Assembly (NCBI RefSeq): GCF_964213995.1
Contig: NC_135803.1
Location: 30,256,001 to 30,320,000, forward strand
Direction of reading: 5' to 3'
DNA from: Mustelus asterias
Taxonomy: Eukaryota
Length of the DNA stretch: 64,000 nt
Positions 1 to 64,000 of this stretch are shown piece after piece. The translations under genes and the position numbers were made by a program. How positions within the stretch are numbered: position 1 is the stretch's first letter; each line of letters opens with the position of its first letter. The notes below the pieces were generated by a model, which ran no database searches, was not told where the DNA came from, and saw only the letters and a list, made by a program, of their open reading frames with translations.

Positions 1-821
1 TGGGAGATCCGGTCTAACAAATTTAATTGAGTTTTTTTGAAAACGTTACTAGATAATAAGAGTAGCGCAGTTGATTAAATGGACTTCAGTAAGGCCTTTG
101 ACAAGATCCCAAAGGTTAGAGCCCATGGGATCCAAGACAAGTTGTGTCCAAAATTGGCTTGTTCATAGGAGGCAAAGGGCGATGATGGAGGACTGCTTTT
201 GTGATTGGAAGCCTGTGATCAGTGGTGTACCACATGGATTGGTGCTGGGATCCTTGCTGTTGTCACATATATATTGATGACTTGGATGTGAACGTAGAGG
301 TATAACTAGTAAGTTTCCAGATGACAAAAAAATTGGTGGTGTTGTTGATAGTGAGGAGGATAATCCTAGGCTACATGATATTGATCAGCTGGTAAATTGG
401 GCAGAGCAATGGCAGATGGAATTTAATCCTGATAAATGTGAGGTGATGCATTTTGAGAGGTCTAATAAGGGTGGGATATACTCAATGTAATGTATGCCCC
501 TAGGGAATATTGAGGAACAAAGGGACCTTGGTACACAACTCCATAGATCCCTGAAGGTGGCAGCACAGGTAGATAGGGTGGTGAAGAAGACAAACAGAAT
601 GCTTGCCTTTATTAGGCGGGGCATAGAATATAGGAGCAGGGAGGTCTTGTTATGATTTTATAAAACATTGGTTAGGACCAGATGGTCGTCACACTATGGG
701 AAGGAAGTGATTGCACTGGAGAGGATGCAGAGCAGATTCACCAGGATGTTGTCTGGGATGGAAAGTTTCAGCTATGATGAGAGACTGGATACATTGGGTT
801 TGTTTTCCCTGGAGCAGAGGA
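1..821 (+). mobile_element. Old degraded CR1/HER1-type LINE RT fragment (left part; resumes at ~5473)
   Basis: Frameshifted RT motifs (SGVPHGLVLG; RFTRMLSGM..SY.ERL..LGLFSLEQRR). It breaks at GAGCAGAGGAG and resumes at GAGGCTGAGG...LIEVYKI at 5473. Confidence 0.85.
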
Positions 822-885
822 GAACAGAAAATGCTGGAAAATCTCAGCAGGTCTGACAGCATCTGTGGATCGAGAATAGAGCGTT
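822..885 (-). mobile_element. PLE family B terminal fragment (AGAAAATGCTGGAAAATCTCAGCAGGTCTGACAGCATCTGTGGA)
   Basis: The same sequence recurs at ~7075 and 40622, and inverted at ~7170 and ~42510. The PLE assignment is inferred from palindromic copies with TSDs. Confidence 0.6.
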
Positions 886-984
886 CGATAAGGTCCCCCA
901 TGCAAGGCTTCTAGAAAAAGTGAGAGGGTATGGGATCCAAGGGGCTGCTGCCCTGTGGATCCAGAACTGGCTTGCCCAAAGGAG

Positions 985-1087
985 TAAGAAGTTTAACAAC
1001 ACCAGGTTAAAGTCCAACAGGTTTATTTGGTAGCAAAAGCCACACAAGCTTTCGGAGCTCCAAGCCCCTTCTTCAGGTGAGTGGGAA
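985..1087 (-). mobile_element. Short PLE family A insert (pseudo-LTR) in CR1, TSD TTGCCCAAAGGAG
   Basis: Direct repeats at 972-984 and 1088-1100; sequence matches the ends of the GIY-YIG-encoding element at 13322-16566. Confidence 0.9.
1043..1079 (-). ncRNA. Minimal type I hammerhead ribozyme
   Basis: Minus strand reads CAC-CTGAAGA-A-GGGGC-TTGGA-GCTCC-GAAA-GC-TT-GTG: CUGANGA and GAAA cores, stem I CAC/GTG, stem II, palindromic AGCT stem III and a CUU cleavage triplet. Confidence 0.8.
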
Positions 1088-2130
1088 TTGCCCAAAGGAG
1101 GCAGAGAGTGTGTATAGGTGGGTCTTTTTCTAATTGGAGGTTGGTCACCAGTGGTGTGCCCCAGGGATCTGTTCTGGGACCCTTGCTCTTTGCCATTTTC
1201 ACAAATGACCTGGATGACGAAGTGGAGGGATGGATTGGTAAGTTTGCCAACGACACGAAGGTTGGTGGGGTTGTGGATAGTCTGGAGGGATGTCAGAAGT
1301 TACAGAGGGACATGGATAGGATGCAAGACTGGGCGGAGAAGTGGCAGATGGACTTCAACCCAGATAAATGCGTAGTGGTCCATTTTGGCAGGTCGAATGG
1401 GATGAAGGAGTACAATATAAAGGGAAAGACTCTTAGTACTGTAGAGGATCAGAAGGACCTTGGGGTCCGGGTCCATAGGACTCTAAGCAGGTGGAGGAGG
1501 TGGTTAAGAAGGCGTATGGTGTGCTAGCCTTTATCAATCGAGGGATTGAGTTTATGAGTCCGGGGATAATGATGCAGCTATACAAGACCCTCGTCAGACC
1601 CCACTTGGAGTACTGTGCTCAGTTCTGGTCGCCTCATTACAGGAAGGATGTGGAAAAGATTGAAAGGGTGCAGAGGAGATTTACAAGGATGTTGCCTGGA
1701 TTGAGTGGCATGCCTTATGAGGATAGGCTGAGGGAGCTTGGTCTTTTCTCTTTGGAGAGACGTAGGATGAGAGGAGACCTAATAGAGGTATATAAGATGT
1801 TGAGAGGCATAGATCGGGTGGACTCTCAGAGGCTTTTTCCCAGGGTGGAAATGGTTGCTACGAGAGGACACAGGTTTAAGGTGCTGGGGGGTAGGTACAG
1901 GGGAAATGTTAGGGGGAAGTTTTTCACACAGAGGGTGGTGGGCGAGTGGAATCGGCTGCCGTCAGTTGTGGTGGAGGCAAACTCAATAAGGTCTTTTAAG
2001 AGACTCCTGGATGAGTACATGGGACTTAATGGGATGGAGGGTTATAGGTAGGCCTAAAAGGTCGGGATATGTTCGGCACAACTTGTGGGGCCGAAGGGCC
2101 TGTTTTGTGCTGTAGTTTTCTATGTTTCTA

Positions 2131-4205
2131 AATGTGGCAAATTTTCAAGGAGAATTTGTCTGGAGCTCTGCACAGCAATGTTCCAATGAGACAGGGGAGT
2201 TATGGTAGGTTACAGGAACCATGGTGCACAAAAGCTGTAACGAATTTAGTCAAGAAGAAAAGAAAAGCCTACAAAAGGTTCAGGTAATGTTAGAAATCTG
2301 GAAGAGTATACGACTAGTAGGAAGGAACTTAAGAGGGAAATTAGAAGAGCAAGAAGGGGTCATGAGAAGGCCTTGGCAGACAGGATAAAGGAAAACCCCA
2401 AGGCATTCTACAAGTATGTTAAGAGCAAGAAGATAAGATGTGAAGGAGTAGGACCTATCAAATGTGACGGTGGGAAAGTCTGTATAGAACCGGTAGAAAT
2501 AGCAGAGGTACTCAATGAATACTTTACTTCAGTATTCACAGTGAAAAAGGATCTTGGTAGTTGCAGTGCAGACTTGCAGTGGACTGAGAAGATTGAGCAT
2601 GTGGACATTAGGAAAGAGAATGTGTTGGAGCTTTTGAAAAGCATCAAGTTAGATAAATCGCCGGGACCGGATGGGATGTACCCCAGGTTACTGTGGGAGG
2701 CGAGGGAAAAGATTTCTGAGCCTCTGGCGATGATCTTTGCGTCATCAATGGAGACGGGAGAGGTTCCGGAGGATTGGAGGATTGCGGATGTGGTTCCGTT
2801 ATTCAAGAAAGGGAGAAGAGATAGCCCGGGAAATTATAGACCAGTGAGTCTAACCTCAGTGGTTGGTAAGTTGAAGGAGAAGATCCCGAGAGGCAGGATT
2901 TATGAACATCTGGAGAGGAATAGTATGATCAGAAATAGCCAGCACGGATTTGTCCAAGGCAGATCATGCCTTACGAGCCTAACTGAATTTTTTGAAGATG
3001 TAACTAGACACATCGACGAGGGAAGAGCGGTAGATGTAGTTTATCTGGATTTCAGCAAGGCGTTTGATAAGGTGCCCCATGCAAGGCTTATTGAGAAAGT
3101 GAAGGGGCATGGGATACAAGGGGACATTGCCTTGTGGATTCAGAACTGGCTCGCCCACAGAAGGCAAAGTGTGGTTGTAGATGGGTCTTTTTCAGCATGG
3201 AGGTCGGTCACCAGTGGAGTGCCCCAGGGATCTGTTCTGGGACCCTTGTTCTTTGTGATTTTTATAAATGACCGAGATGAGGAAGTGGAAGGATGGGTTG
3301 GCAAGTTTGCTGATGACACAAAGGTTGGTGGTGTTGTGGATAGTGTAGAGGGATGTCAGCAGTTGCAACGAGACATCGATAAGATGCAAGACTGGGCGGA
3401 GAAATGGCAGATGGACTTCAACCCAAATAAGTGTGTGGTGGTTCATTTTGGCAGGTCGAATAGGATGAAAGAATATAATATTAAGGGTAAGACGCTTGGC
3501 AGTGTGGAAGATCAGAAGGATCTTGGGGTCCGGGTTCATAGGACGCTCAAAGCAGCGTCGCAGGTAGAGGCTGTGGTTAAGAAGGCGTATGGAATACTGG
3601 CCTTCATCAATAGAGGAATTGAGTTCAGAAATCGGGAGATAATGCTGCAGCTGTATAGGACCCTGGTCAGACCCCACCTGGAGTACTGTGCCCAGTTCTG
3701 GTCGCCTCATTACAGAAAGGATGTGGAAGCCATAGAAAGGGTGCAGAGGAGATTTACAAGGATGTTGCCTGGATTAGGTGGCATGCCTTATGAGGATAGG
3801 TTGAGAGAGCTAGGTCTATTCTCCTTGGAGAAGCGAAGGATGAGAGGTGACCTGATAGAGGTGTATAAGATGTTGAGAGGTATTGATAGAGTGGATTCTC
3901 AGAGGCTTTTACCCAGGGCTGAAATGTTTGCCACAAGAGCTCACAGGTTTAGGGTGCTGGGGAGTAGGTACAGAGGAGATGTTAGGGGTAGGTTTTTCAC
4001 TCAGAGGGTGGTGGGTGCGTGGAATCGGCTGCCGGTAATGGTGGTGGAGGCGGATTCGATAGGGTCTTTTAAGAGACTTTTGGATAAGTTCATGGAAGTT
4101 AGTAAGATAGAGGGTTATAGGTAAGCCTAGTAGGTAGGGACATGTTCGGCGCAACTTGTGGGCTGAAGGGCCTGTTTGTGCTGTAGCTTTTCTATGTTCT
4201 ATATT
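2131..4205 (+). mobile_element. Young 5'-truncated CR1 LINE with an uninterrupted 583-codon RT-region ORF (2373-4124)
   Basis: KSPGPDG, GNYRPVSLTS, QHGF, YLDFSKAFDKVPH, GVPQGSVLGP, FADD and RPHLEYC motifs; CR1 3' UTR and TTCTATG tail; no endonuclease domain. Confidence 0.97.
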
Positions 4206-4269
4206 TCTTGTAAATGGATAGGGAACAGACTTGAGTTGAACATTATCACGATCTGACCATTCTCTCTAA

Positions 4270-5470
4270 GGTCACAAAGTGGCAACGCAGGTGGAGAAGG
4301 TAGTCAAGAAGGTATGCGACATGCTTGCCTTGATCAGCCGGGGCAGTGAGTTTAAAAATTAGCAAGTCATGTTGCAGCTTTATAGAACCTTAGTTAGGAC
4401 GCACTTGGAACCTAGTGTTTAATTCTGGTCACCACACTACCAGAAAGATGTGGAGGTTTTGGAGAGGGTACAGAAAAGATTTACCAGGATGTTGCCTGAT
4501 ATGGAGGGCATTAGTTATGAGAAGAAGTTGGAGAAACTTGGTTTGTTCTCACTGGAATGATGGAGGTTGAGGGACGACCTGGTAGATCTTCTAGATTATG
4601 AGGGGCATGGACAGAGTGGATAGTCAGAAGCTTTTTCTGAGTCAATTACTAGGGGCCATAGGTTTAAGGTGCGAAGAGTAACGTTTAAAGGAGATGTACG
4701 AGGCAAGTGTTTTTACACAGGGTGGTGGGTGTCTGGAACTCGCTGCTGGGTGTGAAGTTGTACGAACTAAGTAAGGGCATGATGGGAAAATTGGTCAACT
4801 ATTTGTTACAATATAAAGAACGGCTGACCAAAGCTATTTCAAAATGCCAGACCCCTGTAAGAGTTAATAAGGCTGTAAGAGTAAATAAAACAAGATAAGG
4901 TCAGGGAGGAAGGAGTCACCGACCTCCTTCTGTTCCAAGGTCAAGATAAAGGTATGAATAATGAGACGAAGAGTTCTAGGAGGTCAGCAAGTTAAAACAT
5001 GATTAATGATATTGCTTATGATTCTATTACTAATCGAATTCCTGAATATGCTCTGGTCACGCAAACTGATAATGATTATGTATAAATACTGAACTGATTC
5101 TTTGTGTAATTGCAGACTTGAGGAGGAATTAGCAAGTTGTACCAACTGCTCTCTGAACTCAAGTTGTCAGCCAATAGTTCATGCAGTCTTTCGTAAATAA
5201 AGACAAAGTTATTTAGTCAAAACAAATTTTGTTGAGTCTTTCTATCACAGTCAAGGAGCAGGAAAGTTTCCACTTCAACATGGGGGAGGTAGTGGAAGCA
5301 GATACGATGGTGACTTATAAGAGGCGTCTTGACAAATACATGAATAGGATGGGAATGGAGGGATATGGTCCTTGGAAGGGTAGGGGGTTTTAGTTCAGTT
5401 GGGCAGCATGGTCGGTGCAGGCCTGGAGGGCCGAAGGGCCTGTTCCTGTGCTGTAATTTTCTTTGTTCTT
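4270..5470 (+). mobile_element. Degraded CR1 3' fragment split by a solo LTR
   Basis: CR1 RT C-terminal motifs at 4270-4750 continue at 5281-5470 with a 3' UTR ending TTCTTTGTTCTTTG. Confidence 0.85.
4751..5280 (+). mobile_element. Solo LTR (530 bp), 4-bp TSD TGGG
   Basis: TGTGAAGT...ACTTCAACA termini; TGGG at 4747-4750 and 5281-5284; TATAAATA at ~5081 and AATAAA at ~5196; the host CR1 is continuous across it. Confidence 0.85.
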
Positions 5471-5472
5471 TG

Positions 5473-5860
5473 AGGCTGAGGGAGAATCTGATAGAGGTAT
5501 ACAAAATTATAAGAGGCATGGAAAGGGTAGATCGTCAGAATTTTTCCTTATGACAGAAGTGTTTAAGACCTGAGGCATAGGTTGAAGGTGAGGAGTAAGT
5601 GGTTTAGAGGGGATCTGAGGAAAACAGTTTTCACCCAGAGGGTGGTGGAAATATGGAACGCGCTGCCTGAGAGGCTAATGGAGGCAGGTACTCTCACAAC
5701 ATTTAAGAAGCATCTGGACAAGCACTTAAATTGCCAAGACACAGTAGGTTATGGACCAAGTGCTGGTAAATGGGATGAGTATAGATTGGTATTTGATGGT
5801 CAGCATAGACATGATGGGCTGAAGGGCCTGCTTCTGTGCTGTATGACTCTATGGCTCTAA
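5473..5860 (+). mobile_element. Right part of the old CR1 that starts at position 1
   Basis: RLRENLIEVYKII and FTQRVVEIWNALP motifs, followed by a CR1 3' UTR with a CTCTATG tail. Confidence 0.8.
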
Positions 5861-7027
5861 GATAATGGTGGTTTTGTGATCGTAAAAATTTGTTTCAGAT
5901 TGTCTGAATTTTCATCCACCATGTTTGAATAGTGTTCAAATTGGAATTTCAGAGAACAAAGCTGTGCTTTACTTCTTATCATGAATGCTGTGATCTTCAT
6001 AAATTTTCTCAACTGGACTGGCCAAGTTGTTAATGCAAAAGCAGTTGGATGTAATGTGCCATTGTCACCCATTCCACGAGTAAATGTTTTTGAACCAGGG
6101 AGAATCCCAGTGGCTGGAACTGTTTTAAAGAGATCATCCTGCTTTCAGAATGTGATGCTTCACCTCCAAGTCCTTAGTGGAAATTACAGAATATTCAAAC
6201 TTTCACAAGTGTACATTGAGTGTATTTCGCTCGATAAAGTTTCAATCATGATTCTTTACAAATGATTGGATTCCAAAAAAACAGCCTAGTAGAAGAATTT
6301 GAGGGAGAGATTTGTTGAAGTGGTGCTGCAGAGACTTAACTTCATTCACAGGGGAGGTAGTACCACAGGATGCTTCCCACGCAGTCTGGGTGGCATTCTT
6401 CAGTGATACTAATATCATTAGTATCATTGAAGATACTAAAAAGCCATGCAGATATGAGTGCCTCAGGGAATCAACTTAAGTTTGCATTGGGCTAATTCTC
6501 CGCTTTTTAAACATTATACAGAGATCTGACTGGGTCCCTTTAGACAAGAAAGCACTTAAACAATTAAAAACAAGCCACTGATTGCAAGCTAAATTACTAT
6601 ACATAATATTTTCCATGTTGCCTTAATTTATTTGGGAAAAACATCTAATTAATTTAATGTTTTTAATCAGCTGTATTAACAGAGGCTCATGAATTACGCA
6701 GAACATACAGCACAGAAACAGGCCATTTGGCTCAGCTGCTGAATGCCAATGTTAATGCGCCACATAAGCCTTCTCCTAACTCTCTTCATCTAACCCAATC
6801 AGCATATTCTTCTATTTCTTTCTTCCTCATCTGTTTATCTTGTTTCCCCTCAAAGACATCTATGCTATTTATGATGTTTTCCGCATAAATTTTGATAATG
6901 AGTTCTACATTATAACCACCAGATAAAAAGGTTCTGCCTGTACTCATTTTTGGATTTAATAGTAATCGACTTGAATTAATGGCTCCTAATTTTGGGCTCA
7001 CCCACTGGCCAATTTGTAGAAATGTCT

Positions 7028-7223
7028 AGGTAAAAGTAAAATACTGCGGATGCTGGAATCTGAAACAAAAAACAGAAAATGCTGGAAAATCTCAGCAGGT
7101 CTGACCATATCTGTGGAGAGAGAATAGAGCCAACATTTTGAAGGGTCACCCAGACTCTCTCTCTATTCTCTCTCCACAGATGCTGCGAGACCTATTAAAA
7201 TCTTCCAGCATTTTTTGTTTTTG
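7028..7223. mobile_element. Palindromic PLE family B insert
   Basis: Arms ~7065-7135 and ~7160-7223 are inverted copies; flanked by TGT(A/G)GAAATGTCT at 7015-7027 and 7224-7236. Confidence 0.7.
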
Positions 7224-7905
7224 TGTGGAAATGTCTTCTCCACATCTACTGTATAAACTATTCATAATGTTCAAGATCACCACGGGATCATCCCTCAACA
7301 TACTCTTTTCTAGAGAAAATTCCAGCCTGTTCATTCTTTCCAATATTATATCCTCCTTGTAAAGCATTTTATGCCTTTCCAGGCCTCTACATGATTTCTG
7401 CAACAAAGAAATCAGACATGCACACAGTACTAAGTATGATCTAACCAGGTTTGTGCGCAACATCCCTGCTTTTCAATTTTAGCCCGTTAGAAATGGCCCC
7501 AGTACTTTGTTTGCTTTGCTTGTGGCTTCATTAATCTGGATCGCGACTTAAAGTGATTTGTATCGGTGTTCCTACATTCTTTGTTTCTGCATCTCATTTA
7601 GATTCTTATTATCTAAGAAGTAAGCGGCTTCCTTACTCTTCCTATTAAATTGCACCATCTCACCAATACTGAAATTCATTTGCCAATTACACATTAGGTC
7701 ATTTTTCAAGTTTGTTAATAACTTCTTCTATTTTGTCCGAGTCCTCCTCAGCATTAACTACAGACACTATAATTCCTCCCTCTCCCCAGTTTTATGGCAT
7801 CACAGATTTTGAAATTGTACGTCTTACTCTCAAGTTCAGAGTTCGAAAGGCATAATTCTGTAGTGAAGAACAATAAAATACATCAGATAATAAAAAGCTC
7901 AGAAC

Positions 7906-7987
7906 CTGTTGTTCAGCCTCCCTTTCTTTTTGTAAATTTTGTAACTGCTTTTTCAGAACTTTAATTTTTCTTCTGCCTTCCTCCTCC
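7906..7987 (-). CDS. IQCG: IQCG/DRC9 coding exon (EEEGRRKIKVLKKQLQNLQKEREAEQQ)
   Basis: AG/GT bounded, 82 nt, phase 2 to 0; resembles human IQCG EEKGRKQIISLQKQL; frame-compatible with the preceding exon. Confidence 0.88.
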
Positions 7988-8611
7988 CTGTGAAATGTGT
8001 AAAAATGAAAGTTTTTCAAATTGCATGAACAACAGGAATATATAGCAGCATTTTTTATTATAAATATGTAAAAATCCACAGTTACTCACTGATTAACAAA
8101 TGAAGATTTTGAAGACTAAATTTAACTTTATATTTATAGGAATTATAGTTGCAATACACAGAGTGCACAAGAGTGCCTTGGCAACAGCAGTGACTTACAG
8201 AACTTCTATCCAGTGGTGCTGAATTAGAATGCCAACTTCCACTGTTACTCCAACCAATTCCTTTCAAGGATCAATATTGCCAGTTGACGTACCATCATTA
8301 GATTGGGTAGTTCTCTGAGAAGAGGACATGTACAGAGCTCACTGCACATAAATTTAAACTACTATCAATTTATTTGTGGAGTAAAACTGGCAAAAGATAT
8401 AGGCCAGAATTCTCTGATCTTGCCTACAGCTGGGACTCTCCAGTCCTGCTGCTGTAAACAGAGATATCGCTGGGTGCCAAATTCTCCGTTCTCGCTGGCA
8501 GTAGGAGCGGGGTGTGTGAGAGTTCTGCACCTCCCACAACTGTCCAAATTTCTCAGATAAATGCAGCAGCAAGGAGTTGGGAAGCAATAGCAGCAGTGCA
8601 TCTAAAATGGG

Positions 8612-8778
8612 ATAGCCATGAGGTGGAGATGCCGGCGTTGGACTGGGGTAGGCACAGTAAGAAGTCTCACAACACCAGGTTAAAGTAACTCACCTGATGA
8701 AGGAGCAGCACTCCGAAAGCTCGTGCTACCAAATAAACCTGTTGGACTTTAACCTGGTGTTGTGAGATTTCTTACTGT
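8612..8778. mobile_element. Short PLE family A insert: tailed minus-strand end plus inverted partial pseudo-LTR
   Basis: TSD TCTAAAATGGG at 8601-8611 and 8779-8789; CACAGTAAG..ACAACACCAGGTTAAAGT is inverted against ACTTTAACCTGGTGTTGT..CTTACTGTG. Confidence 0.88.
8691..8725 (+). ncRNA. Minimal type I hammerhead ribozyme
   Basis: CAC-CTGATGA-A-GGAG-CAGCA-CTCC-GAAA-GC-TC-GTG; all core nucleotides intact, CUC triplet. Confidence 0.85.
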
Positions 8779-9225
8779 GTCTAAAATGGGGAAATTAGGA
8801 GATATGCCTTTGATGTAGACCAGTGTTTATTAATAGAACTCTGTATTCTGTTCCTCATCCCTCACTTGACACGATTTACTTATTTACTCTTTATTTAATT
8901 GAAAGGAATGAGGTAACGTGAGTGAACTACGGCTGAGCAGCACTTGAACCAGCATACATTCTATAAGGTAATCACCACAAGTAAAGGCTTATGGCACTGT
9001 CTGTCCCCAGACAATCTACGTGGTCTTGTAATATTTTAAACAAATTATTCTCTCAGAGTATTGAACTAAGTACTGGGAGGAATTTGGCTTAGTGGCTGTT
9101 CCAGTACATACTGAGTGTTTCCTATTGATCAGCTAGGTATGGGAGAGTATAATTTATTCAGATAGATACTCAGTGTGTTGCCCATTCAAGTAAATACTAA
9201 AAGTACCATGGATGTCAAAGCTAAC

Positions 9226-9354
9226 CTGATAATAACATTTTGCATGTTGATTTTTTTCTTTTTCTCCCATTCGATAACGTTCATTAGAAACATAAATGTT
9301 CCAGAATAATTTAGCTCCTGCAAGGTGTTATTGATCACGTCCAAAGCAAATTGC
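9226..9354 (-). CDS. IQCG: IQCG coding exon (QFALDVINNTLQELNYSGTFMFLMNVIEWEKKKKINMQNVII)
   Basis: AG/GT bounded, 129 nt, phase 2 to 2; resembles human QFFSDVIADTIKELQDSATY. Confidence 0.9.
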
Positions 9355-11779
9355 CTATTAGAATGAAAACCATTAATAACATTAAACACAGTGAACGATA
9401 TATCAAGGTATATCAACTTTAAACTAATGCCCCATAGGTATCTACTCAGGTACAGTGATGTCGGCCACTGCCAAAAGGGGAGTAGTTGCCTGCTATTTTT
9501 CCCCCAAAGGTTAATACCCATTTTCTCCTATCTGCTAGTGTGGAGACAGAACTTGGGAACGTAGGAATGATATTTCTGTGATCTTTGGTACAATCAAAAC
9601 AATTTCTGTTGATGTACCTTTATGAAAAAATAAACAGCACATATTCCAATAGCAAATGTCAGAGAATTTTATTTTAACACAGAAAAGATATTCCTCTCTA
9701 TTACATTTCTTAACCGCAGATGTTGCTTCTCCACCACAACTGCTTTGACTGACCTCTGATATTGTGTTAATTTTTGAAAGTTTTTCTTCAAAAGCTAGCA
9801 GAAGAAAAAGATCTATCAACACTAAAGTGCAAGGCATTGCTAAACATTCTTTACTTTTTTCCAAAACAACAGACTTTTAAAACACCTTAAATGGCACTGG
9901 GTTGACAAAGCAGCAAATGAATTTCTGGAGTAGTTACAGTACTTTAGGGAAACCTCTGCTCAGAAAGCATTTTGAAGCCAACTCAAGTCTAGGTCCTATT
10001 TATGGAAAGCAAAGGTTGTTTGATGCCAAACCATGACGGTATGAATAAAGAACAAACATGATGCACTGCATGTTCAATTTATGTAATGGTGTGGTGTCAA
10101 AATGGGGCTAGGGGAACAGCACCTGGGAAAAAGAACCATATACAATATTAGCTAAAATCAGAACCAGGTAGGGAAATTAGCTGATCAGGAGTCGAGTGGG
10201 AATGGGGTCAAAGGAACAGGAATGTTTCATAGATGAGTTAAGCTTGGAGAGGGTAGGAAGATAGAAGTTCAGGGCTAGAGCTAGGGGCGTGAGGAGAGTT
10301 TGGATTCATGGGAAAGGAGTAGCAGCAACAAAGGCAGCTGAATAGATAGTCGCCAACTCAAACAAAGATATATCTGCACATTATGTTTTTATGAGCTGAG
10401 GGTACAAAAAAAACAGAGGAATGGATTTAAGGAGTAGTAAATAAAAAAGCTACTATTGTCCTAAATTATCCTGAAAGTAGGAACCATTTTGGCAGAGGAG
10501 AACAAGATTCAGCAGAGTGTGGTGTAGCTAAGCTAGACTTGGTGATTGCTTTCTCTGCCCTGTTATACTCTGAGTCAATTTGCATTTGGAAATGGAATAA
10601 AAACGGAGTTACAACTGTAAAGGGTGATGGGCAGGACCATCAATGATGGACTCGATCAGCAAAACAACAGCTATAAAAGTATGGGGGGGGAATGGAAGGT
10701 GAAAGTACAGGTATATATGCTGTACTGAGGTTGATAGTATGCTATAATCAGTTTGGAGTTATGCAAAAGAAAATGGGATTAATGAAGGACAAAGGGATTT
10801 GGGTGGTGAAGAAATAGGAAGTGGTCAGTGATTGAACAATGCGCAAGCATGCGTTTGCTTGATAAAACTATCTTTGGAAAACTGAGACAAACTCTACATA
10901 TGTGACTTAATTGTCACAGCCATAACAATATTGTAACTCCTGAAACAGTGATATGTTTAAAAGCTACACTTTGAAAGACTGAAATTCAAGATGTTTCCTG
11001 AAGACCGCCAGACCTTTTTGTGGATTACAAACAATTTTCTTGTCCCCAAGAGAACAAAGTTCTGATATTCTTTCTGATATTGACTAATATTTGTCAGACC
11101 AGGAAGTAAATAAAATCCTACCAAAACCTTAAATGTAAAAAATTGTGAATTTGCCTTTTCAAACACACAAGATTACTGTAACCACAGTGGGAGAAGGATC
11201 CAACTGTTTAATGGGATTATCATAATATTTAATTTGGACTATGATTTGACACTGATGGAAGCAGCAGCAGCCTTCTATTAACAGATATTAACAGAAGTTC
11301 AAACTAGCTATGGAGAGAAACAAACTCAAAGACTTCCCACAGAGAAAGTTTTGCAAAAAGCCATCGTCCATTGCAGTCCGCTAAGCAGCCTAAGTAGATG
11401 CTGAAGGAACAAGGACTCTGCTCCAACCTGTTTCCTGACCAAATTCACCTGAGTTCTCAGTCTCTGGCAGATCTGCTACAAGAGTCTTTGCTTTTCAAGA
11501 TCTTGACTTTGAGCAAAAACATCAACTCAACCAAGAAACATCAGATCCGAAACACAATAGAGACTGAGTTATAATTACTGTTTTACCTTCAACTATATTT
11601 TTTGTGTACATGATAGTATTTGTGAGTCATGCAAGTGAGGCATCAAGCTTTCATTTAACCTTTAGGGCAAATGTGTGTGGAAATAAAGTAACTTCCTTCA
11701 TTTTAAATACATAAAAGCTTAGTGCTGAGTTATTACTCAATCACTCCAAGGGTAAGAAAATACACACATCTACTTTCAG

Positions 11780-12120
11780 TGGAGGCAATAGCGTGGTGGC
11801 ATTGTCATTAGACTAGTAATCCAGAGACCCAGAATAATATTCTGGGGACCTGGGTTCAAATCCCACCACAGCAGATGGTGAAATCCAAATTTAATGAAAA
11901 TCTGGAATTAAAAGTCTAATGATGATCATTTAACTATCATCGATTGTCGTAAAAACCCAGCTGGTTCACTAATGTCCTTCAGGGAAGGAAATCACTTGTC
12001 CTTACCTGGTTTGGCCTATGTGCGATTCCAAATGTGGTTGACTCTTAAATGCCTTCAGGGATGGACAATAAATGCTGGCCCAGCCAGCGAAGTCCAACTC
12101 CCATGAGCAAATAAAAAATA
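11780..12120 (+). mobile_element. tRNA-derived SINE, family 2 (L2-type 3' end)
   Basis: A/B-box-like head (GGTTCAAATCC) and tail AATAAATGCTGGCCCAGCCAGC; related copies at 25829, 38417 and 58415. Confidence 0.75.
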
Positions 12121-12204
12121 TATATATTTGATAATGGGCAATAAAAGGTTATACCTTAAAATTATCTGTGACAAGTTCACCTGATAGCAAATACTTACAT
12201 TTAG

Positions 12205-12552
12205 ACAAGGTAGATAATCAATATCTTTTCCCAAAGATAGGGGAGTCTAAAACTAGAGGGCATAGGTTGAAGGTGAGAGGGGAGAGATACAAAAGTGTCC
12301 AGAGGGGCAATTTTTTCACACAGAGGGTGGTGAGTGTCTGGAACAAGCTGCCAGAGGTAGTAGTAGAGGCGGGTCCAATTTTATCTTTTAAAAAGCATTT
12401 AGATAGTTACATGGGTAAGATGGGTATCGAGGGATATGGGCCAAATGTGGGCAATTGGGATTAGCTTAGGGGTTTTAAAAAAAAATAAGGGCGGCATGGA
12501 CAAGTTGGGCCGAAGGGTCTGTTTCCATGCTGTAAACCTCTATGACTCTATT
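12205..12552 (+). mobile_element. CR1 3' fragment
   Basis: TRGHRLKV..NFFTQRVVSVWNKLP plus 3' UTR; very similar to 49215-49577. Confidence 0.85.
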
Positions 12553-12659
12553 TTGATCTAATCTATTGAAATGTCTGGTACAGGACTTGGATATTTGCTC
12601 AGACCGAAAGGTTTACATTAAAATGCATTGGCTCTTAAAGGTTATTCTTTGGACCTTAC

Positions 12660-12904
12660 CTGTCAGCTTGTACCTTTGTCAGGTTATCAGCAGTAAGTGG
12701 ACTCTGTTTTAGGGATGCGTTCAAGAGCTGAGTGCTCCTCTTCAGATCCCCTGCAGTCTTTTCAATTTGCTGTCCCAGCTCAGCCAGTCGTTCTTGTTTT
12801 CCAATCTCCTCCTCCTCACCTGACCGGGAAGATATCAGCTCCTGGAACTTGGTCTCCACCTGCTTCTGACTTTCCAGTACCATGCTAATTTCACTTGCTA
12901 CAAT
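12660..12904 (-). CDS. IQCG: IQCG coding exon (IVASEISMVLE...PLTADNLTKVQADR)
   Basis: AG/GT bounded, 245 nt, phase 0 to 2; ends in the IQCG-like DNLxKxQADR motif. Confidence 0.9.
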
Positions 12905-13484
12905 CTGGACAAGAAACAAATGTGAGATTTTCCTTTGGTGAGATATAACTGCTGTTATGCTCAGGTATGCTAAGAACTTGACAATTTTAAAAAACATCAT
13001 GGACTATTCTCCCAGCTCACTGCGCTAATTTTGTAGCACAGCAGACTGGGAGACTCAAGCGGAGGCCGTTTAGCGGGTTCCCCGCTGGGCGCCACGGCCT
13101 GCGTGCGTCTCCGGCAGCCGGATTTTTGGCGCCGTCGGCTCCGCGTCAGAAATCGGCACGGAGCTGCATAAATGATTTGGTCATTTTGAATGTATTTTAA
13201 ATATCATTACTGGGCCCGGGACTGGAGTCCAAACAGACATCACGACTTGCAGGTCAGCAACAACATCAAAACCTTGTCTGTACTGACATACGGTGCTGTA
13301 ATCACTACTTAAACCTATGTGATGTGGAGATGCTGGCGTTGGACTGGGGTAAACACAGTAAGGAGTCGAACAACACCAGGTTAAAGTCCAACAGGTTTAT
13401 TTGGTAGCAAACGCCATTAGCTTTCGGAGCGCTGCTCCTTCGTCAGGTGAGTGGGAGATCTGCTCATAAACAGCAAACAGGGCA

Positions 13485-14133
13485 TGTAAAGTGGAAAATA
13501 CAAGGGAGCACACTTTAAAATGGCAATACAAGAAAGCACACTTTAAAATGGCTGCCTGGCACATAAAGGGTTAACTGGGAAAGCCAAAAGAGCAGACACA
13601 GGCTCCTGCTGTTCAGAAAAACCTAACAAGACAAGCCACTTCCAAAGTACAGACAGTGACTCATAGCAAACAAACACCTCAGGAAGCCAAGCCAAGGGTC
13701 AAAACATCTTTTTAAGATAAGGAAACCCCAAAACAAAGAGCTTAGATTAACGTTAAAGGAAGGCGGGAAATATGAATGCGAGGGAACCGATTAGCACCTG
13801 AACGAGATGAAACTAGCCATTGATCGATACAGACATAAGGAGATGTACCCATTCATAAAATGCTAAATGTCTATACCTGTTTGTACTCTTGTAAACATGA
13901 GGAAATGTACCCATTCATAAAATGTTAAATACTTGTACTCACTTAAACAATGTGATAATGTTCGAATCACCGGTATACCCATTGTGTAAAGGATATAAAA
14001 ATGAACCGCTCCCAACATACTATTGAGAGAAGGTTTGCTACAGACCATGTGCCTTGTCTCCACGGAGCTCCGTTTAATAAATCGTATTTTCTGAATCTCG
14101 AAGTCTGACTACTAGTGGATTTTTCCCACAACA
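13485..14133 (+). mobile_element. Solo LTR (649 bp), 5-bp TSD GGGCA, inserted in the PLE left arm
   Basis: TG...CA ends; GGGCA at 13480-13484 and 14134-14138; TATAAAA at 13994 and AATAAA at 14076; the empty site is visible in the other arm (~16430-16445). Confidence 0.9.
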
Positions 14134-16469
14134 GGGCATATAAAGACACAAACTCAATTTACTGAATAATGAATGGAATGCGAGTCTTTACAGCTAATCA
14201 AGTCTTAAAGGTACAGACAATGTGAGTGGAGAGAGCATTAGCCCAGGTTAAAGAGATGTGTATTGTCTCCAGACAGGACAGCCAGTGAGACTCTGCAAGT
14301 CCAGGCAAGTTGTGGGGGTTACAGATAGTGTGACATGAACTCAAGATCCCGGTTGAGGCCGTCCTCATGTGTGCGGAACCTGGCTATCAGTCTCTGCTCA
14401 GCGACTCTGCGCTGTCATGTGTCGTGAAGGCCGCCTTGGAGAATGCTTACCCGAATATCAGAGGCCGAATGCCTGTGACCGCTGAAGTGCTCCCCAACAG
14501 GAAGAGAACAGTCTTGCCTGGTGATTGTCGAGCGGTGTTCATTCATCCGTTGTCGTAGCGTCTGCATGGTTACCCCAATGTACCATGCATCGGGACATCC
14601 TTTCCTGCAGCGTATCAGTTAGACAACGTTGGCCGAGTTGCAAGAGTATGTACCGTGTACCTGGTGGATGGTGTTCTCACGTGAGATGATGGCATACGTG
14701 TCGATGATCCGGCATGTCTTGCAGAGGTTGTGTGGCAGGGTTGTGTGGTGTAGTGGTCACTGTTCTCCTGAAGGCTGGGTAGTTTGCTGCGGACAGTGGT
14801 CTGTTTGAGGTTGTGCGGTTGTTTGAAGGCAAGAAGTGGGGGTGTGGGGATGGCCTTGGCGAGATGTTCGTCTTCATCAATGACATGTTGAAGGCTCCGG
14901 AAGAGATGTCGTAGCTTCTCCGCTCCGGGTAAGTACTGGACGACGAAGGGTACTCTGTCCACCGTGTCCCGTGTTTGTCTTCTGAGGAGGTCAGTGCGGT
15001 TTTCCACTGTGGCGCGTCGGAACTGTCGATCGATGAGTCGAGCGCCATATCCTGTTCTTATGAGGGCATCTTTCAGCATCTGGAGGTGTCTGTTGCGATC
15101 CTCCTCATCCGAGCAGATCCTGTGTATACGGAGGGCTTGGTTGCATTCTTGGAAACAAGCATCTCCATTAAGGACGGTCACCTCAGCACCTCACTGTACC
15201 GCAAGCCCACGGATAACCTCACGATGCTCCACTTCTCCAGCTTCCAACCTAAACACGTTAAAGAAGCCATCCCCTATGGACAAGCCCTCCGTATACACAG
15301 GATCTGCTCGGATGAGGAGGATCGCAACAGACACCTCCAGACGCTGAAAGATGCTCTCATAAGAACAGGATATGGCGCTCGACTCATCGATCGGCTGTTC
15401 CGACGCGCCACAGCGAAAAACCGCACCGACCTCCTCAGAAGACAAACACGGGACACGGTGGACAGAGTACCCTTCGTCGTCCAGTACTTCCCCGGAGCAG
15501 AGAAGCTACGACATCTCCTCCGGAGCCTTCAACATGTCATTGATGAAGACGAACATCTCGCCAAGGCCATCCCCACACCCCCACTTCTTGCCTTCAAACA
15601 ACCACACAACCTCAAACAGACCACTGTCCGCAACAAACTACCCAGCCTTCAGGAGAACAGTGACCACGACACCACACAACCCTGCCACAGCAACCGCTGC
15701 AAGACGTGTCAGATCATCGACATGTACGCCATCATCTCACGTGAGAACACCATCCACCAGGTACACGGTACATACTCTTGCAACTCGGCCAACATTGTCT
15801 ACCTGATACGCTGCAGGAAAGGATGTCCCGAGGCATGGTACATTGGGGAAACCATGCAGACGCTACGACAACGGATGAATGAACACTGCTCGACAATCAC
15901 CAGACAAGACTGTTCTCTTCCTGTTGGAGAGCACTTCAGCGGTCACGGGCATTCACCCTCTGATCTCCGGGTACCATGCCTCGGGCCATCCTTTCCTGCA
16001 GCGTATCAGGTAGACAATGTTGGCCGAGTTGCAAGAGTATGTACCGTGTACCTGGTGGATGGTGTTCTCACGTGAGATGATGGCATACATGTCGATGATC
16101 TGGCACGTCTTGCAGCGGTTGCTGTGGCAGGGTTCTCCAAGGCGGCCTTCACGACACATGACAGCGCAGAGTCGCTGAGCAGAGACTGATAGCCAGGTTC
16201 CGCACACATGAGGACGGCCTCAACCGGGATCTTGGGTTCATGTCACACTATCTGTAACCCCCATGACTTGCAAAGTCTCACTGGCTGTCCTGTCTGGAGA
16301 CAATACACATCTCTTTAACCTGTGCCAATGCTCTCTCCACTCACATTGTCTGTACCTTAAAGACTTGATTAGCTGTAAAGACTCGCATTCCAATCATTAT
16401 TCATTATTCTGTAAATTGAGTTTGTGTCTTTATATGCCCTGTTTGCTGTTTATGAGCAGATCTCCCACT

Positions 16470-16505
16470 CACCTGACGAAGGAGCAGCGCTCCGAAAGCT
16501 AATGG
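16470..16505 (+). ncRNA. Hammerhead ribozyme motif in the PLE pseudo-LTR (mirror copy ~13414-13449 on - strand)
   Basis: CAC-CTGACGA-A-GGAGC-AGC-GCTCC-GAAA-GC-TA-ATG; core intact but the first stem I pair is a C-A mismatch. Confidence 0.7.
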
Positions 16506-16652
16506 CGTTTGCTACCAAATAAACCTGTTGGACTTTAACCTGGTGTTGTTCGACTCCTTACTGTGTAAACGTATGTGGACAGTTTACATTGATCATCCGA
16601 TCTATAATCCTAAGTAAATTTTAAACATAAAAGCTCTGAGGGGAAATCCAAC

Positions 16653-17746
16653 GGGCAGAATTTTCCAGCCACGCTCGCCCTAAGATCAGAAAATCCCCCG
16701 AGGTCAACAGACCTTTGCATGGTCCGTGTCCTGCCTGCTACGATTCCTGGCGGGCAGAATGGGACTGCCGTAAAGTACATTTGCATGCAGAGATTTCGGC
16801 ATAGCTGCGATGTTCACATGTTTGAATCGCTCACACTGTGTGAAGAACTGCCATTTAGACTACATATCACAGGATTGCTGGCACCTGTAGAACTGTTCAC
16901 GTATCCACCTCATACATTAGTTTCATATGGACGGGAAAACGGGAGTCCATCATGCCAGTATTTTGAGTGAGCTCGGCACTGCAATCCTCCAGCACTCATG
17001 TCAATTATTTTGAGAGCTGGGAGCTTTGTGCCAGTATGGGGGAGGGGGGGGAGGGCCTCAGGGAGCCTAAATGCACTGGTGAAACCGGCTTCAGAGTGCT
17101 CAAAGGATGATTCTGCAGGGCTTCCCGATCTGCAGCTGAACCAGGAGACTTCGTCCCACCACGCCACCCCCGACAGACATCGGACCCTCCCCTTCATTGG
17201 CGGCATTGTTACCCCCAACACTGACATGGGTCGCCAACATCAGGACATCAGAACCCTCCCAATGAGTCCACTCCATTGGCAAACCCTGATGTGCCCCCAC
17301 GTCATGATCCCCTCCACGACACACCCCTATACGAACCCTCCCTCCATCTCCCGATATGATACCCTCCCCCCTTGCATAGCACCCCTCCCTCTGCCTTTGC
17401 ATAGGGTTCTGTCACTATGCATAGTCCCCGTCATTTTGCATAACTCCCCATCATAGCCCCACCATCTTGGCCAATTGAACACTACCCGGGTGCTGGTTGG
17501 GTACTGCCCAATGGGTACTGCTCGGCCATGCCCCTGACCCCCCAGAGGCTTCAATAGCCTCCAATCCCCCCAGCGTGGCCATGTGGTCTCCAATGCTGCA
17601 GAGCGGTAGTGATTATCACGCTAGCGTGACATCTCGCCGGTGAGGGGGAAACAGTCATGCCATAACCGCTAATCATATGCAGATGCAGGCAATCTAATGG
17701 TAATGAGCTTTGCGCCCTTTCTGGGCGAGCTGGTAAGATTGCGCCC
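16653..17746. mobile_element. Probable non-autonomous DNA transposon (PIF/Harbinger-like TIRs)
   Basis: GGGCAGAATTTTCC ... GGTAAGATTGCGCCC imperfect TIRs around a GC-rich interior. Confidence 0.45.
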
Positions 17747-18886
17747 TATATGTGTGAATATTTTCTTTCCTTTACAGTTTAAATTTCATTTGAAATACTA
17801 ATGCCCAGAAGCAGTATATCAGGCTATGATGGATAACAATACCTGAACATGAGAGATTTGGTCATAAGTCTGCAATCAGTTAATTTTAGTGGTCATCACT
17901 GTAAGAACTATAACAGAAGAGTTATATTATGATTCATTTCTGAACTCAATTGACAAGTTTTGAGAAGGGCCCAATCTCCTTTTATCACAAGTGCCCAACT
18001 GGATTCTTCTTGCTCAATTAAAAAATTTTTTTTGGAGAAGAATTATGCTCATCAAAGTGAAGGATGTGATTGGGAATAGCTTTTGGGTATCTAGTGACAT
18101 CATCTGCAACTTCACCCCTAAACCCCAACTTCAAAGGGACATATCCACCTGATGGAGTGTAATTATTTTTCATCCCACATCATTCATCTTGTGACTTCTC
18201 TAAGTGAGAGCCTGTGAGCATGACAGGAGTGGGAAGTGGAGAAAATCCAGTTTACTAATTATTCACTTCCAATGTACCTGCAAGCCATTTTCAATTCTGT
18301 ATTGTGGGTATTAGAATTGTTGCACAGTGATGTAACTAATGTCATTATATTTTGCATTCTGAGGTAATCAAACATGTGAAATACATTTTTCCTGAGAAAA
18401 CATACTTCTAATAGAACTAAAATTATCTTAAATTTTGACAACAAGCAGGTATAATGAACAGATGTCACTCCAGATTCTTTGTACTAATATTATGGAAATT
18501 TGGCCCCAATAGATATTGTTTATAGTTTCCCCCTTAATGCCAGAGCAAAATACCTTGCACCGTTGCAAGGATCAGTGGGGCTGTGATGCTATGTCATGCT
18601 AAACTTGTGGAGTACAATCAATTTCATTATGTCATTAAAGTACTGAAATTAACACAGCAGAGGGGATAAGATGTTTAGACTGGTATCTTTAGTAATCCAT
18701 TACTCCAATTTTCATTTTTATTTTATTTCCTTCTTGCTGCTTTATGTCTCCTTGGGACAAACCCATTTTCTAACTGACAAACTTTGGTAAAACTGGGCTT
18801 GATCTGACACGTAAACAATTTATTTAACACTTTTGCAGATGCAATGATACATGGACAGAATGCCAAAGATTTATGGAATCACTTAC

Positions 18887-19025
18887 ATTGGACGCATCAG
18901 CCCTTTCCTCATAGGAGACTGGCATGATAAGGCCAAGAATGGTTAATTGATCAATGCAATCGCCCAGCACATTGCAGATGCGCAGAATATCCCCCTGGGA
19001 AAGTTGCTGAAATTCTGCATCCTCT
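18887..19025 (-). CDS. IQCG: IQCG coding exon (EDAEFQQLSQGDILRICNVLGDCIDQLTILGLIMPVSYEERADASN)
   Basis: Resembles human [34 protein letters not shown]; polypyrimidine tract + AG acceptor and GTAAGT donor; phase 0 into the 12904 exon. Confidence 0.9.
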
Positions 19026-19356
19026 CTTTCAAAAAAAAAGGAAAAGAGATTATACTGTTTTTAAGCAAGGATGAGATTGTCAACAGCACAGTCTACCAGT
19101 TTGCAAATCCATGATGAGAATGTCTTAGACTACTTGCAGTTTTACTGTGAAGGCTCTAGATCAGACTTGTCCAAGATGCAGCATGTGGCATGGATGTGGT
19201 TGCAAGGCATTTTGAAGTGGCCTACTACATCCTCCCAAGTGTAGGTAACAATTCAACTTCAAAACTTCCTGGAAAGAATTTCCAAAAATGCTCAGAGTCT
19301 GCTCTGCCAATCACAGGCTGGTTTCCCTGTGCATTGGCTACTGATAGGCGGCCACT

Positions 19357-19740
19357 GATTTGATTTGATTTATTATTATCACATGTATTGGGATACAGTG
19401 AAAAGTATTGCTTCTTGTGTGCTAAACAGACAAAACATAGTGTTTGTAGAGTACATAGGGGAGAAGGAAAGGAGAAGGTGCAGAATATAGTGTTGCAGTT
19501 ACAGATAGGGTGCAGAGAAAGATCAGCTTAATATATAGTAAGTCCATTCAAAAGTCTGATGGCAGCAAAGAAGAAGCTGTTCTTTTGAGTTGGTTCGTAC
19601 GTGTTCTCAGAATTCTGTAGCTTTTTCCCAATGGAAGAAGGTGGAAGACAGTATGTTCAGGGTGCGTGGAGTCCTTGATTATGCTGGCTGCTTTTCCGAG
19701 GCAGCAGGAAGTATAGATGGAGTCAATGGTAGGAAGGCTG
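19357..19740 (-). mobile_element. Rex1/Babar-like LINE 3' fragment
   Basis: LPTIDSIYTSCCLGKAASIIKDSTHP.H..F.LLP motif and an (AAATC)n tail. Confidence 0.7.
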
Positions 19741-19849
19741 GACTCACCAACAAGAGGAAACATCTTTTCCACATGTATCTTTCCGAGACCATTCAGAATC
19801 ATAGAATCTCTACAGTGCAGAAGCAGGCCATTCGCCCATCGAGCCTAAA

Positions 19850-20131
19850 ATGAATACATTCGCGGCCGGGTGTTACGTTCGCGGCCGGGTGTCCCTGGAG
19901 AGGGAGCATGCGGTGTCCACTGGCGCGGTTGACGCCTTCCGCGCCCGCTGGGCACCGCAGGGGTTGGGGTGCATTATCGACCCTAATAAATCACATTTTA
20001 ATTTGATGTTTTTAAGTTTCCTTTGTACTTTGATTTCTGTTCGGGCTGTTCCCCCTCCTTTTTGGGGAGCTGCCCCTTTTACTTTGTCCTGACTTAATCT
20101 GAGTTTGTTTATTTGGTTTGACCTAAAAAGA
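19850..20131 (+). mobile_element. 3' end of an L1/Tx1-like element inserted in a V-SINE tail
   Basis: CpG-rich ORF end YVRGRVSLEREHAVSTGAVDAFRARWAPQG, then a T-rich 3' UTR; interrupts the minus-strand SINE at ~19795-20410. Confidence 0.5.
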
Positions 20132-21174
20132 GGGCAAGACGCACCAACGGAGCATCCCTGCCAGACCCTAACCCTGTAAACCCACATATTTACCCTGCTA
20201 ATCCCCTAACCTACACATCTTGAGACACTAAGGGGCAATTTAACATGGCCAATCCACCTAACCTGCACATTTTTGGACTGGGAGGAATCCGGAGCACCCG
20301 GAGGAAACCCAAGCAGACAAGGGGAGAACACGCAAACTCCACCCAGACAGTTACCCGAGGCTGGAATTGAACCTAGATCCCTGGTGCCGGGTGGCAGCAG
20401 TACTAACCACTTAAATTTTATCTTATATACGTCAATCAAGTTACCCCTCAATTTTCTAAACTGCGGTGGAAACAAGTCCAGTCTGCATAAGACTCATTCC
20501 AGGTGTTAATTTAGTAAATCTCTTAAACCACCTGCCTGCTTGGAAGGTTGTAAAAGATGATGCAGCATGACTTTGAAGCTAAGCAGGGAATTAATCCCCA
20601 ACACCCTGACCAATACTACTCCCTCAAATAACATCACAGAAACATCTTCTCATTATCATATTGCTGTTTTTGGGCGCTTGCAAGTTTTCTGTCGTGTTTC
20701 CTACATTACAACAGTGACTACACTTCAAAATCACCTCATTGGATCTAGGGCGATTAGAGATGACTGGTGATTGTGAAAAGTGCTATATAAATGCAAGTCT
20801 TTAATGCTGCTAGGGCTGAGATCTTAGCAGAAATTATATCAGCCACCCTGTAGATGGACATAGCTGAAACCCTCAGTGGACAGTACATTTCTCCATTCAG
20901 ATCATAGATGCCTGCATACATAGAACAGAGACCAGCACAGGAACAAGCCCTTTGGCCCACAATGTTGTGCCGACCATGATGCCAAATTAAACTAATCCCT
21001 TCTGCCTGCCCTTGGTCCATATCCCTCTTTTCTTTGCATATTCATATGCTTATCTAAATGCCCCTTAAACAACCCTATCGCACCTGGCTGCACCAGCACC
21101 CCTGGCAGCACGTTCCAGACACACACTGTGTAAAGAAACATCTCCTTTGAACTTTCCCTCTCTCACCTTAACAT

Positions 21175-21443
21175 TTAATTATTAGCGCCACAAGTAAGCT
21201 TACATCAACACTGCAATGAAATTACTGTGAAAATCCCCAAGTCGCCACACTCCGGTGCCTGTTCAGGAGAATTTAGCATGGCCAATGCACCTAACCAACA
21301 CGTCTCTCGGACTGTGGGAGGAAACCGGAGCACCCGGAGGAAACCCATGCAGACACAGGGAGAATGTGCAGATTCTGCACAGACAGTGACCCAAGCCGGG
21401 AATCCCTGGCGCAGTGCTAACCACTGTGCCGCAGTGCCGCCCT
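21175..21443 (-). mobile_element. V-SINE (HE1-like body, alternative tail)
   Basis: tRNA head plus TCTGTGCAGAATCTGCACATTCTCCC central domain; nested in a minus-strand CR1 3' fragment (~20915-21530). Confidence 0.8.
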
Positions 21444-21555
21444 AAGTGCAGGCCCTCTAGTATTAGACATTTCAACTCTGGGAAAAAGATTCTGACTGTC
21501 AACCCTACCTATGCCTCTCACAATTTTACTGACAAACTCTCCCAGGTAAACTCAC

Positions 21556-21644
21556 ATTTGTGCCCTGTGATCTTTGCTTGATGAAGTGCTGCTGTCTTTG
21601 GGAATGTTACAAAGAGCCTCCCTGCTCACTGAGTTCCCAAACAT
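21556..21644 (-). CDS. IQCG: Candidate first coding exon of IQCG (MFGNSVSREALCNIPKDSSTSSSKDHRAQ)
   Basis: ATG at 21644 is open to a GTGAGT donor in phase 2, matching the 19025 acceptor. An alternative GTAAGC donor at 21681 is also frame-compatible, so the first exon is unresolved. Confidence 0.4.
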
Positions 21645-21653
21645 TATTGACCC

Positions 21654-21667
21654 GTTACCACGGAAAC
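21654..21667. promoter_or_regulatory. RFX X-box
   Basis: GTTACCACGGAAAC closely fits the X-box consensus GTTNCCATGGNAAC and lies at the 5' end of a motile-cilium gene. Confidence 0.75.
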
Positions 21668-21959
21668 ACTGTGGGGCTTACCGTGCTCCCTGAGCTGTCC
21701 GCGGAGCTGCCTGTCGGGCGAGTTTGACATCAAAACCAAACAAACACATTCAGATGTCGCTGAGTGCATATTTTATATGCATATTTTTGTGTGCATATTT
21801 TAAATAAATAAAAATTTTAAAAATAAATCACCTCTTTAAAAAAAAGTTCCCAAATTGAACTGTTAAATTGCCAAAATGTTGATTAGATTTATTTTTTTAA
21901 ATTTTCAACGTAAATTTTAATTTTAAATAGGATGGGTTGAAGTTGGCGGTGTGATGATG

Positions 21960-22163
21960 GTTTAATTTGGTTTATTTTGGGTGGATTTAGTTTGTTTTGA
22001 GTTAATTTGGGGAATTCTGGTTTAATTTGGAGACTTTTGGTTTAATTCGGGTTAATTTGGTTTGTTTGGATTAATTTTCTTTATTTGGTGTTAATTTTGT
22101 GTTAATTTGGTTTATTTTGTGTTAATTTTGTGTTAATTTGGTTAATTTTGTGTTAATTTGGTT
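21960..22163. repeat. Degenerate 10-11 bp tandem repeat (GTTAATTTGG / GTTAATTTTGT)
   Basis: Roughly 20 imperfect units between the IQCG and RPL35A starts. Confidence 0.85.
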
Positions 22164-22179
22164 CTCTGGTTCAGTTTGC

Positions 22180-22256
22180 CGCTTCCGCCGCTGCTGGCTA
22201 ATTTCCCGAGCTGCCTTGCGGCGGCCTCTTCCTCCATTTTGTTGTCAGGGTGGGCG
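22180..22256 (+). promoter_or_regulatory. RPL35A: RPL35A core promoter and non-coding exon 1 (TCT/5'TOP)
   Basis: ETS-like CTTCCG at ~22182; pyrimidine tract CCTCTTCCTCC at 22225-22235; YY1-like CCATTTT; GTAAGT donor at 22257; CpG-rich surroundings. Confidence 0.75.
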
Positions 22257-22481
22257 GTAAGTGTCGGAGCTACTCGCTTCAAAACCCGATTCTGACCCTC
22301 TTTGCGGGCACGATGGCGGCCCAGAATAACTTAGCCCGGCGCAGGGGACTGTGCGCTTCAGTTATCTGTCATCGGGGAGGGTGTGTGGCGGCGGATGTTT
22401 GCGATGTCGAGCGGATTGTACTCGCTTGTTGATTGACTCTCTCTCTTTCTCTCAGATCCAGCTGCCTCCAGCGCGCTCGCA

Positions 22482-22492
22482 ATGCCCGGAAG
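22482..22492 (+). CDS. RPL35A: 60S ribosomal protein L35a, first coding exon (MPGR; exon 22456-22492)
   Basis: CTCAG acceptor, then ATG CCC GGA AG|GTAAG. Confidence 0.9.
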
Positions 22493-23221
22493 GTAAGAGC
22501 TACCGCTGTCCGGAGGATGGGGAAGGGTGTGTGTTGGATCTGAGACACCCAACTCGGGGTTGGGGCTGCTTATTAAAATCCTCTAGCTGTGCTGGCAGCT
22601 CCTCTCTCGGGTGTATCTGGGTGGTGGTAGTGGAGGGGAGCAGACAGGGGGGGGCCCTGTGAGAAACGTGTTCCTTTTACTCGTATTACTTGTTGTGGAT
22701 TTGTCATTTCGGCAAATGTTCAGAGAGTCTAACAAGCCCTTCCAAATTTCGCATATCCGGCCATCCTCTCGTTTGTTTCTATGTTTCTACTGAGGGGAAG
22801 GTGGGATCAGGATATTGAATCCAATGATCAAAATGAATAGCGGAGCAGGCTGGAGTGGCCTACTTCTCGTTTCTATCTTTCCATCCCTTGTTCTCCTCCG
22901 CTGAAATTTCTAACTCGTGTTTCGGTAGCACCCTTGGCAAGCTGCACGAATCAAGTGTAGGATTTTTAAAAAATAACTAAACCAGCAGCAGTTACTGGGC
23001 GATGATGAAAGGCCAGAATGGAAAATCTGTCTTTTCAAAAAGAGGGTCTCCTGCAACAGAAATAAGGAAAAAACTACAAATATACAAGGCTGGTACCAGA
23101 AATGATAGATTAGTGATTTGGGGTAGAATTGTTTAGTGGCATTTTAAGCTTTGACATTTTGTCTTTTGCCACCCTATGTGTTGAAAAACCATCTTGCGTT
23201 TTACCTAGTAATTATTTCTGA

Positions 23222-23410
<189 letters not shown>

Positions 23411-23999
23411 TGAGAATGCCTAATTTTAATTCTTGTATACCTTTGACCAATCTGTAATTTGCACTTTGCAATCATCGTTGAATAGATGGTCGTTTTGATT
23501 CACTTGCTGTGCTTCGAAATGTTGTTCTCATACTCGGGCTTTGTGGTTTTCTTGCAGTGACTTCAGTGCTTGTTGCAGCTGGTGCTCCATAGTGACATGA
23601 GGATGTTGGTTTATGTAACTGTTCCCACTTTGACAGAAAACCAGAGTTTATCGCGCACTTTCCACTGGACATTTGAAATTTGATCGGGTTTAGAACGCCT
23701 TCTGGCAAATGTCTTAAGCCAGGCCTTAAATCTTTTCGTTCCATTGTCTTCAGTCAAGGGGTTGATGAGAAAATTTCAGAAAGATAAGGTTTGGCAGACC
23801 AATTGACTGAATTTCAAAAAAAAGGTTGGGGTTATAAGGAGATAAATGCTTCTAAGCAAAAGTGCGATAAAGTAAGAGCAATACATTGTTGGGTTTAAAA
23901 GGAGGGGTGGTAGGTAATAAAATTTGACCACCTTGTGAGAGTCCGTGTATGTAGGTGGGCGAGCATGTGTTGGTGTTTGGTGGTGAGTTAGAAACTCGG

Positions 24000-24175
24000 G
24001 ACTACACACGCAAAGACTTGCACTCGTCCCACATACACACACTCAGATTCTTGCACTCACCTCACACATTCATTCAGTCTCACACTCTCACTCGCATGCA
24101 TTCACTAACACATTCTCACTTCCACACAGTCGTTCACATTCTATCACTCCCAACACAATCACTCACAATCTCTTT
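24000..24175. repeat. Degenerate (CA/CT)-rich low-complexity tract
   Basis: Runs of CACACT/CACATT. Confidence 0.6.
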
Positions 24176-24179
24176 ATGA

Positions 24180-24960
24180 CTCCAGCACCTGGAGTACTGT
24201 GTCCAGTTTTGGTGTCCTTATCAGTTTTGGCTGTCCTTGCTATAGAGGGAGTACAGCAAAGATTTACCAGGCTAATTCCTGGGATGGTGGGTCTGTCATA
24301 TGAAGAGAGACTAAGTCGGTTAGGATTATATTCACTGAAGAGTGAGAAGGGATCTCATAAAATTAGGCAAGGTAGATTCAGAAAGAATGTTCCCAATGAT
24401 GGGGGAATCCAGAACTAGGGGTCATAGTTTGAAGATAAGGAGTAAATGTTTTAGAACTGAGATGAGGAGACCACCATGAGGGTGGTGAATGTATGGAATT
24501 TGCTACCACAAGCGGGGTGGCGCAGTGATTAGCACTGCTGTCTCAAAGCCAAGGACCCGGGTTCGATTCCCAACTTGGGTCACTGTCTGTGCGGAGTCTG
24601 CACGTTCTCCCCGTGTCTGGGTTTCCTCCCACAGTCTAAAAGATGTGCTGTTAGGTGCATTGGCCATGCTAAATTCTCCTTCACCTCCTCCAACAGGTGC
24701 TGGATTGTAACGACTAAAAGATTTTCACAGCAACTTAATTGCAATGTTAATGTAAGCCTACTTGTGACGCCAATAAACTTTTAAAACTTTAGACACAGAA
24801 TGTAGTTGAGGCCAAAACGTCTGATTTTTGAGAAGAAATTAAATATAGCCCTTGGGGAGCAAGGGATGTGGGAGGAAGGTGGGGGTCAGGATATTGAATT
24901 CCATGATCAAGTTGAATGGCGGAGCAAGCTCAAATGGCCCACTACTCCTAGTTTCTATGT
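24180..24960 (+). mobile_element. CR1 3' fragment interrupted by a V-SINE (~24513-24790)
   Basis: QRFTRLIPGMVGLSYEERLSRLGLYSL; SINE head GGTGGCGCAGTGATTAGCACTGC; CR1 resumes at ~24790. Confidence 0.75.
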
Positions 24961-25408
24961 AACACAATCTCTCGCTTACACACTCTTGATTTCCCACACA
25001 TGACAGTAAGCTTCTCCACTCACTACTCACCCTGACCTGCAACTCCCAATGCCTCAGCTAGCATCTCCTCAAATTGGCCTGAGCACTCGCGTTGCCCCAA
25101 GCTTCCCCTGCAAACTGTTTGTCTGGCCGCATTTGCCAGCAGCTTGTTTCCCTGAGGAAACGCGCTTAGTCCACCTATCAGCAGTAAAGATGGGGGGACA
25201 GCCTGTGATTGGAGGAGCTTCCCATGAACAATCTTGCATTGTGACTTGCCTGTTTGACTGGCATTTTCAAACCCAGCTCCGGATGTCTTCAATCTGAATC
25301 TGTTCTTTGTAAAGTTGTTGAGCTCATTGATCACTGATTAATGGTAGAAGTGCACTGTTCACTTAGAGCACTCAATATGATCTTGATGCTTGGCTTGTAT
25401 TTGTTTGA

Positions 25409-25819
<411 letters not shown>

Positions 25820-25828
25820 TAGCAACCC

Positions 25829-26097
25829 AGGGGCGACAATGGTCTAGTGGTATTCAATAAAAAATATCTGGAATTAAGAATCTACTGATGACCATGAAAC
25901 CATTGTCGGAAAAGCCCATCTGGTTCATTTAATGTCCTTTAGGTGAGGAAATCTGCCGTCCTTACCTGGTCTGACCTACATACGACTCCAGAGTTACAGC
26001 AATGTGGTTGACTCTGAACTGCCCTCAGGCAACTAGGGATGGGCAATAAATGCTGGCCAGCCAGCAGCACGCATGTCCCACAAATGAATAATAAAAA
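25829..26097 (+). mobile_element. SINE family 2 copy (internally deleted)
   Basis: Similar to 38417-38775. Confidence 0.7.
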
Positions 26098-26735
26098 GGT
26101 GACAGGCTGTGCCAGAGTTCAGGTCAAGCCATTCTGGTCAAATCGGGTTGTGTTTGTCAATGGTTGCACGGGAATGGACTAGTGTGTAAAACCTGTCTGG
26201 CACCACATTGTGCCATTACAACAGCTAGCCAAATTGTCAAGTGATTTTTATTTTACTGGATTAAAATTGATGTAAGGTATATTATAAAAAATGTCCTGTT
26301 TTTGGATAGACAGGTTTGAGACACTGTACCTGTATTATTTGGTCGTCTGTGGTCTGGAGCACTATAGGTTTATGGGCACTATTTAGTATATTTAGTTCTA
26401 AATTCTGCTTTAACCAAGCAGCGTTTAAGGTTGTAGTTTGACAATTCAGCAGTTTTGTTATTGTGTATCTTAGAATCACTGGCTTAAAGAATTTGGTTCA
26501 CTGGCATCATTTGATCAGAACTACAGGGTCCTGATTAAAGTTATTCATGTTATACCAATCTATATTTTGATTTTCTTGGAGCACATCTAACTGAAATATG
26601 TTTCCTCAGATACTTTCCACAGATAAAGTTGAGCTGTCCATTGGAGGCTATTGTTTATTCCTTAACAGTATATTAAAATTATAGTGAAATAATATTCATT
26701 GAGGCTGATTGTTGTGGTTTTGCACTTAGATACTA

Positions 26736-27454
26736 GGGGTGCGATTCTCCCGGCCCATTCTGCTGCTTGAGTAGTGCTGTGGGCCGGGAAATGTCAGCGG
26801 GAGGAGGGTGGGTTGTTGCAGGCTGCCGGTCGTGACCTACCCAGGCCATTTTTTAATGGCATAATCAACCTAACACTAGAAATCAGCACGAGGCTGGTTG
26901 CGATATTTAAATAGCTATTGCAATACCATATATCGTCCTGGGCTCATTATCATAGAATAGACATTATCATACAATGCAGAAAGAGGCCATTCAGCCCATC
27001 GAGCCAGCGTCGCCAACAATCCCACCCAGGCCCTATCCCGGTAATCCCATGTATTTATCCTGCTAATCCCCCGACACTAAGGGGCAAATTATCATGGCCA
27101 ATCAACCTAACCCACACATCTTTGGACTGTGGGGGGAAACTGGAGCACCTGGAGGGGAAATACGCAGACATGGGGAGAATGTGCAAACTCCGCACAGACA
27201 GTGACCCAAGGCTGGAATTGAACCTGGGTCCCTGGTGCCGTGAGGCAGCAGTGTATATGTGCCTGTCACCCTGCGGCTCAGCGTGCTGATGCCGGCCCCT
27301 TGGTCATGATTACCCCCCACTGGTGTGAATCTCCCGGCAAACTCTATGATGCACAGAGTGCCGCAAATTCATCTGACACCCAAAAAACAGGCAGGAAGAG
27401 CTCCCATTTTCCCACCCATTGGGCACTTAGATTCCTTATGGGAAAGTTGCCCCC
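26736..27454. mobile_element. Harbinger-like MITE containing a minus-strand HE1-type SINE (~26950-27252)
   Basis: GGGGTGCGATTCTCCC ... GGGAAAGTTGCCCCC imperfect TIRs, with a SINE body and CR1-type tail inside. Confidence 0.5.
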
Positions 27455-27936
27455 AAGATCTCAGTATTTAGACAAGTTTCCTAAGTGAGGGAAAGAAATG
27501 CTTTACATTCATTGTGGTCTCCAGATACCTCAAAGTCACTTCTGGTCCAGTAAAGTTCAGTATAATCTGAACCACAAGGTATGGTTAGCATGATGAGTAA
27601 ATATCTTTTGGGACATTTTAAGAAAACTGGCACTAGCTACTCGATTTGGCTTGGACTGTCGTCAGTTGAAGCAGTCATTGATAAAAGAACCTTGACTTGG
27701 GGAGCTTGCCTTGTCAGCCTGTCTCTTCAATTGCACAAAGCAGAAATTGCAAAATGTGAAAATCCAGTGTTTACTTAATTTTGATGGGATTATATGTATT
27801 TGAATGAACGACCAGTGATGGCACTAAATCGAGCAGTAACTGGGCAAGTTTAAATTATTTGGTGGAACCTCTAAGCTGTTTATGGACTGGTCATTTTATA
27901 ATTTGTCTTGAGTTTCTTGTTTTTTTTCTTTTCCAG

Positions 27937-27960
27937 ATGCTGTATCCATCAAGGATTTAA
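27937..27960 (+). CDS. RPL35A: RPL35A last coding exon (MLYPSRI*)
   Basis: TTCCAG acceptor; total CDS 11+153+145+24 = 333 nt = 110 aa plus stop. Confidence 0.97.
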   Translation: MLYPSRI

Positions 27961-27983
27961 AGCACAGATGTACATAAATTGAC

Positions 27984-27989
27984 AATAAA
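27984..27989 (+). terminator. RPL35A: RPL35A polyadenylation signal
   Basis: AATAAA 24 nt after the stop, with a GT-rich element downstream (~28010-28030). Confidence 0.8.
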
Positions 27990-30900
27990 TAGTAAAATGA
28001 TCTAAGTTGCCTGGTTTTGTCTTTGTGTCTATATACATGGCCATAGAATAATTTTTTTAATGACAAATATAAGGATTTGTGTGGCTCACTTTACTGATGT
28101 ATGTTCTAAGTGTAGTTTGAGCCATTGGCCTCCTTCTGTGCAGAAGGAGACCATTTGGTCCATCAAGTCTGCACCAACTCTCCAAAAGAGCATCTTACCC
28201 AGACCGATCCCTCCGCCCTGTTCTCGTAACCCCACGCATTTACCAAGGCTAATCTACCTAACCTGCATCTTTGAACTGTGAAGTGCTGATGTTTAAAATC
28301 AAGCAGTTCAGTCTTAATAAAAATTGCAATGGTTGTGCTTAGTCTTTTGCCTTTCTTTACTTAACAAATTGAGAAGTCAAAAGTATGCATTACTCCATTG
28401 TATAGTATTTAATATGTTTAACTTGTAATTAATGTGCACAGCTGACTTACGTTTTGGAAAATTTCCTGTGGAAACAGCTGATCTTTCAAACTCATTTTTA
28501 CAGCAGTGTAATCTGCAGTTTAATTGAAAGAGTGAAACGTGTTAGTACAAACTAAATCGAACAAATTTAATGGAGTTGCAAGACGAGAGAGACTTGTGCA
28601 CAAATCCTTTAAGGTGGCAGAACCTATTAATAAAGCATATGGGTTCTTGGGCTTTATAAATAGATGTGAAGAGTGCAAAAGCCAGGAAACCATGCTGAAC
28701 TTGTATAAAACACTAGTTCAGCACCAGCTGGAATATAGTGTCTATTTCTGGGCACTACAATCTAGGTAGGACGTGAAGGCTTCTGAGAGAGAACAGAAGA
28801 AATTGGCCAAAATGGTTCCAGGGAATAAGGGATTAGGGTTCTGTGGCCAGTGAAGATTCTGGGCTTGCGCTCCTTGGAGGAGCAGGATTTTGATAGAAAT
28901 GTTTAAAATCATGAGTTGAAATGGAGAAACTTCTGATAGTAATCATTGGATCTACATTTAAGGTGTTTAGCAAAAGACCTGGAGGCAACATGGGGATGAA
29001 CTTAACAAATGGTTAAAGATTTGGAATCTAGTGCCTGATGTGAATACAGATAAAAGGGAATTGGAAGTAGAAAAGTTGCGGGGAGAAGACCTGGCACAAA
29101 CTTAATGAACCAAGTGACCTGTGCTGCTTGATGACTTGCATTCTGAAAATATCTGTATATCTTGTATCAGAGAATCACTACACTATGGAAGTAGGCCATT
29201 CGGCCCTTTGAAACTGCACCAACAATAATCCCACCCAGGCCCTATCCCTGTAACCACATGTATTTACCCTGCTAATCCGACACTTAAGGGACAATTTTAG
29301 CATAGCCCAGACACCAACCCATACACCTGCAATTTGGAAGGAGGAAGATTCATGGTGGATTCTTCTGAATTACAGCCAGAAACCTCGAGGGCTTTTGACC
29401 ACTGGAAATGTAGACCACTTTCCATTGGGAGTAGATGAGAGTGAATGACCTTTAAAGAGAGTGTCTGGGTTAGTCATCTTTTCCCTGCTCTATGAGCAAT
29501 GACTTGTTGGAAGTGTTTCCATATAGCCATTAACATTTCAAAGTTGAACCAGAAGCAGACAAGAGAAATAAATAAAAATCGGGAAACAACTAGGTGATGA
29601 TCACTGAGAAGGATCTAAAACAGGAGTAATAGATTGGGGAAAAGTTGATTTTGAAAGGTTGAGAATAGAAGTTGGGAGATTGAATAAAGACACAAGGAAA
29701 AATTGAGGGTGTGCAGTGGCATACAATAAGTACATGCATAACAAGGGTGAACATGAAGAAGTTAAAGTAAAAAAACAATTAGGAAGGCAAACAGGAATTA
29801 AATTATCAGACTATTAAAAACAAAAATATGTACAAGTGAAAAAGTCAGTTGAGATGGGAAAGAGGAAAAAATCTGGTCTGGATGGAATGCATCTAGACAT
29901 TTTGAAAGAATCGAGCTTGCAGAGAAAATACACACTAATAATTTGTTGTGAAAGGTGCACCTGAGAACTGGCAAGTAGCTAACATTGCCTATATTTAAGA
30001 TGGAACGTGACAAGGGGACAATAGACCAGTCGGTTTAATATCAGAGGTGAAATAATAGAGTCCCTTCCAAAGGACAATTCATTGATTGCATTGCAGATAT
30101 TTTATAGTCTGGACACATCCTGTGGGGGAGGGGGCGGATTGCAGATTTAGTGATTAGGAGCCAATAACATTTTTAAAGTGCATAAAGTTTGAGATTCAGG
30201 ATACTTACTAATTGAATAAAGCCACAAGATTCCATGGGTTTTGAACAAACAAAACAAGCTTTACTAAACAAGTACAAAAAGAAAACAATTCACAATATTT
30301 ATTTTGTACTCTAATATTCTGAGTAAATATGAGTTACATGTGAATTAACAGGTGACCTGTGGTTGGAAACACCACAATACACAATTGATGACAGGTGACC
30401 AAAATCGATTGCACAAACTTATCAACAATACACCAAGTGTGAGCCAATCAATCTCACTGAAACCGTCTTTCTCACAAGGGTTTTTAATCTGCACGTTTTG
30501 GGAATCCTGCCAAATGTCACTCCCAGTGGGATGACTTCAACAATGGCTCTCTGCAGGGTTTCAATCTTGCCTTCCAAGATTATTTTCCCCTGGGTCTCTG
30601 CGTACATTCAAGCTTCACCTTCCAAGCACAATTTCAGATCTGCAGTCATGCCTAGCAGAAAACCACTGCCTCAGAGGGCAACTCTCCAATGGCACGCAGC
30701 ACAGTGTCACCAACCCACAGCTGCCTTCTCAGATCTTCAGGGCACCTTTTGTGCCCACTGCTCTTAACGTCTGTCTCCTGCAGCGCTTTCTTCAATTCAG
30801 AGCCTACTACTCTGTTCCTTTTCTAAGGATCCTATTTCTGCCCTGTGACTTCATCCTTACCTGGGGCTACCGTTTAGGACAGTTCCCCTTTCTGGTTTGG

Positions 30901-31859
30901 ACCTGCTCCCGGGACATACTCTTATTATGGTATTCCCTTCCAGTCATTTGACTTGCCTTTTTCCACCATTTCTCTGAACTGTGCAGGTGTGGCCATTTTC
31001 TGGAGATCCCGACCTATGAACCACAAAGTATTTGAGGTTCTCAACAGAGGTAAAAGTAGGCCAGGATAATATAGTAGGTGCAACTTGTCTAATTTCCAAA
31101 AAGACCTTTGATTAGATAACACATAATTGACTAAGGAATAATGTTAGAGCACGCTGGACCAGGAGCAGAATAGAAAACTATCTGGTTGCAAAAAAGCGCA
31201 GAGGTAAAGAGTTATTTAGTGCGGGGACCATTTGTTCACTATTTCTATCAATGATTTAGAATTTGGAATGAAAACCACAATTTCTAAATTTTTTGGAGGT
31301 CACTAAATAGGGCAAAAGTAAATACTCAGGAAGACATTAACAATGAAGGAGTACAACATTAACAAACCTGCAGAATGGGCATGTGTTGAAAATCATTTGC
31401 CAAATAAGAGAATGGGATATTACATTTTAGCAAGAAAAGTAGAGGTCACATATTGAAAAATAAGAATCTAAATGGGGTGGATGCACAAAGGGACTGGGCG
31501 GTACTAATGCATAAATCACTAAAAGTAGCTCTGCATAAATTACTAAAAGTTAGCTTTACAAGTAAATTGCATTAAAAATGCAAATCAGGCATTAGGGTGG
31601 ATTTCTTTCTAGAAGGATATAATTGTAAAGTGGGGATGTTATGTTCAGTTTGCATTAAATCTTGATTAGACTGTGTTGGGAGTATGACATGCTGTTCTGG
31701 TGGATGTATTATTAAAGATGCACTAGAGAGAATGCAGAGAAGATTTAGAAGGATAATATCAGAAATGTGTGGATATACGTATCAGGAAAGAATTGACAGG
31801 TTGGGTATTCTCTTGAAAGGTGAAGGCTGAACATGACCTAACAGATATAATTTTTATTA

Positions 31860-32895
31860 TTATTCTTTCACAGAATGTGGAAGTCACTGGAAAGGCCAAT
31901 AATGCTCATCCCTAATTGCCCTTGAGAAGATAGTGGTGAGCTACCTACAACAGTGGTAGGGATAATGCTCATCCCTAATTGCCCTTGAGAAGATAGTGGT
32001 GAGCGTACCTACAACACATGAACTGCAATGCAGTTCATGTGTTGTAGGTACGCTCACAATGATGTTTGAGTGGGAGTTTCAGCATTTTGATCCAGTGACA
32101 GTGGAGAAACAGTGATATAATTCCAAGTCGGGATGGTGAGTGGCTTGGAGGGGAAATTGCGGTGGTGCTGTTCCTGTGCATCTGCTACCTTTGTCTTTGT
32201 AGGTGGCAGAGGTCACTGCTTTGGAACATGCTGATAAAGGAGCCTTGATGGATTGATCTGGACAGACTATGGGGAATCAAGAAGTGAGTTACTTGACACA
32301 CAATTCCCAGCTTCTGACCTGCTCTTGTAGCCACATTATTTATATGCAGAGTCCAATTTAGTTTCAGGTCAATGGTAATACCTCAGGATGTTGAAAATGG
32401 GAGATTCGTCGTTGATAATGTCATGGAATGTTAAGGAAAGGTGGTTGGATTCTCTCTTGTTAGAGATGGTCATTGCCTGGCACTCGTATGATGGGAATAT
32501 AACTTACTCCTTATCAACCCAAGCCTGAATGTAGTTGAGGTCCTTCTGTATAAGGACACAGACTACTTCAGTATCTGAGAAGTTGTAAACATTGTGCAAT
32601 CATCAGTGAACATCCCCACTTATGACCTTCTGATGGATAGAAAGTCATTTGATGAAACAGCTGAAAATGTTTGGACCTAAGATACTACTCTGAGGAACAC
32701 CTGCAGTGGTGTCCTGGGACTGTGATGATTGACTTCCAACAACCACAACAACTTTCCTTTGTGGTAAGTATGACTAGTAGAGAGCTTCCCTCCCTGATTC
32801 TCATTGACTTCAGTTCTGCTAAAACTCCCTGATACCCGACTCAGTCAAATGCTGTCTTGACATCGAGGACAGTCACTCTCACCTCACTTCTTGAG
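31860..32895 (-). mobile_element. Degraded L2-type LINE 3' part inserted in an old CR1 (CR1 relics ~29990-31845 and ~32900-33200)
   Basis: Reverse complement of the TCTCAAGGGCAATTAGGGATG tail also seen at 53965 and in SINE family 2. Confidence 0.6.
31999..32057. repeat. Perfect palindrome with 29-bp arms and a 1-nt spacer
   Basis: GTGAGCGTACCTACAACACATGAACTGCA-A-TGCAGTTCATGTGTTGTAGGTACGCTCAC. Confidence 0.97.
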
Positions 32896-34289
32896 TTCTA
32901 GGTTCAAACATTTTGATAGAGTAGATGCAGAAGTTGGGGGGGGGGGGGGGGGGTGGGGTGGAGGGGAGAGCAGAAATAAAAGCTGTCAATACAAGATAGT
33001 CACCAAGAAATCCAAACGCGAGTTCAGAAGAAATTCACACGGAGAGTGGCGTGGAAAGTGGAACTTGCTACCACCAGGGGTAGTTGTTACAGACAGCTTG
33101 GATAGGTGTACAGTGGAGATGAGAAAAGCCATTGGACGAGAGAAGTGGGACAAGGCTTGAGCAGAATATAAATGCTGGCGTTTCTGTGCTGTAATATCTA
33201 TGTAAGTATGTAAATCTCTGCACCCTCTTCACTGCCTTGACATCTTTTAAAAAATGTGATCCACAGAATTGGACACACTGTTCCAGCTCTCTTTTGTATC
33301 TGGAGATGTTTTCTAAGTTCAGAGTACTATAAAAGTGCAAGTTATATGGTATTGAATACAGATAATTTGAGCCTGACAGGTTTGATAATCAGAAGCATTG
33401 CAGTAATATGGTCAGAAGCAGTGTTTCATCTGCCACTTTTAAGGAGAAGACTTTTACAGATTGGAATCGAGTGATCCATACAAAATTTCCTCTAAAAACT
33501 TTATTTTGCCAACCTGGGTCTTTGCCAGCATATGGCTGGGAAAACACAGACCATCTTGACCCAATGCCAATTGTAGACAAAGACTTCTTTCTACCACTAT
33601 ATGATGGTACGTGTGAACAGTGAAGTGCTAAGATTTAAAAGCTATGAATATTTATCTGCAGTTTGCCTTATATAAGCATGACACACCACTTTAATTTGAA
33701 ATTGAAAATGTAATCTTCATGTTAGGTTAAAAATAGTTCTATGCAATTAGTACTATTATATGCTTTCAATTTGGGGTACTAAGCTCTTAAAACGAGAACC
33801 TCCTGAAATGGAAGTAGAAGTTATTGTATCACATTCATGAACATATATAATTGTTTTATCTTCGCCAGCTATTTCATTTTCTTTCTAAGACTTGTTGTTT
33901 TCTTATTGGTGGCCATACTTAGGCACTAAGCTCTGGAATTCCCTCTCAACCGCTACCTTAGTTCAGCCACTTTTGACGTGACCTGAATCAAATAATCTTC
34001 GCTTCCATAGGCACACAGAAACAAGTACATTCACACACACTTATAACCCGTTTGGTCATAGTGTATTGTTAAGCCTTCTTATGATTTCTGTGGACTACAT
34101 TATTGATATATTTACATGAAATTGTTGAAAGAAGCGCATGTTAGACCACAGTAAGAATGTGATATTTTAGGTTTTAGGTTCATACTTTCTTTTGCTTTTG
34201 CTCAGTTGTACAGGCCAAATTCAAGAAGTTTTTTTGCGTCTTTGTTAAAAGTAAATATATTTGAGTAGCTATTTGGATGGGACAAAGTA

Positions 34290-34575
34290 CCACAAGTGTC
34301 ACAAGTAGCCAAACATTAACACTGCAATGAAGTTACTGTGAAAATTCCCAAGTCGCCACACTCCAGCGCCTGTTCGGATACACCGAGAGAGAATTTAGAA
34401 TGGCTAATGCACCTAACCAACACGTCTTTCAGACTGTGGGAGGAAACTGGAGCACCCAGAGGAAATCCTCGCAGACACAGGGAGAACGTGCAGACTCCGC
34501 ACGGGCAGTGACTGAAGCCGGGAATCGCACCTGGATCCCTGGCAGTGAGGCAGCAGTGCTAACCACTGTGCCATT
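34290..34575 (-). mobile_element. V-SINE, alternative tail
   Basis: Same family as 42886-43160, 48325-48615, 52433-52730, 55945-56250, 57645-57912 and 62185-62400. Confidence 0.8.
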
Positions 34576-37500
34576 GTGCAAATTAATGTCCTGATGCAAA
34601 ACAGATATGAGATGTTGTACCATTGGAACATTCCTTGTAATTCCATCAGAGCAAACTGGGGGGAAAAAGACAAACTGATTCTAATCGGAAATAAAACAAT
34701 TTTCAGTTAAAGGTAGATTTTAAACCTGTCATGATGAATATATCTAACCTGTTGAGGGAACTGCCTGCATATTTGAAGATGACATGATCTGTGCTTGTGT
34801 CAGATTCTTATTGGAGAAGAATAAAATATGAATCAGCTGTGATGGGGATGTATTTGGCAGATGACATTGAAATTAGTTTACTGCTAGTTGATAGGGTTAA
34901 TAATACAAGAAATAGAAGAGGAGTAGGCCATATGACCCACTGAATCTTCTCCGCCATTCAATATTATCGTGGATGATTGGGCTTCAACTCCACTTTCCCA
35001 CCGTGCTCTCCATATCCCTTGATTCCCGGAGACCAAAAATCTCTCTCTCTGTTTGAAATTTAAAAATGGAGCATCCACAATCCTCCGGGGTTAGACCATT
35101 CCGAAGATTCAGAACCCTTTGAAGTAATTTCATTTCATCTGAGTCCTACATGATTGTCCCCTTATCCTGAGACTGTGCTCCCATGTTTAAGATTCCCAGC
35201 CAGCAGAAACAATCTCTCAGCATCTATTCCACCAAGCCCCTTCACAATCTTGTTCATTTCAATGAGATCACCTCTCAAAATGCCAAATGTGAAGTACGTA
35301 ATCAAGCCTGAACTGATATGAATAGACTTGTTCCTAATGACCATTATGTAGTGCTTCTGAATGAATTCATTTCATTCTAAAAATCTTAATTGCTTTTTCA
35401 GAGAAAGAAGATTAAAACAGTTTGTCCATGTACCATCTGTTTTGAAGAAGCAGTGGCAACCAAAATCAAGAATTTGTTCTTTAATGCTCTCACTATTGTT
35501 TTTCAATCTTTGCCTTGTGATTGGCAGGAGCTCAAGTCTGTAGACCAGACTCCTTGAAATTGGCCCCTGCTACACAGCTTTACAAGGGCATAGTCTTACA
35601 CCCAGATATTGCAGTCAACAGAGAAGTAGAGATATTTGCTACTGACTCGATGAAGGAGCACCACCCTACCTTGGCTGGAAGCTACAGTGGGGACTTGCTC
35701 TGTTGGTTGCAGCATGGATCCAATGGCCATGTTAGTGGAGACTAGCAGCCAGTTCCCTGTGCAGCCATTTTAATGTCATCATCTGAACACGCACTCCTTG
35801 AGGCCTCAGCTCAAAGACAGGTAAGTGTTTCTTAATTCTTTGATTTTTTTTTATTGGATGCAGTTTTAATTACGGCTCGCCCCCATTCCCCATCCACCCC
35901 CCTTCTGGCACGCCCACAGGTGAGGAACTGGGGTTTGGTAGGGAAGAGAAGCTAGAGAGCAATGGAGGTCACATTAGTGTCACAAGGAGGCTTACATTAA
36001 CACTGCAATGAACATCCCCTAGGTTTGGGGGAGGGGGAGAGGGGCACCCAGGGGTGCTTTAAGGGCTATTGCACCTGTTAGCAACAGCCCTAAAAAAAAG
36101 TAAAGGGAAGTGTAATTGCTGGACAATCCGCCCAAGACTTTGAATAACAGGTCGCAGTGGAACCATCAGCCTGGGATCCTCTGGACCCCACACAGGTGAA
36201 CTGCAACTTGTAGGTTTGAGAGTAAGTAGCATCCCCTTCCCATGACCCATATATCTGTTTTTTTAAAAAACTGTAAAGCTGATCAAAGCCAAGGATACGG
36301 ACTACCCTGGACCAGTGTTCCATGGGGGGTTGGGTGGGGGTGGTGCAATTTTGGTCCCACACTAAATGCCATCCCAATTCTTATTCCCATCCCTGTACAT
36401 ATGGACATATTCATCCTGCAGTGCCAGCATCAACTGCCAACGAGAAAATGAAGGTTTGAACTTTGTAAAGTTAATGGTGAATACAGTACACTAGAAAGTG
36501 CCTAATAGACAGAGGAGATGCTGTCCCTCAAGCTTACACTCAGATTGCCTGCAACAGTGTTGCATTCCAAATGAAGAGTGATTTGAAATGGTAAGTGACT
36601 GGCAGCTCATGGCTTGAACACATAACCAAGTAAAGTGCAGTTATGAAGAGGAAAAGACCCTCACTGGTCCATCTAGCCCACCCCCAAAACAGCAATACCT
36701 TATATACTCCCCAACTGAAAACATGTGATATCCTGGAAGAATTGGAAAAGCAGATTATAGACCTAAAGTAAACAGAGAAAATAAAATCTGGAAATTCCTT
36801 TCTGACTCCCTAGAACAATTAAAAATAGTCCAGGAAGTCATTCTGTTCCTGATTTTTATACAACACTTATCTCTTTGTTTATGCCCCAGCCAGGGACAGG
36901 TTCAGCTCTCACTAGAAGAAATTCAGTGGATCAGCAGCTGCTTAATCTGCATTTGGCTTCCCCAGTGTAGAGTAGACCACACTGCAAGCGGAGAATACAG
37001 CATATAGGGGTTGAAGGAAGTACATATAGATTGCTGTTTCACACAGGAGGAGTGTTTGGGCCTCCCAATGGTGTTGTAGGGGTAGACAAGTGAGCAGGTG
37101 CTGCATCTGCTATGCTTGCCAGGGGAAGGACAGCAGGTAGTAGAGGTTTTGGAAGAGTGAACCAGGGAGTCACAGAGTGAATGTTCCCTTCAGAATGGTG
37201 AGTGCGCAGGGGACGATGTGTGGATAGCACTTGGAGGGAAAGTATTAAATGACATATGCTATCATTTAAAAAAATATTAGTTCCTGGAATGTGGACTTTC
37301 TGCAAGGACTGTGCACTCATCACTCCTGTTATGGACAGATACATCTGTCACAGGCAGATTGGAGGAAATCAAGTAGTTTTTTTTCCTTTGTTTGTTTGAG
37401 TGGTATTTGGTAAATTTGCCATTTTGCTGCCACCCTCACTTCCCTATCTAAAATAAATATATCCTTACTAATCATGAACTCCAGAGCCAATCCTCATCTG

Positions 37501-38416
37501 AACTTCCATGCAAAATATGCCACAATTACTGCAAACTTGAAATAAAAAGAGAAGACTGTTTCATAGAAAAGTCAGCAGATATCTGAAATCAAATCTCTGC
37601 TCTCTATTGCTGCATTTTAATGACTCTGATCTGATCTGATGCCTGATATATTACCACCAAGTACTGGTCTAAGCACCTACTTCTCCGAGATCAGGAGAAG
37701 ACATTTGACAGGCTGCTCTGGACCTCAGAGGATGCCTGATTCAGAAACTTACCCAAGCTGGAAATAAAATCACCACATCTCTTTGGTGGATAGGATTGAC
37801 TCGAATGCTTGCATACTGGAATAGATTTTGCCATAAACCAGCTGCTGGCCGGTTTACTTTAATACTGGCTCGCTCCCCTGAATTTATTACGAGGACTCAA
37901 ACATGAAGCTCCAGCAATTTTGCAGATTCTCTGTAGTTGTGATACTTTCCTTGTAGTTGCTGCACCACCTGATTTTCTAATCCATCTTGAAGAGGGATTT
38001 ATTTTTTAACTGTCTCCGTTTTATTGGAAAATCTTGGAAATTGGATTATTCCAGGGACTCTCTCATTGAGTTGGAAACCTCCCAGTTGCCATTGTTCAGC
38101 TTTTTCAGTGCATGGCTGAAAAGGAGACAAGCCCTTACTGCCAAGGTAACCAGAGTCAAGCTGGAAGTAGAATGGATGGATCTCCTGGAGATATTAGTCA
38201 CCACGATGAACTGGTGTTATGTCCACTCTGATATCAGTGCTATCCAGGAACTGGGCTATCAATGACATCAAAGATGCGGATTAGCGTGGAGTGTTTCTGT
38301 CTAATCTCGTATTTGGATAGAGCTAGATCCTAAAATCTCTCTGTGGATCTCTGACCACCTCCTGTTATTCTGAGCCTGCCTGAAAGCCTGGGTGACTATT
38401 GGGATAAGTCCATTTC

Positions 38417-38775
38417 GGGGGAGGCCATGGCCTAGTGGTATTATTGCTAGACTATTAATCCAGAAAATCGGCTAATGTTCTGGGGACCCAGGTTTGAATC
38501 CCGCCATGGCAGATGGTGGAATTTGAATTCAATCAAAATAAATCTGGAATTTAGAATCTACTGATGACCATGAAACCATTGTCGATTGTCAGAAAAACCC
38601 ATCTGGTTCCCTAACGTCCTTTCGGGAAGGAAATCTGCCAACCTCACCTGGTCTGGCCTACTTGTGACTCCAGAGCCACAGCAATGTGGTTGACTCTTAA
38701 TTGCCCTCAGGCAACTAAGGATGGGCAATAAATGCTGGCCCAGCCAGTGAAGCCCATGTCCCAAAAATGAATAAA
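38417..38775 (+). mobile_element. Full-length SINE family 2
   Basis: TGGCCTAGTGG A box, GGTTTGAATCC B box and an L2-type tail. Confidence 0.8.
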
Positions 38776-39494
38776 GAATTCAGCATCCATCAGTTTGACT
38801 GAGGTCCTCCGCAGCAGTGAAGTGGGCATGACCTGCTTTATTGACTATAAAAATCAGACCTCATTTAACACTACACCAGCGTGTATTGTTGGTGTCAAGA
38901 ATCATATGCCATAAACAGCAAAGAAGCTGCTATTTAGAATCCACAAAAGTGATTCCTTCTCCCTAATCTCGGCCTCTCAATAAACTGTGTCCTTTTTCTC
39001 TCCTGTACTCGTTTAGTTTCCTTTTGAAAACATTGAAACTAGAAGCAGGAGTAGGCCATTCGGCCCTTCGAACCTGCTCTGCCATTCATTTTGATTGTGG
39101 CTGATCATCAAATTCAAAATCCGCCTTCGCCCATAGCCTTTGATGTCTTTAGCCCTAAGAGCTATATCTAATTTCTTCTTGGAAATCAGACAACATTTTG
39201 ACCTCAACTACTTTCTGTGGTAGTGAATTCCACACATTCACCAACCTCTGGGTGAAGAAACTTTTCCTCACCTCTAAGCTGTTTACCTCAACCAAGAGTT
39301 TCTAGGTTGCATGTGAAAAGGTGTCTTCCTCCCGGAGAGGGGTTGCAGTTGTATGAATTCTCATGGTGTTGGGTTCACAGCCAGTGTTTATAGTCTATCA
39401 CTCAGAGAGCACGTTGGTTCCCTTGTTCTGCCCACACTCGGTGTGTGTGAGAAACGTTGAGTGTCTTTCCCACTGATTGTGAAATCACAGAGTG

Positions 39495-39560
39495 GTGACA
39501 CCGCCCCTTTTGGTGTTGGAGTATCAGATTGGTCAATGCCCCGCAGATTGGCATTCGAAG
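39495..39560 (+). promoter_or_regulatory. Putative promoter of the C2orf72-like gene
   Basis: GC box CCGCCCC at ~39501 and two inverted CCAAT boxes (ATTGG at ~39528 and ~39547), 60-110 nt upstream of the ATG. Confidence 0.5.
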
Positions 39561-39611
39561 AGGCGGAGCTCCCTGAGGTTGAGTGGCTTTTGCTCAAGGG
39601 GCTGAGTGAGG

Positions 39612-40287
39612 ATGAAGGAAGAGAGGATGGAGGGAGGGAGAGCAGAGCTGGACCCAGACTGGACCGACAGGGAATTCCAACAACTGGTCAAAGCCATAGG
39701 AGGCAGAGAGAATATCTTCCTGATCGGGGAAGTGTGCGAGAGCCGGGACCTGATGTTCCAGTTTGTTAATGACTTGTTTCCATGTCCTGGGAAAGTTCAC
39801 AGTAAGCTCTCGGACACGGGCAGCGGGCAGCAAGTGATGGAGCCCCAGTGCAAGGACTCTGAGCCCCACAGCGAGCGGGAGTTTGAGAGTTTGTTGGAGC
39901 CTCCCGGCAAGGTGACCCACACGGTGAACGGCACCAAGGAGCAGAGGCGGATCAAAGCCCGGCTCATTCTCTTCCTCTTCCACCAGGATTTCATCTGTAA
40001 CAAGCAGAACGACCTCGTGATCCGGGAGCTGCTGAAGGACGTTCGGCACAGGTCCAGCTCCTGGAAGGACCTACCCGCTCTCATTGGGGTGGTCCACGCT
40101 GACACTGTCACCGGGGAGCTCGGCGTGGCTGTCCGCCTCATAGAGTATTACCTGCGGGCAGTCTTCCACCGGCACCCCGGGGAGTGCGTGCAGGCTCTCC
40201 CCTTCATAGCCAACCAGCCAGACTCTATGACACAGCTGAAAAAGACCATTTGTGTTGTCCTCCGAGCTGTTTCGAGCGTCACAACAG
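39612..40287 (+). CDS. C2orf72: C2orf72-like (DUF4630-type) protein, exon 1
   Basis: FQQLVKAIGGRENIFLIGE, LILFL, RELLKDVR, ALIGVV and LRAVF..HPGECVQA parallel human C2orf72 motifs (FQALVEAAGGRGQVLLVGE, REMLRDVR, ALVGVL, LRAVF); CAG|GTATCT donor in phase 1. Confidence 0.8.
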
Positions 40288-40687
40288 GTATCTCCCACCT
40301 AAGGAAATACATTATAGGATGCCTGCACTTTGGAAAGGAATTGTAATGTATCTTTGTTTTTGGTGCATATCCCCCCCTCAACCATTTGGTGCAGTTTATT
40401 AATTAAGTGCATTGTCTTGCTAGGGATGGCAATCTAAGCCACTTATCCACCTTTTTTATGGAATATTTAACAGATGCACACGTGTTCAATAGGAGGCAGC
40501 AGAAAAAAAACTCGTAATCCCAACCCTTTTTGTTTGACTGCCCTCTTCTGAGATTTATGGCCCTGGCACGCATGCCAGAATTTGCTCTAGGTGAATTAAT
40601 AGACAGGACTTGTCCGTAGCTAAAACAGAAAATGCTGGAAAATCTCAGCAGGTCTGACAGCATCTGTGGGGAGAGAATAGAGCCAAC

Positions 40688-42436
40688 AAAAAACAGTGCA
40701 GCACAGGAAACAGGCCCTTTGGCCCTCCAAGCCTGTGCTGCTCATTGGTCCAACTAGACCATTCATTTGTATCTCTCCATTCCCAGACTGCTCATGTGAC
40801 TATCCAGGAAAGTCTTAAACGATGCCAGCGTGTCTGCCTCCACCACCCTACTTGGCAGCGCATTCCAGGCCCTCACCACTCTGTGTAAAAAAACGGCCCT
40901 CTGATATCTGAGTTATACCTCGCCCCTCTCACCTTGAGCCCGTGACCCCTCGTGATCGTCACCTCCAACCTGGGAAAAAGCTTCCCACTGTTCACCCTAT
41001 CTCTGCCCTTCATAATTTTGTACACCTCTATTAGGTCTCACCTCATTCTCCGTCTTTCCAGGGAGAACGAGCCCAGTTTACCCAATCTCTCCTCCATAGC
41101 TAAGACCCTCCATACCAGGCAAACCTGGTAAACCTTCTCTGCACTCTCTCTAAAGCCTCCACGTCCTTCTGGTAGTGCGGCGACCAGAACTGGACGCAGC
41201 ATTCCAAATGTGGCCTAACCAGCGTTCTATACAGCTGCAACATCAGACTCCAGCTTTTATACTCTATACCTCGTCCTATAAAGGGAAGCATACCATATGC
41301 CTTCTTCACCACCTTCTTCACCTGTGCTGCCACCTTCAAGGATTTGTGGACTTGCACACCTAGGTCCCTCTGTGTTTCTATACTCTTGATGGCTCTGCCA
41401 TTTATTGTATAACTCCTCCCTACATTAGTTCTTCCAAAATGCATCACTTCGCATTTATCTGGATTAAATTCCATCTGCCATTTCTCCGCCCAATTTTCCA
41501 GCCTATCTATATCCTGCTGTATTGTCCGACAATGTTCATCGCTATCCGCAAGTCCAGCCATCTTCGTGTCATCTGCAAACTTGCTGATAACACCAGTTAC
41601 ACCTTCTTCCAAATCATTTATATATATCACAAATAGCAGAGGTCCCAGTACAGAGCCCTGCGCCCTGCGGAACACCACTGGTCACAGACCTCCAGCCGGA
41701 AAAAGACCCTTCGACTGCTACCCTCTGTCTCATGTGGCCAACACAGTAAGGGGCTTAAGGCTCCGAAATTTTGTGTGGTTTTTGCTACCAAATAAACCTG
41801 TTGGACTTTAACCTGGTGTTGTTAAACGTCTTACTGTGTTTACCCCAGTCCAACGCCAGCATCTCCACATCCTGTGGCCAAGCAGCCAGTTTTCTACCCA
41901 TCTAGCCACCTGTCCTTGTATCCCATGAGCCTTAACCTTCTTAACCAACCTGCCATGAGGGACTTTGTCAAATGCCTTACTGAAATCCATATAGACGACG
42001 TCCACGGCCCTTCCTTCATCAACCGTTTTTGTCACTTCCTCAAAAAACTCCACCAAATTTGTAAGGCACGACCTCCCTCTTACAAAACCATGCTGTCTGT
42101 CACTAAGGAGATTGTTCCGTTCTAAATGCGCATACATCCTGTCTCTAAGAATCCTCTCCAACAACTTCCCTACCACGGACGTCAAGCTCACTGGCCTATA
42201 ATTACCCGGGTTATCCCTGCTACCCTTCTTAAATAACGGTACCACATTTGCTATCCTCCAATCCTCAGGGACCTCACCTGTGTCCAATGAAGAGACAAAG
42301 ATTTCCGTCAGAGGCCCAGCAATTACATCTCTTGTCTCCCTGAGCAGTCTAGGATAGATGCCATCAGGCCCTGGGGATTTGTCAGTTTTAATGTTACCTA
42401 AAAAACCTAACATTTCCTCCCTTGTAATGGAGATTT
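40688..42436 (-). mobile_element. 5'-truncated CR1 LINE (RT region)
   Basis: ORFs 41808-42509 and 41100-41678 carry KSPGPDG, NYRPVSLTS, KAFDKVPH, FADD and RPHLE motifs; 3' UTR at ~40690-40760. Confidence 0.95.
41742..41869 (+). mobile_element. Short PLE family A insert in CR1, TSD TC(A/C)TGTGGCCAA
   Basis: Direct repeats at 41730-41741 and 41870-41881; truncated hammerhead (stem II + GAAA), pseudo-LTR and 3' tail; ~9-bp inverted piece at the 5' end. Confidence 0.9.
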
Positions 42437-42885
42437 TTGATGTTTTTGAGTCTGGATCCAGACTCAACGATCCAGATCCAACGTTTTTGAGTCTGGATCC
42501 AGACTCCATCTCTCTCCACAGATGCTGTCAGACCTGCCAAGATTTTCCAGCATTTTCTTCTCTTGTTTCAGATTCTAGCATCCACAGTATTTTGTTTTTT
42601 TCTTATGGACTTGTCCATAGATTGTCCATGGAAGTTTTACAAAGTAAGTTGCTGTCAGTGGGACATCTCGGCAGCATGACACCCTCTACATATGTGAATA
42701 GAGCAAGTGACTGTGTATCTCATTCAGATTGAGCAAACCGTAAAGAAACACAGACTTTGCACATGGGCTCCAGGATCTTATTGCAACAAAATGAGGTGTG
42801 TACTCTGACTCATTACACTGGAGCGCACACAATCATGGCCAACATACAAAATACTTCAGGTCTTCTATAATCCACAATTAGCGAT

Positions 42886-43160
42886 GGGCGGCACGGTGGC
42901 ACAGTGGTTAGCATTGCTGCCTCACAGTGCCAGAGACCCGGGTCCGATTCGGTCACTCTGTGTGGAGTTTTCACGTTCTCCCCATGTCTGCCTGGTCTCC
43001 TCTGGGTGCTCTGGTTTCCTCCCACAGTCCGAAAGACATGCTGGTTAGGTGCATTGGCCATGCCAAATTCTCTGAACAGATGGCGGAATGTGGCGATCAA
43101 GGGATTTTCACAGTGACTTCATTGCAGTGTTAATGTAAGCCTACTTTTGACAATAACAAA
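42886..43160 (+). mobile_element. V-SINE, alternative tail
   Basis: GGGCGGCACGGTGGCACAGTGGTTAGCA head; TTTTCACAGT..TGTAAGCCTACTT tail. Confidence 0.85.
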
Positions 43161-43397
43161 TGAAGTAAAGAAATAACATTGGAGTTGGGAAATGCTGATT
43201 AGAAAATTAAGTGCATGAACTAAATGTATAATCAACTGGATTATCAACCTATTTAAACCAGCCTTGACAACTAATTCTGCATAAACAATAACCCTCCACA
43301 TGAGTGTACTTCAGTACCAAGCAATGCTGCCCTGACAGACTGTAGCTGAGTGAGCTGAAGTGCAATGGATTGTCTCCTCTTCCATAAGTGTCTGTAG

Positions 43398-43687
43398 GAC
43401 AGAGGGCACAACCTCAGGCTAAAGGGATGATCCTTTAAAACAGAGATGAGGAGGAATTTCTTCAGCCAGAGAGTGGTGAATCTGTGGAACTCTTTGCCGC
43501 AGACGGCTGTGGAGGCCAGGTCATTGAGTGTCTTTAAGACAGAGTTAGATAGGTTCTTGATTAATAAGGGGATCAGGGGTTATGGGGAAAAGGCAGGAGA
43601 ATGGGGATGAGAAAAATATCAGCCATGATTGAATGGCAGAACAGATTCGATGGGCCAAGTGGCCTAATTCTGCTCCTATGTCTTATG
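43398..43687 (+). mobile_element. CR1 3' fragment
   Basis: RRNFFSQRVVNLWNSLP plus a 3' UTR ending CCTATGTCTTATG. Confidence 0.85.
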
Positions 43688-44577
43688 ATAACTCAAGCCC
43701 TCACTGTACCTCTCCTGTGCAGACAATTAGTTTGAAGACCTTGATGGTTCCATGTGGGTTTTGGTCAATCTCTGCAATGATAATACCTTTGATCGCCCTT
43801 CATGAGCCCCACCCAGGACTCATTATCATTCCTGGGGACTAAATCCTAACTCCAAATGAGTGCTGAGATCCTACTCACCTGAGGCAAATGTGAATCATTA
43901 ATTTGAAAAATATATATCTTCCAAGTTTAGTCAGTTAATTGGTTTAAATTCAACATTGGTACTGTGCTATTTATTTTGCTTTGTATCTTGAGCAATAGCC
44001 CTGTGAATAAAATCTTTGAACTCTAAAACCGCTCATCCTCTGTGCCCTTTTCTGATAACCTCATCACAGCCCCAGTTTTGAAAGCTCTGCACTAGCAGAA
44101 TGAAGGGGGCATCAAAAGATTTTTTCAGCTAACACGTTGTCAGAATACTCCCTTTACTGGCTGGCTAATTATCATTCACTCATCGTACATTCGTAACCTT
44201 TTATTTTCAGAATATCTGTTAAATCCCCCTTTGTGCAATGAAGTTTTAGGTTTAACTTTTTTAAAAACATGCCCACGTAATGCTTGAAGCAGAACGCACA
44301 GAGTTAACTCCAAAGACTATCTATAGTATTATTTTTAATCAAGGGGCATCAATCTCCCTGGGTTTGGAAGAGCAATGGCCATAAAAGTAGTGAGGAAAGC
44401 CCCATCGGGACAACTCCCCATTGTGATCCTTCCGCTGGACCGAGGATTGGCAATTACAGGCGTCAGCAGCCCATTCTTTGGACATTGAAACCGATTAAGA
44501 TCTAGATCGAGAGCAATACCCCCCCCCCCCCCCCCTCCCGCCGGCTGGGAGCCAGGCAGCCTCTTACTGGGAGGTGG

Positions 44578-44875
44578 GTCAGGGTGAGCTGTGGCTGGCG
44601 GCATCAGGGTGAGCCATGGTTGGCAGTGCTGGGATGATCACAGGTATTATCATTGCAGACATTGACCAAAACCCACATGGAACCATCAAGGTCTCCAAAC
44701 GAATTGTCTGCACAGGAGAGATACAGCAAGTGCTTTGGTCACTATAGACACTTTGTGGTTGGCGGTGCTGGGGTGAGGCGTGGCTGGTGGTGCCGGGGTG
44801 GTGTGTGGCTGGCAATGCTGGGGTGAGGTGTGGCTGGCAATGCCAGGGTGAGCCGTGGCTGGCGGTATCAGCGGG
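44578..44875. repeat. ~25-bp G-rich minisatellite (GGGTGAGCCGTGGCTGGCGGTGCC-like) interrupted by a unique ~120-bp segment
   Basis: About 2 units at 44580-44632 and about 5 units at 44755-44875. Confidence 0.75.
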
Positions 44876-45362
44876 TTGCAATGCTCAGTGTGTCCAGGAG
44901 CCAGTGTCCAGTGTGTCATGCATTCTTACGGAGGGGGTTAGCCCTCCAATGTAAATCTGCTTGCAGCAGTTTGCGATCTTTTTTAGCCACTGGAGCGGAA
45001 AGCCTTCGAGCACCTTCCATATTAAGGTACCTCCAGATCTCCTGCTTTTCTGGCAGCGCTTACCTCCCCCTATGGAGCTCCTGGCTGCTCATTTCTGCCT
45101 TTTGGACCTCCCTGATCACTGGCACTCGCACACAGTTGGGTGTGCTGTGGACATGCTCAGTCTTGGGACCCACAGATGATCCCGACATGGGGTCCCAGAT
45201 GTGTGGGAACATTCAGTCCATTGTGTAATGGAGATGGAAACAAAAACCAAAAATTGCTGGAAACATTCATTAGGTTGGGTAACACCTGTGGAGAGAACAA
45301 AAGTCAATGTTTCGGGAATGGCAATAGGAGCCATTTTACAACGTCTACGTAGGAACTAGAGA

Positions 45363-45652
45363 TCGGATTGATAATCTTCCAGGATTGACCCGGAGTCTCC
45401 AGGAATTGAAGGTCAGTTTCCAGGATTTTGTTATTTTCTTTGAACATTTTTCTTTACCGGATTTAAGAATATTGAGAATGGGAGAGAAGAAAAGGGTGTT
45501 GGCCTGAGTCCAGCATCATTCACTTTACTTTCCAATTGGCGTAGGAAGGCAGTGTGTCTGTCACAAGAATGGATGGGTTGACCAACGAATGGCCAGAGCA
45601 AGTCATGTGGTGAAGTCTCCAGGAATACATTTAATCACAATTGACAACCCTA
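45363..45652. mobile_element. hAT-like MITE
   Basis: 8-bp TSD ACTAGAGA at 45355-45362 and 45653-45660; right end TTGACAACCCTA, decayed left end TCGGATTGATAA; internal CTCCAGGA repeats. Confidence 0.7.
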
Positions 45653-46225
45653 ACTAGAGAGAATCTTATTCAAGAGGATTATGAATGCTGAGCTTTACAA
45701 GATCAATATTTTTTAAAATAATGTCCTCTTTAACTTGAAGTAACACAGAAACTTCTGTTAAAGGGTTATGGTGAATTCCTGGTAAACACCTCGGTTCTAA
45801 GAAGTGTACATATATGATCTTTGGTTGCCATGGAGAGAGAAACTCAAATTAAAATGTGGAAGGGCAGTTTCAGCAGCTCTCTCACAAGTGTACAGAACAG
45901 AGAAAAAGCTGCTGCTGAGATACAGGCAGTCAGAAACAAAAGCCACTGCCATGGAGAAGCAGGGAAAATTGCTGGAGTTAAAGACCAGTTTCTGTTCAAA
46001 CAGAATAAAGGGAACACAACAAAGGGAGCTCTTGAAGATGTGGCGAATGGGGATTTGTCATTCAATTATTTAGTTATTTGGGGAATTGATCTTTTTTTTA
46101 CAGTTGCCAGCCTGTATAGGGAATTGTCACAGAGTTATTTCTAATTTCATTCACAGTTTCCCCCCTCCCCTTGAAGGTACCTGGAAAATTCTGGGTTCCA
46201 CATCTGCATCCAAACCTCTCTCTCA

Positions 46226-46574
46226 GGGCGGCACGGTAGCACAGTGGTTAGCACTGCTGCTTCACAGCTCCAGGGACCTGGGTTCGATTCCCGGCTTGGG
46301 TCACTGTCTGTGTGGAGTTTGCACATTCTCCTTGTGTCTGCGTGGGTTTCCTCCGGGTGCTCCGGTTTCCTCCCACAGTCCAAAGATGTGCGGGTTAGGT
46401 TGATTGGCCATGCTAAAATTGTCCCTTAGTGTCCTGGGATGCGTAGATTAGAGGGATTAGCGGGTAAAATATGTAGGGATATGGGGGTAGGGGCCTGGGT
46501 GGGATTGTGGTCGGTGCAGACTCGATGGGCCGAATGGCCTCTTTCTGTACTGTAGGGTTTCTATGATTCCTATG
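46226..46574 (+). mobile_element. Full-length HE1-type V-SINE with a CR1/HER1-derived tail
   Basis: tRNA head with GGTTCGATTCC B box, V-domain, and tail GATGGGCCGAATGGCCTC...TTCTATG shared with local CR1 3' ends. Confidence 0.9.
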
Positions 46575-47124
46575 GTGTCTTACCTGATCTGATGCGTATT
46601 TTCAGCATTATATATTTTGCTGAATTCTTCATGTTTTTCGTACAGTTGGAGAGGTTCCATTGTTGTCACAGGCATACCATTGCAACATCTGGCTGTGTGA
46701 GGCATAGTTCTGGAAGTGCCCTGAATACCGGAATTATGCATTATTTTAGGTTGTAAACCCAAGGATGCTAACATTGATTGACAGCAACTTTTTAATCTCG
46801 TGGTTGGTCACAGATCTCTGATTTACAATTCCATGGGCCAGGAATTTATCTTGCAGGCTTCGGATGGTGCGTCTCTGAAAAAAGCGTGAAAGGGATATTG
46901 TGATCGATCATAGGTTTAAGACTGAGCTGCTTAAAGTTCCATAATACCCTTGGCTGGCAAAAATCTATCAGTCAAATTTAAAGTGATTATTTGAGCTATC
47001 ATCCACTGCTTTTTGCGAGGAAAGTTCCACAACTTCTTACTACCCTTTGCATGAATGTGTCCGAGCCTCTCTCCTGAATGCCCTGGCTCTGAGTTACAAC
47101 CTTTTTCCCATACAGCCTAGTTTG

Positions 47125-47525
47125 CATCTGCTGGAGTTTAGAAGAGTAAGAGGCAAGCTGATTGAAATGTGCAAGATCTTGAGCGGTTGTGACAGGATCG
47201 ATGTGGAGAAGATGTTTCCTCTTGTGGGAGAACCTAGACTAGGGGCCACTGTTTTAAAAATAAGGGGATGCCCATTTAAGACCTGGGTGAGGAGATCTTT
47301 TTCTCTCTGACAGTAGTGAGTCTTTGGATATCTCTTCCTCAAAAGGCAGTGGAAGCAAGCAGAGCTTTTGAATATTTTAAGACAGAGGTGGATAGATTCT
47401 TGATAAGCAAGGGGCTGTAAGGTTATCAGGGGTAGGTAGGAATGTGCAGTTGAGGTCACAATCAGAACAGCCATAATCTTATTGAATGGAAGAGCAGACT
47501 CGAGGGGCCGAGTAGCCTGCACCTA
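47125..47525 (+). mobile_element. CR1 3' fragment
   Basis: LEFRRVRGKLIE..KIL.G.DRIDVEKMFP motif plus 3' UTR. Confidence 0.8.
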
Positions 47526-48725
47526 ATTTGTATTTAATTAGGGATGAGCAACAAATGCTGGCCTTGCCAATGATGCCCACGCCCTATGAAATGGAAAAAA
47601 ACTAGCAAAGGCAATAACTCTTAGAAACAGATCTGTGAAAAAAAACAGCAAACAGTATTCAGTAATTGTAACCTAGGACCGTGAAGCAGGTAAATGTTTT
47701 TAATCTTTGCAACTGAAGATCCAGGGTTGCAGCATTTATATCCCTGTGCTGTTTCAGTAGGGTCTGAGCTCCTAAATATTCACTTTAAAAATGTTCTGAG
47801 CTCCTAAATATTCACTTTAAGAATGCAGACGGTAGTTGTTTTGTGAATGGGTTCATTGGTCAGTTGGTCAGTGATATTGGACTGCAATACAAATACAGAA
47901 AACGTACATCAAACAAAAATATTCAGAATAAACTGAACATGTAAACATTGGACTCCTCCAGATTTGACTTCCTTGTTTACTGACCATTAATCATTAATAT
48001 TTGGTCAATAACATGCACCTAATGGAATTGAATTAATCTGGGATTCCATTTGGATTATCAGAATTTGTGATCAGCCAGAAACTCCTCTTGTATATTTATT
48101 GCATTTGCAATCAATGATGACAAAGGTTTGACGAATTGTTGAAAATTTCCCTCTTTTCCTCCCTTTTCCCATCTCCACGTAACACCACCCACCTAATATA
48201 AAAACACAATCTGTGACTCTGTGGTAAAGGATTAGAAAAGGGCAACATTAATGTCATTGACCTTTTTTTTCAAATGGGTACCACCTCCTGAACTGTGTTC
48301 CTCATACAGTTCCAGTCTAAACTTCAGTTTATTAGTGTCACAAGTAGTTGTAATGATATGAACACCAATGAAGTTACTGTGAAAATCCCCTAGTCGCCAC
48401 ACTCCGGCGCCTGTTTGTGTTAAGGGAAAATTTAGCATGGCCAATGCACCTAACCAGCACATAATTTGGACTGTGGGAGGAAACCAGAGCACCTGAAGGA
48501 AACGCACGCAGACACGGGAGAACGTGCAAACTCCGCACAGTCACCCAAGCTGGGAATCGAACCCGGGTCCCTGGCGCTGTGAGGCAGCCATGCTAACCAC
48601 TCTGCCACCATGCCACTCCAGTCAGAAGACCACCCCAGTCAATCCCTAGTCAGAAGATTAGATTTGGAAGAGCTGGATTCTGGAAATCTGAAATAAAAGC
48701 AAAAATACTCAGAAGATCAGACACC

Positions 48726-49072
48726 TGTGACCACAAATGTGCTTGAGAGGAAGTACTCTGTGTGTCTGACCACATTTCGCCTATTGGTTTGAATGGACTG
48801 TGTACTTACTGAGAACACTGAAGTATAGATCTGTTTTGGTAACTTGGGTAATCTTGATAAGTCTGTGTACAGCTGTAATGATATAGATGGGGTGAAGGAG
48901 TAGGGTATTATAGTTAATCTTTTCATGTTTAATAAATGTTTTATTCTCTTGTTAAAAATTAATCAGTAGTCCTGTGACTCTCTTCATTCAGGTTTCTAAA
49001 AAAAGTGACAATCTATTGAGCCAGGGTTCCATTCTGGGACCTGACTGTCCAATGGTAACTGGGATCGTAACA
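48726..49072 (+). mobile_element. Possible partial or solo LTR
   Basis: TGTGAC...GTAACA ends with an internal AATAAA; no clear TSD. Confidence 0.35.
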
Positions 49073-49579
49073 AATTGAAAAAATTTGAGGCTGAAAATTT
49101 TCTAATGTAGAACAGAGTAATTGGACTACTCCCATTGTAGTGGTAGTACCAAGGTCAGATGGTATTGTACGAATATCATATATATCGAATATCTATATAA
49201 TGAATATCTATATTGATCTTTTAGAGGTCGATAAAATAATGAGGGGCATAGATCAGCTAGATAGTCAATATCTTTTCCCAAAGTCTAAAACTAGAGGGCA
49301 TAGGTTTAAGGTGAGAGGGGAGAGATACAAAAGGGTCCAGAGGGCCACTTTTTTCACACAGGGTGGTGAGTGTCTGGAATGAGCTGCCAGAAGCAGTAGT
49401 AGAGGCGGGTACAATTTTGTCTTTTAAAAAGCATTTAGACAGTTACATGGACAAGATGGGTATAGAGGGATATGGGCCAAACGCAGGCAATTGGGACTGT
49501 CTTAATGGTTTAAAAAAAGGGGCAGCATGGATAAGTTGGGCCAAAGGGCCTGTTTCCATGCTGTAAACCTCTATGACAT

Positions 49580-52410
49580 GAATATGTGGTGATTACAAGG
49601 TAACTGCAAACTATTGGAATGCATTCCGCAGGATACTTTGCCATACGTGGAGGATCTGTTCACAGTCATGTCAGGAGGCCAAATGTTATTCAGAGTTGGA
49701 TCTGACAAATGCCCACCTGCAACTTGAGTTAGACAATGTGTCTAAACTGTATTTGACTATTAAAACACACGTGGGTCTATTTCAGTTTCATAGGTTGCCA
49801 GTTTGTATTTCTTAAGCTCCTGGAATTTTCCAAATTCAGGAAGTAGTGTGCTATGTGAATGAAGTACTTATTTCGGCTCCCATGATGACAGACTGAAATA
49901 GGTGTTTCAACATTCTGAAAAGTAAGGAGTTCGGGTGAAGGCACACAAATATGAAACGTTTCAAAAATCTGTAGACTATTTTGTCACAGGGTAGATGAAG
50001 ATGGTTTACATCCTACCAACAGTGAGGTTCAAGCATGAGAAAATCACCAAACTAGCAGAATATCTGAGCACAGATCCTTTTTGGGCTTCATGAATCACTA
50101 CAATAAATTCATGCCAAATTTGGCAACTTTGCTGCATCCATTGAATGAACTCTTGAGGAAGGATGTTCCATGGAATTGGACAGGAATGTGACAAAACATT
50201 CAAGTTGTGTAATAGTCAACTGGTAGACGACACAGTGCTTGTATATTATGATGTGTCCAAATAATTTAAGTTAGCGTGTGATGCCTTTCCATAAAGAGTA
50301 GCCACTGTGATCTCTCGTGTTGGATGATTGCGAGGAGAGACCAATTACATTTGACTCACACACCCTAACTTCCAGTGAGGGAAATCACCCTCAGAATGTG
50401 AAGTATTGTCTTTGACCAGAATTTTATGTGTAATGTTTGGGCACATTTCCAAAGTCATTGTGTCCTCGTGCAATATTTTGGCCGATGGGCATATGTGCGA
50501 GTTGGAAGCCCATCAGCCAACAATCAAGAAGCCAATTTAGATTAATTAAACAGCAATTGACTGGGATTTTATGTTACCCATCTGTTTTTACGGTTGCCAG
50601 GAGGGCCAATTGGCAAGGCAGCCTTTGCATTTTAGCTACAACTTCGATCCAGGGTGCGATGAAATTCTAGGCTCAAGTAAAATTAACGCAGGGATTGAGA
50701 TCTGTGTACGATTGTGCTGTCTAGACTCTCTTGGCACAGTTTTTCCACTGATATTTATTTTTTACAGGTCCACAGCTGCCTCTCAGCTGAGCAGCGGCTG
50801 TTCCCCTGAGGGAGCACATTCGAACCGCCAGTCCACACATTCCCTTTCCTCGGTGCCCACCCTCCCCAGCAGCACTCAGCCTTTAACAGAGTGCGTTTCA
50901 CGCTAAATGGTTGTTAATTGGCCAGACATCGTAATATTGTGTTAACAACACGATCTCAAGCGGGAGTGGGTTTCACATCCACTCCTGCCCATGCTGACTT
51001 TGGTTGTGCCCTGATTGTAAAATTCACACCATTGATCTTCAGGGTAAGAAGATTTCATAAATACTTGTGTGGTTGTAGTTTCACAATCAAAACTGCTCAT
51101 AATCACTCATTTTGATTCCAAAATCTCCAGTACCCACTTTGGCTACAGTCGGAGTACAGACATGGACTTTGATTTTGTCTGCTTGTCAGTGCAACATTAA
51201 GTACAGACTATTGAAGATTTATTATAATGTTGATGCAATGTCTAGATCACTGTCCTCATCACAGGGAGAGCCCAACGGGGAGGATTTATTTTTCTTTTCA
51301 CACGTAAATGAGTCACCAATCGCAGCAAATGACATTGGTTGAACAACTCGTAAACAAGCATGTATGACTATATCGCAAACAGGTGGCCAACACAGATACT
51401 GTATTTGGAATTCAGGCCATTTTTATGCGTAAGAATGAACCTTCCGTTGATAACCGTTGTGTTATGTGGGGACAAAAGTTGTAATTCCAGAAAGTTACAG
51501 GTCACATTTGCTATATGATTTCAGGGTCAACACTTGGGGACGCGCTTGACAAAGAGTCTGGTGAGAAGCTCCCTTCGGTGGCCAGGGCTAGATAGGGATA
51601 TAGAAGACGCAGTGAAACAGTGTCGAGCAACAGAAAAGAAGCTGCCATGGGAATGACTGGCTTGAGTATGAGTGAGGTAGCAAATAGATTCTGCTGACTT
51701 TGAAGGGCAAGAGGTATTCGTAGTGACAGCCCTTTGAAGAGGGTTGAGGGAATTGAACAAATAGCAAAACTCTAGATATCTTGCAAAGTTTGTTCACTGC
51801 TTATGGGTTCCCAAAGGAAACTGTCTGACAACGCACTTCAGTTTTGTTCAGAAGAGTATCCATAATTCACAAGAATGAACAGGCTAAAACACTCTAGAGT
51901 TCTACCATATCACCCTGCTGCAATTAGAGCAGCATAGCACACAGCTTGCTTTTGTTAAAAAAGCTTTTGAGGCAAATTGGAAGAAACACCGGTTTTCATT
52001 GCCTCACAAACTGGTAAAATCTTTGTTTATTGTAACATCCTTCACATTACTACAGGCTGAACACCAGTGGATTTCTTAGAAGACCATCTAGAACAAGGTT
52101 TTCATTGATGAGGCTACATTTAACACAGTCTGTAGAAGAGGAAAAAAATCAAGGCAGAATGAGAGCCATGATGGGGGTAGAGTGAGATAAAGAAGTCTGA
52201 AGTTGAACCAGAAGGTTCCAATGATAACAAGTGGTTGAAATGGCTACCAGGAAGAGTTGTAAGAATACACAGTGCTTGCAGGTATTCAGTCAAGATGGGC
52301 GGTAATGGAAAGGTTAGGTTTGTACATGTATAATTTTATCTTTAGAGGTTTATGAAAAAAAGGAAGGTGGGAAAAATCAAATGAGTCTGATTAATCAGAT
52401 AGTTGGGATA
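49580..52410 (+). mobile_element. Degraded Gypsy-type pol relic (RT, RNase H, integrase), with an insert at ~50415-51035
   Basis: Disrupted motifs: EDLFT..SGG and LDL.NA.LQL (RT), KLACDA (RNase H), HLG...KSL.RS...WPGLD.DIE...C (integrase zinc finger) and PYHPA. Confidence 0.75.
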
Positions 52411-54642
52411 CATGTGTGGCATGGTGGTGATGGGTGGCACAGTGGTTAGCACTACTGCCTCACAGCACTAGGGACCCGGTTCTGCTCCAGGCTTGGGTCA
52501 CTGTCTGTGCAGAATCTGCATGTTCTCCCCGTGTCTGCGTGGGTTTCTTCCAGGTGCTCCGGTTTCCTCCCACAGTCCGAAAGACATGCTGGTTAGGTGC
52601 CCCGGCCATGCTAAATTCTCCCTCTCTGTATCCGAACATGCTCCGGAGTGTGGTGATTAGGGGATTTTCACAGTAACTTCATTGCAGTGTAATTGTGAAC
52701 CTACTTGTGACACTAATAAATAAACTTAAATAAGTAGAGTACCAAAGTTCCAATAATTACTCCCTCATAAGCGCCTGAAACCAGTTCAAAGCCAAGTCAC
52801 AGTCTGACAGACATGAGTGGAAAATTCAATTGAAGTTTAAGGTCAAAATCAGTCTTTGTTGGAGAAAGCTTCTCCTCCGACTCGGGCCAAGATGGGTCAA
52901 TCCTGAAAGTTTGGGTCAAGAAAATAGATATCCTCATGAGAATAGGAAGCCAATGGCTAAGTTTGATTTGTAAATAAATGAAAATCAAGAAATGTATATA
53001 AGTTGTATGGAACTTAAAAATTGTGCATCTTTTTTCATTGAGAGAAGAGCTTGATCGTGCCCTCTGGCCACTTGTGTATGTATGTCTTCATCTTGAGTTC
53101 TCAGGCAAAAGCAGGTCTGATCCACAATACCATGACCTCCTCCACAAGTAGGAAGTTCTGAATCCACTCCAGTCGGAACAGGAATTGAACCCCAGTGCTG
53201 TTGACACCAATCTGATCCATAATGGCCATTTTCACATGCATATTGCAGCTTGGAGCTATGAATAATGATGGCAGAGGCTCCAATTTCCTTTCCATCACAT
53301 GGCTGACAAGGAATTATGAATACACCTTCCTTAGCCAGCAGATCCTGGAATGTGTGCTGAAACGTGTTTCTGGCTTAGAGGCAGGGATGCTACCCAGTAC
53401 ACGACAAGACTATGTATGTATGTATGTCAGCCAAACCGGATTAAATCAGTCTTCAATTTGGTACCAGCCTCCATGCTGTACAGTGGTTTTTGTCCTGCAA
53501 AGATGGCACAAGTATCACATGTACATTATGGAGTTCTGAATGGAAAGAACTAAATGGCAGGCAAAGACAGTGGTATTGAGTGAACTGTGTGTGTGAATAA
53601 TATGTTTCTTTTTAATGACTTTGAAATCATTGAGGGATGAAGTAAAGATTATGTAGCATCATGTCAGATTTGAGCTGTTTGCTGTTTGTCAACATGAAAA
53701 ACGTGGTGGGGCAGAAGTCAGTGACTGTTGATTTGCAGATACAAAGGCATGTCAGCTTTGTTAAAAGGTCCCCTGAATACCTCATTTTACTCATTTGCCT
53801 TGATCCTTCACTTTCTGTTCAATCAGCTTTCTATCTATACTGCTATATTTCTTCATGGTTTAAGGCACAGAGTCAAAATCCTGGAATTCCTACCCTAACA
53901 ATCCTGTAGGTGTACCTAGACCACGTGGATTGCAGCGATTAAAGAAGACGGCTCACCACCACCTTCTCAAGGGCAATTAGGGATGGAAAATAAAAGCTGA
54001 CCTATCCAGCGATGCCCACATCCCATGAATGAATTTAAAAGTCTTTCATCTCTAATCTCAATTTCTAAGGCCCTTGAACATGTCATTTCCTTCATCTATG
54101 TCCTTTCTTTCCTCCAAAACCTCTTGTTTGAATCTCTCCAATCAATTTTCCACTTTTCCACATCTTAAGTCTACCCTAGTCAAAGACACAAACAATATCC
54201 TTTGTGGTTGTCGGATACACTGCACCCTTTCTAGCCCTTGAGATAGTTGATTATACCATTCCAATGCTTTTCCTCTGTTGTCCAGCTTGTTCTGACAGTA
54301 TTCATTTGGCTCCACTCTTACCTGTCCGACAACATCCATCGCATTGTTACAATGGCTTCTCCTCTGAACTCTACATTATTACCTCAGAAGTTCCCCAAGG
54401 ATTCATTCTTGCCTCCCTTTCCATCATCTAAATGCTTGTCCCCTCTACACCATCCACAGAAAGGAATTGACTTGCGCATACTTTACTTAATCAGTAAGTA
54501 ATGAAATGGTGGGGATGTGTACTATTGCTTATATGAGCATTATTTGAACAGAAAGTAATAATACAAACCAGAGCAATAATTTACTTTAAATTGTTTTGCT
54601 TTGGTGAAACAAGAAACTAAGGAACTTTTATTTTGCTTACAG

Positions 54643-54759
54643 ATGTAAGGGAGAGAAGAGGAATATGTTTTCCTGGAATTCCCTGTTTCTTCAGGAATAC
54701 CAGAAGACGTATAGAGGATAGACAAGTTAATAACATTCGGAATTGCATAAAACAAGAAG
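54643..54759 (+). CDS. C2orf72: C2orf72-like exon 2 (DVRERRGICFPGIPCFFRNTRRRIEDRQVNNIRNCIKQE)
   Basis: TTTTGCTTACAG acceptor and AAG|GTAAAT donor; 117 nt, phase 1-1, open in the required frame; CF..RR motif reminiscent of the human exon 2 region. Confidence 0.65.
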
Positions 54760-57700
54760 GTAAATTGAAAATGACGCTGCCTTTTTAAAAAAAAAAAGCA
54801 GATGCAAAATTTAAACAGATTTGCCTTTGTCTGGTCCTTTCAAATGAACTAAACCTTCATGTATCCAACATAGAATATTACAGCATGAAAGGAGTCAACT
54901 TTTCCCCGTATTCCTACATTTTTTTTCTCCTTCCAAGTATTTAATCAATTCCATTTTGAAGACTATTGAATATTTATACAGTAAGAACAACTTGTATTTG
55001 TATAGTATTTAACATAATATAAGTTTCAAAGTGCTTCACCTTGACACTGAGCCGCGTATAAAGAGACATGTAGGCAAATGACCAAAAACTTGTCAGAGAA
55101 GTAGGTTTTAAGGAGTGGCTTAATGTGGAAAAGAAGAGTGGTGGGAAGGTTTAAGAAGCAAATCCCAGAGCTTGGGGCCTTGGCTGTTGACGGCATGGCC
55201 ACCCACTGTTACAATCCCAGCTGATCTTACCACGAAGTAATCCAGTCTCAGAATGAAACCCTGGCTTAATAGACCATCACTTTTGTGGATGAACAGAGTC
55301 ACAGGACTGCCAATTTAACTTATAACAAAAGAATGAAAAGGTTGACTAAAATATAATACTTCTTCACCCTACCTAAATCTTCACAAATGTGTGCAGATTG
55401 TTAAGATTAACAGAAGATACAAAATATATCTTCGTGTTCTCAGTAAGTACACAGTCCATACAAACCAATAGGCAAAATGCGGTCAGACACACCACACACT
55501 GATGCCACCCAGTATAGCTTCTGTGGATTTCTCATCAAATCCCCCCAGATGCCTGTCACACTGTGAGCCAACTGGTCTCCTGGAACTCCAGGAAGTCTCC
55601 TGACTTCCACATAAGTGTTTCCAAACTCTACTCTGAAAAAACACACCTTAGAACCTTCTCCCAAACAAGGCTTTCTCTTCGATGCTTACACCAAGGACCC
55701 ACTTCCAGAATTTCAGTTTGTCTTTCAGTATTCCTCTTCTCTGGATTGCCACATGTATTCAAGTTTCCACATCATCTCTCAGGTATCCAGTCATACCAAC
55801 AGAACACCATTGCTTCACAGGCTGTTTTCAGGTGTCACCAACCTTTTGATTTACCTCTGATATCTGGTTTCTCACTTTAAATCTGGTTCTTGCAGCTGTC
55901 TCTTTAACTCAGAGTACTTTCTCTGATTTTTACTGCTTTTGGTGGTGGCACGGTGGCACAGTGATTAATACAGCTGCCTCAGAGCGCCAGGGACCCAAGT
56001 TCAATTCCTGGCTTGGGTCACTGTCTGTGTGGAGTTTGCACATTCTCCCTGTGTCTGTGTGGGTTTCCTCCGGGTACTCCAGTTTCCTCCCACAGTCTGA
56101 AAGACATGCTGATTAGATGCATTAGCCATGCTAAATTCTCCATCAGTGTACCCGAACAGGCGCAGGAGTGTGGCGACTGTGGGATTTTCACAGTAACTTC
56201 ATTGCAATGTTAATGTAAGCTTACTTGTGACACTAATTTAAAAAAACCTTAAACTTTAACTTCACCCTACAGGACCTTATTCAACATTTTGTTCTCTGTT
56301 CCTTTAATGGAATTGATTTCCTGAGACTTTTTTTTGTCCCAACTCCCCAGTTGTCTGGGCTTTCTCTTGTTCTTTTGGGATGTTTGCTTTCTCCCAGTTC
56401 CCTGGTTCTGTCTAGCTTCTTCTTGGTCTAGCTTAAAACTAAACTCAAAAGTTATTTCTAACCTAAGGCAGCTCCTGGTTGCTAAGCAACAGCCTAGTCT
56501 TCCTTTAACCCTGTTTATTTTCATGTCGTAAACCTTTAATTGCAGTGCAGGCATAGCTTGAAAGAGGGTAATGATGGCAGATTTGAAAGAGAACCATTTA
56601 CGATATCGGCTAATGTGAGAAGTAGGAAGGAATGTGGGTGGTCAGCAGTAAAGTTGAGGGAACAGGAGGACCAGATGAACTCAAAGGGCATAATGGGGTG
56701 TACGAGAGAAAGCAGAGAATGATGCAAATGCAGAAAAGGGCACTTTAGAGATTTGGCCCAGTGGATCAGGAGAAGGGAGGAACATGGCAGCTGATCGGAT
56801 GGCCTTAGTTTTAGTGACAAAGCATTTCATGAACTCTCGCTTATTGTTGACCGTGAGGTTGAATGGAAATGGGGTTTAAGATATGGTTTGTACTTCAAGA
56901 AAGAAGTATGGGGTTATCTTTGCGTTCAAGGATGATCCTGGGAGAGTGAACAGTTTTAGCAGATGAGAGCAGGACCTAATGGTGTGTAATGTGGTCAAAC
57001 CAGATCTGGTGGGGAATGGCTAAAGCCTTTGTCTGTGATATCTGTTCAAGTCTGTGCCACTTGGATTAGGTTAGTGGAGATGAGGAATCTGCTGAGATAA
57101 TGACCAGGGTAATGGTTTTATTGGGGATTATGGTAACAAAACGGCAAAGGTAAGGATAAGATTGAGTAAATACAGAAATGTTGTGATGAATGGCTGGCCA
57201 AAGGCAATTGTTCGATTTATAGTTGTAATACCAGCTGTTATAACTAAGCCTTCATATCTATAGAAGTTTGAATGTATGTATTTTGAATGTATTCTCCATT
57301 GTGTATTAGTGTTAGTGCTGTGAATTATTTAATCCGTTAACTTTGCAATTTTCTCTGGTTGATAAATCAAATTGTTCTGCCCAGTTGAGATTGGGTAACT
57401 CTATGAGGCAAAACTGGAATTTTTAATTTTTCTTTCTTGGGATGTGGGCCTTTCAGACAAGACAGATGTTTATTTCCCTCAGTCAGCTATACAGTGTAGA
57501 ATGCAGTTTACGTAAGCTGGAATGGACATTGAGAAGTTCTGTTCCCTGAAGATGGCAGTTATGACAATCTGATTATTTTCTAATGCTGACCTCTGAGTTG
57601 CCATTCAATTTCAGAACTAGGCTTCCAGAGTTGTAAACATCAATTAGTTTATTTATTACTCATAAGTAAGGCTTACATTAACACTGCAATGAAGTTACTG

Positions 57701-58348
57701 TGAAATTCCCCTAGTTGCCGCACTCCGGCGCCTGTTCGGGTCAATGCACCTAACCAGCACGTCTTTCAGACTGTGGGAGGAAACCGGAGCACTCGGAGGA
57801 AACCCACGCAGACATGGCGAGAAAGTGCAAACTCCACACAGCCAGTGGCCCAAGCCAGGAATCGAACCCAGGTCCCTGGTGCTGTGAGGCAGCAGTGCTA
57901 ACTAATGTGCCACCCACAAGTGATGCTGTTCTCCATTATGCCATTGGTGAGAGGGAGAACTGGAATGCTCTCTTATTTAAAGTCTTCATCTAAATAAAGT
58001 CAATATAAACAAATGTTGGGAATAATGTGGTGCTGTGGATGAAAAGAGTTGTTCCTTGTCTTCAAACAGAGCTGGAATTTCACTCTTAGCGGATCAGAGC
58101 GCCATGTACTATGGTCAGGATAACATTGAATTCTGGGGAATATCCACATTCAAATCAAATCCAGAATGAAGGATTAAATACTCACCTTCTGATTGCCACA
58201 AGGCGCCTGTTAAAATAAATTCCCCATGAAAGTTGGCTCTGTGCATAAGACTGTTGTTAATTGGCAATCTCACTCTGAGTTCCTGCAGAATGACTGATGT
58301 GGGGAATGGAAAAATCTGTGGTCCAGGTCGCTTTCTGTGACAGCAACT

Positions 58349-58410
58349 TCCTCGTTAGTGTAGAGGATAGTATCCCCACCTGTCACACGGGAGACTGGGG
58401 TTCAATTATC
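58349..58410 (+). pseudogene. tRNA-Asp(GTC) pseudogene
   Basis: TCCTCGTTAGTGTAGAGGATAGTATCCCCACCTGTCACACGGGAGACTGGGGTTCAATT follows vertebrate tRNA-Asp-GTC with CpG-decay changes; the 3' acceptor strand is disrupted. Confidence 0.85.
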
Positions 58411-58883
58411 CTGAGGTGGTGGTGGCATAGTGGAATTGTCACAGGACTAGTAATCCAGGCATCCAGTGTAACGCTCTGGGAATCTGGGTTCAAATCCCAC
58501 CACAATAGGTGGCGTAATTTGAATTCAGTAAAAGTCTGATGATGACAATGAAAAACCATGAAACCTATCTGGTTCATTAATGTCCTTTAGGGAAGGAAAT
58601 CTGCCGTCCTTACCCAGTCTGGCCTGCCAAAAGGATTGGTGGTTTTCTGTGGTTTGACTGAAGCAAACTGAGTCAGAATAGAAGGGGTTTTTACTCTGCA
58701 TTGCTTTGTGTTGTATCTAAGAGTATTTAATGCTTGCTGCCAAAATAATGAAAACTATTTCATTCCTCGCCTCTGTTGTTCCTCATTGATTAGCTCAAGT
58801 CAAATGGACTGAAAAAAGAACACTGATAATACAACACAATTTTGAATCTGGCTTTATAATACTTGCATGTTGTTTTTTTTTAG

Positions 58884-59020
58884 GAATATCCAAGACTGCT
58901 GGGACAGATGCTACTTCACAACAGTTGACAGTGGGTCCATCCACGGTTGATGGCTATAAAACTGACCTACAGATTGACTCTAGTGGAAATAATGGCATGA
59001 ATATGGAAACTGAAGTTTAA
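58884..59020 (+). CDS. C2orf72: C2orf72-like last exon (GISKTAGTDATSQQLTV...NGMNMETEV*)
   Basis: Poly-T + AG acceptor, phase 1, open to TAA; ATTAAA at 59061. Homology was not directly recognised. Confidence 0.55.
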
Positions 59021-59314
59021 ATGATTTTTATAAACCACTGTTTTCTACATTTGCACATTTATTAAAGAGTACCAGGACCTGAGAAAAACAAATTAAATAC
59101 TTGATTTTCCATATTTTCCTTTTTCTCAGTGTATTGATTGGGAGAGTTGCTAGTCTGGATTATCTGAACAAGTACTTATTCCAAAAGAACCTGAAATATG
59201 ATGGTATTGTAGTCCTCACAGTTGACTTAACCTATGATAACCGAGTATGTGCATTCATTCAAACCAATTCACCGGCTGTAAACATGGGAAGAGAATCCTG
59301 ACATCGTCCAGCTC

Positions 59315-59363
59315 AGTAAGAGTTTTAACAACACCAGGTTAAAGTCCAACAGGTTCATTTGAA
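59315..59363 (-). mobile_element. 49-bp PLE family A terminal insert
   Basis: AGTAAG..TTTAACAACACCAGGTTAAAGTCCAACAGG, flanked by TSD CGTCCAGCTC at 59305-59314 and 59364-59373. Confidence 0.85.
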
Positions 59364-59829
59364 CGTCCAGCTCGCCATTTTTGAATCAACTCCTTTGCAG
59401 AAAACTTGTTGACAATAATCGAAGAGAGAAGTATTCTGTCAGTTCAAGAGAAATATGTAAAACTGAAAAGATTTGCCTGAAAGTATTTAAAATTCCTAGC
59501 TCCTCTGAGAACCATACTTTTTTTTATTTAAAACTATTATGTATGAGGTCTGATAACTAATAAAAGACCACTAGGTAAGTGGGAGTAAACTAACTGGAAC
59601 TGTTGATTAACACACCTATTCTCTTGCACAATCAGTACACCTGACCTGTTCTCTGAAAGGGGCATGCCCCAACATTCAGAACACACCTCCTCTTCCTTCA
59701 AAACCTCTCGTATAACATACATTTTTAACACAATTATATAGATACACAACTCAACTATATACAAATAAGAATATGAACTGTGAATAGCAATATCAATGTC
59801 CACTTAAATGTCTACATAGAAATAATCAG

Positions 59830-61140
59830 TCTATCTGGAGCATGACAGTTTCTGGACAAACGTCTCTTTGCCTTTGGAATTGTTTTGAATTTCCGGAGCT
59901 CTTGAGCTTCCTCTCTTGTCTCCAGTAGCTTCTGTCAACGTTTCCTCTCTGGGTAGAACTATCTCTGCTTCAGGAACACTAGACTCAGTCGGTTCCTCTG
60001 GAATGGGGAGGACTTCCACCAGCTAATTCATGTTTCTCCTCCAGATCTGTTTGTCCTGCGTCCGTACAATGTGTGACACTGGTCCCGTCTGTTGTTGGAA
60101 ACCATTTCTTACCTGACGTGTAGTTCCTCGCCAACACGGTTTCTCCCTTGCTGAACTTCCTTGACTTCCCCTCCTTTCAGGCCATCTGACTCTTCTGGTT
60201 CTTTGTTACCACTTCTCGTGTCTCCTCTGGCCCTATCAGGTCAAAAATGGTCCTCAATTTGTTGCCAAACATCAATGATGCTGGGGAACACTGGGCCTGC
60301 AGACTCCTTGGACAAGTCTGATTTCAGTTGAATTTTAATCTCGACTCCTTTCATCTCACCAGGGTCCCCTTGAACACATCCTTATATTTCTCCAGGATGT
60401 CCTGTCAACTTGTTCTCAAATCCACCAGCCTATTTACCATGCCCCAGTTTAATTTTAATTTCTGCAGCCAGGAGCATCCAAACATGGCAGGGTTGACCAC
60501 ATACAACGGCGCACTGGTCCCTCAGTTGCACTTTCACCAGTACATATCCTCTCAGTGGCACCACTTGCTCCATGTAAATATGTAAGGTGATTCTGGAAGG
60601 CTTCAACGGTAATGTTTTCAAGTTGTCCCTGTATACTGAGTCCGGAATCAGTAATACCGCTGTCCCATATCTACTTCCATTTTAACTACTTTGGGAAGGT
60701 AGTTCTACCTTGGGAAGGACCCAGAATCTCGGCTTCTCAAACTCATAATATATTCAGTCGGAATTCTGTTGATTTGGGTTCTTCTGCCTCCTTTGCAGAT
60801 TTGGCAGAATCCCTTTCCCCTTCTTGGCTGGTGGCGTGTATCTTGTGCCTAGTCTTCAAGTTCATCTCTCTCCAACTCCCCTTTTCCTTTTTCAGTTGTA
60901 CCCCACAATTATGGGCAATATGCCCCACCTACTTATACCGGTGGCATTGGACTTCACAAGTCCAGCCTGTGGATTCTCTGTGGCCAGACTTACCATAGCG
61001 GCGGCATTCTATGCTTGACACCATGTTCTGTTGTACTTCGGTTACTTTGCTCAGTCACCGACACCTAACTGTGTTGCTTCATTTGCAACCAGTTCCATAG
61101 CAGTAGCTATCTCAAAAGCCACTTTTAAAATCTTAAAACT
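59830..61140 (-). mobile_element. Internally deleted Gypsy-type relic (gag zinc knuckle, protease, integrase C-terminus)
   Basis: Decayed C....GHIAHNC knuckle at ~60950-60905, KMEVD protease-like motif at ~60680, and integrase-tail-like sequence at 60000-60300. Confidence 0.6.
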
Positions 61141-64000
61141 TTATCAGCAGTTTCTGTTGTATCGCTTTGTTGGGGAGCCCACTAAACCAAATGGTACCGC
61201 AAAGTATCTTGCAGGAACCCTAAGCCGGGAATCGAACCTGGGTCCGTAACGCTGTGAGGCAGCAGTGCTAACCACTGTGCCACCGTGCTGCCCGTTTGCA
61301 TTACTCCAAAAGTAGAGATTATTAACTATTGCAGATACTAGTTTTGTGGAGATCAACCCAGATAGTTCGATGTTGATGCCAAGATGTTGGAAGTTAACTA
61401 TCACTCTACAATGAGGGAAACTGAAGTCAAAACTTTGTTCTTCTCCAAAAAGTGGATTTGAGAGGTTTTGTTTGGTGGTATGCAGTGCAGGGGCTGGGGG
61501 AGTGTTGGGGGAATGAAGGAATTGTTTTATTGTTATAATCTCCATGGAGACAGATAATTTTTCGAGAGAAAAGTGAACTTCTGGTTAACAGCTAAACGAG
61601 TGACATCTCGAGATTTGTGGGCACCTTGATTCCCCATTTAACTTTTAGCACAGCCAAAAATCTCCTGCTGTGGTTCGATGTTACACTCTCCTTTATGTGG
61701 GCACTTCATCCTCCAAGAACCAGATTTAAATTATTCTCAGTTCCTGATGGCTTGTTTGCTTTTTACTTTCCCAACCAGGTAAAACAATTGATCTCAAAAC
61801 TTTCACTGTGAGAATTACATTGTAGATTATTTTCCTCCAGCTCCAAGTTAGGTGAGTCTTCTACCCTCCTTTAAATTCTCACAAACTCGGTCTTCAATCT
61901 GAGCACAAGCTCCCATCTGTGTTTTACATGGTGAACAATAAAGTCGATATTTTCTCTGCTTTAGGTGCAGGTCTGGCTGCCTCTGTCATGCTTTCTGCCT
62001 CTCAGATGATTACAGACCACATCAAACAGAAATGGCATCTGTCAGTTATATTCATGGATTTGAAGTGACACCTGATCTGAAAAAAATGGTTTCCTCTGCC
62101 TGTGAAACACTAGCCTTGTATCTAGGTAGAATTGCTAAGTAGCTTATCTTTGATCTATACTCCCCTTCACTTCAGAAATATGTTTAAGTTTATTTATTAG
62201 TGTCACAAGTTGGCTTACATTAATACTGCAATGAAGTTATTGTGAAAATCCCCTGGTTGCCACACTCCAGTGCCTGTGCAGGTACAGTAAGGGGCAATTT
62301 AGCATAACCAATGCACCTAACCAGCACGTCTTTTGGACTGTGGGAGGAAACCCACGCAGACATGGGGAGAACATGCAGACTCTGCACAGACAGTGACCCA
62401 AGTGAATAATTTACAGCACAACAGTTTACAACCTGATACCAGCACTTTTCTGGGACCTTTTGGAAACTCAAGGTCTACTCCTGGTACACTCAGAGACTGT
62501 TGCATTAAGCGTGAATATCTTGCATCTTCTCAGTAAAACAATCCTAGCCTCTCTTTAATCCCTAACAATCAAACCATCCATGCTTACTGTCAGGTAGACT
62601 GCAGAACAAGGGCACATGATGCTGTTCAGTTACCCCAAATTCCCAAAGTATAATAATTCTATAAACAAAAAGATACAGTCCCAAAACATATTCTTATAAG
62701 CCTCACAACTGTAATATTACAATTGAATAAATCTATTTAAAAGTAAATTTGGTGCTTTCAATCTATCCACATTCCGGAGGGAGTAGTCATTTTTATTTTT
62801 ATTTCTACATACTATGGTGCCATCATTTGCTCAGCCACTAAAAAGAATATAGATATGTTTTTATGTTATTTGAATATGGAACAAAGACCAGTAATGTGAA
62901 CATAATTGCCGAAAACCGTGTTCTTGAAAATCCATGTCTTGTTTTCTGAATGATGCTGATGATGTTGGAAAATGATGAATTTCAGGACTGAAGACATTGT
63001 AAAGACGTATGCATATAAATTATTAAACAAGCTAATGAATAGTGAGCTTAAATTGCTGAGATTGAAACACAGGTTTTCATCGCAGTAGTGGATAATGTAC
63101 GAACTAAGATTGGTGGAATACAAAAGGCAGTATATTGTTATAGAGTGTATTGCAAATAGTGTATTGCAAAAATAGGGCTCAGGGAAAACTGTGATGGGAA
63201 GTAATAGTGTAGTGTGAAAAGTCATGAAGTCCTCAACCCTGTTTCACTGGATGGTACTAAAACATCGATCATGCTGCATCCAGCAGGAAGCAGACCACAG
63301 AGAAAATGGTTTAAAAAAATAGGTGCAATATTTTGCACCACACGAATTTCTTTTTACTGACATGACCAGGTTGGTGGCTTGAACAAGCCACTCTTATGAT
63401 TTCTCTCAAGATGTTCCCTGCACAAGTTTCAGATGTGAGACTCATGTCCTATTCCGTATGGAATGTTAAATGATGAACGTTTTGAAGAATAAATGAAATT
63501 AATTCACAAATATATTAATGTTTCTAGATTTATGAATCTGTTAAAAGGATAAGAAGGAATTATCCAACAGCCACCATCTGACCAAAACAAAGGAGTCGGC
63601 ATCCCTGTCTCCTCTTTTGCTGTAGGTGATGTTGATGGAATTCAATGCAGTAATTTCCTCAACTGCTTAGTAGTTAGAGCCCTGCATCGAACGGAAGAAC
63701 AGCAAGTGCAGATTGGGAACTGACAAACAATTACTCCCTGCGATTGATCTCAAAATGGACAAAGTCTCTGCCTAATGAAAGAATGTGGAATTCTCTACTG
63801 ATGTTGTTTGTTTGTAGCAGAACAAGCTGTGAAAATATAAACAGAACTTATCAATCCTTTCAGACGTGAAACATTTTTTTCTTCACAGTTCTGCAATGGA
63901 ATGTCCATCTGCAGGAGAGTGAAATACTAAAATAAAAATACTGTAGACGCTGGAAATCTGAAATAAAAACTGAAAGTGCTGTAACAGTCATATGGACCCA

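Follow-up and report, generated by a model that had tools for sequence, protein, structure and literature searches.

A Neptune-like Penelope family with an insertion hotspot at conserved CR1 codons and a candidate TG-N16/17-CA target site

A very abundant Penelope-like element (PLE) family inserts at a nucleotide-sharp hotspot in CR1 ORF2, at the codons for the motif NWL. The family probably inserts between a TG and a CA dinucleotide separated by 16 or 17 bases, with no recognition of CR1 itself, and the hotspot likely arises because the conserved NWL codons offer the commonest good match to this pattern. A TG-N16/17-CA target motif was not found in print.

CR1 insertions in the window and across the genome

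In the window, the whole 64-kb stretch of DNA that was analysed, two inserts lie in CR1 where the original prediction placed them (Table 1), both antisense to the host, with the element ORF running opposite to the core motif. For insert 1, the G at 984 is assignable either to the target-site duplication (TSD) or to the element as its first base, and the hammerhead consists of a 3-bp stem I, CUGAnGA, an extra A, a 6-bp stem II, GAAA, and a palindromic loop 3. The hammerhead of insert 2 is truncated, as had been described, with the CUGAnGA strand absent, and the sequence taken for a 5′ inversion (41750-41742) is present and corresponds to the short tail start reverse complemented, that is, a 9-nt second arm. 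Two details had been overlooked, namely a mismatch in the second TSD copy of insert 2 (CATGA for CAGGA) and three additional host bases directly ahead of its TSD. The two hosts are diverged, as claimed, with an alignment score of 0.50 over the 150-nt flank, and the empty NWL sites reported in other CR1 copies were recovered. The host LINE carries RVT_1 (E = 1.6e-31) and the non-LTR RT ORF2 motifs DFSKAFD, WIxNWL, and FADD, which we take to identify CR1; the long open stretch served as coordinate yardstick, placing the NWL site at aa 303.

Table 1 Features of the window
Feature	Position	Strand	Evidence
Empty NWL site, older CR1 copy	152..175	+	sequence
Host CR1 copy A, 5′-truncated RT region	881..2126	+	blastn, tblastn
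Left half-site TG, insert 1 target (Trp codon of CR1 NWL)	968..969	+	sequence, motif
Insert 1 TSD, left copy, 12 nt, TTGCCCAAAGGA; putative top-strand nick after 983	972..983	+	
Insert 1, one-armed Penelope pLTR fragment, 5′-truncated, with short tail start	984..1087	-	
Minimal type-I hammerhead core, complete, insert 1	1043..1079	-	descriptor match
Insert 1 TSD, right copy, 12 nt, TTGCCCAAAGGA	1088..1099	+	
Right half-site CA, insert 1 target (Gln codon of R-Q-R)	1102..1103	+	sequence
Open CR1 ORF2 stretch, 624 aa, RVT_1; empty NWL site at about 3141-3165	2250..4121	+	
Insert outside CR1 that has a short tail and an inverted long-tail arm; observed TSD of 11 nt; NNCA at nick	8612..8779	.	
Single two-tailed insertion, 3,245 nt, long tail left, short tail right	13322..16566	.	
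CR1 copy B, host of insert 2, divergent from copy A	40801..42383	-	blastn, flank alignment
Insert 2 TSD, copy lying downstream in CR1 sense, with one mismatch	41730..41741	-	
Insert 2, truncated hammerhead in a long-tail arm, and a 9-nt inverted short-tail arm	41742..41869	+	
Insert 2 TSD, upstream copy in CR1 sense, 12 nt	41870..41881	-	
49-nt family insert outside CR1, in full TG-N16-CA site	59315..59363	-	

Six core copies were detected in the window, compared to none in 100 shuffles, and these represent five insertions because the cores at 13370 and 16524 are both ends of one element, which contains an RT-thumb/Cys-linker/GIY-YIG remnant and is flanked by an 11-nt TSD with one mismatch. 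The three insertions outside CR1 had been thought to lie at unrelated sites; NNCA was found at the tail-side nick in all three and the full TG-N16-CA in one.

Genome-wide, 4,242 of 100,784 CR1 NWL sites contain a junction of the family, about 1,700-fold above the uniform expectation, and among 100 junctions listed, 99 sit exactly at the NWL site as compared with the following ~45 nt. The predicted single-nucleotide peak over a uniform null was therefore observed, and not an even spread along CR1. FADD, a conserved CR1 control site free of the motif, received 17 hits against ~99 expected at the uniform rate. Hits at NWL involve many CR1 subfamilies and differing inserts, and all common element subfamilies land there. 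The antisense bias suggested by the two window inserts was rejected, as one-armed inserts at NWL split 4:4 and most inserts, having inverted ends, contain both orientations. Inactivation of the dominant LINE, also proposed, holds as a by-product alone, with ~4-6% of NWL copies disrupted and up to about one third of the long copies knocked out in one subfamily.

Identity of the element family

The element is a Neptune-like EN+ Penelope family, with about 177,000 cores across the genome. One locus (L095) retains an intact 915-aa open frame with RT, Cys-linker, and GIY-YIG regions (RVT_1 E = 4e-10); the sequence of its first codons falls within the tail in other natural copies. The GIY-YIG core VVY..YIG was read directly in the element sequence, and a Pfam search of the element ORF did not find GIY-YIG. 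Neptune is defined, where PMC8557442 describes the clade, by a CX2-5CxxC linker between RT and EN and by CCHH inside EN; here, C-X4-C-xx-C precedes the EN and two Cys and two His lie within it (P0001). The linker is common to Nematis too. The pLTRs and inverted ends of EN+ PLEs are also present, with two tails on 116 of 168 insertions. Tail starts are bimodal, lying 6-20 nt (short) or 43-54 nt (long) before the core; one long and one short tail are paired in all 93 two-ended inserts, and 16 of 18 mini second arms fit the same pairing. The accounts of Neptune EN+ PLEs in PMC8557442 and PMC3846280 agree with this family in the single ORF (RT, CX2-5CxxC linker, C-terminal GIY-YIG with CCHH), the hammerhead pLTRs, the inverted ends, the short TSD, and the 30-40 nt tail on one inverted pLTR. 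The bias to microsatellites that they report for Neptune, Naiad, and Chlamys, typical of Neptune and not defining, was not seen among our calls, in which TSD-based calling would under-count microsatellite insertions; the logo was instead a bipartite palindrome, TG-N16/17-CA, lying in complex DNA and having a constant stagger of 12-13 nt. For rotifer PLEs, the same two sources give TSDs of 8-10 bp, reported without a motif.

The hammerhead assignment uses our own minimal-HHR descriptor, in which stem I is just 3 bp, and 257 of 382 cores match it. A compensatory change in stem I, CAC/GTG to CAT/ATG, was observed among the cores. With Rfam, nothing in the window reached the gathering score for a hammerhead and nothing in 16200-16650 came up at E ≤ 10, and single-strand folding was not better than shuffles (z 0.16 and -0.50). 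The minimal hammerheads of metazoan PLEs described in PMC4209133 are alike in the type I core, the unpaired base before stem II, and the palindromic loop 3; in contrast, stem I here is just 3 bp under the descriptor, and cleavage is putative.

The target site and the origin of the hotspot

Junctions were called TSD-first and validated by element content, which left 121 of 382 cores without a validated TSD; the sample comes mostly from one contig (C1) and is enriched for one subfamily. Because one CR1 protein yardstick started with read-through from the element, 1-2 of the 52 CR1 calls are open to doubt. Among 116 insertions outside CR1, 77 have a palindromic TG-N16/17-CA site flanking the 12-13 nt duplication, with TG-N16-CA in 54 and TG-N17-CA in 23, while no other spacing between 10 and 23 accounts for more than 6; of the 32 with a TSD of exactly 12 nt, 25 have both TG and CA. 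None of the 116 sites resembled CR1 NWL (nhmmer E > 3 for all), and hidden CR1 in the training set was rejected on this basis. The half-site consensus is C-Y-C-T-G-K-C-T. In sites chosen on the left half and tail alone, CA was found at +3/+4 or +4/+5 in 18 of 18 by hand tally, these 18 being the ones, out of 29, for which the second TSD copy was located. The tail-junction nick lies at a fixed distance from CA in 120 of 202 cases exactly and in 66 more through chance extension. The host 3′ base matches the template start at 55 of 68 and 47 of 70 junctions, compared to 23 and 26 when permuted, a microhomology of 1-2 nt. About 30% of validated insertions (50/168) have no centred TG-N16/17-CA. The D. 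virilis Penelope reportedly targets its own tail; self-targeting of this kind was rejected here, as the best site in the element reached just 312-fold and lies outside the tail.

An additive site model trained solely on the non-CR1 insertions forecast an NWL share of 15% (bootstrap 8-24%), compared to 16 of 164 observed (CI 6-15%). It ranked the CR1 sites aa 303 > 170 > 453, which are the three recurrent sites in the correct order, and gave ~21 hits at FADD, where 17 were seen. Of the 164 unselected insertions, 50 (1-2 doubtful) fell in CR1 ORF2, which makes up at least 17% of the tile DNA; this share of 30% compares with 29% by the model. At a motif site in another LINE, 28 hits, of which 17 are independent, were counted for 1,656 empty sites, a 420-690-fold excess, with an observed/predicted ratio of 0.4-0.6, similar to the 0.5 (a ~2-fold overshoot) at NWL. 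A tentative estimate from hand tallies put full-motif sites outside CR1 at ~4% occupied, equal to CR1, with a range (about 1-9%) too broad to carry weight (inputs: about 30/100 among those listed, 3/18, and 3,983 empty sites). The CR1-specific targeting proposed earlier is not borne out: a motif model built without CR1 predicts the hotspot, and another LINE is hit comparably per site. Nor is NWL the sole target: at TGEV, another CR1 site, the per-copy rate is higher still (1,103/10,667). Within the same subfamily, 9 of 32 TGEV sites were occupied compared to 6 of 85 NWL sites (p = 0.005), and a 2-base difference at TGEV accompanies occupancies of 9/32 and 1/52 (p = 0.0006). No dependence on CR1 beyond the general motif was found, with one remainder, a TGEV excess in one subfamily for which the model falls ~14-fold short (842 predicted; ~28% occupied).

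The NWL match itself is unusually good, rarer than chance readily gives, and this counts against a plain motif reading. In codon-resampled 3.3-kb sequences, four of the five related CR1 frames gave P = 0-0.02 for a match of this quality, and the remaining one gave 0.72; against non-CR1 DNA, the values were 0.02-0.24 for the upper-quartile and median copy. It is conceivable, though rather unlikely, that a dimeric GIY-YIG nuclease reading a palindromic site like a homing endonuclease, with symmetric double priming from one RNA, has had its half-site preference tuned by selection to conserved CR1 RT codons as a safe haven. This reading draws on the rarity just given, on a right half of NWL with the top or second base at 8 of 8 half-site positions (left half, 6 of 8), on two distinct CR1 sites being very hot, on the use of NWL by every common element subfamily, and on the precedent of Tx1 and Tx1-Mar as TE-targeting TEs (PMC4494074). 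If true, it would make the Penelope element a parasite of the dominant LINE, albeit with loose specificity, at a cost of ~1/3 of the long copies of one subfamily. Against it, 114 of the 164 unselected insertions lie outside CR1 ORF2, the CR1 share equals that of the model, the observed/predicted ratio is equal for NWL and the other LINE, and A is disfavoured at -7/-6, positions at which the CR1 left half carries A-A. Moreover, the five CR1 frames, being related, count as a single trial, and a match could have been made to any of several abundant repeats.

A bipartite palindrome with a fixed stagger has the look of a DNA-transposase or recombinase footprint, and the motif is absent from ~30% of sites, as might be expected if the Penelope RT merely filled breaks that arose from a fragile DNA structure, from the endonuclease of CR1, or from a host nuclease resembling a transposase. 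This is very improbable given that the element encodes its own GIY-YIG domain, that the nick-CA distance at the tail junction is fixed, and that strict long-short pairing needs coordinated priming. Descent of the same-site copies from chimeric CR1 masters, whether single or few, or from segmental duplications is refuted. Duplicated loci do occur (L056/L057, and, at the site in the other LINE, nine C8 copies), but the 30 occupied loci, independent as predicted, vary in the interior of the TSD, in the tail start, and in the length of the insert (35-1,371 nt at the 24 of 30 where found). L056/L057 is the sole identical pair, the median host flank similarity is 0.65, and near-identical hosts hold different inserts.

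A proposed insertion mechanism and its relation to known systems

The TG-N16/17-CA preference is likely explained by an RT/GIY-YIG dimer nicking each of the two strands and starting cDNA synthesis at both ends; the dimer, the nick positions, and double priming are all likely from the anatomy of the junctions. Each subunit would bind one (C)TG half-site and nick 2 nt 5′ of CA, so that the 3′ overhangs would be 12-13 nt long; one overhang would prime at the long-tail start, 45-54 nt ahead of the core, and the other at the short-tail start, 8-17 nt ahead of it, each sliding to a pairing base. The two cDNAs would then be joined into an inverted-ended insert, or one would abort. The Trp (TGG) and Gln (CAG) codons of CR1 would supply TG and CA at the correct spacing in ~100,000 copies, so that roughly 5-10% of all insertions would fall at NWL, with CR1 disruption a by-product of motif use. 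A modest sequence preference may thus become a strong TE-into-TE hotspot once a protein-constrained codon pattern has been copied 100,000 times.

Published PLE target biases are loose, toward microsatellites or AT-rich DNA, and in the one in vitro PLE system second-strand events await validation. Some 100,000 natural products are available from this family, and their defined two-part site, constant stagger of 12-13 nt, and strict long-short priming yield base-level predictions of nick positions and for a two-primer integration model; a sequence-selective RT/nuclease writing on both strands may also be of interest as a gene-insertion tool. In vitro, as reported in PMC11167929, PAc (Poseidon from Anolis) cuts and extends both strands, is predicted to be a dimer, and has two RT start sites bounding the tail, all consistent with our proposal. 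PAc belongs to the Poseidon clade, however, prefers AT-rich ATT, and is described as starting without homology to the cut DNA, whereas we find a TG..CA motif, a single start per strand, and 1-2 nt of microhomology; its ATT preference and non-homologous start count against the explanation favoured here (PMC11167929).

EN-minus PLE-X elements of spike mosses, in the account of PMC8557442, also insert with nucleotide precision into a multicopy sequence; their target is 28S rDNA and the endonuclease is not identified there. The family described here encodes its own GIY-YIG domain, and Tx1-type LINEs use an APE endonuclease. Tx1 and Tx1-Mar/SINEU resemble it as retrotransposons whose copies accumulate at a single position within a different mobile element (PMC4494074), but these are LINE-type and have as many as 90% of their copies in the target, and the same source sets its criterion for TE-targeting at >20% of flanks in one sequence type. 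Here, ~10% of insertions lie at the top site and 30% in CR1 ORF2, itself at least 17% of the tile DNA, and the motif is used elsewhere too.

Insertions at the NWL site of CR1

Both Penelope (PLE) inserts, their target site duplications (TSDs) and the empty CR1 sites of the original prediction were present in the window, insert 2 with one mismatch in its second TSD copy and three extra bases ahead of the TSD in its host. The short inversion assigned to insert 2 is present, but reads as a 9-nt second arm beginning at the short tail start. Six copies of the 26-nt pLTR core occur in the window, representing five insertions. Genome-wide, 4,242 tail junctions were found behind the CR1 pattern AAYTGGCT-N7-AGRA among 100,784 such sites, an occupancy of 4.2% counting one side alone and ~1,700-fold above the uniform rate; in 99 of 100 among the matches listed the junction lay at the NWL site itself (ORF2 aa 303) and not in the next ~45 nt, bearing out the proposed single-nucleotide hotspot. 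Hosts, TSD interiors, tail starts and insert lengths varied in 30 fetched NWL loci (median host flank score 0.65), as expected of independent events, and L056/L057 was the sole pair derived from one duplicated event. Along contig C1, the occupied NWL sites among the matches listed were densely packed within the first 4.5 Mb and over 41–52 Mb, and thinly spread over 5–19 Mb. Junctions with tail start 11 after ...AGAA were also common among the matches listed, the template's preceding base being G, not A; slippage or a non-templated base could account for it.

In a target-unselected sample, 382 cores gave 261 with a validated TSD and 168 distinct insertions, four of them in the window. NWL accounted for 16/164 insertions (9/81 and 7/83 in two sub-samples) and CR1 ORF2 for 50/164, in a sample mostly from C1 (first 3 Mb, and up to 49 Mb), half of it picked by one element subfamily; the 121 cores dropped without a validated TSD mean that microsatellite or old sites would be under-counted. 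Combining genome counts with this sample, we estimate that the genome-wide NWL share of insertions is probably nearer 5–7%. NWL was the commonest hotspot, yet neither the only one nor the hottest, since the TGEV site (ORF2 aa ~170) was hotter and a site in another LINE was also used. An antisense bias was absent at NWL, where 10 of 18 inserts had inverted ends and the remaining eight split 4:4. Thus, the original observation was confirmed and its interpretation partly supported.

A bipartite motif within and outside CR1

Targeting was not specific to CR1, as a shared TG-N16/17-CA motif marks insertions outside it. In the 116 non-CR1 insertions, TSD lengths peaked at 12 and the flanks showed a symmetric signal, with TG-N16-CA in 54, TG-N17-CA in 23 and 0–6 cases for every remaining spacing between 10 and 23; where the TSD was exactly 12 (n = 32), 26 had TG at −4/−3 and 30 had CA at +3/+4. 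The half-site reads C-Y-C-T-G-K-C-T, with almost no information in the TSD interior. A sequence search for a hidden CR1 NWL sequence inside these 116 sites found none. Among 29 sites chosen by the left half alone, CA was at the predicted distance in all 18 with the far end found (hand tally). The Trp and Gln codons of NWL-x-x-R-x-Q place TG and CA 16 nt apart in CR1. A centred motif was lacking at 50 of 168 insertion sites, some of them through mutation or wrong TSD calls. Independent insertion pairs at the same position were seen in two non-CR1 repeats, one presumably tRNA-SINE-like.

An additive half-site model trained on non-CR1 insertions predicted 15% of insertions on NWL (bootstrap 8–24%; 1.2 Mb of tiles) and 29% in CR1 ORF2, and ranked CR1 aa 303, 170 and 453 first, which are the recurrent sites observed, with 16, 4–5 and 3 insertions, respectively. 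Three counts were made as tests after the prediction. The motif-free FADD control gave 17 junctions versus ~21 predicted and ~99 under the uniform rate, TGEV was occupied in 1,103 of 10,667 sites, and a motif-bearing site in another LINE, itself at most a weak CR1 match, had 28 junctions (17 independent) per 1,656 empty sites, every one at the same base. This LINE we take to be Rex1/Babar-like. The hotspot probably follows a motif rather than CR1. Nine copies of one insertion, ~50–150 kb apart on contig C8, probably belong to a large tandem segmental duplication.

The model over-predicted NWL 2-fold. Evolved tuning of the half-site preference to CR1 was also considered, given the rarity of a site of NWL quality both in 300 codon-resampled 3.3-kb sequences for each of five natural CR1 frames (P = 0, 0, 0.02, 0.017 and 0.72) and in non-CR1 DNA (lower-quartile copy, P = 0.95; median copy, 0.24; upper-quartile copy, 0.02). 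However, the five frames have a common origin, and hot sites occur in other repeats too; chance is therefore an acceptable explanation for the NWL match, with tuning keeping a minor share of the probability. At TGEV, occupancy was 9/32 for copies with CT at −1/T1 versus 1/52 for those with AC (p = 0.0006; two lists cross-read, first 43 Mb of C1), a contrast in which subfamily age may play a part; at NWL, the CT subfamily was occupied in only 6/85. TGEV-CT was ~14-fold hotter than the additive model, and both its overhangs have 3–4 nt of similarity to the start zones, a possible source of the excess.

Locations of inserts and other features
Feature	Location	Remark
TGEV site, occupied	L015, L069, L221	CR1 ORF2 aa ~170
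TGEV site, empty	window ~2745–2770	
Recurrent CR1 site, x3	L223, L064, L246	aa ~453; unselected sample
Recurrent CR1 site, x2	L250, L207	N-terminal ORF2; unselected sample
Paired insertions, non-CR1 repeat	L103:5018, L224:7641	
Paired insertions, second non-CR1 repeat	L202:4910, L204:4909	
Nine copies of one insertion	L265–L272	C8, 4.5–5.1 Mb
Near full-length element	L095:4914–8234	ORF 5107–7851
Antisense splice donor	window 1074–1083 (+)	also in other copies
Long stop-free frames	L104:1210–4582, L096:1–2360, L108:8011–10000, L091:2331–3970	several strands

The element and its integration footprint

Exact matches to the core number 176,877 across the genome (3.68 Gb). L095, a 3.3-kb copy flanked by a perfect TSD and sitting inside a CR1, carries a 915-aa open frame that encodes RT (RVT_1, E = 4e-10) and, both seen by eye, a linker of the form C-X4-C-xx-C and a GIY-YIG/CCHH domain, an architecture of the Neptune/Nematis type as defined in the available text of PMC8557442; its open frame and TSD suggest recent activity. 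The core is antisense relative to the ORF and therefore represents the cDNA strand, with the tail junction as the start of reverse transcription. A minimal hammerhead descriptor matched 257/382 cores, and stem I showed a compensatory change between element subfamilies; Rfam gave no hammerhead match, either across the window at the gathering score or within 16200–16650 at E ≤ 10. On the pLTR antisense strand, a consensus 5′ splice donor (CAG|GTGAGT) overlaps the hammerhead and could affect host transcripts.

A tail was present at both ends in 116/168 insertions, and those with both ends called paired one long with one short start in 93/93; among the 52 one-tailed inserts, 18 carried a mini second arm, which belonged to the opposite class in 16 and to the same class in 2. 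In 120/202 unique-frame junctions the tail-side TSD end lay precisely 2 nt 5′ of CA; it was 1–4 nt longer in 66 and short in 16. The last host base matched the template base at the start point in 55/68 long (23 permuted) and 47/70 short starts (26 permuted), with a smaller excess continuing to −6. In the proposed model, a dimer would bind two inverted half-sites and nick each strand 2 nt 5′ of CA, leaving 12–13 nt 3′ overhangs, each of which would prime at one of two start zones by selecting a pairing base. PAc is consistent with this model: in the available text of PMC11167929 it cleaves and extends both strands, has a start site on either side of the tail and is predicted to be a dimer. Self-priming, a possible alternative origin of inverted ends, is discussed in the accessible part of PMC3846280, where the older observation that the tail is located on one of the inverted pLTRs fits the two-primer model.

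Judged from sequence, this appears to be a Penelope family that targets a bipartite palindrome and leaves a two-primer footprint, with a conserved CR1 codon pattern as its largest sink. No report of a PLE with a TG-N16/17-CA target or CR1 hotspot was found in the main texts of the full-text literature searched, a scope outside which most subscription papers and Repbase lie. As far as the available texts go, Neptune, Naiad and Chlamys PLEs have a microsatellite bias and EN-minus PLE-X targets rDNA (PMC8557442), and Tx1 and Tx1-Mar are TE-targeting retrotransposons (PMC4494074).

Effect on CR1

About 4–6% of CR1 copies were broken at NWL, and in one subfamily about 28% and 7% were broken at TGEV and NWL, respectively. 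Single CR1 copies carried multiple independent inserts across the TGEV, KAFD and NWL sites (two in L015, three in L069). Most insert-bearing hosts are probably dead truncated copies; CR1 source elements would suffer insertion at similar rates, so that the load on CR1 may matter. The long stop-free frames at four fetched loci are probably tandem repeats.
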